In this document: positions 1-54,026 of the stretch, one piece after another
How the letters are laid out: every line of letters starts with the position of its first letter
How positions within the stretch are numbered: position 1 is the first letter of the stretch
Assembly: GCF_001949145.1 (NCBI RefSeq)
Contig: NW_019091480.1
Location: 1,151,235 to 1,205,260, forward strand
Direction: 5' to 3'
DNA from: Acanthaster planci
Taxonomy: Eukaryota
Length of the DNA: 54,026 nucleotides
Notes under the pieces: generated by a model
Seen by the model: only the letters and a program-made list of their open reading frames with translations
The model's database searches: none
What the model was told of the DNA's origin: nothing
Translations under genes and position numbers: made by a program

Positions 1-2900
1 ACATCAAGTGTACATACATGTATATGTACACATCAAGTCATGTTGTTCCGCTGGCACTTACCGTACAGCATATTGTTCAACAGTTTATGCATGTATGTAA
101 TTCAGGACTACATGTAGTTTACTCCTTCAAACAGCCCACTGACTGATCGACGAGCACCATGAGAGAAAATGAGTGAGTGTGGTGAAGTCAGAACATGAGC
201 TGCACTTACCAGCCGGTGTTGCTCCAAATATGCGCAGGACTGGTACCTGCTTGACCTCTGATCCCCGAAAGTCTGAGTAGGCCACATCCAGGTCCCTGAC
301 TGGCCGGGCCAGGTAGTGGTTGACCGTTACGATGCGAACGGAAAACATGACGGTCGGGGCGGTGGCAAGTTTACCGGTTACCCAGATGTCATTTCATTAG
401 CAGAACGCTGTGACGAAAAAATTTAAACAGGGCTTAAACCAATGTCACGATCAATCAATTAACAATGGTGCACAGCAAAACAAAAGCCTTCCTCATTTTA
501 ATCTACGTTCATGTACACATAAGTGGTACTAGTACATGTACAATGTACATGTGCAGTACTTCCTTCATACCGGTACATGTTATATCAAATTTAGGTTAAG
601 TTCTTCCACTAAACACTTTGTTGTAGAAGACAGTTCATTTCAGTGAATCGTTCTGCAATTATTCCACTTGACGGTGTTTCCTACACATGTACGTGCACAA
701 AGCGGTACATGTAAGAAAACCATTGTTGTCTGCTGTGGCGAGGTCTATGGTTTTGTACACCCAGGGGGGCAAATGGCAGCCCTCTTCTGTACTTGTATAA
801 TGTAATGGTTCATTATGTAAATCATAAATCACAAATCTGGCATGAAACACACTAAAGGGGGGCTGCATGGATTGAAAAAGCCCCAGCATGACTGGTTTCT
901 TTTGAAAGGTACACAGGTGCCAGATTTAATGTCAAAATGGACGAGGTATGGTACAATATACAATGTACATGTACAGTACGTACACATGTACAAATACATG
1001 TACTGATGTCTGATGCAACAACTTTGTAAGGGCTTGAAGAGTTCTACTGCTTCACTGGGACTACCAGTCCAGTCCACAGGATTAATTATTGATATGCGTC
1101 AAATGTTTCGGGTGGTGAACACCTTGGAAAAAATGAAAACCATTGGGGGAAACACTGAACATGACTGGCCCCTTAAATGACTGTATTTCGCATCCCCCTA
1201 CAAAAAATGATACAATCTTCATTGCACATGTACATGTACATGTATCACTGTGCAACATGTACCAGTACCGGTAGCTACATACATACATGTACAGACATGT
1301 ACATGTTGTTTGGTACATGTTGTTTGCTACATGTATCTGCTTGTGGAAGTCTGTAGCGTACAAAAATGCACTCTACACCGCATACACGTACAATTGGTTG
1401 TATGTACATACATGTACAGTGTCAGAGATACAAATTGGAATCAAAAGCAGAAACACCCAAATTGGAATCATGTACATGTACACGTAGTACACAATGACTG
1501 CAGTAGGCCTTCACCACATGGACATGAGGGATGGGACAATTTTGTTTGTGCGTACATACATGTAAGTCAAGACCATGTTGTGGATATTAGTGAGAAACAA
1601 AACAAAAACAACTACAGGAACATGTACATATGTAAATATGTAAATGTACTTGTACATGTATGTACATGTACATGTAATATACATGTACCATACATGCAGT
1701 ATGTGAGAACTGCATACCCAAGCAGTTTGTGCCAGGGGAAAAAAAGTGACATGGGATTCTTTTTCTCTAATCTCAACATATTTAGGACTATAATAACTCC
1801 TGCATGTACATGTACATGTACATGTATGCAGCAAAACAGATAATGTGCACAATTTATGCATGTATGCATGCTCAAGTACATTTGTATAGTAATAAGAGAC
1901 GATCACCAATGAAGACATTACCTGTACAGGTATGTTTTATGTACCAGTTCTTGTATATGTACATACATGTAAGTACAATGTACAGTACATGTACAGTGTA
2001 CATATGATACATGCACTCGTTCCACATCGGTACGCCGGGGTACCCTTCATCACTGTTCATGGCAATGCACATTTGAAGCTACATGTACATGTAGATATGG
2101 GACGGAAAGAACCCCTCCCCCCACCTTTGAGTTGGTCACTGTTTGATCGGAATCTCAGGAATTCTTTTCAGACTTCTAGGGGGGATGTGTTAGGTAAAAA
2201 TAGTCTAGAGTGTGTGTAGGGATTGGACAGGTAAGGGGGGTACCCCTCCGTCCCATATCTTGCCTGGGATAACAATATGCCGATATGTACATACATGTAC
2301 AGTATTTCAAAGTCCAATGTATCCATTCTCTCATTTTTTAACAGTGTGCAAATGTACATGTACATATACATGTACGCCTTACTGATGAACAATGCCAGAA
2401 ACAGTGTCCTGCACTCTGCAGAAGCACTGCATGATGTACGGTACATGCATGTACATAAATATGTGCATGTACATGAGTGCATCAGAACACACATTGTTTA
2501 CTTTGTAATACAGACACTAATTATTTGTGTAAAGTCTCTTGGTACACGTAAAGTACAGTACCAGTACATTACACACCATTCCTCAATCAGACGATGAGGA
2601 TTTATTTACATGTGTACATGAAGGTGCTGTACATGTACGTGGGTATAATTATTTTCCACACAGTTTGCAATGATATTTGGTGATAAAAATAGACTGAACA
2701 TGCGTACTTTACTTGAAGTTGAAGAGATATATGTCATGTTCTTCATAAAGACATTTTTCAAAACTTCTAAAAGAGTGACTTTGATCACGTAAAATACAAA
2801 TTAGCACCTTAAGATTTATAAAATGATTATATGGCATGTATGGGGATAATTAGGCATAACATGTACTTACATGCACATGTATATTTTTCGACTGATATAT
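1..2900. repeat. Low-complexity zone dominated by TGTACA/ACATGT (TGTACATGTACA...) palindromic hexamer microsatellite blocks. The same motif recurs at about 4420-5230, 5680-5710, 6590-6640 and in many introns.
   Basis: Direct reading shows many runs of tgtacatgtacatgtaca at 1-60, 480-560, 940-1000, 1230-1480, 1620-1700, 1800-2100 and 2340-2480. The long ORFs in this zone (e.g. 1250..1843) are Cys/Thr/Tyr/Met/His-rich translation artefacts of the repeat. Confidence 0.8.
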
Positions 2901-5900
2901 TTTAAAGCACCTAAATAGCTTTTAAAAAATATAAGCCATGAAAAAGAGAGCACAAAATTGACGGAAATTGATGAGAAAAGTTTGGCTCTCTTCATTCTCT
3001 TACTGTTTACATCACCCTCACTATACCAGCATATCTGCCAGGTCTTGTACATTTCGACCACCAAAAATTATTTTTAAGTTTGGCTGCATCAAAAATTTAT
3101 CATGAGTGCAATATGTTTGTTGCCAACGTTATTTTTGACAGAATTTTGATCACCTTCGATAATTTTGACAGAAACTGCATGACGTTCGAGAATGCCGAAA
3201 ATGCTGTCACATGTACAATGTAGTGCTCGAAAAATCCATGCGCGATTTTCATTTTGCTGGTTATCTTGGAGATATGTACATGTAACCATGCTGAAATAAA
3301 ATTAAAATTAACAACTGTGAGCATTAGATTTTCATCACGAATCGTGTTTTATGTCTCGAACGTTATTTTTTGGCGAACATCATTCAGAATGACGGATTTT
3401 CTTTTGGCGGTGCTTTTTTGCACCCTTTTTTAAAGCTTGTGTTGTATATGGATTTTACTCTCTTTTTGCAGTCGATTTTTTTGATACTAATGACAGAATC
3501 AAATGACATTCACGACTGCCGACTTCCGAACCCGATAAATTGTGAGAGGTACTTTTTAATTTTGTGATTATGGTTTTAATAAGTGTAAATATTATCACCT
3601 ATCCCCACATATAAATCTGTGTAAAATAACCTCAGGGATTATCACTCCTCAGTAAATTCTATTGGCTCAGATTTTAACAGGGAGTTCATGTCCCTCAAAA
3701 TTGCTAATGTTTGAGACTTTAATAAATTAACTCCAATTAAGTTGAAAGGTTGACACGGTCATCATTGTTCCAGATATCAGCCATGACTTCCCTCATTACA
3801 TCAAACATTGGAAATTAATTCACTGTTGTTCACTTCAGGAAAAATGAACCCCAAAGTTGAACATTATCTAATAGTCCATATTTTGAGGAACCTGCTATAT
3901 GTATTTAAACATTAGGGTCAGAGCATAAGATCATTAAGAGCTTGCAAGAAGGAAATTTCAAGGTTGACATTAAGGATTTGGCCTGAATCATGAAGCCAAC
4001 AGTATATTCATTCCAAAACAGAAATGTCTCCAGACATTTAACTGGAGCCAGTTTTTATGTAAATGCCACAAATGTGGATCTGTGCACGTTTTCTCCATTT
4101 TCTACTTGCTTTTAACCATCTCATATCCCTTTAAAGGAATCACGTAAATTAATCAGTTTACCACATTCCTTGAAATTGCACCATTGTGTTTTAATGTAAC
4201 CCTTTTGGATTGTTATTTTATTAAATTACATGTATCTGTATTTTGAAGGAATTTTGGTGTTATGCAAATGAAAAGTTTGCAGAACTGTGACATCATCCCA
4301 GGCACTGAACCTCAGACTTGAACTGATTTGTGCACACACATAAAACTATATGTTTTGCTGTTCCTTTGATAATTTACAAGGCATTAATGTTTTAAAAAGT
4401 GGGATTATCAGTGCACTTACATGTACTGTATACATGTACATGTTCATGTAGAGTATGTAACCTCAAACATGTCAAAAGGATTTCAATACAATTTTCACAA
4501 GATGTACAAAATGTGAGTCCCAGAAAAAAATCATTGCATGGATCCTTCAATATAAAAGATCAATCATTTCAATGACTTTCAGGTTCCCTCAACTTAATGT
4601 ATATGTACCGGGTACACATACATGTAACACGCACCTTCATGTATACTGGTATCAGGTACGTGTACATGCAGATGTGTACCATACCAGTGCATGGACATGT
4701 AATTGCCAACACTGTAACCATTCACATGTAAATCACCCCTATTTCAGACTAGACACCAAGACGGACCTACCGGTCATTTATCACCATGGTAATGACAATA
4801 AATCCTATTTGGCCACGAACCCTTCTTTCGCTATCGCCACGACAACCAGCCATTTGTAGACAAATGAGTTCCAAACCTTTAAGTAATCTTAAGAGACGTG
4901 AATGTGCATGTACACGTACAATATCTACAATGCACACGGTATGTTGTGTACATGCACCTGTATGTACATGTACTTGGCACAGGTACATGTATATTAGAAA
5001 ACATGACATTCATTGAAATGGATGATAAAAGTGTACCAAGTACCAAAACAGTTTTAAGAATGTTGTTTTGATGTTGGTCATTTTTGCAGTTCTTCATTTA
5101 TTATTTCATCCCCAATCAGTTGCTTACAGAGTAAATTTCATTATTATATACATGTACATGTATTTACAGTTCATCCGACTTTACACTGGTACCAACGAGT
5201 CTTTCTTGAGGCACATGTACATGTATACTACACACTGAACGGTTGTCATAGAAACCACGCGCTGACATCACGGCCAAGGTCTGGAGCATCCACCAGAACA
5301 TTGCTATATGAGCATGGGGTGTAAACATGGTAAACAACACTGCCTGCAAGTTCATTATAAATGTGCCATTTCCTTGGCAACGTTTTGCCTCTTAATACCA
5401 TGCTTATTACTGGTCACTGCATACAGCTTCATGCATACATGGACATGTTCTTGATGGTTTAGAGACTTTGATGGTGCCATGGCAACCTTGACTCAGCTAC
5501 ACCTACAGTCACTGTACAGGTGCATGCACACGTGCATTGATTTTAACCTGGTGTTCCTGTTACTTTAAATGTGAACAATTCCCGCAAATAAAAGACCACG
5601 ACAAAGTTGCAAAACGCCAGCTATTATAAAATCCTAGGGTTCGCTTAAGGAGTAATAAAGATGCTGGGTGTGTACATGTACATATATACTTCTTACCTGT
5701 ACATGCATGCCGTGAAAGCTGCTGCCTAAAACTTTTATTATACATTTTTGTCATTATTTCTACGCAAAAGGCACTTTGTGACTCAGCCCGAGTTAAGAAT
5801 CATTGGCCAAGTCACAGATCAAATGCCAAGTCCACTCAAAAAGCGTAACAATGGCGTACTACGGTGCAAACCTTTTGTGTTGTGTTGAATGACATGATTG

Positions 5901-7319
5901 GTCCATTCACTTGCATGGGCTGGGACCCGACCAATGGGGAACAGTGGCTTTTCCTCAGGCACATTTTTATTTCTTTGACCCGATGGAACATGCACTTATG
6001 GCTTGAAGTTAGAAGTTGAGTGATACATGTATCTTTAAATGGAAAAAGTGTTATTACAAAATAATGAAAAGTAGCCTTGTATTTTCAAAAATGCAGTGGC
6101 TCTTGTCTTAGGAGTTTAGACAGGTTTCTGTCCACTTTTTTTTGCAGTAGTCTGGAGCACTGGAAACAGGAAGCAGACCAATCTACAACAAATGGATCTC
6201 AGACTTTATTTCCCTTTAAAAAGGGTCCCTTGAAGATACAAATCTTCCCCCGCCCCCAAAAAAGAAAAAGTGTATTGAAAGTAAACACACAATCTGACTG
6301 AATGGAAAACGAGAAACAGGAAAAATCGAACATGGACCAGACTCGATCCCTGCATGCTGGGATTACAGAACAGTGCATGTGCATACTGATGGGGCTATTG
6401 GTACTAGCATGCTACAACGTTGATTGAAAAATTGAAACCTTACTGTACTGGCAATGACAAATGTGCAATGCTGTAACTCTAGAATTTGGAAGTACCGTTA
6501 CAGTTACATGTACATGGACTAGGCCTAATAGCCACTTTGTTTCAAAAATTTCGGGGCATATATCTAAGTAGCACTATGACTTTCATTCTTATAGCCTGTA
6601 GTCATACATGTACATGTACGTGTACATTTAGCAGAGACTTTTGAGGCCTTTACTGACAGAAATGCCAGCTTTTCAAAATTGTGATACATGTATGTGATTA
6701 ATGTGGTTGCTTGACCACAGATTTCCCAGACGTCTCTATACATTATCTCAGATGCGTGCGGATTGTCAAGAGATGAGAGGTTGAGGATGGTAGAAAAAAC
6801 CTCATTTTGTGCCAATAATATACATCTAGGTTAAACGCAACAAAGAACAATCATGCCAGTAGTTCCATATACCGGTAGGTTAGTATTAATTTGTAGGGTC
6901 TTTAGGGGAAGATTTGCTTCAGAAAGCATAGACGGAGGTTTCATTTTGTACTCCAACTTGGCACAATGGCAGCTTTCAAATGCCCTAGTGTGCAGAACCA
7001 TCAACAACGTGGCGTGCAGTAAGGTCTACTGAGTAGTACCTTACTGTCCAGGAAGTACCCATGATCCAGGCAACTACCCTGATGGTACGCATACCCCAGA
7101 ACTGTGTGGGGTTCTTCGTGGCCAGGAGTATCGTGCATACATGTATGTTACTGCCCAACTACAGCACAGAGGTCCGGTGTGCATGAGCCCAGCATACTCT
7201 GCATGTGCCAAAGTCATATCGTTTACAATGTCATGTCATAAATGAAGTGCCATATTTTAGATGAAACTGTGTCAACATGGTCAAGTGTAAAATTTATAAA
7301 CTTGGATAAGGTTGAGAAA

Positions 7320-7432
7320 TTTTCCATAGAAATCGGTCAACAATAGTTGGGCCAGCCCAACATGCCAAACTGCAGCACTATAGTTGGAACTCCCAGATAT
7401 AGTTGGGACAGACGCTTTAGTTGGGGCCTACC
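7320..7432. repeat. Four spaced copies of tagttggg/tagttgga at intervals of about 25-35 bp
   Basis: The copies are caatagttgggcc, ctatagttggaac, atatagttgggac and tttagttggggc. Confidence 0.5.
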
Positions 7433-7478
7433 ACGGTACTAAACAGTAACACATACATGTACATGTATGAATGTTAGC

Positions 7479-7557
7479 CCCAGCACTAGTGTGGCACGGA
7501 CTCTCGCTATCCATCCTAAAGGATGGAGCGGTAGCGAGAGTCCGTGCCACACTGGGG
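7479..7557. mobile_element. Short hairpin/palindromic element (MITE-like) with imperfect inverted arms of about 38 bp around a taaa loop and TA dinucleotides on both flanks
   Basis: The left arm cccagcactagtgtggcacggactctcgctatccatcc pairs with the right arm ggatggagcggtagcgagagtccgtgccacactggggc. The 20-bp core tgtggcacggactctcgcta is perfectly complementary. The flanks are ..gtTA and TAgt... Confidence 0.45.
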
Positions 7558-8620
7558 CTAGTATGATAGGCCTACATGTACATACGATCTGACGATGGTC
7601 TGACGGTGAGCCCGAACTCGCTCACCAACATAACGAAGAGCACTTGAGTGCAATTTTGATCACCACAGCATCTGTCAAATACCGAATACCTTGTCTTCAT
7701 TCTTTTCGGAACTAAGTCAAGATCTAAGTGATACAGCTTAAGGAAGATATGTGCTGTATACTCCAAGATAAGTGGGAAATTCTCACCTGCAATTTCAAAA
7801 CACCGACACACCTTCCAGCCCTCCGCATACATGGCGTATCCGATCATTATGCTCTGTACATTGTACGCAATGCATGTGCAAGTACACAGTGACCATACCG
7901 CTTGCACATTAATTTTGTGTACAATGTACACGTCAGAACTTGTAGTTGTACGTAACTGGCTGTTGGAAAATTAATTCAACGGAGGGCGCTCGAGTCACAA
8001 CAATAACTTCTGCATTGAAGAATTTATAGTGAAATATGCATATGAAGCTCAATTCTGCAAATCAACGATACGCTTTGGCATGACAAAAAACTGGTACTAG
8101 AAACGCTATGCATGGTGATAACACATTGCATGGGAACCAGTTCTTTAGTAGTCTTGCTTCGTGCGGCACCGTTCCCCTACTAACAGCGCTAACCTGGATG
8201 GGGCTCAAACCAACTTGCAATTTTTGCACATGGGCCTACTATTAGAAAGGGTATTAATCCATGTCCCTTTCTGTAGGACGAAGTTTGTCAACCATGCACA
8301 GTCCTCTACCCGATCAATCATGGGCATCCCTGCACATGCAGGGTGAAGCATTGGTATCCTCATCAACTTGACACGCTCAATTAACCCGGGACAACAATGC
8401 ATGAGTGATGGCCACTGAAAATTGAAAGGAAAATGAAAGATGAGACAGTGAACTATTTTGATGATGTGTTTTGAACACCTGTTAAAATGTGAGTATATTT
8501 ACTGATTTTTGGTGGGGACATTGGGGATCGACAAGTAGGGACATTATCAATGTTGTATATGGCAGCTAATTTTCTTGTCTGTACCCCTGTGGGGCCTATG
8601 GGGGGGATCAACGGTTTCGA

Positions 8621-8706
8621 GTCAACTCGGACCCAAACCAACTCGGACCCACAACCAACTCGGATCCAATACTAACTCGGACCCAAGACCAACTCGGACC
8701 CAACCC
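8621..8706. repeat. Minisatellite array of about 5 copies of a 16-17-bp unit NNNccaactcggaccc, the C-rich orientation
   Basis: The array reads tcaactcggacccaaaccaactcggacccacaaccaactcggatccaatactaactcggacccaagaccaactcggacccaacccc. Confidence 0.85.
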
Positions 8707-9992
8707 CAGGAGCGTGATTAACTTGTTGAAAATGTTTATTTTGTCCACTTTTACATTTTAGCATTTGGTAAATGACACTTTTGCACTGCATGCTGCCTAG
8801 ATTTAACGTCCTCTCTACACGTTATGCATGGAAACAGTGGCACAGGCTTCCCAGAATTTTTCCGTTTTCGAGTTTGAACAGGCATGGTGGTTAAAAACCG
8901 TACACTAGGACTAGATTTGATATCAGTGATGTCTTGGAACAAGTGATAAGTAACCGACGAGCGTCATATTTTTATGGAGGCACATTTCCTTTTATGTCTT
9001 ATTTGCCGCTTGTTATCTGGAATCTTAATTTGTAATCTTCCATTCTTGAAACCCTATGATCGGGGAGTGGGAGCTTGGGACAACCAATGGGAGCAGCTTT
9101 TGCAGTGTGATTGACAGTACCATGTCATTGACGCCGCAGTTTTTAGGCACTCCAGATCACCAGCAGAATTCGAATGAACTTTCACCAAACAGCCCCCAAA
9201 GTTTTTGTTGCAATAAAAAGCCACAGATAGGCCTTCTGATGTACATAAGATATACTGCATACGTACAACAGATACTGCAGATATACATCAATGTCACGAA
9301 CATTGACCTTTTACAGTGTCTAATGGTGTTATCCCCCACCTCACTTTTCATTTTTTTTTTGGCCTGACAAGTCTTACACCTTCACCTTGCCCCATCCCCC
9401 CGAATACCGGCAAAATTTAGGCAGATGGAGGAATTCATCCATTCAGGCCTAAGCTGACTCTTCAAATAACTCAAATAGGTTGGTAATCTTGAACAACACA
9501 AATCAAATCATTTTAAAATAAAAATGTGGAATATTTCCTATTGGCTTAAACTTGGAGACGGTTTTGAAGCGTCGTATGTCTGCTTGCGAGCTCGTTATTA
9601 ACATTTTGTGATCCCACGGTTTCTTATTTTCTGCAATAAGACGTGCCATAATCACGAGGGATCATAGAATTATTTATATAAATCTCGAATTTGGGATTGA
9701 TAGTTTCCGGTTCAGAGTATTTCTTTCACAAAAATCCCTACAATGCGGGCCTATTTTGGATAGAGGCAGGCGGGTACATTCATATGAGCGCATAGTTTTA
9801 CTACTATTAGGGGGGTATCTTCGGGAAAAGGCGAATAAAAAAGTTCATAAAATTGAAACGAAAAGTGATCAATCTGGCCATAATCTTGAAATTCCAGCCA
9901 AAAAAATGAAGACCAACCTCTTCGCGAGGTTCAAGAGTTGGCACTATTTTGGTCTACGGGCGCGTATTTGGTGTAATGCAACCTTGAGGCTG

Positions 9993-10195
9993 AGTGGGTC
10001 CGAGTTGACTCGAGGTGGGTCCGAAATGGCGTGGGTCCGAATTGACGTGGGTCCGAGTTGGTTGTGGGTCATAGATGGTGGTGGGTCCGAGTTAGTATTG
10101 GGTCCGAGTTGGCGTGGGTCCGAGTTGGTCCTGGGTCCAAGTTGGCATGGGTCCGAGTTGGAATGGGTCCGAGTTGGTTTGGGTCCGAGTTGACC
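9993..10195. repeat. Minisatellite array of about 12 copies of the same 16-17-bp unit in inverted orientation (gggtccgagttggNNN)
   Basis: The array reads gggtccgagttgactcgaggtgggtccgaaatggcgtgggtccgaattgacgtgggtccgagttggttgtggg...gggtccgagttgacc. It is the reverse complement of the 8621-8706 array. ORF 9756..10193 is the periodic GPSW/GSEL translation artefact of this array. Confidence 0.85.
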
Positions 10196-12039
10196 TGATC
10201 CCGGATCAACTGTCCTAATCAACCATTTAATGCACAAGGTCAAAAGCAAGGCTCGCATTTCCAAAGAAAGCACAACGACTGCTGTAGAGACTACAGGTAC
10301 CAGATTTATCAACAACGACCTTCACGCTTGGCCCGCACGACATAAAATAAACTTGTACAACCAAAGAGCAAGGACCCACCAAATCCTGTATCTTCATCAA
10401 CTTTTCATAGATGCGCTTTAAACTTGTTCCAGACTTTGCAGTCACATATACCCGCATCCATTATTCTTAAGCTGTAATACTGAAAATGCCGTTCATTTTT
10501 GACAATAATTTCTGAAGTTCTAAAGTATCGAGAAACGAAAACATAGGACTGGAAATTCTCTATGGTTTAAAGCGCGTAATTTCTATGAATAGAAACAGTC
10601 TAAAAATAGCAGTATGAAGTGAAAGAAGATGATTCGGTGAGGGTGTAGGCTGTACGGTTGCTCAAGTTTTTCACGATCAACTTGAAGGTTTTTATGGAAC
10701 GATCACTGACGATCGAATTCCTTCATTGCATCGTGTAGAAAGGAGACGTAAGTGTGCTTTTCTCGAGCTCCGTGGGATAATCTCCTTCCTCCAGAGCGAA
10801 CAGAATTAGACATGTTACTGTAGTGTTAGATGTAGGCCTAGCCTTATCACCAGCTGGCCCGATCCCGAGGCCTTCCGTAGGACTGATTTTGCACAACTGT
10901 GGAAAGGCATTGTGGGAAGGGAAAAGGACAATGTTTGCCCCTTTTCCCTGCCCAAACGATGCCTTTATACTATTGTGCAAAATCACTCTTGTGGTCTGAC
11001 AATTGACATGTTCTGAATGGGTGGTCTGTGAGGCTGAAGTTAGGCCTTATTTGCTTGTTTGACCTTCGGCGTTCGACATGTTCGATTTTAAACAAGCACT
11101 GATGGTAGGCCAACTGTTCGATGATGTTCAACAAGTAAGTAGGCCCATGGCCAAGCCGTTTGACATTCAAGATGCACATCCCAAAGAGCGAGGGAGTGTA
11201 AAAGGGACAAAAAACAAACTGTGCCAACTATACATTTCACGGCTTGTTGGACCCCGAAAAACCCCATGCCCCGCGGGTTGCAAGGAGTCGACGATGATTG
11301 AGGAGAACATGACATCAGATTAAATGTAATCCCAGGTGGGGCATGGGGTTTGGGTATTTAATTTCGCTTTGAAATAAGAAGTGTGATGCATTAACTTTCC
11401 CACTCTGGTTTGCAAGCCAAGAATTCAACCGACAAGACAAGTCCTTTTTGTCAAAGCCATTTTGACCTTGGTAATCTGCCTTTGCCCTGGTTGAAATGGA
11501 GGTTAAGAGGCGGGGCGTGGGATTGATGTATATCATTTGATTGACTGAAATAGTTTTTATGAAACGGCAAGTACACATGCATATACATGTAACACTAACC
11601 GTTTTTTCCCTCTAATAATTATACTGATTGTAAAAACATCGCCTACATTTTCAGGGTTTGTTTGACCCTGAAAAGCCCCATGCCCAAGGTTCCCTCTGGG
11701 AGACTTGAGTTGTTTGTGTACACACATCACTGTGAATGGCACGTACAATACATAATGTATAAATAGGATAGATATATGGGTGCATGGCAGAGTTTGGGTT
11801 TTTTTTTGTGCTTTTTGCACTCTAGTCTCTTAGAGATAAGCATCCATCCTCAAATAGTTACCTGTTCAACGTTCAAATATCAAACGGTTACTTGTTCAAC
11901 ATTGAATGTCAAATGTCAAACAAGGAACGAGGAACTACATGGTCTGTGACAAGTCTGATGTCTTGTGGTCGATCGGTGGTGACTTTGCTATATGTACATG
12001 TACCGCCAGAACTGTGAGGTCCAATATCCGCCCCGCTCC

Positions 12040-12095
12040 CACAAACAGGGCGGACGTCGGACCCCCACAAGCGGGGCGGACGTCGGACCCCACAG
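12040..12095 (+). promoter_or_regulatory. GC-rich tandem duplication of two 27-28-bp units, each carrying a GGGCGG (Sp1-type GC box), about 0.9 kb upstream of the PARP4 start codon
   Basis: cacaaacagggcggacgtcggaccccca is followed by caagcggggcggacgtcggaccccaca. Just 5' of these, ccgccccgctccc is a GC box on the opposite strand. Confidence 0.4.
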
Positions 12096-12410
12096 TGACA
12101 GTGACTTCGCCTGTTACTTTTCTCCATGATTCAGTCATGTCCATGGACGTTGAAAAGTTTCGGCCTGCAGGTACCCCCAAGCAGGCCCAGGCAAGGGCCA
12201 ACTTGAACCAAGCCCATTTTTTAAATCAAATTTTTTCAAATTTAAATGAACAACTTTTCAACCACGTGTACGTGTCATGTCAGAAAAAAAAATCATTAGC
12301 CACTTTCACAGAGCATATTGTTTTGGTTGACATGGACTGGTGTGTTATCTGCAGATAAAAGGAGTTGAACTTGCTGTCTTTGGAGAAAAATTTTGGGTGA
12401 TTTGGAGCAC

Positions 12411-12418
12411 TATAAATA
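12411..12418 (+). promoter_or_regulatory. TATA-box candidate (TATAAATA) for the PARP4-like gene, with a possible short non-coding first exon ending at a GT donor near 12471
   Basis: The context is gcacTATAAATAatcgg. The string gctttag|gtttgt at about 12470 could be a donor that pairs with the acceptor tttgcag at 12976-12982, just 5' of the ATG at 12986. Confidence 0.3.
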
Positions 12419-12985
12419 ATCGGTTAGAGGGTGCCATGGTGAGAGATACTTGGGAAACATTTTGCTTTAGGTTTGTGTGAAATCACAAAGAGCCGCTTCT
12501 TTTAAACCTGCCCCCTGAGTTCCCTAAATTCCTTGGGGCTCCAAAGATGTAAAACAAAAGTGGCCAGTGAGTATGAAGGTTTCGTGTCATGTCCTTACAT
12601 GTACATGTACTTTGATCCCATTTTTTCACTTATCACTTTATTATTATTTATCTTCCTTTGCAACTTATTTATATTTACATGTACCTTTTAATTTTTTTTC
12701 ATTCTTCATTATTCTGTGTTTGTCCTACATGTACGTGTGCACTTGGGGTATTACAGTTTGCAAACTTAACGTAGCACACACGGGTCTCATACTCGACAAC
12801 CTTTTTTTTTACAAGACCCCTGCTCCTTAAAAGGATGTTGGTAAGCAGGATTGGGCTGGAAAATTCCAAAGCTTTGTCAGAATTCAGAAAAATCCAGAAC
12901 TAAAGGAAAGTGATTGGACTACGGTATGTCCCAGTTTGATCACATTTTCATCCTGCGTGCTGGTGCTTGGTGATATTTGCAGGGG

Positions 12986-13117
12986 ATGGGCATTTTTAGC
13001 GACTGTCAGATAGCCTTGGACCTTGATGCAACCCAAGTCCCCTTCAAAAAGAAACAACTGCTCAGGCAACAGGTGACCAGCAATGGAGGAGTCATCTCCT
13101 ATATACTCACCAAGAAG
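12986..13117 (+). CDS. PARP4: PARP4/vPARP exon 1 (first coding exon, BRCT N-terminal half). Translation: MGIFSDCQIALDLDATQVPFKKKQLLRQQVTSNGGVISYILTKK.
   Basis: The ATG sits in a good Kozak context (caggggATGg). The peptide aligns to the human PARP4 N-terminus MVMGIFANC...QQQKKKLQTDIKENGGKFSF. The donor is aag|gtaagt, phase 0. The ORF-track ORF 12977.. begins at an upstream in-frame TTG. Confidence 0.85.
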
Positions 13118-13978
13118 GTAAGTCAGGATGCCAGGATGCTGAATGCACAAATTTTCTTCCCCCAAAACTACAAGTGCATCTACATTGTATTATTGAAGCC
13201 TTGTTCGGTAGTTCTGGTTGCAACTTGAAAAAAAATGGTAACCACTTCCAAGCTGCAGGTTGTAACTGCAACCACTGTAGGACAATAGATGTGCATGCTA
13301 TTGAATGCTGAAGTCATTTATCTCAAAGTACACAATTGTTTGCAAAAGGCATTAGTGTGAGAACCAGTGCTGGACCAACACATCATGTACTCAATTTGTT
13401 TGCTCTTCATGTCCTAGTTCAAATGGGGTCATCACATTTCAGTTCTGTATACTACCAGCAACAGCAAACGGATTTCAACTTCTGTTTACAACGCGGCAGG
13501 GGCATGTTTTCATGATTAGTAACCAGAAAGTCATTTTTGACTACCAAAAATAACCTAGAACAGGTTGAAAGAGGTCCACAAGAAAGGCAGTACTTGCCAG
13601 ACGCAGTCATGTCATCCTAGAGATACAATGTACATATACTGGGAGGAAAACCCCAGAGGAATATTCTGGGTAAAACCAACGGAATCAGGTAGGGACTGAG
13701 AACCCCAATTCACATGTGGACCAGGCCAAGATTCAAACCCGGACCACAGAGGCGGAAGGCGAGGAAAGAACCACTTCACTAACCTGACTCCCCGCCCACC
13801 TGAGTTCCCATTTGGGTTGAACAATGACGTCAGACAGGCATAACCAAATTTGCAAAAACACCCAACAAATTAAATGACCAAAGCGAAAACACATTTCTGG
13901 CTGCTGTCACAACTTTTGTGAATGTTTAAATCAAGCTCATTTTTGGAAAAAAATAATTTGCTGGTGATTTCTTCTCAG

Positions 13979-14177
13979 ACCTCCTACCTTGTCGCCAGCA
14001 ATGGGCCAAAGACGGCTGACTCCTACAAGGGACGCACGGCCAAGAAGCAAGGGGTGCCAATCATCAGCATGGGCTTCATTGAAAGGTGCCTAGAGGAAGG
14101 AAGGCTGGTAGACCACGAGGACTTCTTGCTGGTGGGCAAGACCAGCAGCATGCAGTTCAGCTCCGGCAAAATCATAG
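13979..14177 (+). CDS. PARP4: PARP4 exon 2 (BRCT C-terminal half). Translation: TSYLVASNGPKTADSYKGRTAKKQGVPIISMGFIERCLEEGRLVDHEDFLLVGKTSSMQFSSGKII(G).
   Basis: The acceptor is cttctcag at 13971-13978. The peptide is in frame with ORF 13922..14185 and carries a BRCT-like GxxxISxxFIxxC motif. The donor is atag|gtacat, ending in phase 1. Confidence 0.8.
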
Positions 14178-14654
14178 GTACATGAAAGTTGTGTTTGAAG
14201 GCTGCGGGCGCAGGATTTTTCAACATGTCATCACTGATATTACAAATGACCGTACCTCAGACTTATTCAGAATGGAGAGCTGAACTTTAATCATCACATA
14301 CCAGTTTCTCGTTTTGCCCTTAACGAGTATGCATGTGAGGATCCATGCGCAAGTCCATACATGCGGTAGTTCTGAGATAAAACTGTTGCATAGTTTGCAT
14401 AGTTGACATGGTTGACATAAGGCATGCGTGAGCATCCATCCTACTTGTTGTTACGCACACTACATGCAAACTACACATGATCAAACAGCAGTACGCAAAC
14501 CTTTTCCTTGGTCCTCAAATCTGAATGGCAATTGAACATTTCTGACTCTGAGGTATGGTATAACGAATTTGACTTTTATCTTGAAGGGGGGTGGTCAATT
14601 TTAGCTCCCCTTGGTATCTGTGAGAGTCAGGTTTGTTTTCTTGATTGTCAACAG

Positions 14655-14721
14655 CTGCAAAAACCCAACAGGAGCCCAAGAAGAAGGCCAAGGTGTTGTC
14701 TTTCAACATTAATAAAATCAA
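14655..14721 (+). CDS. PARP4: PARP4 exon 3 (small Lys-rich linker). Translation: (A)AKTQQEPKKKAKVLSFNINKI.
   Basis: The acceptor is tgtcaacag and the donor is caa|gtgagt. Its length of 67 nt (1 mod 3) is needed to join exon 2 (phase 1 out) to exon 4 (phase 2 in). Homology is weak, so the call rests mainly on phase consistency. Confidence 0.45.
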
Positions 14722-15135
14722 GTGAGTGTATTTTCTTCTTTCATCTTTTCTTCGTTTCTGCTACTGGTGCTTTTTCCCCGTCCTTCCAATCAAATGTCAA
14801 GTCAATCAGCAAGATTAAAGTCTGATTTCAAATCTTTAGTTTCTGCAGAAATGTTCAACTTGCGGTTGAGCCAAAGGCGGCTGATTTAGAAACCACTGGC
14901 TTATTGTTTGATTTCATTTCATGGTGTTCCCTTTTTTTCTCTTTTTTTTTATGAATTGCAATCATAGGGTAAATGCTTCAAGAGAGTTATTGAACTATGC
15001 CTCTTTATTTTGTGGAGGAAAAGATAAAAAATTACAGTTTGCTCAAGTATAATTTTGCATTCCTGAAAAGTCCGAATAATATTTCACAATTGTTTTTTTG
15101 TGGTCAGCATAAATTTCTTTTCTACATGTACTCAG

Positions 15136-15214
15136 GGTCTGGCCGTGGGGAAGTGTTGACACACCTGCTTATCCTGAGGACAAGTATGAGATTGCGAAGA
15201 GTGTTCTTCTGCAG
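15136..15214 (+). CDS. PARP4: PARP4 exon 4. Translation: (K)VWPWGSVDTPAYPEDKYEIAKSVLLQ.
   Basis: The acceptor is tgtactcag and the donor is cag|gtacct. PEDKYEIAKSVL matches human PQDFEVAKYNTL. Confidence 0.7.
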
Positions 15215-15864
15215 GTACCTGTACTCTTATGAAGCGCTTGATTATGCTATTTTTTGCTGCTAGTCTATGGGTTCTGTCTGAAAAGAGATCTATGGAACTT
15301 CTTTTGATGATTATAATTGTATTGCTCATACTTTACAGTGCTTTCCATCTACATGTCCGTGTACAATCTCAAAGTGCTTTCCAATAATCATCCTGTTCAT
15401 TAACACACCAGTCAGTGGCTGGTGTAAGGCACCTTTCCATATGTGCGTCAAATTGCTCCCAGGACGATTTCGATGGCACCAAACCCAACGCACACATGTG
15501 TTATGGTAATGGAGCTGATTTTGTGTCCGTGAAAGTGAAACGCATGAAGGTATCGTAACGCAATGCACCCAAAAAGTGTACATATGGAAAGGTGCCTATA
15601 GCCTACTCTGGTGACCGGAATTAGAAACCTTGACTGCAGGCCCATTCTGTTCACACCTGGGTGGTAGGCACATGTTGTGACTTTGCTGGTTGTGCATGCT
15701 GTCTCTATATACAGATAATTTTGTATCTTTTCATGTGCTTTAATTTACCAGTTATGCCAGTCAGCAGGGAATAGATCTTGTTGATTTTGTTTAGACAGTA
15801 GGCTAGAGCAGCATCAGTCTTTAGAGGAACTTCCATCTCAGACACTCAGATCCTGACACCAGGA

Positions 15865-16098
15865 GCCAATTTCATAGAGCTGCTAAAGCACAAAATTTGC
15901 TTAAGCGTGAAAAACCTTACTTGATAAATAAGGTTACCAGCTAAAACTCCATGTGATGTATAGTGTTTTGGCTTGGTATTCACCTGTCTTTTGGTTAGCA
16001 TGACAGTCACATAGATTTTGAGCTGATAACCTTTGTTTTTAAGCAAGGTTTTTTGTGCTTAAGCAAATTTTGTGCTTAAGCAGCTCTATGAAATTGGC
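15865..16098. mobile_element. MITE of about 234 bp with about 42-bp terminal inverted repeats and an extended internal palindrome, in the PARP4 intron between exons 4 and 5
   Basis: The left end gccaatttcatagagctgctaaagcacaaaatttgcttaagc and the right end gcttaagcaaattttgtgcttaagcagctctatgaaattggc are reverse complements. Internal segments (cttaagcgtgaaaaaccttacttgataaataaggttaccagct versus agctgataacctttgtttttaagcaagg...) also pair. Confidence 0.6.
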
Positions 16099-16192
16099 CC
16101 CAGATTGTAAGAGATGATTTGGGTGATGTCAGTAAGATTTGAACGTTTATCCCTTGTTCAGCACCAAACCAATTTTCTTTTTGGCTTTGCAG

Positions 16193-16354
16193 AAGAGAGA
16201 CACCAGGAGTAAAGATAGACTCTTCTATCACCTGGAGTTACACGTGGTTCCTGATGATGTCTTCAACTTGTCTAGGAACACCAAGGACAGTGGGCCAGCG
16301 TGTGATCACCCGTTCAGGGTTTTCACTCATCGCGGTGTACTCGATCACTTGATG
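16193..16354 (+). CDS. PARP4: PARP4 exon 5. Translation: KRDTRSKDRLFYHLELHVVPDDVFNLSRNTKDSGPACDHPFRVFTHRGVLDHLM.
   Basis: The acceptor is ctttgcag and the donor is atg|gtacga, phase 0 to phase 0. The peptide aligns to human VVVELQCSRDSRDCPFLISSHFLLDDGM. Confidence 0.75.
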
Positions 16355-17315
16355 GTACGAGGACTAGGAGTAAATGATAAGTTCTTAGCCCTTATAATGT
16401 CGTTCAAGCACTTTTGATACTAATCCGTAAGTGTGATTTCAAGGATGCTTACCCATTGCTAATTGGACTGATCCGGCAAGGAGATTTTTAATGACCCCTA
16501 ACTTTTCATCAGTGGCATGAGGATTAGGTTACAGGCACCTTTGCAGATTTTGCAACACCTACATATAACAGCATCGACACTGGTAACCATCGGCGAAATA
16601 ACTCCAGTTTCACAGAGGGCAAAACAAAAGACATTTCGTGCACAGCTGATCCTATTGAGTGTGTTTAAAGAGCCTGGAAAATATTGACTCGTGGTACATG
16701 TAAATCCATGGAAAAGTGGGTACATTATGGGTACATTATTTGCAGAGTACATGAAAAGAGCCCGTGGTCAGTCTCAAAAGAAAAGATTAGGAAAAGGGAT
16801 GCCTGTAATAACCCAAGCTAAAGTTGAGGGACCTTAGCCGCATCTATTCTTTTGAGCATAAATGAATGTTTAAGACTGGCCAGGCGTGCACGGTATTTAT
16901 TCACATTCATAAAACCTTTTGAGTCCGAAAGACAGAACAAGTTGAAAAATTATCAATTTATTTCCAACCGTTTTATTCAACACTTTTGCTTCATGTTTTC
17001 ATAAACGCCCTTCCAGCCATGTTATGGTAGGGGCCAAAGGTATTCACTACCCTTATATGGACATTGGTGCACACGTTGCATGTGCTACTTGGGTGCTGAA
17101 GAACATGAGAAGCAACGTAGGCCGTGTCCGAAACAGGTTTCCAGAGCTACGGCTAGGTCTATTGTCTACGCGTCTCCACGCATTTCCAATGGTGCGAAGA
17201 CCTAGACCTAGCTCTAGACAAGAGATTCGGATGCAGCCACTGTGTGAATTTCAGTCATTGTTTTCTCAAGCAGTTTTAAATGTTATAATGCTTTGGGTTA
17301 AAAGTGGATTGTTAA

Positions 17316-17366
17316 CCCTAACAGTCCTCAGTCCTCCAACAGGTGAAGGATTGAGGACTGTTAAGG
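17316..17366. mobile_element. Short TTAA-flanked hairpin element with CCCTAAC... termini, a piggyBac-like MITE remnant, in the intron between exons 5 and 6
   Basis: The sequence is TTAA|ccctaacagtcctcagtcc...ggattgaggactgttaagg|TTAA. The arms are reverse complements and TTAA is present on both flanks. Confidence 0.5.
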
Positions 17367-17522
17367 TTAATGTGTGAATAATTTGGTTACTAATGTAGCT
17401 CCCAAATGCTTTTGTTTTGAAAAAGTCTCTTCAGGGCATATGCATGTTACTGTGCTCAACAACAGCTTTGCCGATGTGTTAATATCTTTTGAGGAATGCA
17501 TAATTCCATTTTTATTCCACAG

Positions 17523-17678
17523 GACGAAGACTCTGGCGCCAGAGAGGTCCGCTACTGCAACTCCAGTGAGGAAGCTCTAGAGACGTACAGCTTCCTGTAT
17601 CACCAGCAACAGCAGCATGGCATGAGCAGAGGCAAGAAGGCAGCCTCGCGCTGGATCGGCTCCCCTAAATATAGACAG
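17523..17678 (+). CDS. PARP4: PARP4 exon 6. Translation: DEDSGAREVRYCNSSEEALETYSFLYHQQQQHGMSRGKKAASRWIGSPKYRQ.
   Basis: The acceptor is ttattccacag and the donor is cag|gtacaa. SEEALETYSFLYHQQQQHG matches human SEDASEYFENYIEELKKQG. Confidence 0.75.
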
Positions 17679-18883
17679 GTACAATGGAGCTGACGGCTCA
17701 GAGGGGGACGGAATTCTGGGTTATAGGAAGTGGGATCGTTGGTAAGAGGCTGCAAGACGATGTGCCTAGGAGTGAGGGGAACAGTTGCTTACCTAGTGTA
17801 GAGTCCAGGACTCAGACTCGGGTTTCTCTCGAGTTGCAATTTGGTGACAGACTTGCCTTGAGTCACGTCAGCAAAGGACATGGACTCCATGCACGTTTGT
17901 TTTCACTCCCTGTGCTTACGTGAAAACGAGATCGTACAACTTTGCAGATATTTACCTACCTGCACTTGATGGGTTCTAGATTAAGTTGAGTTGACTTGGT
18001 GCCGTTCTTGTCAGCAACGTTACAAGCAGCGTACGAGGCCACCCAGTTGCACTGGTCTTCATATATTTTAGATGTTTAGAAGCGAGAGGTCAAATTTTAG
18101 CAGGACATTTCTCTTGCAGGTCGGGTAATTTTTAAGTTTCTATAAATTAATATGCTAGCAAACATTATGCAAAGGTCTTTTTCCGAGAAGATTTTTTAAG
18201 AAGTAAACGAACAGAAATTATTACGTATTCTAAAATTGTTGCACATTATTTTTCCTATCCAAAGGTTCCAGAAGCATTAAAATGCTTCTAACCAGATGGC
18301 TTATTTTGACAAAAAATGCATTGAGTCTTTTCATATTGTGATAAAAATTTCTCCCTCTTTGAGCAATATCCCTGACATGATGGAGAGGCGATAGTTCAGA
18401 ACTCTTTCGCTATGCACGTACATGCACATGATCACAGACCAGTCTGCCTTCCCTCCATCCACTTTCAGTGTCTTAAAATGAAGGTTGCCAAAAAGCCTAA
18501 AGTTTTTGATTTTTGTTCCCGAATCATACCAATCCAACAAAATTCTGCATGCATATCTATGTGATTTACACTATTAACTGTAGGGTTAGGTCTAATAAAT
18601 TCCAGAGAGGACGTTAAGGGGAAAATCTGATGATGTTCCTGAGCAAGCCTGTTTATCGCAATGCTGTATGTATGTCCTCCCAGGATGTGAATTTTTAAAT
18701 ATCCTAGCCTTTGTTCTGTTCTCTGTTCTCTGCGGTTCCTGGTTCCCTTTTCACTCTGTTTTCTGTTCCGTTTTATTTCATTTTGATTTATTTCCCCAGT
18801 CACACTCGTATACCTCTGCCAATTTCATGGCTTGACGGTCAGGGATAGCATTAAACCACAATACTTGAATTGCTTTCTTCCAG

Positions 18884-19021
18884 ACTCAGCTGAGCATCGG
18901 GGAGGAAGAGGATGAGATGAGTCTAGAGGTGGCCTCCCTGGTGGCCAGTCTGTGGAAGGAGACGCTGGGAGAACTGGAAGACATCCTGGCTGTGGACATC
19001 AAGACCCTCACCTCCGAGAAG
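18884..19021 (+). CDS. PARP4: PARP4 exon 7. Translation: TQLSIGEEEDEMSLEVASLVASLWKETLGELEDILAVDIKTLTSEK.
   Basis: The acceptor is ctttcttccag and the donor is aag|gtacac. EVASLVASLWKETLGELEDIL matches human EVSDLVEMIWAEALGHLEHML. Confidence 0.8.
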
Positions 19022-19140
19022 GTACACGCTCTAGATGATTTCTTCTGGCTCTCTGCAGTTGACTTCGCAAGGCCAACTCGCATTCGGCAAATAAACCTTC
19101 TTGTCCATTTTGTTTTCATATTTTGACATCTCATCAACAG

Positions 19141-19332
19141 GTGTCCAAGGCAGAGAGCATCCTCCTCCAAATCAGGAAAGCTCTGGATGGGGGAGGTGAC
19201 GATACTGATAAGTTTGAGGCGAGCATTGAGACCCTGAGCCAGGAGTTCTACAGCCAAATACCCCACAAGAGCGAGCACAAGAAAGACATCAAGACAAAGA
19301 GTGTGATCGCCAAGAAGCAGGATTTGTGCCAG
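19141..19332 (+). CDS. PARP4: PARP4 exon 8. Translation: VSKAESILLQIRKALDGGGDDTDKFEASIETLSQEFYSQIPHKSEHKKDIKTKSVIAKKQDLCQ.
   Basis: The acceptor is catcaacag and the donor is cag|gtactg. There is strong similarity to human VSKAEGILLLVKAALKNGETAEQLQKMMTEFYRLIPHKG...LLAKKADLCQ. Confidence 0.88.
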
Positions 19333-19814
19333 GTACTGGTCTCTCGGTGTGTTAAATAAAACTTTTACTCATTCGAAGTGAGGTTATGGAATATTCAAAT
19401 GTAATCCAGTTTGGGAGATGGATTATCAAAAGTTTCCCAAGATATATGAAAACATTTTGAAAGACCCATTGTTTAACTTGTACTTGCTGGCAGAATCTAG
19501 TACTAAAATCTTATGATTTTGACTTTGTTCATATTCCATTATTGTCAACCTCATTCTCCTGTTTTGAATCTCTAGCAGTTGGCTTTAGCAAAGTAGAGGG
19601 AAATCATTTCTAGCTGCATATTTCCCTTTCAGAGTCTCTTGGTGATTTTGTGATTGCAATCACTCTTAATATCTGTCACATCTAGATGACTATTTGTCAT
19701 GACTATCCCAAATTTGCCTTGTTTTTCTGTCGCAACCCTTCGAACAGCTCAAAAAAAGGTATAAGGCAAGAAGTTTTGAAACTCACAACATATCTTCACC
19801 TGTTCATTGGTCAG

Positions 19815-19972
19815 CTTATCAAAGACGTAGTCAGCGTGAGCGAGACAACTAACTGGTCGCAGCGGAGCAGTGTAGAGTCCAAGTACAGAGCCCTACGCTG
19901 TCACATCAGCTGCTTACCCGACAACCATCCCCACTACTACGATGTCAAGAACTTCATTATCTCTACACAAGG
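19815..19972 (+). CDS. PARP4: PARP4 exon 9. Translation: LIKDVVSVSETTNWSQRSSVESKYRALRCHISCLPDNHPHYYDVKNFIISTQ(G).
   Basis: The acceptor is cattggtcag and the donor is gg|gtatga, ending in phase 2. KYRALRCHI matches human AKYRALRCKI. Confidence 0.85.
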
Positions 19973-20710
19973 GTATGAGCCCAAAGCCTTTCCGAAAATG
20001 CTCTAGTTAAAGTTCGTCAAAAAGCTGTTTTGAAAAAGGGGTCCCCAATTTTTTTCCCACTTTTACAATAAATTACAAGCCCTCGGCTTTTGGATCTCAG
20101 AAATGGATAAAAATCAGTTTACACTTGTTCTTGACAGTTCCGGCAGTGGCTTAAAAACTCAAGAGTTGAACTCATGAGGCACCACTGTGGGCATATCTCA
20201 GTCTCTTGATTATAGTAAAGAATAGCTTTGAGTAAAATGGCTTTTCAAGCTACATGTGCACTTATCTGACTTAGTGTTTTGAGAATGTGCTGTCTGTTCA
20301 CGTGCTGAGATGAACTCTGAAGCAAAACTGACACTGAATCTGAGACCGCATTGAGGTCTGAATAAGGGCTTGGATTTGAGGAGAGAGGATAAAACTGTCC
20401 CTGACAGTATTTGTGTTGTCGCACATCATTCGAGGTAGACCTAGGGATGTGATGGTGTATGGGTTACCATGAGCGGTGATGAATTCTTAACTTTTGCTTG
20501 CTAGCTGTTGTACAAATGTTTCCAATTCAACGTACATGTACCGTCAAATCTTGTCGTACCTTGTTTTGTTGCTGTCAAAAGTGTGCTTGCTTGGTTGTAC
20601 TGAAATAAGTGACCCCTAGTTTGCTTACTGGAACACTGGGGATAACGAGCACAAAGTACTTTGACATGCCCAAACCATTTTTAACCTGACGATTTTTATG
20701 TACTTTGAAG

Positions 20711-20848
20711 GAAGAAGCTAGCTGAAATCCTGCGCGTCTTTGCTGTGACGCGCCCTTTAGAGTTAACTAGCTTTGATGCCAAGCTGCACAACAGTCGTCT
20801 GCTGTTCCATGCATCCCGGCCAGCTAACTTTGTGGGCATCCTTTCAAG
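20711..20848 (+). CDS. PARP4: PARP4 exon 10 (start of the PARP catalytic domain). Translation: (G)KKLAEILRVFAVTRPLELTSFDAKLHNSRLLFHASRPANFVGILS(R).
   Basis: The acceptor is ctttgaag and the donor is caag|gtcggt, phase 2 in and phase 2 out. The NAD-fold His motif LLFHASRxxNxxGIL matches PARP LLHGSxxxNxxGIL. Confidence 0.85.
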
Positions 20849-21460
20849 GTCGGTACAAGTCCCAAAGCAACACTGTGCACCAGATTCAAGAGAGTGGAAT
20901 TCTATTCAAATCTTGGGAATGAGCTTGTCCAAATTTCAATGGAGGATAGAATATGCCACTTGTGTAAAACTTTGCTTGGTTATACGGATACACAGCACAC
21001 ACGTTCTTTGCAAGTTATTTTTTTAGCTGTTAACAGTTTCTGTACTGTTGTCGAGGGATTGTCAGTCTTGTGTCCTCATAGGCATGGTATAAATTTGTAA
21101 GTGAATTTCCGCCACTGATTTGCAAAATAGGAACCCTCAAAGAAAACTTGAGGAAACTCACCGATTGAACCAATAAAGCATTGCCCAGTTTGTCAGTGCC
21201 TTTTTGCTGGAGAGTCAGTACTTTCCGCACCTTGCTTATGGGCCAGATGTGCACTGAAAATGTGCATATGGAAAGGCCTCTTCAGTTTGCAAGCGTTACT
21301 ACCCCTGGTTTCTATGCAGTCAGGGACCACATCCAAGTTTGTGATGTGGTAGAGGGAGGGAATATGTATTGTGGAAATGAGTTGTAAATCAGTAACTATT
21401 TCAAGGAGCTCATTATGATGCGTTGTATAATGGTGCTGCTGGTTGTGTCAATGCCAACAG

Positions 21461-21559
21461 AGGCCTTATCCTGCCCAAGGTGGTGGTGGATGACTTTGGC
21501 GGGGAGAGGACGGATGCTGGCATGCTGGGCAGTGGAATCTACTTCGCTGACAACTTCAG
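21461..21559 (+). CDS. PARP4: PARP4 exon 11 (PARP catalytic domain). Translation: (R)GLILPKVVVDDFGGERTDAGMLGSGIYFADNF(S).
   Basis: The acceptor is gccaacag and the donor is cag|gtattt. The GSGIYFAD motif carries the catalytic Tyr. The peptide matches human GLLLPKVVEDRGVQRTDVGNLGSGIYFSD. Confidence 0.9.
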
Positions 21560-21815
21560 GTATTTCCTCCTGAAGCATGATTTTTTTTTTAATTTGATAC
21601 AAGTTTGAGCAAAGATATGGTAACCGTGGCAGCCTCTAAGAAGGCACTACAAAACCTGCTCTTTGAGCCCTGCATGAAGTTTAGGAAGTGAAGATTGAGC
21701 ACCGAGAGAACTAAATTTGAGATGGAAGAGACCGAGAGCAGTGTCATAATCGATTCTGTCAGAAGTCCTTACAAGTCCATCACAAGGCAATCAGTTGGTG
21801 GCAGATTCAAGTACT

Positions 21816-21948
21816 ATTCAAATGAACTATGACAAAAGCATTCCTGTGTTATTGTAGACCCTGTTACTTGAAGTCTTAAGTAACTTAGGACTTGAAGTAA
21901 CAGGGTGAACAATAACACAGGAATGCTTTTGTCATATTTCATTTGAAT
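21816..21948. mobile_element. Near-perfect palindrome of 133 bp (arms about 62 bp) in the intron between exons 11 and 12, a foldback/MITE-like element
   Basis: The left arm attcaaatgaactatgacaaaagcattcctgtgttattgtagaccctgttacttgaagtc is the reverse complement of the right arm gacttgaagtaacagggtgaacaataacacaggaatgcttttgtcatatttcatttgaat. The centre is ttaagtaacttag. Confidence 0.6.
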
Positions 21949-22289
21949 TTGATAATTTCTTGTGTCTCTGGAACTGTACTTGAAATTAGCTGCCAGTTTG
22001 ACTTCTCTGCTAGCCACAGAATAATATTGTGTTATGCACTCATGATCGCTTTTCGTGCTTTAATGCAGGACTTGCCAAGAAACTCTGTACACTCCCTGGA
22101 ATCCTTGCAAAAAATATGCATGCGCATAATCTGTGATTCCTTCTTCACCATAAAACAGGACTCGCGTCAGCAAAGAGCAACAACGTACCAAGCGTACATG
22201 TATTGTCTTTCAGTAGTGTGACAAAGCCACGTAATTGGGCCTTCGATATCCTTACATGAGATGATTTCCCTTTTTCTTTTCAACCACAG

Positions 22290-22473
22290 CACCAGCGCCA
22301 AGTACTCCCACATCAGCCACACTCGAGGCACCCGCCTGATGACAATCAACCAGGTGGCCCTCGGGATATGTTATGAGACAACCAGCTACCATAAGGACTT
22401 CACCGAACCCCCGGATGGCTTCCATAGCGTCCACGGGGTCAGGAATGATGGCTCCAATCGTTCCGATTTCAAG
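22290..22473 (+). CDS. PARP4: PARP4 exon 12 (PARP catalytic domain). Translation: (S)TSAKYSHISHTRGTRLMTINQVALGICYETTSYHKDFTEPPDGFHSVHGVRNDGSNRSDFK.
   Basis: The acceptor is caaccacag and the donor is aag|gtgact. The peptide matches human TSIKYSHPGETDGTRLLLICDVALGKCMDL...PPGYDSVHGVS...TDFE. Confidence 0.9.
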
Positions 22474-23177
22474 GTGACTGCGTATGCACACTGTTTTCTG
22501 TCAGTGAAGAACTTACATGTAACTGGCGATCTTTTCAGAGCTCATTTGTTTTCTTTAGTTTGAAATTTTGGGTGCTGTGCAGCCTAGTGGTTCAGGTTTG
22601 TGATAAGGATCATAGAGTCAGGGGTTCGAATCCAACAGCTGGTTACATTTTGTCCTCTCAGGTCTATGGTCCTTATTGAAAAATTGCAATAAAAGGTCAT
22701 TATTAAAAAAAAATAGATTTGGTTAAATTTGAAGTATATTGGCTCCAAGAACTAGTTGTACAAATACAACAGCCTCGGACATGTTTTGTTCCAGATAAAT
22801 ATTATTTTCCAGCTCAGAATCAGGGCCTTAGTGTGTTGCCCAAAATCATTTGACTGTCCTAAGGACCTTTTATTTACTGAACCAACGTCGTGACCTCGGG
22901 CAAGTGACTTTTGTGCTGTGTTTCTTGAAGCACTGAAATAGACCAAAATGGAGAACCGTGATTTGTCAGCTGCACCACAAAGTGACGGACCATCCATAGA
23001 CTTTATACACACGGTACGACAGGTTGTGGTGCTGGAACTATCCATAGTTCGTTAGTTCGTTATGCATCCGATGACTTCAAGCCGTTTGCTTTGTCCAGTC
23101 AGAGTGCAAACAAACCTTTACCAGTCAGATCTGTCCCGTTCCAAAATCTCATCGTTCAGAGGACTTTAATCCTGCAG

Positions 23178-23364
23178 GATGACGAATATGCAGTTTACAG
23201 CACTGAGCAGCAGCGTCTGCGCTATGTGGTTGAGTTTACTCTGCCCGGTGACAAACCCAAGCTGACCACTGGTCAAGCTCTCGCTGGCGAGGCTAATGTT
23301 TGCAGCGAAGAAGACAGCGATGGTCAAGCCAGCGATACGGAGGGGGACAAGTCGAGCGCCATCG
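23178..23364 (+). CDS. PARP4: PARP4 exon 13 (end of the catalytic domain, with the catalytic Glu in DDEY). Translation: DDEYAVYSTEQQRLRYVVEFTLPGDKPKLTTGQALAGEANVCSEEDSDGQASDTEGDKSSAI(G).
   Basis: The acceptor is atcctgcag, phase 0. DDEYAVYSTEQ matches human DDEFVVYKTNQ. The donor is atcg|gtaagc, ending in phase 1. A longer version starting near 23099 is out of phase with exon 12. Confidence 0.8.
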
Positions 23365-24493
23365 GTAAGCCGTATACAAAGTCCTTTTTCAATTTTAGAT
23401 TTCAGATGACCTTTAACCCTTAATTGCCATTTATATGAATACGCTTTGTTGGATTTTTGTAGTTTGGTATCAAAACTTGTACAAGACCTTAATGGAAAAA
23501 GTCACAACTAAACAACTTTGATATTTGTAGCAGTTCAGGAGTAGTGGCAAAATTTCCAGTTAATTGATCCACGGCCAGTAAGCCTTTTGCGAGTTAAATT
23601 TGAATAATATCTGGTACACTGAGTTCTTCAAAGTCACATGAACATAACACGATTTGCATTCTTCATGCTAAAGACCCTGTTGCTATACCTTGTGATTCAG
23701 GGCTAACTTTTGCTTAATTACATATGAAACACCTTGCACCAGTGCATTGTTTGCCATGGATAAGGAGGGCTCAAAGGAACCAATCCATTCCATAGATTGT
23801 GGTTGCTATGCAAAAGCTTGCCTCGAATCACGAGGTATAGCAACAGTATCTTTAGTCTGAGGATTTCGAAGTGTTATGTTTGTGTGTAATCAGATAACGC
23901 AGTGTACCAGATTCAAATTTTAACGCACAAAAGGCTCATTTGCCTTCAGCAGAAGCACCCCCTTATCGCTTGAAAAAAGCCATGTTTATGGGGAATGTAC
24001 ATACACGTGGATTTCGTAGTCATTTGTTAACCAAAAAAAATGCAGTTCCCAGAAAAGGAGGCTTCATTGCTAGGAAAATTAGTCCAGCTCAGGGCATATT
24101 GGGGATAATTCCTGACAGGGGTCCATTTTTTTTCGTGTCCCTGTGACATCTGACATATAATTTTGTAAGTTCAGAACACATTTTCTAATTTCCAAGTTAA
24201 ATGCGAATTACCTGCCAAACAAATAGTAATATTTTGAAATCAATTCCAGTGATATTTCCATGTCAAATAATAGAGGTCAATGTGACTGGGACACAAAAAT
24301 GTCACACTTGTGGACCCCTAATTTCTGGAATTACCCAGTAGTTATTTTGGGCCACTCTGCACTCCACATGTGCTCAGCTTGGTGTGTAGTATTTGGACTG
24401 TAGCGATGCAAGGTTGCATGTGCTTTATTTTCTTGTATCTCTTCTGTCCAACCCCATACATCCTACACTGACTTCCGTTTGTTCTCAATTCAG

Positions 24494-24624
24494 ACCTGAG
24501 TGACGTACAGAGCATCGAGGATCCTCTCAATAAAGTCCAGCCTGGACTCCTCTCCAGCAGTGACCAGCCCATTCCGCTCAAGGCTGTGCATGCGAGAGCC
24601 AAGCTACTGGACTTGGCAGCTCAG
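24494..24624 (+). CDS. PARP4: PARP4 exon 14. Translation: (D)LSDVQSIEDPLNKVQPGLLSSSDQPIPLKAVHARAKLLDLAAQ.
   Basis: The acceptor is ctcaattcag and the donor is cag|gtgagc, phase 1 in and phase 0 out. PLKAVHARAKLLDLAAQ matches human PLEDVHIKGRIIDTVAQ. Confidence 0.8.
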
Positions 24625-25417
24625 GTGAGCATAAATGAACACTTCAGGAAACAGGCACACAAATTTAGCCACGCTTGGTGGAAAAATGTTGACAATTTAG
24701 TTTCATTCTTGAAAGAGTGAGCTAAATATATGTATGTGGCAATTTATTGGGAGGGACGTCATTGTACAGGAGAGAGTTTGTCTCATGCCAGTGTGTTTGG
24801 TTGCATGGGTGTGTATAGGGGGCTTGTGGGGTACCGGAACAATGGGAAGTACCCCATAGGGTACTTGTGGGGTACTGAGATGGTACCCCAAGGATTTCAT
24901 GAAATAGATATTTCAAACGTACTCAAAAAGAAGGAATTTTCAAGTGCCATTCATCTGTCACAAAATGGAGAATTTCAAATAAGGGACGTTCAGTCAAATT
25001 TCTTAAGTAGGAAAGTCAATCTGGTTCAAAATGGGAGTGATTTTAAGATTGTTATATGTTGTGTGGGAGTTTTGTACACGAGAACAAAGGAAATACCCCA
25101 CAAGTACTGTATGTGTGTGTGGTTGGGTGGGCGTACAGGTGTGTCTGTGCTTTAATGATTCAACGCAGACCGTTGATTAGCAAACACGATCCAACTTTGC
25201 CGACTGTGTCCATGTTTGTGTTAGTCGCAGAATGTTACCAGATGGCTGTCTGTCATCTCAGACTGATCAGTGATGCTCTCTGTGTCGCTTTATGCCAATT
25301 CGGAAACCAGGCTTCAGAGCCTTTAGACACGTTAGAGCACATACAAGTGGAGTTATTGAGCACTGTCACACATTTCCCCTGGAAAGCTACATCTCTCATT
25401 TCTTCCCAAACCCCCAG

Positions 25418-25636
25418 GTTGTCGTACTTCAAGTGTACGCAAATGACAGCGATTTTCCCATAGAAGCCAAGTACGTCTTCCCGCTGGATGAGCAGGCGGC
25501 AGTTTGCGGCTTTGAGGCCTTCATCAATGACAAGCACATTGTGGGTGAAGTGAAGGAGAAGGAGACTGCCCACAAGGAGTACAAGGAAGCCATCAGCAAG
25601 GGGCATGGCGCCTACCTCATGGATGAAGAAAAGCCA
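25418..25636 (+). CDS. PARP4: PARP4 exon 15 (VIT domain). Translation: VVVLQVYANDSDFPIEAKYVFPLDEQAAVCGFEAFINDKHIVGEVKEKETAHKEYKEAISKGHGAYLMDEEKP.
   Basis: The acceptor is aacccccag and the donor is cca|gtaagc. The peptide is near-identical in pattern to human VIVFQTYTNKSHVPIEAKYIFPLDDKAAVCGFEAFINGKHIVGEIKEKEEAQQEYLEAVTQGHGAYLM. Confidence 0.93.
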
Positions 25637-26241
25637 GTAAGCAAATATATACACGTCAGAGGATGCCAGGCTCCTAAATTTGTATAAATGCTCACGTGTA
25701 ACCAAGTCTGAAAAACAGAAAGACTTCCCTCAGGATAGACAACCCTCAAAACGCAAGGGGGGGATCTACCCCCTATCAGCAGTTCCTCCGGTATCGTCAC
25801 AGCACAGGTTATTTTGTGGACAGCCATCAGGACTTTTTTCAATATTTCCTTGCAATTATTGTGAACCAAGTTTATGAAAACTGGACATAAAAATGCAATT
25901 TTTTTTTCATTGACATGCTCAATGCACATGCAGGTCAACATGCCGGAGACCATGAACTCGAAATGAACATACTAACAAAACCCTATGTTGGATTGAATTG
26001 AATTTTTTACGGATTTTAATAACCACAGTAAATGTTTCATATGCCAAGTTTCACAAAGATAAGGCATGAGACAGCTTAATTCTCGTTGCTGACCCCAACT
26101 ATGAAGTGTTCCCCCCCCCAAAAAAAACCCAGCTCTCTTTTAGGGTAAGTCTGAGTTTTTATCAAGCCGGCTTGGGAAATTTCAAATGTTAAAGCGTCTC
26201 CGCTGTTATTTTAAAATTTTGATTATTTGACCCTCCCTCAG

Positions 26242-26444
26242 GATGTGTTCACTGTGAGTGTGGGCAACCTCCCTCCCAAGACCACCGTAGTGATCAAGAT
26301 CACCTACGTAGCTGAGCTGGCCGTGGATGGGGACAAGATCCTCTTTGGCCTGCCGGGGAGCGTGGCGCCGTGGAGGAAGGACGAGGCCCTGGCCCAGGAG
26401 ACGCAGGCCGACGTCACCACGGTCAAAGTCAAAGACACCGACAG
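26242..26444 (+). CDS. PARP4: PARP4 exon 16 (VIT domain). Translation: DVFTVSVGNLPPKTTVVIKITYVAELAVDGDKILFGLPGSVAPWRKDEALAQETQADVTTVKVKDTD(R).
   Basis: The acceptor is ccctccctcag and the donor is acag|gtcagg, ending in phase 2. DVFTVSVGNLPPK..IKITY..VAPW matches human exactly in those motifs. Confidence 0.93.
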
Positions 26445-27207
26445 GTCAGGCAGTACTCTTTGATGCAGACAATATTAAAGAGTCTAGCCCCAGTGTGACT
26501 TGTATGTACTTGATATAAAGATGATGCTTTCCTTGATGGAGTGCTAGAAGCATGATATGGGTGAGTCACAATACAGTTTGCCACCAAGAGGTCACAGAGA
26601 AGCCTTTCTCAAAGACCACCTTCGGAAACAGTCTGCACATTTTACTTGCCAGCTGTGAACAGAGAACTTTTCTCGATTTTTGGGGGGTTTGGATGGAAGA
26701 TTTAAAGTGTAATTTGAGTATTACTTTAAATGTTTTTGTCATACAACAGAAAACTCTAAAAATGTGACAAATTTCCATGGATAAATGCCTTTGTTTTTTG
26801 TTGACTGCAAACTTGGATTATGGCATCTCCATGCCAGTTTCTTGGGAGTGTACTGTTTTGTGAATTGCCCATATTAGCCACCTAACCCTAATTAAAAACA
26901 TAAATATACCATATATCAAAAAGGGAAAAAGTGCTTTAATGATTTTTGCCTGATGTTTTTCATCATCTTAACCGAAAATGGTTCCAAGCCATTTGTGTTA
27001 TTCTCAGTACATCGATAATGAATTCTTGTGTATTGGTTGATAAACATTTTCACCATTTTTGTTCTGCATCTGCCATCTAATAGATTTTGGCCTACGTGTC
27101 CTTTTGAAATTCAGCATGTTTAAATTTATAATTGTATCAAAGGATCTTCTCAAAGTACATTTAGCTGTGACAGCTTGGCTGGACATTGTGTGTGCTTTCC
27201 AATCTAG

Positions 27208-27289
27208 GTCCTTATCTGTGCATGTTGCCATAGAGATGCCTTATGAAATCCGAAGTCTGGAATCTCCTACACACCCAATCAAACGCAAG
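27208..27289 (+). CDS. PARP4: PARP4 exon 17. Translation: (R)SLSVHVAIEMPYEIRSLESPTHPIKRK.
   Basis: The acceptor is ccaatctag and the donor is aag|gtaatc. SIEMPY matches human SLTMSIEMPYVIEF. Confidence 0.85.
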
Positions 27290-27492
27290 GTAATCAACAT
27301 TTCCAAGAAGCAGTGTGTTCATTTATTTTATGCTTGCGGGGAAAAAAACCATTACCGGTTGTCGTCAAGTCTGCTCCTAGTCAATGTGAAAGTCAGTCCA
27401 CAGGCCTTGTAAGTATTGAGAGGGGCTGTTCATATGTGAAAGAATACCGTTGTCATGGTTCACGGTGTCATGGTACAAAGGAGTTTAATTAA

Positions 27493-27919
27493 CCCTAACT
27501 GCCCAAAACCTGCCATACTCCAACAGCAGGTTTTGTGAGGTTTTGGCAGGTTTGGTACCGTACCTGAGGAACTTTTTGTTGAATTTTGTGAGACTTGGGA
27601 TGAAAGGCCCAGGGAGATGGTGTTGGTTTCTGTGTGAGTGGGGACACGCACAGGTCACTGTGTGCAGTGTCTGGCTTGCTGTACCAAGTGTTGGACTATG
27701 CTTGATTTTGTCAGGTTTGGTACTGTTCAGTGCAAGTCATCCTATACTGCATAGACCCATCCATACCGTATCACTCAAACTCCAACGGGATCATTCTGTT
27801 GGAGTTTATCAGGTTTGGTACAGTAACCTGCATGTACAAGTACATAGACAAGTACATGAACCTGTTGGATTTTGTGAGGTTCAGTATGCTTTCTACTGCA
27901 GGAGCCTAGGGTTTTAGGG
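27493..27919. mobile_element. piggyBac-like MITE of about 427 bp with TTAA target-site duplication and CCCTAA... terminal inverted repeats, plus internal approximate tandem repeats (gttttgtgaggtttggtac), in the intron between exons 17 and 18
   Basis: The left end is TTAA|ccctaactgcccaaaacc. The right end is ggagcctagggttttaggg|TTAA, whose reverse complement is ccctaaaaccctagg. Four internal copies of the aggtttggtac-containing unit lie at about 27520, 27700, 27790 and 27850. Confidence 0.5.
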
Positions 27920-28030
27920 TTAATGTTTTTCTTTCTACTCCTGATTGTCTACCGGTTGATCATAAAAATTTTTGGTCAAAGTGTTTGTTTTTCTGCACAT
28001 GCTGTAAAAATTAAGTTTTATTTCTTACAG

Positions 28031-28361
28031 CAAACTGCCAGCAAAGCAACTGTCTGCCTTGCAGATGACTGCCTGGGACTGGACGACGGCTTCCAGCTCC
28101 TGATTGGCCTGGCAGAGATCCACGTGCCCCGCATGTGGGTGGAGAGACACCCCGAGGACAGTGACAGCCAGGCCTGCATGCTGACCTTCTACCCGGAGTT
28201 TGAGGCCGAGCAGACCGACCAGTCGGAGGTGGTGCTCCTGCTGGACTTATCCAACTCAATGCGGGGAGGGAGCAGCCTGCAAGAAGCCAAGAAGGTTGCC
28301 CTCCTCGCCCTGCATCATCTGCCCAAGGACTGGCGGTTCAATGTCGTTGTTTTTGGAACAG
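28031..28361 (+). CDS. PARP4: PARP4 exon 18 (start of the vWA domain). Translation: QTASKATVCLADDCLGLDDGFQLLIGLAEIHVPRMWVERHPEDSDSQACMLTFYPEFEAEQTDQSEVVLLLDLSNSMRGGSSLQEAKKVALLALHHLPKDWRFNVVVFGT(G).
   Basis: The acceptor is tttcttacag and the donor is acag|gtatac, ending in phase 1. The peptide carries the vWA DxSxS-type motif (LLDLSNSM). It matches human HIGLSAAYLPRMWVEKHPEKESEACMLVFQPD...SEVIICLDCSSSMEG...IIQFGTG. Confidence 0.93.
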
Positions 28362-28677
28362 GTATACAAATTTCACTCTTTCGGCAAAGCACATTTTTTG
28401 TTTTACTTTCAATGGGAAAACAAAAAATGTGCTTGAAATCTGAATGTGACCGACGACTAATAATAAGACGACTTTTATTGGTTTCTGCTGCTAGTAATTC
28501 TCAATAAGTATGTATCCAAAATATTGACTAAACTCAGTAAAATTATGTTCTCTGTAATGTTAGATAAAGATAAAGATGACCACCATATCTTGCCTTAGAT
28601 TAAGACATTGGGTCCCGCGACTGACCAAAAAGCACCATTCATGCTTCTGAAAGAAGGTGACATTGGCCGTTTTCCAG

Positions 28678-28936
28678 ATTTTGAGGAGCTGTTCCCACAG
28701 AGCCAAGCCAAGACACCAGACACTGTGAAGTCGGCTACCAACTTTCTGCAGGGCTTATCTGCTGCCATGGGCAACACCGACGTCTGGCACCCCCTGCGGA
28801 CCTACTTCATGCTGAAGTCAGGCCAGCTGTGCAACATCTTTATCATCTCGGACGGCCACGTCAGTAACGAGGACGCAACCTTGGAGGCTGTCCGCCGGAA
28901 TTGCCGCCATACCAGGGTGTTCACCCTCGGTGTTAG
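28678..28936 (+). CDS. PARP4: PARP4 exon 19 (vWA domain). Translation: (D)FEELFPQSQAKTPDTVKSATNFLQGLSAAMGNTDVWHPLRTYFMLKSGQLCNIFIISDGHVSNEDATLEAVRRNCRHTRVFTLGV(S).
   Basis: The acceptor is gttttccag and the donor is ttag|gtttgt, ending in phase 2. MGNTDVWHPLR...ISDGH...RHTRVF matches human MGNTDFWKTLR...VSDGH...PHTRLF. Confidence 0.9.
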
Positions 28937-29508
28937 GTTTGTTCGGAATCCCCGTTGTGACAAAGTTTAATACATATCTGCTCACATGGCTGATTGATTT
29001 TTTGGCAAATTTCATTTTTGCATACTTTTCTCATGAAAACACAGACAACGTTTTAACTGATATGATAGCCCATATTATTAAGTTGATAGGTCAACTTTAT
29101 TTTTTCTTGTTTTTACAATTTTGTTATTGATAAGGAGACATTAGTTCGTAAATATGAAAGTCACTTTGTCAAACAGAAATTCTAGAGCGTTTGGCATATA
29201 TTTGTACACAGTGCGCCCATGTTCACAACGTGTAATATGTTACAGAACACAGAGCCTTGGAGACTATACATTGCCTATTTGAAACGCCACCGACATCTGT
29301 TGGATATGTCACTTTGTCAAAGTGCTAAACTGAGTTTGCACACATAGTGCAGTTGACAAACAGTTTCATGTTTGTACCAAGAAAAACAAACACTGAGCAT
29401 CATTCATGTTGTGAATCGCCTGTTTAGTGAGAGTAGGAGCCAGTGAAATAGGGTTTCCCCCGTCTGTGGATTTATCAGAACTCTATGTCGTCCATCTTTT
29501 TTTCACAG

Positions 29509-29608
29509 CGCCACAGCCAACAAGTATCTCCTTCGTGCTGTGGCCACTGCTGGGGCCGGAGCCTTTGAGTTCTTTGACAGCAAGACAAAGTCCAAGTGGG
29601 AAGGCAAG
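29509..29608 (+). CDS. PARP4: PARP4 exon 20. Translation: (S)ATANKYLLRAVATAGAGAFEFFDSKTKSKWEGK.
   Basis: The acceptor is tttttcacag and the donor is aag|gtcagt. The peptide matches human STANRHVLRILSQCGAGVFEYFNAKSKHSW. Confidence 0.9.
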
Positions 29609-30159
29609 GTCAGTGACTACACTATTTTATTCACGGTTTTAGGGATGGCTAGGGATGTGTCTATTACTTGCATATTCAGATATTCTGTGGGTTTATTTTC
29701 AAAATTGAATATTTGGATACGATAATCAATGTAATATAAAAGGGAAATTTTAATTATTCTGGTAAGAAAATGCATGCTAAAAGCATGTTGTGAGGTGTCG
29801 TAATAGGCTGTTTGAATATTTGATCCACATGGAAGGTTGAATTCAGTATCAGAAGCTGGTAAACTAATTTTCACAGCCAAGGACTTGTTTGTTATCCAGC
29901 CAAGAACCGGTTTGATCAGTTCATAAACACATTTTCCATAAGAAGCGTCTGTATGCCGGTATACTGACAATGACTGATGTGGAATTTGCAGTGGAGAAAT
30001 TTCCAGCTAATAGCTTAGGTCTTCAAGTCTTCAACCTGGGTTCTGGGTGGTGGGTCACATTTGTGTAAATGCCTGCGATTGTTCGCATTTGTTTTTTATG
30101 TAAACACAACGTACTTCCGATTTGCAAGTCTTTCCTTTTTTTTCCTCCAACACTGGCAG

Positions 30160-30330
30160 ATCAAATCCCAGCTGAGCAAGGCAGCCCAGCCTGTCTTGTC
30201 TTCTGTCAGCGTGGACTGGTGCCAGTTTGACGATGACGCCCCGGCTCCTATCCAGGCACCCAATAACATCACCTCCCTCTTCAGCGGTTCCCGGCAGGTG
30301 GTGTATGGCTTTGTCCCACACTGCACCCAG
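30160..30330 (+). CDS. PARP4: PARP4 exon 21. Translation: IKSQLSKAAQPVLSSVSVDWCQFDDDAPAPIQAPNNITSLFSGSRQVVYGFVPHCTQ.
   Basis: The acceptor is cactggcag and the donor is cag|gtattc. SVSVDW...IQAP...SLF...VYGFVPHCTQ matches human SVSVKW...LQAP...SLF..VYGFIPHCTQ. Confidence 0.92.
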
Positions 30331-30697
30331 GTATTCAATGAATTAAGTGCCTTTTTGGAGAAATCGTTTTCTAAAGGTGGCTTGGAACATTTCGCTTTAA
30401 TTTATGTCTTTAATTTATTTATGAACATGGTGTGGGTGTGTGTGAGTTTGTTTCTGCATTCGATTGGGGACCCTGAACAATAGCGGACAATAAGGTCCCC
30501 GACTGACAGAAGGTCCCCGATTGACAACTGTGTACAAAATATATGGGTGGTCTTCTAAAAAACGGTTAAAGTACAAACAAAAGAGGAACGATAGGGTCCT
30601 CAGTTGCAGGCAAATACACACTTGGGTGTGTGCTTAGTGTCAGGTAGAAGTGTAGTTCTGTTTATCGACACGTTTCCTCTCTGCATTCATTTCTCAG

Positions 30698-30778
30698 GCC
30701 ACTCTGCGAGCCAATAATGAGGGTAGAGAGGTGTCTACCATGGTGTCAACCCATGAACTCAGCATTACACAGGGAAAG
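30698..30778 (+). CDS. PARP4: PARP4 exon 22. Translation: ATLRANNEGREVSTMVSTHELSITQGK.
   Basis: The acceptor is catttctcag and the donor is aag|gtaatg. The peptide matches human ATLCALIQEKEFRTMVSTTELQKTTG. Confidence 0.85.
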
Positions 30779-31543
30779 GTAATGGAAACAGACTTAGCCA
30801 GTGAATGGACCTCGAGTCGGAGCAAGAGAGGGCACTATTTCCTTCACAATGGAGGCTCCTTTGGTTCTAATTATGCGTCGCGAGCTCACGATCAACTGGG
30901 AAATGCAAGCGTTGCAGTCGCATTACTACCAGCAAAATGAATATTCCTGACGAACGTGGCTCTTGTCAACTGATGAGGGTGTGCTTTTGCTCGAGGCAGA
31001 TAGGAGTAACACGCACACTTATCCAAAGTTGTGGTTTGAGGGAGCACTGCGCACAACTTGACAGAAAGCAGTAATATTGCCAACACCATCTCCAACACGA
31101 TATCTAATTAGTTCAAAGCAGTTTTAATCACTGCAAACGAGGTGTAACTTTTGGCTGAAAACTCTATATTTTGAAAACAAAGATTCCTACTGATATGACT
31201 TCTTCGAGTCATTGACTCAAGATTTATTTGGCACCTTTTACCGCATTATGGCCTTTTACACATACTGAGGCAATGTTGTGGAGCAATTTATGACAATGCT
31301 TTGCCACAGTGCGTTTGTGTTTTAGGTAGATTCCATTGGCAAAAGCATTGGGGATCACAGAAGTGCAGGAATGACCCAGTGCTGAATACAGAAACTACCT
31401 TGGCATGCTTGCGAGTCCTTCCTGCTAGGTCACAGAAACTCGGTGCAGGTTTTACACATCCTCTGCAGGTGGTTTGAAGATGTTTAGAGTCTACTGTGTA
31501 GAAAGTTTCTGAAAGCCGGCCTCTCTGTTGTTCCCCATTCAAG

Positions 31544-31726
31544 ATATTGCATCAGCTGACGGCCCGGAACATCATCCGTGACTGGGAGGAGGGCGCCCTC
31601 GCAGCTGACCGCACCCGGCACGAAGCTCGTAAGGCCGAGCAAAAAAGCTACATCATCGAGCTGAGCAAGAAGTACTCCATCGTCACCCAGTTCACCAGCT
31701 TCGTCGCCGTGGAAGTCCGAGACAAG
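31544..31726 (+). CDS. PARP4: PARP4 exon 23. Translation: ILHQLTARNIIRDWEEGALAADRTRHEARKAEQKSYIIELSKKYSIVTQFTSFVAVEVRDK.
   Basis: The acceptor is ccccattcaag and the donor is aag|gtcggg. ITQFTSFVAVE is identical to human. The peptide matches human MIHKLAARALIRDYEDG. Confidence 0.92.
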
Positions 31727-32513
31727 GTCGGGCAGAGGGATAATCTCTAAGCTCTTGTTAAACTGATATGAAACCTTCACAGCTTCTCAAAGCTGGTATT
31801 TGATGACGTGGCTTTGTTATTTTGTAGACTTTTTGTGACTAAGGATGCACAGAAATATCTCATATCTGTGTGAACCAAAGATCCAAACTCTTTGTTTTGT
31901 ACTCCTGAAAATAAACTTTTTACGGGCAATTCATCACTTGTTGGAACCCTAGGGCATATTCTTTGTGCTTCCGTAAAATTAAAGTGACCTAGAGGGCCCA
32001 TTCTACATAGAAAAGTGGTAAAAAATATTAAATGCAGCGGAATCCTGTGGGACTGTTAGTACACTGAGGGCGAATGAATCTCGCAGCTGGGCAATAAACC
32101 GTAGCGTTTACATATCTGAGCGACTTTTCTGTAATCTTCAATGGGACATTTCATTCTGGCAAATTAGGAGTCTTGTTTGGTGTGATGTCACAGACTGACA
32201 TATAGACGGTTTATTAAAGTGAAAAAAGGTGTACCTTTGTCATGCTTTGGATACTTTCTGTGCACGTTGGGCTAGAGTACTACTGACGAAAATCATCTGC
32301 AAAGGGATTTGCTCATTGAGGAGATTTCTACCTTAAACTATACAAGCATTGTGTGGCATTTTGTTCTCTGACAACACTTTCTGTCGTCACTCGCTTCTAA
32401 ATGTGCCTTTATATTGGTCCTTTAATCATGACTGGAGTTTCTTTCTTAGTCCTACAAAATCAGCCAAAACTTTCTGCTGGAGTTAAAAAGTCTTGTAAAT
32501 TTTTTTTTTGTAG

Positions 32514-32636
32514 TCAGAAGAAGGCAAGGTCAAAACCGGGGTGGACGTGAATGACCTGTTGAAGAAAGAAGAGGTGGACTCGTTGCCTTACTTAGGCTGG
32601 CAGCAGGACAAGGCCCAAGATGCAGCAGTACCAACG
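32514..32636 (+). CDS. PARP4: PARP4 exon 24. Translation: SEEGKVKTGVDVNDLLKKEEVDSLPYLGWQQDKAQDAAVPT.
   Basis: The acceptor is tttttttttgtag and the donor is acg|gtcagt. VDSLPYLGWQ matches human VDFLPYMSWQ. Confidence 0.8.
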
Positions 32637-32968
32637 GTCAGTTGGTAATTCCCGGAATACCCGGAATACAGTAAAAACAAAATTGCCAGAATACTTATCC
32701 TTTGTCCTGGGGCACATTTGCAGAAGTGAAATTCTTTTTCTTTTTAGATTTGGACTTTTATTGTAATTATTGTTAAGATCGCATTTATTTTCTTGATTTC
32801 TTTTGATTCTCTGAAAGGAAAGTTTCTTTCGTCTTTTGCTTCTTTTCACATTGTTAGTCTTTGTTCGAGCCTCCAAGCAGTTACAGAAGAAACAGATTAG
32901 TTTGTGTTCTCTCTTGTTGCTTTGTACTCCTTTTCAAAAATAAAGTATCGGCATCCCTTTTTGTCTAG

Positions 32969-33124
32969 ACCTTGGAGGAGCAAGCAGGGATAGCTGAGTT
33001 GCTGGACCAAGCAGAAAGAGAAGTTTCTTTTTCTGTCCTGAGAACTGAGAGATTATACCAGCAAATCCTAAAGAAACTGAATGACTCCCGTGACAAATAT
33101 AAAAAAGATCCCGTGCTTCAGAGG
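32969..33124 (+). CDS. PARP4: PARP4 exon 25 (variable linker region). Translation: TLEEQAGIAELLDQAEREVSFSVLRTERLYQQILKKLNDSRDKYKKDPVLQR.
   Basis: The acceptor is cctttttgtctag and the donor is agg|gtatat, phase 0 in and out. Similarity to the basic human stretch LRLSKRKHRKIPFSKRK is weak, so the call rests mainly on ORF, splice sites and phase. Confidence 0.5.
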
Positions 33125-34150
33125 GTATATATAGTTTTGTTTTACATTGATGTAGATTTTTATAACAACAACTGATGATGAGGTCTGCGAATATGATAGG
33201 ATAAATACAGGTGTGTGGGGGGGTGGGGTAAAGGTGACTTCTCTCTCCCCCTGTCCTACAGGAAAAATGCAAAAACCAGGAAAGGGGAAACAAGGGAAAG
33301 AAATGGGTTAAAAGGGAGGACAGACGGATAAAAATCACCGGTATGCATGATAATAACTCAGAATGGATCCCTTCCATGATTCGTCAGTTTGCTGGTGATG
33401 AAGACTTTGTCTCCCCACCCCCCCAAAAAGAAAACAAAATCTGGCAGTACCACTACGATGAAAAGAGGTCCGATTTGAAAGGGTTTTGGCATTTCTTTCC
33501 TGATTTTATTTTCTATGGAGAGTGGGACATTTTTCTGGGTAAAATTGTATCTCCAGTGGTTTTTATTGGAGACATTTCAGACACCAAAACTTTTTTCTAA
33601 ACCTTGAGTATTTTCTGAATTTTCTTGTGTTGTGCATTAAGCAGACATTACACACTACTGCCCTATTCTGGGTGGCCCCCCTCAACAAGAAACCTGAAGT
33701 AAAGGGTTAATTTGCCACGTTGTGTGCTGTATAACCCTGTATTTGTTGCAAGCCACGCTTCCCTGAGCACCATATCATTGGAAAACGGTGTCAAAGCCCA
33801 ACAAAGGAATGTTGAATATAGTTTTCACAACAAAACTACCACCAGGCCATGTTTGATATACAACCGTACCAGTAGTGTCATAGTCTAAAAGTCGGTTTTG
33901 GTATACCATTTTGCAAACAGTGGTCCACATTGAAGTATGACAAAACGAATGCCATCATGGTATTGTTTTAAAGTATTTTGCTCCTACTTTATGACAGACA
34001 TGATTATAGTCGTACAGCACATATCTTGGCTGCTTCAGAATTTTTTTTTTTCTGGAATTGGAATGAGATCGTCGCACCAACTTTGGTACAGGCGCATAGT
34101 TAAAAATGTCGCTAATATGACTTTTTTTGGTGACTGTTTTTCTCCAACAG

Positions 34151-34205
34151 GTGGTTCGGCAAATGCAGGATTTTTGTGTCAACGTGAAGCACGAGGACTT
34201 CTCCG
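34151..34205 (+). CDS. PARP4: PARP4 exon 26 (candidate micro-exon). Translation: VVRQMQDFCVNVKHEDFS(D).
   Basis: The acceptor is tctccaacag and the donor is ccg|gtattt, phase 0 in and phase 1 out. The phase-1 exit is needed to bridge exon 25 to the well-supported exon at 34685. Confidence 0.35.
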
Positions 34206-34684
34206 GTATTTTGCCCATCTCTCTGCACAAATTCCTCATGTAGCCATACACCCCACGAGGTCTATTCTGTCCTGTCTGTTTTGGTGTCATGTGAAATTTG
34301 GGAGTCCAGAAAAAATGGTCTCACTGGCGGCGATGCTCATGACAAGACATTGACCACAATCTTCCACATGTGGAGTAATGAGAGTCCTTCCAAGGGAAAG
34401 GAAATCGTATTCCAAAGTCCATGTTGTCGTTGTCAAACTATATCATGTTTGGAATTTAATATTCAAATTTCATTTAATTGCTGGTGCTTTGTGGAACTGG
34501 AAGTGGTTTTTTTTTTTACTTAATGTTTTTGTAATTAGCGCTTGTGATATAATGTAACTCCTGTTGGTCAGCTTATGATGTGTGCTTTCATAGAATTGTC
34601 CTTAGTTATCACTCCTTATGTTTGTTGCGGACACTAAGTTGTCTTTTTTTCTTCTCTGCTTTGTTTTGGCTTGGGGGTGTGCAG

Positions 34685-34759
34685 ACTGGATGGACACAAT
34701 GACAGATGATATTGATGTGTCTGAATTGTTTGAAGATACGCCCGTGCTTGCTTTTGTTG
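34685..34759 (+). CDS. PARP4: PARP4 exon 27 (acidic stretch). Translation: (D)WMDTMTDDIDVSELFEDTPVLAFV(G).
   Basis: The acceptor is gggtgtgcag and the donor is ttg|gtgagt. DVSELFEDTPVLAFV matches human EVSEDFEEDGLGVLPAFT. Confidence 0.6.
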
Positions 34760-36238
34760 GTGAGTCACTAATTTTGGACTTCAGTCAGTTTGACTCCCCA
34801 GCAGTAATCAGTTTGTTCCTTTGTGTTGGACCCATGGGGGCTGGATGGCGGGCAGCCTCACTGTGTCCTGCGTAGGACACTTGACCATTTCCTGTTATGC
34901 CTGCATTTAGTCCTATATTGCTGACATGGAAGGTTGGTTAAACTAAAGAACATGAATTGGAGTAAGAGCTGAAAAACTATTTGAACAATTTACCCATTTC
35001 TGGTGGTCGATGAGAGCCCATGATTGTACATGTGTGTGTGGTACTTCCTAATCACTTCTCGTTACATGGTTAATTAATTGTGTTTTGTTACTTTTGTCTT
35101 GGGACTCTACTTGACAAGCCATACCTTTTAGAGGCTTCCATCCACTGCAGCACTGTATTGCTGCTATGAAACGGTTCATATGGGAAATAAAGCGAAGGTG
35201 AAGTGAATATCAAATGGATGACAAAGCCAAAAAGGTCTGCTTCCGATTACGATTACGTGCCTCTCAAAAATTGGGTCAGTGGGTCAAGGAAAAAATTGGT
35301 GAGGGGGGTCTTTTTTGTACTGATTAAATGGGGATGGAAGCTATCAAAATTGCCACAAAAAGTGATAAAAACTTGTCTTAATCAGCGCAAAAATTTCCAC
35401 AATTGACAATTCTGGCGAATTATGGACGAATCACACCACTGTACACAACACTAGTCAGGTACACACGACAGGAAACTGGCAAACAAATGTCCGTATATCG
35501 TGTGGTAAGTGTGTGTGTGATGCATGTAGAGGGGTGGGCAATAAACCTCGTGCTGCGGCAGGAAATTTTGTCTAGACAAGCTTGCATCAACTATGAGCAA
35601 TATAGTCTCAAAAACATGTAAGCCTTTTGCGAGTTGAGTTCGAATAAAACCTAAACACTGTGTTAACTCATTGCACATAAACATAACAATTTGAATTCCC
35701 CACACTAAATACACTGTTGCTTTACATCGTGATTTGGGGCAAGCTTTTGCATAGCGACCGCCATCTCTGGAATGGACTGGTTCCCTTGTGCCCTTCTTGT
35801 CCATTGAAAACAGTGTATTGGTGCAATGCGTCTCTTATGTAACTACTAAGGAAAAGCGTTCACGTGAATTGACTCGAGAGTACCAGTTTTTATTCAGATT
35901 TAACTCGCGAAAGGCATTAACATCAATGTTTTTCCATGTGCAGCTGTAGAGCAGTGTGTGTGTACGGTGTAGTGCAATAATTCTATTTTGGCTTGAATGC
36001 ATCGATTGGTTACAGCAGTTTCCTTCCATCATTACCACAAGTTCCCTTCTCATTTCACTATCGCAGTAGTCGGGTATTGAAAACTTGTTGGCATTGTTGC
36101 ATAGCAACATGTTTAGCATTGTAGCACTCTGCATAGTGGTGTGAACTAAGAATTCTCAACTGTACATATTTTTACAATGGCACTCTTTGATAGCTTTGGC
36201 CTCCTTTCAGTCAAGATGATCTGTATTTTCTCTTGCAG

Positions 36239-36271
36239 GTGATGCATTTTATAGCTCCCCGGAAGAGGAAG
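36239..36271 (+). CDS. PARP4: PARP4 exon 28 (candidate micro-exon). Translation: (G)DAFYSSPEEE(G).
   Basis: The acceptor is ctcttgcag and the donor is gaag|gtaagt, phase 1 in and out. It is a phase-neutral cassette, so it could equally be an alternative exon. Confidence 0.3.
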
Positions 36272-38641
36272 GTAAGTCTTAATTGATTTCAGTTTTCTGA
36301 GCAGTAGATGCAACTTGTATATTCATTGATGCTTTTACATTTACTTCGGTTTCAGTGTTTCAGATTTTGAAATGGGGTGTCAAATTACTTGTGGTGGCAA
36401 ATCCATTCTTAGATGTCTTTATTCCACTGAACTGTCACTGTAATCATCACGTTTTCTGTGTGTCCTGTTGACATGAAGCAGGTTGAACTTGTTGACTACT
36501 GCACTTGATTTCGTAGGGTGTTTCTATAGTATGCATACAGGTACTCTTCAGGTTTCTATTGGAGCACAATTGTTTTACAGATGTACACCCTTCACACTGC
36601 CAGCAGCGTATTTGTTGTGTTTTTTGGTGATGCCGGTGTATTCAATTTAATAATAACAATAATTTTTTATAAAGTGCGCTCCATAAAAATTATCTCAGAG
36701 CGCTATACAATATACACTACAAACTATAACACCCGATAGGCCCTAATTAAAAATCATTACATATTACAAACTACAGGGATCAATTAAATAAAACAATGAT
36801 TATTTAAAAATCAACATAAAACTTAATTCACTAATTTACATTACAATAACCTTTTATTTTCCTTAAGTATACTCATAGTGGCAAAATCCATACACCTGTT
36901 ACCACTAGTATACTTGTAGTCGGCAGTCAGCATGTTAATAACAACTATCTACTTCTTTGTTACAGACTGGATAAATATGACATTGGAATGTGTTGCACCA
37001 GAGATACCTGAAAGCCGTGAGTCAATGGCCCATTGTTTTTTCGTCACAGATCCTGCTCCGGATCATGGGATCTATATCTGTGCAAAAACAGGCAGACCCG
37101 TTCACAAGCACATCAGATGACATTGATGACTGAATATATATTATCGTACGGCATTTATTTCACATTTTGGAGACAGAATGTCTGTGGTACTGTGTACATG
37201 TTCCAGGAACATCAGATCAGATGTAATGTTCCGTAATTGCAAAGTGCATTCTAAAAGAATTCTGAAGACATGCGGTAAGAGAAGTTCATTGAATGCTTTA
37301 AATCTACAAAAGAAACTTCTTGTTTCTCTCCGTCCATGGCACACGCTGCCAGCTTTAATCTTTCCCAGCCCATCTTGCAAGTTGGGCCCCTTAAAATGTA
37401 ATCCGCAGCAACTATTGCTGCGTCGGATCAGCAATCATCAATCAGGATTGCAGCAAGACAAACCAGACCATTGATTTTGAATGCCGGTTAGATTCTCACA
37501 CAGTGGCCCAGCCAGCGCCCTTTCCGTGGACTGATGAAGATGACAGTGGCTCATGCATGGCGTGGGTTGTGATGCCATTTTGTTTCCAAAATGGTTTTCC
37601 CTTTATTTATTAATTGTAAACTGTGCTCACCCATTAAGTTTGTAAAGCCAGTGCAGCTTTTTGTGGGCAATGTTACTAGGGCGCTGGGGCTGAATTCAAA
37701 TTGGGAGATCAGCTTTGGGCTGGGCACTGCACCCTGTTGCTTCTGAACAGAGTTGATCTTTAATCAACTCCGTCAGTTCTGAGTTGGTGAAGGGTGTCTC
37801 CCCTATTTCACATTAAATTTCTGATAGCCCGGGCAAAACGTGATGGACCTGTGGACTAAACGCACAGTAGTGCTCCATCCATCCCCAAGACAAGTTGAAA
37901 TTACAAATCTTGTTGCTTTCTTCTTTTTCTTTCATATTGAACACAGTGATGGGTAGCCATATTAGTCAGATATCAACAATGAAAATATATGCAGCACTTT
38001 GATGACCAACTAAGGTCCATTTTTGCATGAGCTTTCATAGCAATAGATACTTCATTAGATGCAATGACATAATCATCACCTGTTGTCTAGACCATCATAC
38101 AGGGCCTGTATTATACCTTGCCTAATGATGTTTACTGCGTTGCATCTGATGAAGTAGTTGTGCTATGAAAGCTTATGTAGAATTTTACCTTTGCTAGTCA
38201 TTAAAGTGATAAATACATGTATCATTTTTCCATTCATTTTCAAATGCAAGCCTTTTTTTAACAGGTCATTCCTGCAGGATTTTGAGAATTGTCATGTCAG
38301 TGTGAAGCAATTTTCATAATTAATAATATTTTTATACTGACCATCTTCTTTTTTGGGGGGGGGCGTGTGAAACATGTCTGCATGGGTTGGTGGTAGTCAC
38401 AGGACACACTCTGTTGCATGTGTGTTACCAGGGTAGGGGGAGGGGAAGAGGACTTTTTTTTTAAATACCAGGGAATGAACCCCTTCCACCATTAATGGTT
38501 CATCAGTTTGCTCTCATTAGGACAAAAGTCCTGCCCCCTAGAACATGTCCTAGCAACGCCCATGGTCTATTTGCCGTCGCGCGTGTTGAACTTTGAGTGT
38601 ATTCATTCATTATTCACCCTATCTCTTTTTTGCCTCAACAG

Positions 38642-38785
38642 CGAGCTATGTACCCACTTCACCGTCTTTTATGGGTGCGTCAGATCCTTTTGCTCGAATT
38701 GGGTACATGAGTGATGATGATGAGGAGTATTTGGAGCCAAGCGCTGAGGAAAGTTACGATTTGGATGAGGATAAGTATGAGAATG
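38642..38785 (+). CDS. PARP4: PARP4 exon 29 (candidate acidic exon). Translation: (A)SYVPTSPSFMGASDPFARIGYMSDDDEEYLEPSAEESYDLDEDKYEN(D).
   Basis: The acceptor is tgcctcaacag and the donor is aatg|gtgagc, phase 1 in and out. The peptide is in frame with ORF 38593..38871. Confidence 0.45.
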
Positions 38786-39339
38786 GTGAGCAGATGATGG
38801 AAAGCATATTGATGCTAAGCATGGCTATGTTCCGGTTTCTGCTTAGCGTGTCGTTGATTAAACCCCAGTGATATCACCAATGTGGTAAAATAACACTAGC
38901 TTACCAATCAAGCATTATTAATTTACCAATCAAGCATATTATAAGAAATCCTCAGTGGTATTCAGCCAGGATATCAGCTTGGTAGCTGACCAGAACTGGA
39001 CAGCTGTCTTTCAAATCACGCATCTATAATGGAGAAAAGCACAGTCTCCAAAGTTTGGGAGTTCGCATTGGTTGCTGTGCCCAACTTGACCCGAAGTTTT
39101 CTCTTCTGCATGGAATGCTGTGTCAATCTATGTTCGTAGATGTGTCTGAAATGAGTTGAATAGCTGTGAGACATCACCAGACAACAACCTGTTGGCCCAT
39201 CCTCTCCCAGTATTGAGCAGAAGATATGTAGGGCGCTGAGTTCAGCCTGCCTTGCCCTAGTCTGTCTCTCAGAAACCCTTAATGCACTGGTTCACCGTTG
39301 GGTTAAGAATCTAATCATTTGTTTGTGTTTTCTTTCAAG

Positions 39340-39411
39340 ATGAATCAGAGAGCTCTGAAGAGGAAATGGAGCGGGATCTTTTCCTCTTGGAGGAGGAAAA
39401 ACAAGCACTCC
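39340..39411 (+). CDS. PARP4: PARP4 exon 30 (candidate acidic exon). Translation: (D)ESESSEEEMERDLFLLEEEKQAL(L).
   Basis: The acceptor is ttctttcaag and the donor is ctcc|gtaagg, phase 1 in and out. It joins in frame to the large exon at 42537. Confidence 0.4.
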
Positions 39412-42231
39412 GTAAGGGTTTGTTTTTGAGTACCTAGGCTTTATACATGAAACCGGGGAGCCCGAAACCGGTACAAAGAGTTGGACCTTGTAACAAAAGA
39501 CCATGCTCAGCCCAAAAGACTGAGCTGCTGGGCATTACCGACATTTTTTCACTCTCAATAGTGGAGATAATCCAGCCTTGTTTTGTAACAGTATACCACG
39601 GTGTGGGGCATTTAGATTGAGCGGATTACCACCGGGGACTAAAGCGCTCCACCACCGCAGCGATGAGCCACACAGCACCGCTGCATGCTAATCTGGCCCC
39701 TATTGAAAAGAGGTCAGCAGCGCACTGTTCCAGGTTCGGGGCCAAAAGAATCTTACATAACACCGCACAATCTGGGCTATTTTTACAAGGCTGCAGGCCT
39801 GGCTGAAATACTCAGGCATCAATGAAGGCTACCTGTCACCTTAGAGTAGAGCCCAAAGAGCCCTTCATGTGTGTTTAAATGTCCGTTAAATAAAATGATG
39901 AATTTTTGAAAAATTTTGAAAACTGAAAATCTTGAAAATTGCCCTGTATGTGTGCGCTGCATTTTTATTAGCACCCGGCAGCAAGTGGTTATTACCGAGT
40001 AATGAAATTTTTCAATTAACACTGGCTATATTTTCTGAGCAGTGGGCAAATAGAAGTTGTATCTAGTGCTGTAAGCAGCAAGAATTTCCAAATGGGTGAA
40101 TTAAGCCAAAATTTTGATTATGTTTTCGAATTAGCTGGGTGAGAACCTGTGCACCTTCAATCTTACATAACCTTTCATTTGTCTGATCCTTTCCACATAA
40201 AATAGCTTTTCCTTCGAGCTGCAGGAAAAATATTGGAGGGGGCGGGGAGCTGTTTCGAAAAAAAGAGTCCAAACATGCAAGTGTCGCAGGAGAAGATAAA
40301 CCTGTAAGTCAGCCATGGAGATAACTTTACTATTTTCGTAATGCCAGTCATTATAACCATGAACTGGCTTCAAATTTGGCCAAGAGCTAGGCATGTTGTT
40401 TCCAAAGCCCTTAAAGTAATGGCAACTCGCTGGTTATGTTAGTACCTTGTACACATGGCACATGCAGTATGTTCAATCTTTATATACCCAGTACAACACC
40501 ACTACACCGACCAGCACAGTACCGAACAGCTGGGTTCACCAAACATCCCTTTTGATTCCCAAATTGTCAGTGTACCTTTGCTGAACATTGAAAAGTTACA
40601 TGAACATTAATTAAAAAGCAGTTTAATTAGGACCGATTATAATATCCAGAAAGGTGAGGAAACTCGTAGCTCAAGAAATCATACAAAGAGCAACAGCCAA
40701 CACTGCATGCAGTCTGTGTCACATGTGGCCCATGCTCTACACAATGAATCTTTGAGTGTGCACAGGTGGCTGTGTTAATCAGCCTCCAAGTAATGCACAG
40801 TATGCATGTGACATGAGCAGCTCTGACGCAGAAAATCGTTTTGGTGTTATTACTCCGAAGGCAAGAATTTTGCCTTGCTTAAAAAATCAAAATAGAAAAT
40901 ACGGAGAGAGACTGATTTAGCTGTGTGACAGAAATCTTCATCTAGTTGCTGCTTTGTTTTAGTTTTAACAGCTTTTGCCTAACATTTCTTATGTTGCTAG
41001 GATCAGACATTTATAATTGAATGTGAAACAGTGAGCGTCAAGGCCCAATTTTCAGTGTTGATGTTTATGTGTAAGTCAGAAATGTCGGTTCAAAATTCTC
41101 ACGCAGATACATTTGGTAGGCAAACCATCCCACGTTGGACTGGGCAGGATTCAGGAGAGGGTGCATTAGTGACTGATTATCGCTGTACAGGATGACAGCT
41201 ACATGCATGCTGAACATTTTATGTGGATCCCGTTGTAGTAGTGGTGTACTGTGTTGGTCACTTGTCGACAGCGATCATTTCTCTCAAACCCCCCCCCCTT
41301 GTGTATACTATGCAGAAACACCCTAAAGAGGGTATTACTGGAAATGTTGCTGACTGGAATGTTTGGATCAAATGATACCAAGATTGTCAACAGATTTGGA
41401 AAAGAGTTAACTCTAGCCGCTGTACGATTCCCCCAGCCAAACTAATTCATGTTTTGCACACTGCTGTCAAACTTCGAGTCTACACATGGGTCATCGATGG
41501 TCAGTCAATAAACGTTCAGCCTTAGCACTTGGAATCAATCTCCACTCTTCAAGCCTTGAGCTATTGAGATTGAGTGCATGGATTATTTTACGACACATCA
41601 GTTACTGGCTAGTGTACCATCATGAATACATGTATTCCCTCATTTGGAACACCATGGCCTCTGAAAGCACAGGAAGGATGTCTGCGACAGTCTGAATTTC
41701 TACCTTGTTTTCTCAAAAGGTATTGTAAGGAAATGGAGTTGAACTTTCATTTATCTCTCTTTTCTGTAGATGCTGAAAAAGAAACCAGACAAAGAAGAAC
41801 AAAAGTTAGAAAGCGACAGAAGTAAGTAAAAAGTTTCTTTTTAAATCTGCTTCCAGAATGCAAAAATCAGAATCACTTTATGCCAACCATCCTTTATGCC
41901 TGTTGTATATTTGCTGTTGAGCTGTAAAATCTAATACAGGAAAGTTTATTACCAAGTAGGGTTTTTTCGAGCATAACCTTTTTAAGGATGCATGAACAAT
42001 TGTTCGTGAGTGAATCACACATCAGCCACAAATGAATGCTATCATTGACTAAAATCCCCAAACCAAGCAGGGGGTACCCAGCAAGCAGTACTGAAAAAGC
42101 CTTCGTCTTGTATCAAGTGTTAAGCTGGGGCAAGTCTTGTGACAGACAAGATGGTCTTCTGCTGTTATACCCTGCAGAGCTCCAACCGAGACCAGCACAA
42201 AGTCCCAACTCACACCCACAATCAAACTTGG

Positions 42232-42243
42232 GGGGGGGGGGGG
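42232..42243. repeat. Poly(G) homopolymer run of 12 G in the intron upstream of the giant exon
   Basis: The sequence is caaacttGGGGGGGGGGGGaagcac. Confidence 0.9.
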
Positions 42244-42536
42244 AAGCACTCCTGTTTCACTTCTCTACTCCTTTGAATTCAGTGCCTGAGATCAGACTTG
42301 TAGCTCGATTGGGAATGCCTAGTGTCGCAGGCTTGTTTGCCTCCAAATGACAGATGAAAAGTGTTGGCCATAATCCCAAGCGCCTGATTAATCAAAGTTA
42401 CATGTATGTAGCCTTGTTTAAAAAAGCAAAGAGCTCAAGAGCTGAATTTGCTAAGGCTGGATTCCTGTGCACGCTCCTTTAATCTGGCAGAATCACTTGT
42501 GTAAACCTTCTCATTCTTGTCATACACAACTTACAG

Positions 42537-44234
42537 TGTCTATACGACCAAAAGAAGCAGCTCCCCCTGCACATGCTAAGGTCTTGGTGGAAGATGTGGT
42601 AAACACCGGTTTCTTCACCTCCACAGGACAGCAACAAACACAGCAACAAGAGCATGCAACGGTAAATTTGCTTCCGGGTCTGTCCTTTAAAGCAGTTGAG
42701 CATTCCCTGGAACCTGCAACCTATAGAAGGTTGTCCTCTCCACCCTCAAGCCGACGAGCAAAGGGAATATCAGAACAGGCTATAACGCCTTCTACTCCAG
42801 CCGCTGGATACTCCTCACTAGACTCAGCGTGGGGCGGGCAGCCCCGAGGCCTTCCCGGAATGATGGGAGAGTTCTTGGGAGACACTGAATCAGCTGATTA
42901 CCTGGTAAGATCACAAGTGGCAGGAGGGTTTTCATTTGGAGCAGCTGCCTCTGCTGCAGCAACCCCAAGTTTTGGAAGTGCTGGTCCCCAGGCAGTGGGT
43001 GATAAAGCCACATCTTCAGATGTTACACCAAGAGCAGAAGCCGCATCAGGGTTCTCATTTGGTGCAACAACCTCCACTACCTCATTTGGTGGTTTTGGAA
43101 GTGCCCAGCCTCCGTCACTGGCTGATGAGTCTTCATTTGCTGATTTCACACCAAGGGCAGTAGCAGCGGCAGGATTCTCATTTGAAGCATCAGCCCCCGC
43201 TGCACCTTCCATGACTTTCGGAAGTTTTCAGCCTCCACCCACGGCTGCCATACCCACAGCCACCTCTGCCCCAGCAAGACCTGGCTTTGCTGCCTCTGGT
43301 ATGTTTGGACAAGCAGCTCCGGTGGCAGCTAGCCTTCCTAGGCTCCCATTAGATACCGGCGTCATGATAGGAATTACTCCCCCCCTTCCAATTAATGCCC
43401 AGCAAGCTGTTCCACCCCCACTCCCATTAAGAAGGGCTGTCCCAGAGCTTCAGCTGGCAAGTGACAAGGTGTGCCCCAAAATACTCCCTCTACCCACACT
43501 TTCTGTGTCGGTCCTAGAGCCTGAAGCACAATTTGTTGCTTCATTTACATGTACGTCAACCCAACCATGTGAGATGAAGAGAGCGTCAAAGCGACGGGCT
43601 GGTAAGAAACCAGAGGCAAAAAAAGTCAGTCCACTCCATGGACGTAGAGCACAAGATTCCAAGGAATCACCTGAACCTGCTACTGGTTTAAAAGTGGCCC
43701 GGAGTACAATGGGCACAGTGAAATCTGCAGTGATTAGTGAGGAGGGCGTTGCTCTAGGAAAACGTCCGGGGCCCATTCAGCAGAGGAGAAGCCTACAGAA
43801 AGATACAGCCAGAGCCAAGATGGATGAGCCGTGTGAGAGAGAAGCCCCAGCAAAACTCTGGGCAACAAAGAAAAAGAAGAAAGGTTACATGTTACCGACC
43901 TACAGTATATCTCTGGAGTCAGGCAAAGCAGAAGATTACATTTCTGAGGAGGTTGGTCTTTCTTTTGAGGATGCTTCAGTCCTGACAGAAATGGCAGATG
44001 GCCAAGATGAGATGGAAACATCTGCTGCATTCGATTGGCAAATAGTCCAACGTCGAACTGAAAAAAAGAGAGGACGGGAAGCCAGCGCTGCTGTTGGCAA
44101 GGGCCGACCCTGTGATGATGAACTGCCCCCAGCAGTCCCTCCCAGTCAGATGGCCAGGGACCATGATGCAATGGATGACCAGATAAGCGAAGCCATTAGT
44201 GCGCCACTGGGCTTTGAAGCAAGGGAGTCATCAG
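42537..44234 (+). CDS. PARP4: PARP4 exon 31, a giant exon (about 1.7 kb, about 566 codons). It encodes a Ser/Ala/Pro/Thr-rich low-complexity region with three tandem repeats of about 40 aa carrying GFSFG(A)...SFG motifs, followed by a Lys/Arg-rich and acidic segment.
   Basis: This is the 622-aa ORF 42467..44335. The acceptor cttacag at 42535/6 gives a phase-1 entry (L)SIRPKEAAPP.... The donor tcag|gtaagt at 44234/5 gives a phase-1 exit that is exactly what the well-supported next exon (GFRK...) requires. Human PARP4 has an analogous low-complexity region (SLSFASYRQVASFGSAAPP...). Internal gtaag-like sites at about 42620 and about 42905 mean the true 5' boundary could differ. Confidence 0.65.
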
Positions 44235-44599
44235 GTAAGTTCACCTCCTCTGCCGAAGCCACCCTGACATCTGTCAGGATTTTAGTGGTTGTCCAGGAAG
44301 ATTTTTCATTGACTAAAATAAATAAAGCCAATTAGTTATCATAAAGAGAAATAAAGGAGTTTGTTTTGTTCAATATTGCTCAACTTCTGAAGCCACTTTG
44401 ATGTTTGTCATGGTCTGAATAGTTGACTTAAGAGAATAATGGGCTCCAGTTTGTTCACTCTTGCTTCTTGAAAGAATGGCCAACTTCACGTTTATTATGT
44501 ACTCTTAGAACAACTTCCATTTGTCAATTAATTATATATTTTTTGCCCTGCCCGACGTGTATTATCACACTGTGTACTCAGTGTTTGCCCCCAAACGCT

Positions 44600-44690
44600 T
44601 GTGAAAAATCACAAGTGTACTTGGGTGGGACTCGAACCTACGACCTCCTGCTTACCAGTGTGTCTTAACCACTCCACTACAGAGCTTGCC
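44600..44690 (-). ncRNA. tRNA-derived pol III element (SINE-like or tRNA pseudogene). It has an A box, a B box and a T5 terminator, but does not fold into a complete cloverleaf.
   Basis: The minus strand reads ...GCTCTGTAGTGGAGTGGTTAAGACACACTGGTAAGCAGGAGGTCGTAGGTTCGAGTCCCACCCAAGTACACTTGTGATTTTTC. TAGTGGAGTGG fits the A-box consensus TRGYNNARNNG. GGTTCGAGTCC is a canonical B box about 35 nt downstream. TTTTT follows about 12 nt after the T-arm. No 7-bp acceptor stem could be closed. Confidence 0.4.
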
Positions 44691-45155
44691 GGTGTCGGCT
44701 GGCTGGTCAGATGTAGCAGCGGGTACCACAAACAACTATTTTCAAGAAAAAAAATCTAAAATTTATTGACATCACCCTGGTGCAAATCCATCCTTGGAAA
44801 TAACTTCCATTTGAGCGACAAAAAAAAAAGAAAACGGTTTATCCGAGAAAACTAAAGTTGATTTTGTTCTGCGTTGCTCTTGAGACTTAATTTGAATGAT
44901 GGGAAATATGAAGATTATAAAAGGTGCATGAGTCGTGCAGGTTCTGAACTGATGAAGATACACTTTGTAGCATTTGTATCACACTGTTGTGGAGGCGAGA
45001 GACTGCTTTCAGTGATATTTTTCGCTGTACAAATTTCCTGTTATTCAGTACACTAAATACGGAAACATTTCCTCTTGCTGTTTTCAACATTTGGAATCAT
45101 GATAAAGAACTTTGCAAAGTTGACTACCCTTAAAAGTTCTTGTTCTACATCCCAG

Positions 45156-45223
45156 GATTCAGAAAGCACCCTGGCACTTATCGTTTGGCAACCATCATGA
45201 GACTTTTGAAATCACAGAACGAG
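45156..45223 (+). CDS. PARP4: PARP4 exon 32 (C-terminal MVP-interaction region). Translation: (G)FRKHPGTYRLATIMRLLKSQNE.
   Basis: The acceptor is ctacatcccag and the donor is gag|gtgagt, phase 1 in and phase 0 out. GFRK matches human DGFWKLTPELGLIL...LKQKG. Confidence 0.7.
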
Positions 45224-45428
45224 GTGAGTGAGTTGTTTGCTTAAATCTCACTGCTTTGATTTCAGACCCGAATTACATAGGAAAATCTTTAAGCTGGTGA
45301 AAGACAAGACCTTATCTTCCAGGCAAATCAGATAGATAATTCTCCACATAAACATTGAAGCGTTGAGGATCCTGGGATGATTCCCCTGAAATTGGAGCCT
45401 CAGTCAACCTATGTCTTGTAACTTGCAG

Positions 45429-45528
45429 GATGGGTGTTGGGACCTGTTTGCGGGCATTCAGGTGTTCGTTGGGGTCCGACTGAAGCCAGTCAGGAACCTA
45501 CTGAAGGAAGCTGGATTGAACTCGCTAG
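45429..45528 (+). CDS. PARP4: PARP4 exon 33. Translation: DGCWDLFAGIQVFVGVRLKPVRNLLKEAGLNSL(G).
   Basis: The acceptor is aacttgcag and the donor is ctag|gtaagt. LLKEAGLNSLG matches human FLKQKGIQSLG. Confidence 0.8.
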
Positions 45529-47278
45529 GTAAGTGACAGGCCAAAAAAAAAATTAATAACCTTCGGACGTGCTGCATGTGCTGCTTAAGTTTTTTCCCTG
45601 CCATTTTGCACAGGGGTAAAAGTTAAGTAAGAAATAAGCCTGCTTTGGCCGAAGTTTAGCACCAAAAGAGCCAGGTTATTTTGGCCCATCTCATCCAGGG
45701 GGGGGAATGTACATTTTTGGCTGACCTGTCTCGAAAGAACAGTATATTTGACGTCAAAAATTTTGTGTCAAAATGATTGCAAAGAGTTACATGTACTCTA
45801 AAAACGTCTACAGGCTAGACCCTAAAAAATGCTCTGCCATGATATCAAGAAAAATGTCAAGGGGGTTGGATTCCCCTCCTCCCGGCTCTTTTAGGGTTAA
45901 TGCAGGGACATGTCTGTATAGTTCTGGATAATTTGTGGCGAGAGTTCCTGTCATTCAGCTCAGTATGCTGAAGAGGCAGCAAGAACTACCTACAGTCATA
46001 CCATCAAATAAATAATGGGTATCATTTTAGCCTGCTATATGTGTGCTCCTTTTAGTCTAATTTGGGAGTCAGTTCAACAGTACCCCACGATTGGGGGTGG
46101 GGGGGCAAATTTCACAGTTAGGCTCCGGTATTGTGAAACAGCTTTCATGCATTGGCTAGGCAAGGAATATTTTGACATTGACAAGCCCTGCCCCCTCCTT
46201 TCAGATGTTAGAGGTATGGACAGCTGGCAAAATCGGGATGGTAAATGGAACCAATGAAGATTTGGGACTGGTCATGAAAGGACAACTCACTGATTCAAAA
46301 TGCACTCCTTATGTCTCCAGAAAGATTGAGCTGAAAATAGATTGGCTTGTATAAATGCTTCAATGCATTTTAAGATTTTCCTGACAATTTCCGCCAATGT
46401 TAACTTTGACAGCAACATTCTTAAGTGGATATACCTCCCTCAGTTCTTAGACTGTCTGCATTTCGACATCTTGTTTGTCCTTAGCTGGGAACATCTGATA
46501 CCTTTTGTTGTACAAGCAAACTGTCCTGCTGAAGTCAAACGGTGGTGATGCCAATTTTCACAGTAATATTCCCTTGGGTAATGAAGAGTTTCTATCTGTG
46601 GAATCTATAGGAAAGTATAGAGACAATTTCTACAGCACATTAATGCTATTGAAGAAATTCTCCACATACCTTTTCTAAGATGGTTATTCATTATCAATCT
46701 GGTCGACAACAAGTCTATCACTGTCACTCACAAGTCTGTTTCACCTATAGGCCAATTACAAGTCAGGCAAGTCCTTGAACAAGCAGGTTAGGCACTTGTA
46801 AATTGCAGGTCAGCATCAAATCAAATCACAAGTCAGGTCATTAGTAAAGTTACAAAGGATCGTCTTTGTCATAGTTGATAACATGGCTTGTTGATGCTCT
46901 GAGCATCATACTGAAGAAGTAGTTGTCTGTGAAAGGCCCTAAGAAGCACCTTTTGTTTAGCCTTTTGTGGCAATCTGGTTACTTTTTTCTCAAACTGTTT
47001 GCCAGGCCAGGTACTGTTTTTTTTTTAATTTCCTGAGGAAGCAGTGAGAAGGTGTGTTACCTCAGGTTTCTTTCAGATTCCCAGAAAAAATCTCTCTTCA
47101 GATTTGCCCAACCGATACAAGTATGGGTCAACTTACTTTGAAACAACCTCCAGGGATTAATTTTGAAGTAACACTTTAATTAAAATCAAAGGGATAAAAT
47201 GTCCACAGTAGCAGACTACAAGCTTTGACCTGCACCAACATGATTATCTCTCCTCTTTCATCCATGGCTTGCAAATAG

Positions 47279-47523
47279 GGGAGGAGGTCGCTTTAAAAAT
47301 TGAGCGGCTAGTGGCCACCTACCTGGTCATCCTGTACCTGAATTGCTTCTTGGAGGGCCCGCGCACTCCCACCATCGGCCCCCAAGAGAGGGAGATGATT
47401 ACCCAGTCTGTCCTGAAGGCAGAGAGGTTTGTTAGCCAGGTGGAGAGCGAACACCCGTCCCTGGCTCGGCGCCTGGAGTTGGGGAGCAGCTGGGACGAGG
47501 TCTGCCGGGATATCTTCAAGTAG
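47279..47523 (+). CDS. PARP4: PARP4 exon 34 (last coding exon, including the TAG stop). Translation: (G)GEEVALKIERLVATYLVILYLNCFLEGPRTPTIGPQEREMITQSVLKAERFVSQVESEHPSLARRLELGSSWDEVCRDIFK*.
   Basis: The acceptor is gcaaatag, phase 1 in. The peptide is contiguous with human SLGVKGRECLLDLIATMLVLQFI...ICPRLELGNDWDSATKQLLG. The TAG stop is at 47521-47523 and AATAAA follows at 47550-47555. Confidence 0.85.
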
Positions 47524-47549
47524 GTGTAATCAAGGTCCAATCCACAAGT

Positions 47550-47555
47550 AATAAA
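47550..47555 (+). terminator. Polyadenylation signal AATAAA, about 27 nt downstream of the PARP4 stop codon
   Basis: The sequence is ...caagtAATAAAtaataatag. Confidence 0.5.
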
Positions 47556-50500
47556 TAATAATAGTAATACTGTTTACCGAAAATGGGCCACTTGGGAGAC
47601 ATTCCCATAAGAACGTGCACAAACTTTACTGTCCCATAATTAAATATTCCCTAATCTGATCTGAACCAAACTTTGTATGTTTTCAATTTAGACCCTAATC
47701 TATCATCTCTCAAAATTTGGACAAAATTTGGCCTCGTTCTGGTAGCTGGGGCATAAGGGTGACATTGAAATGTCTCCCTAATGACCCATTTTTAAGAATA
47801 ATTAATATAATTAATATAATTAATTATAATAATGATCAACATTTATAAAGCACTCAATCCATTGAGCTGCTCTTAGGCAAAGTAATCTTTATTTTGAAAG
47901 GGTGGGGCACAAAACGAGGGAATTCTTTACATTAACTCCATGAGGGAAGGGACTAGATATTTTTACGCACTTCCTGCGGGGAGCGAAATGAAATTTGCCA
48001 AATTTGTCTTCTCACATTATAAAAAAAAACCGAAGTGCCTGCTTTTTGTCAGCCATCGACAAACATGTATGTCTGCCAGTTGGTGTAATCATTGAAGTGT
48101 ATATTGTCAAGCACTTCATTGCTGACAGCAGATGGAATACTGAAGAACAGTGGAAACTCTCTGTTACAGCTCATTACGTGAGTAATCTGTGGCTGTGTGA
48201 GAACCAAGGTCCTTGTCATATGCTTTAAGGGAATAAGCAAAAATGTTCTTCTGAAACAGCAGATTAGATTGCAACATGCCATATGGCTCATAGAGGCCAC
48301 CGTTACAGAGTCTGTACTTGAACTCGCCGGTTTAAGTAGTTTTGGACTGGTCAATAGTGAGAACTGATCTTTTTTGAGAACTTAATCATCAGAAGGGCGA
48401 TTTCAGAAGTAATTTTTGGTGGTGCAAACAAAAGAGGGATTTCGCTATGTAAAGTTTTTTATTATGGCCTTACTAGAGGGTGAGGAGGACTTTTCATAAG
48501 AAGTTACCAAGAGGAAAGAAAACGGTCCTCAAAAATGCCTTTTGCACATCTTATTTCAAAGAACCAAAAATTGTCCTGGGGAGGATGCATGGCCAGTTAC
48601 CCCCTGCCCCCCTCTCACCTTCTCTCTGATCGTGACGGATCGATCAAATATCCATGTTTGGTACAAGAGGAATTTTGCTGAATGTGAAATAATATTATGG
48701 GTTTGAATGTTTGTCATGATGATCTATACTTCTTCAACTCAAATCAGTGGGAGTTATATCCTTGTTACCGACTATATTCAGAAAGACAATGTACATGTAT
48801 TACTCCCTAATACGCAGAGGCTTGGAAGTTATATAATAGATGTTTCTATCCTGTTCTGTTTGAATACTACATGTACCTGTCAAACTGTTACCTATTGGAG
48901 GTTATTAATGTTCAAGTAGCAAAGCATTATTCTTTCATATCATGCTATACCGTTTGTCTCACTGACTCCGTGATTGATTCTTACCTATATTCCTTGCTTC
49001 ACCGAGCGAATTATACTCATTAGTAGTTTAAGATACTAAAACAGCTGATTTGTATTGAACTAAATTTGACTTTAAGACATCAAGACTAGTTTACTGAATG
49101 TTGAATCACCGCTTGATATTTGCTGGGACCAGTGACCTCGCAGCTTAAAGTAATTTACGTGTACCTCTGAATTTCATTATATACTGTTCATGTCATTTAC
49201 TCAAGGTGTTTAATCAGATTAAGTTAAATCACACAGAAATTCATGTATCAAGATTTTTGTTTCACAGATGTTTTAATGACTGATATCTTGAACTAGAAAT
49301 GACACTTGATTGCACAATTTATTTCATTTTCTTCTGATTTCAGAACTATGAGTAATTCAAAATTAAGTGAAATTTATGTAATGAATGAATGAAAAAAGTT
49401 TTTTTTTTCAAATGTGCCTTTTTTTGGCAATGCGATCATAGCATTTGATATGACTTAACTAGAGCATGATCTTATTTGTGAAAATTATTTGTGAAAATTA
49501 TAACATTGTGGTAACTTGTAAAGTGCATGCAACGAGACCAGATTACCATTGAAAACAGCTAGCATTGCCAATGCAGAATACCAGGCGAAGTTGCCAGCCA
49601 TGATGATGTTTTGGAAAATTGGTTTCCTTACAAAACCAGACGAGCAGATATATATGTGGCTACGGAAATAATGCTCATATCCCTGGCGCGTTTCTAAGTA
49701 ATCATGGACTATTCATTTCAATTAAATGCAGATAGCGAGTCCAAGATTTTCCGGACCAACATTTTACGATTTTTGGGGGGTGGAGGACAGACAAAGGGTT
49801 TTTTGTGGGGGGGATAAAGTTCCCCAGCCCCCACCCCCGTAGAATCGCGCCTGATGTATCTGTTTACTAAAGATAAAAGCGCTTATCATTATGTGTCTGA
49901 TACGCTCTCTACACTGTACGATATATGATGGTGGAAGGATCACATTAAATAATTTCATGTACATCTATACTGAAATATTGTAACTGGGTAATTTTGTACC
50001 CTGGTCATTCTAATACAGGTTGCCTATACAAAACTATATCGAAAGGATTGTGCAGAAATAAAGTGATATCAGAAAAAAATGAGCCTGTGTTTTCTTTATT
50101 TTCTTTCTTTGAAGGTAAAACATTGTATATTAAAAAGGCTTACCTTAAAGCGTTTTCCCAGGGCCACCGTAGAAATTCTTTGGGAGTTAATTCATGTGAC
50201 GTGACCCGTCAGAAGTTAATTATTAAGCTAGCAACATAACCAAGCTGCCCCATCAAAGTGATTGGAAGCTTTCCGAACGTTGTTGAAAGATGCATCTGAC
50301 TGTTGTAGTAATAGGCCTAATGGGTATCGTTCTAGGCGTAGAGGCTGGAGCAGCGGCCTCGGAGGCAGGGGCTGCGGCCGCAGAAGCCTGCGAAGGGATT
50401 GCTGGAGCCGCCGAGACAGCTGAAGCCATCAGTGCCGACTTCGAGTCTGGTTCCGAACCGCGTCTAAAGCCGTAGCTAAAGCGGAAGAAGCGTTAGCCTC

Positions 50501-53500
50501 AGGCATCGAGGAGTTGTCTCTGTGGGTCTTGGTAAGGATCGGTGCTGCAAAATGATAGCTGAGATTGTGGTCATCGAGCCGATCTTGGAAGCAATCACCT
50601 CGGATCCGGCGGCTAAGGCTCAGGCTAAGAAGCTTATCGATATGCTGACCACTTGCTCAGACTGGTTATAAGAGCACACCGACAAAACCACCATTCAGGA
50701 AGGAATGGCAATTCCACCCTCGAGTGGCGTCCCCTCAAAGTTCCTGCCCACACTAGGAGCGATGCGTATTTGGTATCCCTAATCTTAAAAAGTCATCGTG
50801 TAATATAGGTATTACAACCTTTTAAACGGTATTCAGTTTCGTCTTGCGACAAATACTGTCTTCCAAACATCTCATCCTCAAGAATTGTTCTTACAGGGTG
50901 CACAGTGTGTATGGCAACTGAGAGCAAGCATTTAGCACACAGGTGTAGCGACGATGAAAAAGATTTAAACCCTTGGGATCGTTTTACCCCCGTCGAAACA
51001 TCCTGAAACCCCTCCCTAGAAAACTTCTAGACTTGCTCTACTTTCACTCTTGATATACCACGTTCGTCATCCTGTTGATCAGCCAGTTAAGGTGTGCCGT
51101 TAAAGGTACAAAATTTCAAATGCATGGATGAAATTTTCTGGAAATTTTTGTTCAGATGATGCGGAGATTATCTATTTGTGTGTGATCATACAGGCTACTG
51201 GAGTTCTCTCGACTCTTTCGAAACAAGTGGGAGCGAAGAACCTGACGATATCACCTGGTGATACGTTGTTGGGTGTAAGACGTGGGCGGTACGCTTGTAG
51301 AAAGCTGCCGTCACGTTGCCGAGCATATCCTACATTAGCAAAAACTCTGCACCCCGTAAGTTCTCTCCCAGCCTGCGCCTCTAAGATTAGTGGACAGAGA
51401 TGCTGCTGGGAATGGCCTAATTCTTCCCGATCGAGCTGCGATTATACCTCGTCTGTAGATCCTACTATGATGCTGTTAGGCCAAGACGAAGTCAATGTGT
51501 ATGCCGTCTGTATATTAAGTTGTTGCGCTGGGACCACAGGCCATTCGACCCTGCTATGTATGTTCAAAATGTTGGCACGGCCTCCCCGTCTATGAAGACA
51601 TTACACCGTTCCTGTCAGTTCTAAAAACATAGAAGATCTCACCACGATTAGCCACGCCCTTCTGGTATTTTCAGGACGTGGTAAGATCGTGTCTCAGTGA
51701 GATAGATGTGAAGCCTAAATTTGGTTTTGTGCCAATCAAGAACGATGGATTAGATATGCGTGCACCAGACCAATCGCAAGACGCAAATTTAATAGTTTTG
51801 AGCAATTTGGATGCGATCAGGTCCGACATTGGCACTACGTAGCCGCACTGCTTTGCAGAGGGATGCCTTTTCAAAACGGCTAGTTTTCCCAGTTAGGGAA
51901 ATAACCCTCGTGTTAGGGGTAGCTTGCTTTGGGTGAGAATTTCGCAAAAAGTCACCGGTCAACCGATCAAAATTGAAAGGAAAATGAAAAGCAACACGTT
52001 TAGCATCACGTTTTCTTTGCAGCCTAAACAGTGAGTACTTTAAAAGAATTCTGAAGTATAGGGATTTGTCGCTGGTGTTTGTGAATCTATTTATCGGCAT
52101 GCACCCATAAAGGTGGCGTGGCTTACTGGTTGACAAGTGCGCGATGACGTCAACGCATAGGCCTAATCCGATGATGTGTATTCACTGGAGAATAAAAAGA
52201 AATACGTGGTGCAACATTGCATCCCTTAAACTCAATGCACCGCTCATAGTAAGCTGAAGACCACTGAGAGACTAGTGTTTTCGGTAAGTTTGCCAAACTG
52301 TTCTTTGTTCTATGCTCAAATATGAAAAGCCGCAACTGTACTACTACAGCCCTTGAATTCTTAACTTTGTGTTTCAATAACTCTATTTTCATCGTTTGTT
52401 TCTCTATTTTAAATCGCACTTTGGATTCTTTTTGGTTTTATGCTGAAGACAAAGTTTTGCGAGGAAAACTCTGACGTCACTCCATAATGCACTGAACCTC
52501 ATCAGTGTCGCATTAATTTGTTAACTCTGTGACAGTCTGTCCTCAATCCTCCCGTTTCAGTATGATTTTTTGCACACGCTGTGTGTTGAATTAATTAATG
52601 AACAGGGTTTATTTAAATGTTTTGCTGTCGTACATTTCCGTTTCTTTTGTAGTAAACTAGGTCAGTATATGATGATCAGCCAGCGAGTGTTCTTTTCTCA
52701 GAGCAGTGTGTTGGGAAACAAATCCAGCAAATTTAATTAATGAAAAAGTGTAAGCCGAACAGTGTCTGACATTGTTTGCATCACAGCGTTAGTACTATAT
52801 CACTGAACAACTGAAGATTTTTGGCTTGAACAATTTTTAATATTCAAAAAGTGCCCCTTCCAGAAGATTTCTAAAAAGTTTTCTTGCATTGAAGAAGAGT
52901 GTCAAGATGCTTTAGAGATGAGTCTCAGATGAAATTCATCGCATGTATCCTTGAATGAAAGCCAAAGACGACCCCAAGCCCGGCCCTCGCATTTCAGAAT
53001 ATTCTGCAGGCACTGTTAAGTGTTAATGTTGGTCTTGAACGCCCACACACACCCCCTATGGCGCATGGGGGTTGTTGGGCGAAACCTTGCATTTATCTCT
53101 TCATGCACGAATACTCATTTCTCTCCTTTGTGAGCAACGATTCCTCCCTGAAGTTGTCCTTTCGCTGTATGACATCCATAAATGCATAGGGTACTCAACA
53201 AGCGCCCCTTTACTTTGGCATAAGGGCCTTCGATAGATCAGCCTTATAGACTCTCGTGTTGGCTACTGTATGGACAACAAATCAATGAACAATATCGACA
53301 CATAGATCTGTTTACACAGATAGTATACATGTAGATCGAAGACGCTTAGTTCGAATTTCCAGGTTTCCACGTAATTTAACAAGGCAGTGGGTTCACTCAT
53401 GTCGTGTCCAGTAGGTCAGTGCTCTTTGGTTGTTCAAATCATGGAGGATGAATACAGAAGGAGTTTGAACTGCCCGGGCTATAGCAATTACCGCTTTCTG

Positions 53501-54026
53501 GCATGTCCGGTATTTCCATAGCCATAGCAAATGCTTGATGCACCACCTATATCACAAACATAAGCCCTCTTTGTACCCCATGCTCATCGTGGCAACTTTT
53601 CGCTGGTAATCTGCATCGTTAAAACGTTGTGTACTGCAGCACAGGAAGTTGAACGTTCATGCTATCGTTGGTGCTTGGTATGATCTGACAACAACTTCAA
53701 GTTTAATGCTTGCACAGGCTTTGATTAGGCTGTGTGCCCTAAGTGTTCGTGTTCAGTTGTTGCCCTTATCAAACGCTTTCTTCTAGAGTTATTTTTGGAA
53801 TAAATAGCCAAATTGTTTGTAAGATATTGTGTTTTATTTGAATCATTTTCATTACGGCATTTATACAAAGAGATCAATTCTTTTGCTGCAGTCCAACTTG
53901 GCAGAAAACGCCAAGCCGTTGGACGTATAGACAAAACTGCCTTGGGTATTTTTCTTTTTTACTTGAATGTTTGTAATGAGTTTAGATTTGTGGAATTTTT
54001 TTTCTTGGTTTTGGCTTCATTCACAT

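What the first reader, a model, noticed from the sequence alone, without database searches (positions are those of the whole stretch)
8621..10195. Foldback-type element with arms made of inverted arrays of a 16-17-bp minisatellite
The unit ccaactcggaccc (about 5 copies at 8621-8706) reappears about 1.3 kb away as its reverse complement gggtccgagttgg (about 12 copies at 9993-10195). Inverted termini built of tandem subrepeats, with unequal copy number between the arms, are the hallmark of foldback transposons. The interior has no transposase ORF, so the element would be non-autonomous. It could also promote cruciform extrusion or genome instability just 3 kb upstream of the PARP4 promoter.
Basis: seen in the sequence. 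Interest (0 to 1): 0.5.

Follow-up and report, generated by a model that had tools for sequence, protein, structure and literature searches.

The report
Foldback-like non-autonomous DNA transposon insertion
A 1.6-kb piece of non-coding DNA whose two ends are mirror-image arrays of a 16-17-bp repeat, flanked by an 8-bp duplication, is most likely a defunct-looking 'jumping gene' of a well-known structural type sitting 2.8 kb upstream of a PARP4-like gene; it is real but ordinary.

Summary
A 13-bp core, CCAACTCGGACCC, spaced every 16-17 bp, occurs 5 times at 8622-8701 (+) and 12 times at 9996-10193 (inverted), and nowhere else in 54 kb (chance expectation 0.45 hits against 15 found). The arms are truly homologous: the outer 31 nt are identical and both share a variant unit. 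An exact 8-bp direct repeat, GGATCAAC (8605-8612 and 10203-10210), starts exactly where arm homology ends; 0.09% of random boundary pairs show this. The 1,294-bp interior has no domain hit and no real homologue. The single strand is predicted to fold back arm-to-arm.

Best reading: a non-autonomous cut-and-paste DNA transposon at 8613-10202 (1,590 bp), with internally repetitive terminal inverted repeats. This is a foldback-like structure, as in Galileo, Tetris and Drosophila FB. The 8-bp TSD and GG…CC termini fit Merlin and also Mutator-type elements, but the superfamily cannot be assigned without a transposase.

Caveats:
- The right junction is palindromic, which allows a no-TSD reading.
- The cruciform/instability idea is weak, given a 1.3-kb spacer and 83-90% arm identity.

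Verdict: a new member of a known kind, of low to moderate interest.

The parts
8605..8612 (.). Left copy of the putative 8-bp target-site duplication, GGATCAAC
   Evidence: Exact direct repeat of 10203-10210. It ends where the inverted-repeat homology begins. A repeat of at least 8 bp abutting both boundaries (+/-2 bp) occurs in 0.09% of 200,000 random boundary pairs.
8613..8621 (+). Left terminal cap, GGTTTCGAG (5'-GG terminus)
   Evidence: It aligns without gaps to the reverse complement of the right cap, GGGATCAGG (5 of 9 matches, terminal GG shared). Together with the first core it forms an imperfect 22-nt palindrome, 16 of 22.
8622..8701 (+). Left arm: 5 tandem units of the 13-bp core (C/T)CAACTCGGACCC with 3-4-bp spacers
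   Evidence: The outer two units plus spacer are identical to those of the right arm. Unit 4 (AATA-CTAACTCGGACCC) recurs as right unit 7.
8702..9995 (.). Non-coding middle domain, 1,294 bp
   Evidence: It shares no homology with the arms or with the rest of the window. The ORFs wholly inside it are at most 103 aa. None of the 8 ORFs scanned reaches a Pfam threshold; the best hits are E 0.013 and 0.13, far below the cut-offs. There are no protein relatives and no Rfam hit. CpG observed/expected is 0.76 against 0.52 for the window.
9996..10193 (-). Right arm: 12 tandem units of the same core in inverted orientation
   Evidence: Inverted-repeat pairs I1-I8 are 80-90% complementary to the left arm. 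The innermost unit plus spacer (9995-10013) is a perfect 19-nt inverted copy of the left terminus (I15).
10194..10202 (-). Right terminal cap, CCTGATCCC (reverse complement GGGATCAGG; ...CC-3' terminus)
   Evidence: The ungapped TIR alignment has 35 matches in the first 39 positions (37 of 48 overall) and ends exactly at the direct repeat.
10203..10210 (.). Right copy of the putative 8-bp target-site duplication, GGATCAAC
   Evidence: Caveat: together with the last bases of the element it forms the palindrome TGATCC-C-GGATCA.

Best explanation
Window 8613-10202 is a single insertion of a 1,590-bp non-autonomous class II (cut-and-paste, TIR-type) DNA transposon. Its terminal inverted repeats are built from tandem copies of a 13-bp core spaced every 16-17 bp, which is a foldback-like architecture.

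Shown by the sequence:
- The two arms are homologous inverted arrays of 5 and 12 units, each capped by a 9-bp terminal segment beginning with GG.
- An 8-bp direct repeat flanks the element.
- The 1.3-kb middle domain is non-coding.
- The single strand can snap back arm-to-arm.

Inferred by analogy with Galileo, Ac and En/Spm-type subterminal repeats:
- A transposase encoded elsewhere in the genome binds the reiterated 13-bp cores as multiple binding sites and synapses the two ends.
- It cuts at the GG/CC termini and inserts at an 8-bp staggered cut, whose repair produced GGATCAAC on both sides.
- Replication slippage or unequal exchange within the arrays then changed copy number independently in each arm (5 versus 12).

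The intact TSD, the identical outer 31 nt and the retained CpGs suggest a fairly young insertion. The 8-bp TSD and GG...CC ends fit the Merlin superfamily best among those checked. Mutator-like elements (the usual home of foldbacks) and the P superfamily are not excluded.
For: - **Arrays:** real, confined to this locus and inverted.
- **Arm homology beyond the motif:** the outer 31 nt are identical, the variant unit AATA-CTAAC is shared, and homology stops at the inner edge of the arrays.
- **TSD:** an exact 8-bp direct repeat abuts both TIR ends. P = 0.0009 for random boundary pairs; 1.1% of random 30-mer pairs share any 8-mer.
- **No coding capacity or RNA family in the interior**.
- **Snap-back:** in the single-strand DNA minimum-energy fold of 8605-10210, 81 of 98 left-arm bases pair with the right arm. 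The duplex energy is -94.7 kcal/mol, against -30.5 +/- 4.1 for shuffled arms.
- **Youth:** 15 of 17 cores keep their CpG in a window with CpG observed/expected 0.52.
- **Literature:** foldback-like elements have TIRs with tandem-repeat domains, a non-coding middle domain and 8-10-bp TSDs, and the structure arises in several superfamilies (PMC4079207). The two TIRs of one Galileo copy can differ in repeat number, and such repeats are proposed or shown to be secondary transposase-binding sites (PMC3573991). Merlin has TIRs of 24-462 bp, a conserved terminal 5'-GG and 8-9-bp TSDs (PMC8101967).
Against: - Only one copy is available. No second copy of the arms, termini or interior exists in the 54-kb window.
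- The source genome could not be searched, so repetitiveness, empty sites and an autonomous partner are all untested.
- The right junction is a palindrome. Left GGGATCA (8604-8610) can therefore be read instead as the TIR tip, with a 10-bp indel and no TSD. The chance of that coincidence (about 0.002) is similar to that of the direct repeat (0.0009).
- The outer 9-bp caps match at only 5 of 9 positions.
- The arms are short for a classical foldback.
- The role of the cores as transposase-binding sites is pure analogy.
Confidence: 0.72

Rival explanations
1. A composite structure. Each arm is (part of) a separate short array-bearing element inserted in opposite orientation, and the 1.3-kb 'interior' is ordinary host DNA caught between them. 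The pair may or may not have moved as a unit, as Drosophila FB pairs do.
For: The interior shares nothing with the arms and has no transposon features. The right arm carries a perfect copy of the left-terminus sequence on its inner side (9995-10013, I15), as if that arm had two ends of its own.
Against: The 8-bp direct repeat lies at the outer ends of the pair, as expected for one insertion event of the whole unit. No direct repeats flank the individual arms: the inner flanks AACCCCAGG and ACTCAGCC are unrelated to the outer flanks. If the pair moved as a unit, this rival merges into the main explanation.
Confidence: 0.12
2. Not a mobile element. A local minisatellite was duplicated in inverted orientation, for example by template switching or fold-back replication repair, and the flanking 8-mer is a coincidence.
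For: There is a single copy in the window. The palindromic right junction is the kind of sequence that template-switch events produce. Similar cores occur by convergence in unrelated coding minisatellites.
Against: An inverted duplication should copy unique flanking sequence along with the array, yet homology is limited to the units plus a 9-bp cap. The abutting 8-bp direct repeat is expected in only 0.09% of cases. The direct repeat - inverted repeat ... inverted repeat - direct repeat layout is the canonical signature of a transposase insertion.
Confidence: 0.08
3. A host cis-regulatory module. The two arrays would be clusters of binding sites for a host DNA-binding protein, bracketing a 1.3-kb segment upstream of the PARP4-like gene (insulator- or enhancer-like), possibly co-opted from a transposon.
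For: The position is 2.8 kb upstream of the BRCT-encoding first coding exon. The 13-bp core is strongly conserved, with 7 of 13 positions invariant and 15 of 17 CpGs kept.
Against: There is no evidence of function, no cross-species comparison was possible, and there is no match to any known family. Core conservation is equally well explained by youth or by array homogenisation.
Confidence: 0.04

Closest known systems
Foldback-like DNA transposons with internally repetitive TIRs (Drosophila FB, Galileo/Kepler/Newton, Tetris)
   Same: The TIRs contain tandem direct repeats, and copy number differs between the two arms of one copy. The middle domain is non-coding, most copies are non-autonomous, and TSDs are 7-10 bp (PMC4079207; PMC3573991).
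   Different: The arms here are much shorter (89 and 207 bp against hundreds of bp to kb). The repeat unit is 16-17 bp, against about 210-220 bp in Galileo F and Tetris. The arms consist of units right up to a 9-bp cap, with no separate flanking or inner TIR domains. There is no sequence similarity, and the host is a different, unidentified animal.
Sea-urchin TU elements (Liebermann et al. 1983, cited in PMC4079207; details recalled from memory, not checked here)
   Same: As I recall them, they have long terminal inverted repeats whose outer domain is made of short (about 15-bp) tandem repeats, a variable middle domain, and short TSDs. If that is right, this is the closest match in unit size.
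   Different: No TU sequence was available for comparison and the host clade is unknown. The arms here are several times shorter. This resemblance rests on memory only.
Merlin superfamily (IS1016-like) non-autonomous elements
   Same: An 8-bp TSD, a terminal 5'-GG, and TIR length within the 24-462-bp range (PMC8101967).
   Different: No DDE_Tnp_IS1595 transposase is linked to the element. Among the papers read here, tandemly repetitive TIRs were not described as a Merlin trait. TSD length and the GG terminus are weak, non-exclusive criteria.
Subterminal-repeat transposons (maize Ac/Ds, En/Spm; from general knowledge)
   Same: Many copies of a short transposase-binding motif occupy the 100-300 bp next to each end, with different numbers at the two ends.
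   Different: In those elements the motifs are scattered in both orientations and are not a regular head-to-tail array. Their termini and TSDs (CACTA with 3 bp; YARNG with 8 bp) do not match this element's GG ends.

Membership tests
Foldback-like (structural class of TIR transposons) | Terminal inverted repeats composed of, or containing, tandem direct subrepeats | tested here: met
   5 and 12 units of a 13-bp core at 16-17-bp spacing in opposite orientation.
Foldback-like (structural class of TIR transposons) | Long TIRs (hundreds of bp to kb) that make up a large share of the element | tested here: inconclusive
   The arms are 89 and 207 bp, which is 19% of 1,590 bp. They are far shorter than in Tetris (up to 1,735 bp) or Galileo (about 900-1,260 bp). 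No agreed lower limit exists.
Foldback-like (structural class of TIR transposons) | Flanking target-site duplication (7-10 bp in described families) | tested here: met
   GGATCAAC at 8605-8612 and 10203-10210, P = 0.0009. Caveat: the palindromic right junction allows a no-TSD reading.
Foldback-like (structural class of TIR transposons) | Non-coding middle domain in non-autonomous copies | tested here: met
   No ORF wholly inside the interior exceeds 103 aa, and there is no Pfam hit or homologue.
Foldback-like (structural class of TIR transposons) | The single strand snaps back on itself | tested here: met
   In the predicted single-strand DNA minimum-energy fold, 81 of 98 left-arm bases pair with the right arm. 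The duplex energy is about 15 sd below that of shuffled arms. This is a prediction only.
Any transposon family | Multiple dispersed copies with different flanks in the host genome | not testable with these tools
   The source genome is absent from all collections. Exact ORF look-ups failed. The best PARP4-exon relative is only 79% identical at the DNA level. The metagenome, viral and prokaryote scans gave only unrelated unidirectional coding repeats.
Merlin superfamily | 8- or 9-bp TSD | tested here: met
   8 bp under the preferred reading. The criterion is from PMC8101967.
Merlin superfamily | Conserved terminal 5'-GG | tested here: met
   5'-GGTTTCGAG...CTGATCCC-3'. The criterion is from PMC8101967.
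Merlin superfamily | Mobilised by a DDE_Tnp_IS1595 transposase with matching TIRs | not testable with these tools
   No transposase lies in the element, and no genome is available in which to look for an autonomous partner.
hAT superfamily | 8-bp TSD together with short TIRs starting YARNG (terminal motif recalled from general knowledge) | tested here: not met
   The TSD length fits, but the termini are GGTTT and GGGAT, not YARNG.
Mutator-like / Phantom (the superfamily assigned to most foldbacks) | TSD typically 8-10 bp (4-10 bp across MuDR), and a MULE transposase in autonomous copies | tested here: inconclusive
   An 8-bp TSD lies within the range (PMC4079207; PMC10045372). The transposase is not testable.
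MITE | Miniature size (usually below about 800 bp; from general knowledge), with high copy number | tested here: not met
   The element is 1,590 bp, and copy number is unknown.

The most novel reading that the evidence does not exclude
This could be a young, possibly still mobilisable member of an undescribed foldback-like family in an animal lineage that is absent from current protein and contig collections. Its whole TIR would be a regular array of 13-bp transposase-binding sites, and it would be mobilised by a Merlin-type (IS1016-like) transposase. I did not find that superfamily described with foldback-type repetitive TIRs in the papers I read. If so, it would add another independent origin of the foldback architecture.
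Probability: 0.2. Interest if true: 0.35.

Novelty: new member of a known kind. Interest (0 to 1): 0.22.

Why it matters
It matters only modestly. It is a clean single-locus example of a transposon whose inverted ends are nothing but reiterated short motifs. That supports the view that multiple transposase-binding sites and foldback architecture arise repeatedly in different superfamilies. For annotating this genome, 8613-10202 should be masked as a DNA transposon and not treated as a PARP4 regulatory feature or a fragile site. If the family proves to be multi-copy and polymorphic, the arrays (5 versus 12 units) would be a handy marker of recent transposon activity and a possible seed for satellite formation, as shown for Tetris. 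The suggested risk to genome stability near PARP4 is speculative. In duplex DNA a 1.3-kb spacer should make cruciform extrusion negligible, and only long single-stranded intermediates would let the arms interact.

Tried and rejected
1. **Other copies via translated array and interior ORFs.** Exact look-ups of ORFs 9756-10193 and 42467-44335 failed. A homology search with the array ORF gave no hits. Exact look-ups of six more window ORFs found nothing in the collection.
2. **Exhaustive HMMER search with interior ORF 9056-9364.** It gave one hit, P0122 (E 2e-4). I rejected it: the protein is a bacterial Kelch/Ig-repeat surface protein, and the score is the sum of seven weak matches to one 34-residue stretch.
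3. **Collection scans for two tandem units.**
   - Metagenomes gave 5 loci, all unidirectional, with period 15 or 18 (coding-type repeats, for example the period-15 repeat in L004) and GC 40-70%. Homology is limited to the core.
   - Viral contigs gave 0 hits.
   - Prokaryote genomes gave 2 hits, in an actinobacterium and an Acidobacteriota MAG; I did not inspect them and take them to be chance matches. None is related to the element.
4. **Host identification.** The PARP4 VIT/vWA exons confirm the gene, but the best relative is 96% identical at the protein level and 79% at the DNA level, from an unnamed ENA metagenome contig. The 622-aa ORF has no relatives. ENA record names are uninformative.
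5. **Rfam on 7500-11500.** Nothing near threshold.
6. **Literature search for the unit as a text string.** Only unrelated PCR primers.
7. **Alternative element limits 8617-10013**, based on the perfect 19-nt inverted repeat. Rejected because no direct repeat flanks those limits and array units continue beyond 10013.
8. **THAP-type binding motif (TxxGGGx[A/T], recalled from memory) in the unit.** The units do not fit it by inspection, so I did not pursue it.
9. **The 26-bp tandem repeat at 12038-12091**, which shares TCGGACCC...ACAA with the unit. The similarity is too short to distinguish from chance.

Full report

Yes. Reading 8300-10500 shows a left array of CCAACTCGGACCC units and, about 1.3 kb to the right, an array of the reverse complement GGGTCCGAGTTGG.
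- Tandem Repeats Finder reports 8623-8703 (period 17, 4.8 copies) and 10015-10192 (period 16, 10.8 copies).
- GGGTCCGAGTT with up to 1 mismatch occurs 15 times in the 54-kb window. All 15 lie in these two blocks, with opposite strands for the two blocks. The chance expectation is 0.45, and no shuffle out of 100 reached 15.
- With the 13-mer and up to 3 mismatches, all 17 units are recovered. The 11 weak hits elsewhere match the chance level of 7.5 +/- 2.7.
- Unit-by-unit dissection gives 5 left units (8622-8701) and 12 right units (10193 down to 9996), spaced 16-17 bp apart.

**2. Are the arms homologous, or just the same motif twice?**

They are homologous.
- Read from the outside in, both arms start with a 9-bp cap (GGTTTCGAG and GGGATCAGG), followed by an identical 31-nt stretch, GTCAACTCGGACCCAAACCAACTCGGACCCA.
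- Both arms contain the distinctive variant unit AATA-CTAACTCGGACCC, as left unit 4 and right unit 7.
- Inverted-repeat pairs reach 80 nt at 83% and 40 nt at 90% complementarity.
- The homology ends at the inner edge of the arrays, and the adjacent interior sequences do not align.
- The right arm is therefore an expanded version of the left.

**3. Target-site duplication**

An exact 8-mer, GGATCAAC, lies at 8605-8612 and 10203-10210, immediately outside the ungapped TIR alignment.
- Only 1.1% of random 30-mer pairs from the window share any 8-mer.
- Only 0.09% of 200,000 random boundary pairs have an exact direct repeat of at least 8 bp abutting both boundaries within +/-2 bp.
- This delimits an element of 1,590 bp at 8613-10202, reading 5'-GGTTTCGAG...CTGATCCC-3'.

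There is a caveat. The right junction is a palindrome (TGATCC-C-GGATCA), so left GGGATCA (8604-8610) equals the reverse complement of the right terminal 7-mer. One can therefore read the TIR as starting at 8604, with a 10-bp indel and no TSD. That coincidence has a chance probability of about 0.002.

I prefer the TSD reading for three reasons. It needs no indel (35 of the first 39 positions match without gaps). The boundary of arm homology and the direct repeat coincide. And the TSD was a prediction made before I looked. It is not proven.

**4. Content**
- The 1,294-bp middle domain has ORFs of at most 103 aa wholly inside it. Eight ORFs scanned against Pfam gave nothing near threshold.
- The array-spanning ORF has no relatives among 5.8 billion proteins.
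- The 103-aa ORF gave one marginal hit in an exhaustive search. That hit is a repeat-inflated artefact against a bacterial Kelch/Ig-repeat protein.
- Rfam finds nothing.
- No part of 8500-10320 recurs elsewhere in the window.
- CpG observed/expected is 0.76 in the interior against 0.52 for the window, and 15 of 17 cores keep their CpG. Together with the intact direct repeat, this points to a relatively recent insertion.

**5. Foldback potential**

With DNA energy parameters, the minimum-energy fold of the whole single strand (8605-10210) pairs 81 of 98 left-arm bases with the right arm. The arm-arm duplex energy is -94.7 kcal/mol, against -30.5 +/- 4.1 for shuffled arms. Physically, this is snap-back DNA.

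**6. What it is and how it most likely works**

The layout (direct repeat, inverted repeat, non-coding middle, inverted repeat, direct repeat) is the signature of a cut-and-paste class II transposon mobilised in trans.

The literature read here describes foldback-like elements as follows:
- Their TIRs contain tandem repeats, their middle domain is non-coding, and their TSDs are 8-10 bp. The architecture evolves independently in different superfamilies (PMC4079207).
- In Galileo the two TIRs of a single copy can hold different numbers of repeats. Such repeats are proposed, and in one subfamily reported, to carry secondary transposase-binding sites (PMC3573991).

By analogy, I infer four steps:
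1. The 13-bp cores are reiterated binding sites for a transposase encoded elsewhere.
2. The two ends are synapsed and cut at the GG/CC termini.
3. Insertion occurs at an 8-bp staggered break.
4. Slippage or unequal exchange later produced the 5-versus-12 difference between the arms.

The structure, the direct repeat, the lack of coding capacity and the predicted fold are shown. The binding, the trans-mobilisation and the slippage history are inferred.

**7. Superfamily**
- An 8-bp TSD with a terminal 5'-GG fits Merlin, which has TIRs of 24-462 bp, a conserved 5'-GG and 8-9-bp TSDs (PMC8101967).
- It is also within the Mutator/MuDR range (PMC10045372; PMC4079207), which is where most foldbacks are placed.
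- hAT fits on TSD length, but not on its terminal motif as I recall it.
- Without a transposase-bearing relative, the superfamily cannot be assigned.

**8. Could other copies be found?**

No. The window comes from an animal genome carrying a PARP4-like gene. Pfam finds a BRCT domain in the first coding exon (start near 12,986) and a PARP catalytic-domain match at about 20.7 kb; ORFs at 22.3-23.4 kb look by eye like the rest of that domain. Homologues of the VIT (about 25.4 kb) and vWA (28.2-28.9 kb) exons carry those Pfam domains.

That genome is not in any searchable collection:
- Exact ORF look-ups fail.
- The nearest PARP4-exon relative is 96% identical in protein but only 79% in DNA.
- A fast-evolving 622-aa ORF has no relatives at all.
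- Pattern scans of metagenome, viral and prokaryote contigs returned only unrelated, unidirectional repeats. Those inspected (the metagenome loci) have coding-type periods of 15 or 18.
- A literature search for the unit string found only primers.

The decisive test, genome-wide copies with their own TSDs, therefore remains open.

**9.
- The element lies 2.8 kb upstream of the PARP4-like start codon, so '3 kb upstream' is about right. The promoter itself was not mapped.
- Cruciform extrusion is unlikely in duplex DNA. Yeast data show roughly a 40-fold loss of IR-induced recombination when the spacer grows from 12 to 20 bp, and a steep loss with arm divergence. Widely spaced, divergent IRs become dangerous only in long single-stranded regions (PMC10164571). 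Here the spacer is 1.3 kb, and the arms are 83-90% complementary over stretches of 40-80 nt.

**10. Rivals**
- *Composite of two separate array-bearing elements around host DNA.* The terminus-like unit on the inner side of the right arm (9995-10013, a perfect 19-nt copy of the left terminus, I15) hints at this. However, the direct repeat sits at the outer ends of the pair.
- *Local inverted duplication with a chance direct repeat.* This is disfavoured because no unique sequence is duplicated and because of the P of 0.0009.
- *Host regulatory array.* There is no evidence for it.

**11. Verdict**

This is a real feature with a convincing transposon signature, and it belongs to a well-known structural kind. 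I rate it a new member of a known kind, with confidence 0.72 in the main explanation and interest about 0.2.

Noticed in passing
window 10875-10994: A near-perfect hairpin of about 120 nt (arms 10881-10913 and 10956-10988), 0.7 kb to the right of the element. The RNA fold is -64.6 kcal/mol, z = -9.65 against shuffles. Rfam gives only sub-threshold plant-miRNA-like matches (E 0.26-0.65). It could be a palindromic MITE or a miRNA-like hairpin.
   Followed up: partly
window 9995-10013 versus 8617-8635: The innermost unit of the right arm, with its spacer (TGGGTCCGAGTTGACTCGA), is a perfect 19-nt inverted copy of the left terminus. It matches the left terminus better than the right terminus itself does. 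This suggests an internal duplicate of a terminus or an older nested end (I15).
   Followed up: partly
window 12986-30500 (+ strand): A PARP4-like gene. Pfam finds BRCT_2 (E 5e-7) in the first coding exon (start near 12,986) and a PARP catalytic match at about 20.7 kb (PF00644, E 4.8e-8); ORFs at 22.3-23.4 kb look by eye like the rest of the catalytic domain. The VIT exon is at about 25.4 kb and the vWA exons at 28.2-28.9 kb. The closest relatives are unnamed ENA contigs (up to 96% over the VIT exon), and no same-species protein is in the collection.
   Followed up: partly
window 42467-44335 (+): A 622-aa open reading frame with GFSFG / FG-type repeats and a basic, serine- and alanine-rich tail. 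It has no homologue at E <= 1e-5 among 5.8 billion proteins. It may be a fast-evolving C-terminal PARP4 exon or a separate gene.
   Followed up: partly
window 12038-12091: A 26-bp unit repeated 2.1 times (CCCACAAACAGGGCGGACGTCGGACC), about 0.9 kb upstream of the PARP4-like start codon. It shares TCGGACCC...ACAA with the transposon unit, which is probably chance.
   Followed up: partly
window 950-2600: A dense run of TGTACATGTAC / ACATGT-type microsatellite-like repeats, which generates long spurious ORFs rich in C, T, H, V and Y.
   Followed up: no
L004 2199-2335 (metagenome contig Ga0224511_10008430, GC 40%): A 15-bp tandem repeat, CTCGGACCCGGTCAA, in 9 copies. It contains the same AACTCGGACCC core but in one orientation only and with a period divisible by 3, so it is probably a pentapeptide-repeat exon of an unrelated eukaryote. 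This shows that the core can arise by convergence.
   Followed up: yes

Follow-up and report, generated by a model that had tools for sequence, protein, structure and literature searches.

A PARP4 (vault PARP) ortholog with a long disordered linker in Acanthaster planci

Positions 12986 to 47523 on the + strand of the window, the 54,026-nt stretch of Acanthaster planci DNA analyzed here, very probably hold a complete PARP4 (vault PARP) coding region, which encodes about 2,090–2,140 aa and is built like human PARP4. The gene structure, domain content, orthology, and C-terminal domain fold were established in the present analysis. The locus is an ordinary PARP4 ortholog, a further member of an already known family, and stands out only in its linker, which is long and disordered and carries a small number of nucleoporin-like FG repeats. 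Judged from its sequence, this copy is apparently complete and functional.

Gene model and relationship to known PARP4 proteins

The gene model was built by splice-aware dynamic programming in which every intron had to be GT-AG, frames had to stay open, and phases had to agree; codon log-odds served for scoring, with small bonuses at five homology-supported intervals. The GT-AG dinucleotides at all junctions were a constraint built into the model and thus no independent test of it. The sole gene recovered lies on the + strand and runs from an ATG at 12986 to a stop at 47521–47523, with 33 coding exons, 2086 aa, and 0 internal stops. An earlier note had proposed a frame with consistent phases and no internal stop; our separate model, in which phases were enforced, was likewise open throughout and had the identical start and stop. 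An acceptor-like site lies 3 nt upstream of the ATG and points to a further 5′ exon that would be non-coding. Among the first 24 junctions, 16 had at most one of 10 orthologs gapped within 5 aa; the others mostly showed gaps of 1–3 residues relative to these orthologs, with an 11-column gap at junction 24/25.

The domain order was BRCT, WGR-like region, helical regulatory domain (HD), ART with the catalytic residues H-Y-E, VIT, vWA, disordered linker, and C-terminal MVP-binding domain, the same order as in human PARP4 (UniProt PARP4_HUMAN; PDB 9bw6, 9bw7, 11jf, 8sx1, and 9dfo), with a similar multi-exon structure. Pfam matches above the curated cut-offs were obtained for VIT (130 bits), PARP (103–112), VWA_3 (72), PARP_reg (37–39), and BRCT (28–29). 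With PDB 11jf_P (1724 aa) as the human reference, model residues 1–673 aligned with human 3–637 (E 1e-81), 675–1130 with 639–1096 (E 9e-136), 1135–1251 with 1102–1216 (E 3.5e-25), and the last 120 aa with 1575–1702 (E 1.5e-7). Each of these four conserved blocks, in order, had human PARP4 as its top PDB sequence match, and among solved structures every part of the model matched human PARP4 best or exclusively; overall identity to it was about 40%. The human-aligned stretches span 27 model exons, so the claim of at least 25 colinear exons stands.

The named top matches in two protein databases were almost all annotated as PARP4 or PARP4-like. A single BLASTP match covered model residues 1–1304 at 46–52% identity to annotated PARP4 of Branchiostoma, Lytechinus, Antedon, Nematostella, bivalves, and gastropods; annotated PARP4 or PARP4-like proteins among the closest known systems are Branchiostoma lanceolatum CAH1248284.1, Lytechinus pictus XP_054753684.1, Antedon mediterranea XP_071956345.1, Nematostella vectensis XP_048577466.1, and Potamilus streckersoni KAK3593675.1. 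A neighbor-joining tree, itself weak, placed the protein nearest those of echinoderms and amphioxus. Like the present protein, these relatives align in one block over the first 1,250–1,300 aa and have long, lineage-specific linkers. Because annotated invertebrate PARP4 proteins of 1730–2520 aa are common, the size found here is not unusual. The actin-like insert of the Nematostella X1 and Mytilus models is absent here.

Exons 1 to 25: from BRCT to vWA

All exons lie on the + strand, and a slash marks an exon boundary. Exon 1 (12986–13117, phase 0 to 0, donor AAG/gtaagt) encodes the N-terminal part of BRCT, and its MGIFSDCQ lines up with the initiator Met in many PARP4 orthologs. Exon 2 (13979–14177), with tblastn matches from more than 30 orthologs, completes this domain (Pfam BRCT, residues 2–82). 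The 67-nt exon 3 (14655–14721, phase 1 to 2), one of those that the earlier note had marked as doubtful, encodes NINKIKVW, which aligned with the ortholog motif IRVWKWG; its donor, CAA/gtgagt, is strong and restores the phase into exon 4. The WGR-like region begins in exon 4 (15136–15214), where YPEDKYEIAKSVLLQ matched FPQDFEVAKY of vertebrates and invertebrates and the acceptor is the only one within the open frame. It continues in exon 5 (16193–16354), whose FYHLELHV...FRVFTHRGVLDHLM aligned with FYQLELH...YRVFSHHGNVNELK and whose donor at 16354 was picked by homology, and in exon 6 (17523–17678), supported by a tblastn match to Lytechinus (E 1e-8) and an HMM match.

Both tblastn matches and the human alignment supported exons 7, 9, 10, 12, 14, 16, 17, and 19–22. 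The helical regulatory domain occupies exon 7 (18884–19021) and exon 8 (19141–19332; tblastn and Pfam PARP_reg) and ends in exon 9 (19815–19972), in which the ART begins. The catalytic His lies in LLFHAS of exon 10 (20711–20848), the catalytic Tyr in GSGIYFAD of exon 11 (21461–21559; 75–79% identity to orthologs, human alignment), and the catalytic Glu in DDEYAVY of exon 13 (23178–23364; human alignment). Exon 12 (22290–22473) also belongs to the ART, and exon 14 (24494–24624) links it to VIT. For the exon 13 acceptor, ctgcag/GATGAC, homology was preferred over a longer ab initio exon. The human counterparts of FHAS, GIYF, and DDEYAVY are LHGS, GIYF, and DDEFVVY.

VIT is encoded by exon 15 (25418–25636; 74–81% identity to orthologs and the Pfam match of 130 bits) and by exon 16 (26242–26444), which leads into an ITIH-like segment continued in exon 17 (27208–27289). 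Exon 17 has a weak tag acceptor, and because the alignment is gapped by 2 residues at junction 16/17, its boundary could be a few nt off. The N-terminal part of vWA, with the D-x-S-x-S MIDAS-like DLSNSM, lies in exon 18 (28031–28361; tblastn E 1e-38, Pfam VWA_3), and the rest in exon 19 (28678–28936; also Pfam) and exon 20 (29509–29608). The C-terminal part of the ITIH-like segment follows in exon 21 (30160–30330), and then come exon 22 (30698–30778) and exon 23 (31544–31726), with ILHQLTARNIIRDWE...QFTSFVAVE, which had tblastn matches and lies within the alignment to human 1102–1216. Exon 24 (32514–32636) encodes EEVDSLPYLGWQ, the counterpart of human EDVDFLPYMSWQ, and had more than 50 ortholog tblastn matches. 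Exon 25 (32969–33124, phase 0 to 0) encodes the helical segment LLDQAEREVSFSVLRTERLYQQ between clean splice sites (tctag/ACC ... AGG/gtatat). It matched a Lytechinus PARP4-like protein (tblastn E 0.002, phmmer E 4e-4), and the FSVL..E.Y helix is also found in Nematostella PARP4.

The locus could instead be a decaying, non-functional copy, or another VIT-vWA or PARP paralog (VWA5A, ITIH, or PARP1–3). In favor of this reading, Ala replaces Gly after the catalytic His, and no database protein exceeded about 52% identity. However, the frame is intact across approximately 2,090 codons in 33 exons, the catalytic and structural motifs are all kept, PARP1–3 scored at most 80 bits compared with 279 for PARP4, and ITIH chains scored at most 41 bits compared with 457. 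VWA5A and ITIH1–4 share the VIT and vWA block but lack the BRCT, WGR, HD, and ART modules, and the combination of BRCT, ART, VIT, vWA, and MINT in one chain is unique to PARP4. We therefore consider a pseudogene or paralog exceedingly improbable, and the preferred reading is the complete PARP4 ortholog described in the earlier note, with all defining domains in the right order and human PARP4 as the best structure match.

The linker and its exons

The linker is approximately 700 aa (about 714) and disordered; it contains acidic cassettes, three repeats that include FG, and stretches rich in Pro or in Lys, the Lys-rich ones NLS-like. The protein is about 360–420 aa longer than human PARP4, and the excess lies entirely in the linker (~714 compared with ~358 aa), and its cassettes, repeats, and Lys-rich stretches set it apart from the human one. 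Outside exon 25, the homolog search with the linker gave no match, and a word-index search with the C-terminal 828 aa returned nothing, so that the databases searched contain no close relative.

The four or five small linker exons between 34.1 and 39.5 kb are putative, their splicing being proposed from splice-site and codon scores alone. Hypothetical exon 26 (34151–34205, phase 0 to 1), an ab initio micro-exon, is required for the switch from phase 0 to 1, and its EDFSGDAFYSS weakly resembles fish DDFGLDVSFYS. Hypothetical exon 27 (36239–36271, phase 1 to 1), an acidic 33-nt micro-exon, was the top-scoring small linker exon and has strong splice sites (ttgcag/ and /gtaagt). Two hypothetical acidic cassettes follow, both phase 1 to 1: exon 28 (38642–38785), predicted ab initio and with no match in the homolog search, and exon 29 (39340–39417), the weakest, which has an aag acceptor and was lost from the model under stricter site penalties. 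The earlier note had called 33–42.5 kb the least certain part of the gene, and we agree, with four small exons there lacking homology support and an exon total that depends on the linker.

The giant exon 30 (42627–44234; 1608 nt, phase 1 to 1) lies inside a 626-codon open frame (42455–44332) and has a codon log-odds of +104, a strong acceptor (ccacag/), and a strong donor (CAG/gtaagt). Its acceptor could alternatively be 42537 (phase 1, +30 aa), and this choice together with one extra cassette brings the model near the 34 exons and 2140 aa proposed earlier. That structure is plausible but unverifiable from sequence alone; in our best-scoring models the exon total ranged from 23 to 42 with the linker, set by one parameter, the splice-site penalty. 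The repeat search found three tandem repeats of 123 nt (41 aa) at 42907–43275, diverged at 69–76% identity, each carrying the motifs GFSF(G/E) and (S/G/T)FGS. The earlier note correctly placed the extra length over human in this part of the protein but overstated its repetitive nature; only 3 × 123 nt of the 1.6-kb exon are repeated.

FG-motif clusters recur in the PARP4 linkers of several distant lineages; our literature search found no paper describing such recurrent clusters in PARP4 linkers. The repeat unit of the FG segment is peculiar to the present protein.

The C-terminal domain and predicted vault docking

The MVP-binding domain begins in exon 31 (45156–45223), where the junction-spanning RLLKSQNE/DGCW aligned with human ELLSLQTEDGFW. 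It continues in exon 32 (45429–45528), over both junctions of which the human alignment is unbroken, and ends in exon 33 (47279–47523) with RRLELGSSW and the stop codon TAG at 47521–47523; exon 33 had more than 20 ortholog tblastn matches. In phmmer searches, the domain matched 63 ortholog C-termini. An AlphaFold model of the C-terminal 136 aa, made from an 18-sequence alignment, had a pLDDT of 90.8. Its sole fold match was the MINT domain of human PARP4 from the vault-cage structure 9bw6_B (probability 1.00, TM 0.70), and the next structure had an E of 1.3. The predicted fold is thus the all-helical MVP-interaction (MINT) domain. The C-terminal helical domain of VWA5A is moderately similar (PMC10450202).

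These exons bear on a second alternative, in which a PARP4-like gene is shorter and stops at around 33 kb and the giant and C-terminal exons form a separate downstream gene or an optional 3′ extension. Some annotated orthologs do stop just past the LPY..W segment, before the linker (Branchiostoma, 1363 aa; Antedon, 1267 aa), and the 9.5 kb from 33.1 to 42.6 kb contain no homology-supported exon. Moreover, read-through of the giant-exon donor leads to a stop at 44333–44335 overlapped by two AATAAA signals, so alternative 3′ ends are possible in the locus. Nevertheless, the C-terminal domain is PARP4-specific, with the PARP4 MINT domain as its one match in the PDB by fold and by sequence; its exons are on the same strand, in ortholog order, and in compatible phases; molluscs, cnidarians, and vertebrates have full-length orthologs that combine a long linker with this domain; and no start codon context or N-terminal homology of its own was seen for a gene downstream. 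Two transcription units are therefore unlikely, and we favor a single gene.

The MVP–PARP4 interface residues have been named (PMC12280208), and the interface is kept in part. Equivalents of human S1614 and R1689, the latter highlighted as conserved (PMC10450202), are present, whereas K1618 is Glu here. Because of this change, and because the PARP4-binding residues of MVP are conserved in vertebrates only (PMC12280208), vault docking in this species is something we infer rather than take as given. By analogy with the family, enzyme activity and vault binding are predicted: most likely, the C-terminal domain would dock the enzyme on the inside of the cage that major vault protein builds, and the linker would allow the N-terminal NAD+-dependent ADP-ribosyltransferase to reach into the vault lumen. 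Downstream of the coding region, an AATAAA at 47550–47555 (+), 27 nt past the stop codon, is a candidate polyadenylation signal by consensus match alone.

Gene model of PARP4

The window is AT-rich eukaryotic DNA (36-50% GC) with short open reading frames (ORFs) and one exception, a 626-codon frame at 42455-44332. Scans of the whole window against Rfam, and for tRNAs and tandem repeats, gave no tRNA, no Rfam family and no RNA genes. The clearly coding ORF pieces were concatenated and used as the initial query against a protein database. The named matches were mostly annotated as PARP4, the best being that of the coral Desmophyllum with 51% identity. When the matched proteins were returned to the window by tblastn, they gave 18 colinear blocks on the plus strand between 12983 and 31726.

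A gene finder restricted to GT-AG introns, open frames and consistent phases was then run; exons were scored by codon log-odds, for which the tblastn blocks served as the training set, and by generic splice-site matrices. The ATG at 12986 and the stop at 47521-47523 were chosen already in the first run, so that an independent gene finder arrived at the same start and end that had been proposed from the sequence alone. The initial output missed exons 4, 5, and 25 and made exon 13 too long, and was amended by homology. This added exons at 15136-15214, 16193-16354 and 32969-33124 (exon 25) and shortened exon 13, which now starts at 23178. Exon 3 was set at 14655-14721, where a strong donor restores the phase. 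The final model has 33 coding exons and encodes 2086 amino acids with zero internal stops, in keeping with the uninterrupted frame claimed earlier.

A good acceptor-like site (gtgatatttgcag/GGG; window 12950-12985), with the acceptor at 12982, precedes the ATG by 3 nt and suggests that one or more non-coding 5' exons lie before it. Because of this site, the transcript probably has one exon more than the coding count.

Domain content and vault docking

Pfam matches to BRCT, PARP_reg, PARP, VIT, and VWA_3 all exceeded their curated cut-offs, and the BRCT, PARP, VIT and vWA architecture described in the earlier note was thereby recovered in full. The BRCT domain (residues 2-93) scored 27.6-29.1 bits with Pfam BRCT (cut-off 21.3) and 30.6-30.7 bits with BRCT_2 (cut-off 27.3), and the N-terminal BRCT matched the human PARP4 BRCT crystal chains 9dfo and 9dev. 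The WGR-like region encoded by exons 4-6 had no match of its own in a Pfam scan of the model; it aligned to human PARP4 130-230 inside one alignment, and also to invertebrate orthologs. The helical regulatory domain (HD) that precedes the catalytic domain (ART) scored 36.7-38.6 bits with PARP_reg (cut-off 26.8). The ART domain scored 103-112 bits with Pfam PARP and matched the human PARP4 catalytic chains 8sx1 and 8swy with E values of 1e-75 and 2e-53. The residues of the predicted NAD+ site of this ADP-ribosyltransferase domain are present: the His of 'FHAS', the Tyr of 'GIYF' and the Glu of 'DDEYAVY' align to the human His-Tyr-Glu residues. The ITIH-like block scored 130 bits with VIT and 72 bits with VWA_3.

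Human PARP4 (11jf_P, the full-length chain) was the best solved-structure match for each conserved block, and the blocks were in order. Model residues 1-673 matched human 3-637 (E 1e-81), 675-1130 matched 639-1096 (E 9e-136), 1135-1251 matched 1102-1216 (E 3.5e-25), and the last 120 amino acids matched 1575-1702 (E 1.5e-7). The colinearity with human PARP4 that had been asserted was thus confirmed over human 3-1216 and 1575-1702. PARP1-3 and ITIH chains scored far below PARP4. The first 1,250-1,300 residues of the model gave a single BLASTP match to orthologs, with 46-52% identity. At 16 of the first 24 exon junctions, gaps within five residues occurred in no more than one of 10 orthologs; the remaining junctions mostly had gaps of 1-3 residues, and junction 24/25 had an 11-column gap.

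An exhaustive HMMER search with the part downstream of the vWA domain found 316 relatives. Those that were looked up were almost all annotated as PARP4 or PARP4-like, as were the named top matches of both protein searches; the relatives looked up came from amphioxus, sea urchin, crinoid, Nematostella, bivalves, gastropods, leech, myriapods, scorpion, tunicate, sponge, vertebrates, and a dictyostelid. By sequence comparison the gene is assigned to PARP4 as an ortholog, rather than to PARP1-3, VWA5A or ITIH as a paralog. A pseudogene, or a different PARP or VIT-vWA paralog, was considered and rejected on account of the intact frame and the score gaps to other families. The gene is an added member of a well-known family with an ordinary architecture, and the earlier note described a real gene and interpreted it correctly. 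As gene annotation it is of little importance, since it conforms to a family whose annotated members already span Metazoa and reach further.

The sole PDB sequence match of the C-terminus was human PARP4 1575-1702 (E 1.5e-7), and the C-terminal domain matched 63 ortholog C-termini. Both junctions of the last three exons fall inside the gap-free alignment with human PARP4 ('RLLKSQNE/DGCW' and 'LNSLG/EEVA'). A single-sequence AlphaFold prediction of the C-terminus was unusable (pLDDT 47.8), and an AF2 model built with 17 ortholog C-termini was used instead (pLDDT 90.8). Its predicted fold matched the MVP-interaction (MINT) domain of vault-bound human PARP4 (9bw6_B) with a probability of 1.00 and a TM score of 0.70; no other solved structure fell below an E value of 1, the next match being at 1.3. 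The MVP-binding domain that completed the proposed architecture was therefore found by sequence, by ortholog C-termini and by predicted fold. These results also bear on whether the locus holds two genes, a short PARP4 followed by a downstream gene with the giant exon (exon 30, 42627-44234) and the MINT domain. That arrangement is disfavoured, since strand, order and phase compatibility fit a single gene and the MINT domain is PARP4-specific.

In human PARP4 the residues that contact MVP include S1614, K1618, and R1689, and K1618 forms a salt bridge with MVP D214 in the vault-PARP4 structure (PMC12280208); Arg1689 has also been singled out as a conserved surface residue (PMC10450202). In the window's protein the Ser and Arg equivalents of S1614 and R1689 are kept. 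The equivalent of K1618 is a Glu, encoded at the exon 32/33 junction (45429-45528 / 47279; protein 'NSLGEEVA'), which suggests that the MVP surface co-varies or else that docking is weaker.

Inside the vault, PARP4 is attached to MVP repeats 3-5 through its C-terminal helical domain, and long disordered regions allow the N-terminal enzyme to move in the vault lumen; the BRCT, WGR-like and HD modules, which are similar to their counterparts in PARP1, may be sensors of nucleic acid (PMC12280208, PMC10450202). Because all of the family's parts are present, the best inference for the window's PARP4 is that it would act in the same way, as a vault-anchored protein with a mobile N-terminal enzyme. 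Vault docking by analogy carries the caveat that MVP keeps its PARP4-binding residues in vertebrates only (PMC12280208) and that K1618 is not kept here. A well-conserved invertebrate MVP-binding domain with an Arg1689 equivalent bears on the suggestion that vault occupancy by PARP4 is perhaps a vertebrate innovation (PMC12280208), and a curated full-length invertebrate PARP4 is one modest point of value.

The disordered linker and its FG clusters

The linker that joins the ITIH-like block to the MVP-binding domain is about 714 amino acids long here, compared with about 358 in human PARP4. The earlier note had placed most of the excess in a giant repeat exon. The extra length does lie in the linker; the repetitive part of the giant exon, however, is confined to 42907-43275, where three 123-nt units with 69-76% identity encode 41-residue units with conserved GFSF(G/E) and (S/G/T)FGS motifs. 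The rest of the exon is of low complexity, with Pro-rich, Lys/Arg-rich and acidic sequence. Invertebrate PARP4 models of 1,730-2,520 amino acids are common, and the size found here is therefore unremarkable. What makes invertebrate PARP4 longer is its disordered linker, which evolves rapidly.

In the stretch from 33.1 to 42.6 kb, which separates exon 25 from the giant exon, exons were placed by ab initio scores only. The candidates, all on the plus strand, are 34151-34205, 36239-36271, 38642-38785, and 39340-39417. The last three are acidic and run from phase 1 to phase 1, and so fit the acidic cassettes that had been proposed for this region, at the level of ab initio scores. A phmmer search with 40-odd ortholog linkers against all ORF pieces from 32.7 to 47.3 kb found only exon 25 and left 33.1-42.6 kb unmatched, and a word-index search with the C-terminal 828 amino acids returned zero homologs. 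The protein of the giant ORF had no identical entry on look-up. The best models ranged from 23 to 42 exons as one parameter was varied. Two positions, 42627 and 42537, are good phase-1 acceptors for the giant exon, which itself begins and ends in phase 1, and 37432-37545 is an extra cassette candidate. Use of the 42537 acceptor plus one more cassette, such as 37432-37545, would plausibly bring the model near the 34 exons and ~2140 amino acids first reported.

The linkers of an annotated Nematostella PARP4 isoform X1 and of an annotated Mytilus model contain a segment resembling the actin N-terminus ('GFAGDDAP...VGRPRHQGVMVGMGQKD'), which could represent a conserved insertion or an annotation artefact common to both models. 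No actin-like exon was found in the window by tblastn or phmmer.

The linker contains seven FG dipeptides (two of them FSFG), concentrated in about 130 residues. This is an enrichment at p=0.0025 in composition-preserving shuffles, and 13 of 37 PARP4 linkers were FG-enriched at p<0.01 in the same kind of test, in which the counts are non-independent owing to tandem repeats. FG-nucleoporin domains are disordered, carry many FG, FxFG or GLFG motifs separated by short polar spacers, and are recognised by the Pfam Nucleoporin_FG models. No Pfam family, nucleoporin models included, matched the linker at E<=0.01. A nucleoporin-type FG domain in the giant exon was rejected, because the motifs are too few and the Pfam match is absent.

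Similar FG clusters (GFSFG, SFGS, LFGG and the like) are present in PARP4 of very distant species, after the ITIH-like block and before the MVP-binding domain. Besides the plus-strand cluster at 42907-43275, they occur in the linkers of the fish Gouania ('GFSFGSGEGFGS'), the frog Discoglossus, the caecilian Rhinatrema, the lungfish Protopterus, the snail Biomphalaria, the dictyostelid Synstelium, and the sea urchin Lytechinus ('SLFGG' repeats), although some of these gene models, such as that of Lytechinus, which is without a MINT domain, may be fusions. Each lineage has repeat units of its own, a pattern that points to repeated gain or retention. The recurrence of FG clusters in distant PARP4 linkers is apparently undescribed, and in the literature searched we found no paper connecting PARP4 with FG repeats.

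We consider it improbable, judging from these sequences, that the cluster is a maintained functional module of PARP4 and not incidental low complexity. If it were such a module, it could bind nuclear transport receptors or build a cohesive FG meshwork inside the vault. A link of vaults to nuclear pores and transport is an old, unresolved idea, on which an FG module would provide a molecular handle.

If the donor of the giant exon at 44234 is left unused, the frame stays open over a further 33 codons and ends in a TAG (44333-44335). AATAAA signals at 44317 and 44321 overlap this TAG, and a third lies at 44350. A truncated isoform that lacks the MVP-binding domain, formed through intronic polyadenylation in 44235-44355, is a speculative reading of this arrangement.

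Neighbouring features

Ten non-PARP4 ORFs from introns and flanks gave nothing credible with Pfam. The first coding exon of an ortholog of REV3L, the catalytic subunit of DNA polymerase zeta, lies on the minus strand at 210-348 ('MFSVRIVTVNHYLARP...VLRIFGATPA'), with its ATG at 348-346 and a donor (G/gtaagt) after 210. It scored 52 bits with Pfam REV3_N (cut-off 29.9) and had zero sequence matches in the PDB. REV3L leaves the window leftwards and is head-to-head with PARP4, 12.6 kb from the PARP4 ATG.

In the intergenic DNA between REV3L and PARP4 lies an element of roughly 1.6 kb (8612-10203), both ends of which are formed by arrays of a 16-17 nt tandem repeat in inverted orientation (CAACTCGGACCCA... 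/ ...TGGGTCCGAGTTG), with arms of up to 80 nt that are 83-93% complementary. This architecture is foldback-like, resembling that of foldback-type transposable elements. Dense (CATGTA)n / (GTACAT)n-like microsatellites and degenerate copies of them occupy 950-5300 and produce long spurious ORFs rich in Met, Tyr, Cys, Thr, and His on both strands. The Ala-rich ORFs at 50230-50670, for which Pfam found nothing, lie on both strands of a locally GC-rich patch (e.g., 'MASAVSAAPAIPSQASAAAAPAS...' on the minus strand), and a neighbouring gene could have its first exon in this patch.

Follow-up and report, generated by a model that had tools for sequence, protein, structure and literature searches.

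The window, by which we mean the whole 54,026-nucleotide stretch of Acanthaster planci DNA analysed here, contains a gene that by its sequence is an orthologue of PARP4 (vault PARP), and its product is predicted to reside in vaults and to bind MVP. All PARP4 exons lie on the + strand, ordered from 13.0 to 47.5 kb, and when concatenated they match full-length human PARP4 (PDB 11jf_P, 1724 aa) with E=7.8e-67 in five colinear stretches. The putative BRCT exon (about 13922/13982-14182) is colinear with PARP4 and shares 36% identity with its BRCT counterpart in a PARP4-like locus, L005; alone it reaches E=0.0013 and 19.3 bits against Pfam BRCT, under the cut-off of 21.3. The regulatory/WGR-HD-like exons (18887-19970) and the PARP catalytic exons (20727-22488) follow, likewise colinear, and within the latter the exon 21456-21584 matches human PARP4 450-484 and PF00644-bearing proteins, with no Pfam match when taken alone. 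The VIT exons (25415-25636, with a Pfam VIT score of 87.8 bits, and 26242-26454) and the vWA exons (28019-28363, 28680-28943, 29498-29614 and 30145-30354, one of which scores 26.8 bits with Pfam VWA_2) belong to a region that matches human PARP4 695-776 and 824-920.

Further downstream, homology identifies the conserved exon 31541..31729 (KILHQLTARNIIRDWEEG...FTSFVAVEVRDK) as human PARP4 1122-1185, the last folded element ahead of the linker, and the exon 32514..32636, which contains DLLKKEEVDSLPYLGWQQ, as the equivalent of human ELIAKEDVDFLPYMSWQGE (about 1196-1214). A predicted helical exon beginning TLEEQAGIAELLDQAEREV (32969..33124) has weak similarity to the exon at the same place in two other loci, L009 and L013. 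Splice phases fail to join across 33.1-38.6 kb, and therefore at least one further exon should lie there. The exon 38642..38785, (x)SYVPTSPSFMGASDPF followed by acidic residues, carries one heptad resembling the RNA polymerase II CTD (YVPTSPS); a six-frame search of the window for Y.PTSPS gave this single occurrence, and 300 shuffled windows gave four. A second acidic exon, DESESSEEEMERDLFLLEEEKQAL (39340..39411), has a phase-1 donor and joins the exon that follows in frame.

That next exon (42537..44236) is giant, with 1700 nt and 566 codons, and is identified by open frame, splice sites and reading frame as coding for the predicted disordered linker that connects the ITIH-like region of PARP4 to MVP-ID. 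It lies in a 622-aa ORF (42467..44335) that is the longest in the window by threefold, the runner-up having 197 aa, and is bounded by an acceptor (cttacAG|tg) and a donor (CAG|GTAAGT) that keep it in frame with both neighbours. After a phase-0 splice it is followed by the first MVP-ID exon (45429..45528, DGCWDLFAGIQ...LNSLG, corresponding to human PARP4 from 1581) and by the terminal one (47279..47523, reaching human 1702), which ends in a TAG stop at 47521-47523 with an AATAAA about 30 nt downstream. Consensus splice joins thus link 38642-38785, 39340-39411, 42537-44236, 45429-45528 and 47279-47523 into one open frame with a stop and an AATAAA. The last two exons align to human PARP4 1581-1702 (E=2.7e-5 for this stretch) and also to a segment of L009 whose product carries PF26156 PARP4_MVP-ID; the Pfam scan returned no PF26156 match for the window, nor even for L009. 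The giant exon hence falls between human residues 1185 and 1581, and the predicted joins together with the colinear human matches on both sides bear out the first-pass annotation, which had placed FG repeats inside a giant exon of the PARP4/vPARP gene.

Sequence searches with the giant exon itself found no homologue, whether by word-indexed search, by a full HMMER scan of 1.84 billion representatives or among metagenome contigs; a phmmer search of the PDB gave chance matches only, and an Rfam scan of the window found no RNA family. An AF2 single-sequence model of the exon, which being built with no alignment is weak evidence, has a mean pLDDT of 39, with residues 1-499 lacking secondary structure; in the same model the repeat units described below have a pLDDT of 28-36 and no secondary structure, and 70% of residues are disorder-promoting. 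On the Uversky charge-hydropathy plot the linker and the folded exons could not be told apart. Three further features lie in the exon, all on the + strand: a Pro-rich stretch, PPLPINAQQAVPPPLPLRR (43379..43435), 3' of the FG array, an NLS-like basic cluster, KRASKRRAGKKPEAKK (43577..43624), and a second basic cluster, TKKKKKG (43865-43885).

The FG array occupies 42899-43267 and consists of three in-frame units of 123 nt (41 aa) on the + strand, in the frame of the 622-aa ORF. Unit U1, YLVRSQVAGGFSFGAAASAAATPSFGSAGPQAVGDKATSSD (42899-43021), contains GGFSFG (42923-42940) and PSFGS (42965-42979); U2, VTPRAEAASGFSFGATTSTTSFGGFGSAQPPSLADESSFAD (43022-43144), contains SGFSFG (43046-43063) and TSFGGFGS (43079-43102); and U3, FTPRAVAAAGFSFEASAPAAPSMTFGSFQPPPTAAIPTATS (43145-43267), contains AGFSFE (43169-43186), where the core G is replaced by E, and MTFGS (43211-43225). 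Every unit therefore pairs a GFSFG or GFSFE core with a second xFG, and a direct reading of the sequence shows a decayed fourth copy, APARPGFAASGMFGQAAP, at 43268-43321 (+ strand). The cores comprise two intact FSFG, one FSFE and one PSFG, separated by spacers of 3-41 residues rich in Ala, Ser, Thr, Gly and Pro. The module is bipartite, of the form GF[ST]FG[A], 8 to 10 small residues and [SG]FGSAxPP, and it is present as a tandem triplication with a decayed fourth copy.

At the DNA level a repeat search returned three copies with a start-to-start distance of exactly 123 nt; their identity is 69-76% across a core of 45 nt and 72% when 110 nt are compared. Base identity at a lag of 123 is 0.54-0.61 in the array, the maximum among 2000 codon shuffles being 0.43. 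Tandem Repeats Finder reported no repeat because the copies are too diverged: whole units share about 60% of their DNA and 37-44% of their protein sequence, which points to an old duplication and not a microsatellite. The annotation had described tandem repeats of about 40 aa at 42915-43330; the peptides it quoted are present in the + frame, the span covers the array correctly, and repeat detection at the DNA level yields the 123-nt period even though Tandem Repeats Finder is blank. A microsatellite artefact was rejected on the 41-codon period, the copy identity of about 60% and the conserved frame. A minus-strand gene was also rejected, as the antisense 104-aa ORF (42898..43212) mirrors the repeat and has neither splice nor homology support. 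The FG dipeptide occurs seven times in 145 aa, about fourfold above the 1.7-1.9 expected from composition (0 of 5000 shuffles; p=0.0014). Between units pN/pS is 0.67-0.80, which speaks for weak constraint away from the cores, though the range neither proves nor excludes constraint.

Comparison with human PARP4 points to an old origin of the module. The annotation had cited a vestigial peptide in the human protein, and this peptide (SFASYRQVASFGS / SFASYRQVASFGSA) is real, covering residues 1340-1353 of the equivalent linker, which holds only two FG; the description needs correction in that the peptide is a recognizable homologue of one unit. U2 aligns to human PARP4 1329-1365 (TARAHSPASLSFASYRQVASFGSAAPPRQFDASQFS) with a score of 57, shuffles giving 28-31 +/- 5, and the module is therefore ancient. 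The human linker (about 1186-1580) resembles that of the window in its position in the protein, its one recognizable module copy, its NLS-like basic clusters and its Pro-rich stretches, but it has a single copy, in which the first core has decayed (LSFAS), and no tandem repeat. Its two FG in 395 aa are no enrichment (p=0.2-0.3). The human linker has been described as intrinsically disordered and fast-evolving (PMC10450202).

FG clusters of the GF[ST]FG/xFG type are also present in the corresponding linkers of no fewer than five further PARP4 orthologues: those of Lingula anatina (L002, 15317-17311), L009 (14388-16082) and L018 (13667-16213), the last two with MVP-ID downstream, and L019 (9765-10988) and L034 (2937-3926). 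All five are alike in that the linker is encoded by a giant exon in the equivalent position and the FG cluster is followed by Pro-rich and basic stretches, and the order of FG and then Pro-rich is common to the window and the linkers of Lingula, L009, L018 and L034. Among the 1.0 million six-frame residues of all DNA examined GF[ST]FG occurs 10 times, and nine of these occurrences are in PARP4 linker exons, from six loci. FG is enriched over composition not only in the window but also in Lingula (p<2e-4) and L009 (p=4e-4). U2 aligns to the Lingula module (p=0.006) and to the L009 module (p=0.004), and of the window units it is the nearest to these two and to the human module. The motif is kept though the remainder of the giant exon cannot be aligned between orthologues; a BLASTP comparison of the window and Lingula linkers was not significant (E=0.063).

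The annotation had further proposed a lineage-specific expansion, and here the outcome is divided. Neither the Lingula nor the L009 linker has DNA-level periodicity, so the 123-nt triplication is private to the lineage of the window; the FG clusters as such are not, given their presence in the orthologues above. The comparison with orthologues that it suggested thus found FG-like motifs in other linkers, the exceptions being the compact PARP4-like genes L005 and L013, in which the FG cluster is absent. Linker information was not available from Ridgeia (L003) and Solemya (L004), where repeats intervene and the gene is too long, from Acipenser (L006), which has runs of N, or from L011 and L012, whose contigs end early. 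The decay of the motif in human and its absence from L005 and L013 imply that the role of the module is dispensable in some lineages. Taken jointly, the identity of the gene, the coding status of the exon and the homology and conservation of the FG module are, on the predictions and alignments given so far, very probably correct.

The likeness to nucleoporins is closest for Nup62. Both have a GF[S/T/N]FG core followed by a small residue, near-uncharged spacers rich in Ser, Thr, Ala and Pro, a density of about one FG per 20 residues and no predicted structure. Residues 1-143 of human Nup62 (PDB 5ijn_H) contain GF[NTV]FG cores within S/T/A/P spacers, with six FG and five FxFG in 143 aa, compared with seven FG and two FxFG in 145 aa of the window. 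The two differ in that the window stretch is Ala-rich and not Thr-rich and has 8% charged residues against 1% in Nup62, and in that the host protein, PARP4, does not belong to the pore and lacks any domain that would anchor it there. The domains of the window protein are PARP, VIT, vWA, MVP-ID and a putative BRCT, with no nucleoporin domain among them. A nucleoporin FG domain is long and irregular, whereas the array in the window is short, has a regular 41-aa period and contains far fewer FG.

Searches for homology gave a similar picture. With E allowed up to 10, Pfam PF13634 (Nucleoporin_FG) matched neither the ORF nor its FG region, nor the linker as assembled from its exons, and in a phmmer search of the PDB the window units matched no nucleoporin; nor did the FG region of L018, searched alone, match any PDB entry. 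Alignment of the window units to Nup62 was borderline (p about 0.05 against shuffles). Of the orthologue linkers, L034 passes the Nucleoporin_FG cut-off of 32.2 with 33.4 bits, and L009 scores a sub-threshold 14.9 bits. By these comparisons the likeness of the window to nucleoporins is one of motif, of the Nup62 FxFG type, and not of homology, so that of the resemblance to nucleoporins claimed by the annotation the FxFG-type cores stand and a relationship detectable in Pfam, the PDB or the Nup62 alignment does not. FG-repeat proteins are found outside the pore, for example the germ-granule GLH helicases of C. elegans, which are thought to contact the pore FG phase. GLH likewise has a short FG array in a non-nucleoporin, but its core is FGG, it belongs to another family and it has no vault context.

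Orthologous linkers hold other copies of host peptides. The linker of L018 contains residues 1-38 of the histone H3 tail (E=7e-10) and a ribosomal P-stalk tail (Ribosomal_60s, E=5e-4), that of L019 matches Synaptobrevin at 33 bits, above the cut-off, and in L014 an actin N-terminal fragment (Pfam Actin, 46 bits) shares a single 2006-aa ORF with the PARP4 domains. The H3 tail, actin, the P-stalk and synaptobrevin are frequent targets of pathogens. A PDB scan of the first 3420 residues of the + strand open segments at 32.6-42.5 kb detected no copy of H3, actin or a SNARE there, and a tblastn search of the window with the L014 actin-like fragment gave no match; the only cassettes found in the window itself are the FG units and the one CTD-like heptad, the strong non-FG cassettes being those of the orthologues. 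These linker cassettes suggest, in place of the phase separation or pore binding conjectured by the annotation, that the PARP4 linker may display host-peptide baits or decoys, and the sharing of an old FG module by distant PARP4 genes hints that the vault displays nucleoporin-like peptides.

As the best explanation of the whole, which we put forward tentatively, an ancient FG module was triplicated in the PARP4 linker and may act as a multivalent bait of nucleoporin type. The module would be a short linear motif of the Nup62-like FxFG kind, carried by a flexible tether that is anchored at the inner wall of the vault, each Phe-x-Phe-Gly core making a weak hydrophobic contact with readers of FG nucleoporins. 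Candidate partners would include importin-beta-type or NTF2-type transport receptors and nucleoporin-targeting factors. Since each chain would have three to four copies and a vault would hold many PARP4 chains, these weak contacts could add up to avid capture beside the PARP catalytic domain. The FG cassette may be one of several interchangeable host-peptide cassettes, the others being the H3 tail, the actin fragment, the P-stalk tail, synaptobrevin and CTD heptads.

A more specific role for such peptides, which we consider unlikely, is that of an immune decoy or tripwire, in which the FG units mimic FG nucleoporins and draw pathogen proteases or toxins onto the linker, and cleavage or modification of the linker would part the PARP/ITIH-like body from the vault anchor or else activate that body, thereby signalling the attack. 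The H3 tail, actin, P-stalk tail and SNARE copies in orthologous linkers would fit such a role, as would a linker that evolves too fast for alignment and a vault partner, TEP1, described as a TIR-like NADase. The linker of primate PARP4 is reported to be under positive selection at 1504-1521, with a suggested viral cleavage site (PMC10450202), which also argues in this direction. However, no cleavage site, protease or toxin is linked to the FG motifs, no cassettes beyond those listed were found in the window, and a literature search found no paper proposing a decoy in the PARP4 linker. The tripwire and integrated-decoy concept, described in PMC7857732, PMC8591160 and PMC13037943, offers a parallel in NLRP1, CARD8 and plant NLR, whose disordered, fast-evolving linkers copy other host or viral targets, as those of PARP4 orthologues seem to do. 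PARP4 linkers differ from these sensors in having no known cleavage, effector or signalling, and their output would be PARP in a vault and not CARD/FIIND. On these features the likeness to tripwire or decoy sensors is one of analogy, not membership.

Docking at the nuclear pore, the idea of the annotation, is rather improbable. According to this account the FG units are either bound by transport receptors or merge into the FG meshwork of the pore, and would tether vaults or free PARP4 to pores or, with the adjacent NLS-like clusters, aid nuclear entry. The Nup62-type FxFG cores and the basic clusters of the giant exon are consistent with this, as are the putative NLSs of the human VPARP linker at aa 1237/1244 (PMC2169495); older reports place vaults at nuclear pores (Chugani 1993) and MVP in pore assembly (Vollmar 2009). 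Yet the motif is lost in mammals, the group for which the pore association was described, and the other host-peptide cassettes of the orthologues are left unaccounted for. Moreover, the disordered linker is located in the lumen of human vaults (PMC12280208; PMC10450202) and would therefore not be exposed to the pore.

It is also improbable that the linker is a passive spacer, i.e. a flexible low-complexity tether encoded by a tolerant exon, where replication slippage or unequal crossing-over produced both the FG enrichment and the triplication with no effect on fitness. Such a spacer would account for the pN/pS between units, for the broken core (FSFE) and decayed fourth copy, and for the loss of the motif in human and its absence from L005 and L013, but not readily for the persistence of GF[ST]FG in six independent, unalignable linkers when it is nearly absent from 1 million other six-frame residues, for an FG content exceeding composition in three orthologues, or for a module recognizable from this animal to human. 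A cohesive FG phase, in which low-charge FG stretches of the many PARP4 chains in one vault cohere into a gel that fills the lumen and either keeps cargo in or shuts it out, is very unlikely: the stretches are indeed low in charge (8-11%), rich in Ala, Ser, Gly and Phe and predicted to be unstructured, and many chains are confined in each cage, but there are few FG cores per chain, human vaults work with no such motif and the Uversky plot is uninformative. That the giant exon is absent from the mRNA, as an intronic open frame, a pseudo-exon or part of a different gene, is hardly credible, since its lack of homologues in sequence searches is set against the 622-aa frame, the consensus in-frame joins on both sides, the flanking matches to human PARP4 and the same layout and place of the giant exon in Lingula, L009 and L018.

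Vaults, which are conserved and abundant cages, have posed the question of their function since 1986, and PARP4 is the only enzyme long known in them. The long linker of PARP4 has so far been treated as featureless, and a conserved nucleoporin-type FG module provides it with concrete motifs that can be mutated; in the literature searched, neither FG motifs nor mimics of host peptides are mentioned for PARP4. Together the FG and host-peptide motifs make two old ideas testable, those connecting vaults with nuclear pores and with innate immunity. More speculatively, and with considerable doubt, the linker could be a modular display of copied host peptides that are swapped and multiplied by lineage. 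The vault would then be a cage lined with decoys or baits, sensing or soaking up pathogen proteases and toxins or capturing matching host factors, to which the PARP4 catalytic domain and TEP1 (the TIR-like NADase) would respond, and the FG units of the window would be its nucleoporin cassette. The cassettes counted in this display are FG repeats, the H3 tail, an actin N-terminal/D-loop fragment, the P-stalk tail, a synaptobrevin SNARE motif and Pol II CTD heptads.

A query of plus-strand exons picked by eye retrieved proteins of sturgeon, Ciona, Lingula, and other organisms that bear the name poly(ADP-ribose) polymerase 4, and tblastn and tblastx placed a colinear PARP4 exon series across 13.0-32.6 kb of the window, which is eukaryotic genomic DNA with a GC content of ~0.42. 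The decisive test of gene identity was a phmmer search of the concatenated window exons against PDB sequences, which recovered full-length human PARP4 (11jf_P, 1724 amino acids) with E=7.8e-67 over five colinear stretches, namely residues 450-484 (catalytic domain), 695-776 (VIT), 824-920 (vWA), 1122-1185 (the ILHQLTAR...FTSFVAVE exon), and 1581-1702 (the MVP-interacting domain, MVP-ID), the last matched by the pair of exons that follow the giant exon (42537-44236, +). In Pfam searches with single exons VIT scored 87.8 bits, and BRCT and vWA gave partial matches. As the flanking exons match human residues 1122-1185 and 1581-1702, the giant exon encodes the equivalent of the human stretch between 1185 and 1581, a linker that one paper (PMC10450202) calls intrinsically disordered and another (PMC12280208) describes as unresolved density within the vault lumen. 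AF2 run without an alignment, which is weak on its own, assigned the units pLDDT values of 28-36 and left residues 1-499 without secondary structure, consistent with disorder.

The giant exon has the acceptor cttacAG/tg (42535-42536) and the donor CAG/GTAAGT (44236/44237), and joins in phase 0 to 45429-45528 and then to 47279-47523, which terminates in TAG with AATAAA ~30 nt further on. Two predicted acidic exons upstream (38642-38785 and 39340-39411) are joined to it in phase 1, and the five exon pieces (38642-47523) form a single open frame of 753 residues. An exon at 32514-32636 (+) and a predicted helical exon at 32969-33124 (+) end in phase 0 and the exon at 38642 starts in phase 1, so at least one coding exon, not found here, is missing from the 5.5-kb interval 33125-38641. 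The splice sites, in-frame joins, and flanking matches to human PARP4 bear out the placement of the units inside a giant exon of vault PARP by the first-pass annotation; that this exon is non-coding sequence is very unlikely.

The repeat-bearing ORF (622 amino acids, 42467..44335, +) is three times the length of any other in the window. It contains three plus-strand units of 41 amino acids, U1 (42899-43021), U2 (43022-43144), and U3 (43145-43267), followed by a decayed fourth copy (43268-43321, +). The tandem FG units of about 40 residues that had been claimed are thus present exactly as quoted, and a DNA repeat search returned three copies at a regular spacing of exactly 123 nt, with a base identity at lag 123 of 0.54-0.61 against a maximum of 0.43 among 2000 codon shuffles. 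FG dipeptides number seven in 145 amino acids, against 1.7-1.9 expected from composition. Tandem Repeats Finder reported no array in the region because whole units are only ~60% identical. A microsatellite was rejected given this divergence and the in-frame 123-nt spacing, which point instead to an old in-frame duplication.

The closest known pattern to these units comes from human Nup62 (PDB 5ijn_H), whose N-terminal FG domain has GF[NTV]FG cores, spacers of Ser, Thr, Ala, and Pro, and a density equal to that of the units. The nucleoporin likeness proposed earlier is one of motif and composition; the units matched neither Pfam Nucleoporin_FG nor PDB nucleoporins, and they align to Nup62 with a borderline score (80 against 62 +/- 10 for shuffles, p ~0.05). 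The protein is not a nucleoporin; it may function in the manner of an FG repeat.

Because the giant exon has no detectable homologue in sequence searches, metagenome contigs included, we turned to other organisms and inspected what lies downstream of their conserved PARP4 exons. A 664-amino acid open frame after the vWA exons of Lingula anatina (locus L002) contains 12 FG, GFTFGA and PFTFGA among them, ahead of poly-Pro and Lys-rich stretches, and in a 562-kb animal contig (L009) a 565-amino acid segment with GGFTFGD, KGFSFGY, and GFGFGS is followed by one flagged PARP4_MVP-ID. Scanning metagenome contigs with a degenerate pattern of the conserved exon yielded 45 loci, of which L018, L019, and L034 also have FG-rich segments just downstream of that exon; L018 has 16 FG, with SGFSFGS, SGFSFGG, and FGFGFG, and an MVP-ID downstream. 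As in the window, FG is commoner than composition predicts in both Lingula (p<2e-4) and L009 (p=4e-4). In all DNA examined (1.0 million six-frame residues) GF[ST]FG has 10 matches, nine of them in PARP4 linker exons at six loci. The sole match elsewhere, NDGFSFGGA at window position 3388 (+ frame), lies in a short open segment that nothing marks as coding, and we attribute it to chance. No DNA periodicity was found in the Lingula and L009 FG regions; therefore the cluster is shared and the 123-nt triplication private to the window's lineage, so that the lineage-specific expansion suggested by the first-pass annotation survives for the triplication but not for the cluster itself. Among orthologue linkers, Pfam Nucleoporin_FG scored 33.4 bits in L034 (cut-off 32.2) and was sub-threshold in L009. 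In the L034 segment above the cut-off (2937-3926), a Pro-rich unit, PQPSxHLFGLPGPPPPP, occurs five times in tandem ahead of GFSFGH/GFGFGA, which is another lineage-specific expansion in a PARP4 linker.

Human PARP4 residues 1122-1659 were read from HMMER alignments to the PDB sequence. The vestigial peptide claimed for the human protein, SFASYRQVASFGS, is indeed found at residues 1340-1353, in a linker with only two FG and no FG enrichment over composition. U2 aligns to human 1329-1365 (TARAHSPASLSFASYRQVASFGSAAPPRQFDASQFS) with a score of 57, against 28-31 +/- 5 for shuffles, and more weakly to Lingula (p=0.006) and L009 (p=0.004), and multiple alignment A1 reveals a bipartite module, GF[ST]FG[A] followed by 8-10 small residues and [SG]FGSAxPP. 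Together these alignments and the bipartite form indicate that the module is ancient, with one decayed copy kept in human and three and a half in the window's animal. At the level of sequence comparison, gene identity, coding status, and the age and conservation of the module are shown.

Orthologous PARP4 linkers also hold other recognizable pieces of host proteins. At L014 one 2006-amino acid ORF contains the full set of PARP4 domains, PARP, VIT, vWA, and MVP-ID included, and its linker carries an N-terminal fragment of actin (4056-4271; about actin residues 5-70; Pfam Actin 46 bits); further actin-like pieces lie at L018 13313-13516, L019 9704-9953, L026 760-891, and L005 14162-15548. An 849-amino acid open segment of L018 combines FG repeats with an almost exact copy of residues 1-38 of histone H3, its N-terminal tail (13820-13936; E=7e-10 against PDB H3), a second, partial H3-tail copy (14093-14149), a ribosomal P-stalk tail, ESDDDMGYGLIDDD (14237-14290; Pfam Ribosomal_60s E=5e-4), and SPSYSSTSPSYSPTSPS (14462-14515), which resembles heptads of the Pol II CTD. 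The P-stalk C-terminal tail is also seen in L014 (SSEDDMGFGLFD, 4455-4490) and, as the similar EEDNDMGFGIM, in L034 (2970-3002), and human EDFEEDGLGVLPAF (~1262-1275), which faintly resembles it, may be a decayed copy. L019 carries a synaptobrevin-like SNARE motif, VVDVLQAMRDNIEAVMNRGERLDSLIDKTEDL... (10263-10394; Pfam 33.1 bits, cut-off 26.4), with a weak counterpart in Lingula (LSNLMERSEELQSMSASFALNA, L002 15455-15541; E=0.054). The window itself yielded no strong copies of H3, actin, or a SNARE in a PDB scan of 3420 residues of plus-strand open segments between 32.6 and 42.5 kb, nor any actin match in tblastn with the L014 fragment. Its exon 39340-39411 has an acidic ...EEEMERDLF stretch and reads ...SESSEEEMERDLFLLEEE, which faintly resembles a P-stalk tail, and exon 38642-38785 encodes one Pol II CTD-like heptad, YVPTSPS (one match in the window against four in 300 shuffled windows).

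The reading with the best support takes the FG units as a nucleoporin-type short linear motif, one of several host-peptide cassettes of PARP4 linkers. Several copies of the motif would be displayed, as one cassette beside the others, along a flexible, vault-anchored tether, and, from the action of FxFG in nucleoporins, we infer that the FxFG cores could bind FG-recognizing proteins. A rival account, that the units act as an immune decoy or tripwire, fits TEP1 being a TIR-like NADase, the fast evolution of the linker, and the positive selection reported in primate PARP4 (PMC10450202). A cohesive FG phase in the vault lumen is a further rival. The location of the linker in the lumen and the loss of an intact motif in mammals, where it has decayed, weigh against the nuclear-pore docking first proposed for the units, and the specificity of GF[ST]FG weighs against a passive spacer. 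FG repeats and integrated decoys are already known as kinds; what is new is an FG module in vault PARP alongside other host-peptide copies. Full-text literature searches gave no relevant report of FG repeats, decoys, or mimics in PARP4 or vaults, and structural papers (PMC10450202 and PMC12280208 among them) treat the linker as featureless.

No gene was recognized in the first 13 kb of the window. Long YMYMYM, HVHVHV, and CTCTCT runs in six-frame translations of positions 1-5000 suggest simple hexanucleotide-type repeats, and upstream of PARP4 two short tandem arrays ~1.3 kb apart (8623-8703 and 10015-10192) consist of 16-17-nt units, CAACTCGGACCCAAAAC and GTGGGTCCGAGTTGGTC, that are mutual reverse complements and may be transposable-element ends. 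The closest PARP4 relatives of the window are the metagenome-assembly contigs L011 (ENA ERZ26222911 ctg428028) and P0003 (ENA ERZ23498486, SOLA22-1 sample), with 72-96% and 74-90% amino acid identity to the window exons, respectively; among named species, lophotrochozoans (Lingula, 56-77%) rank above sturgeon (41-65%).
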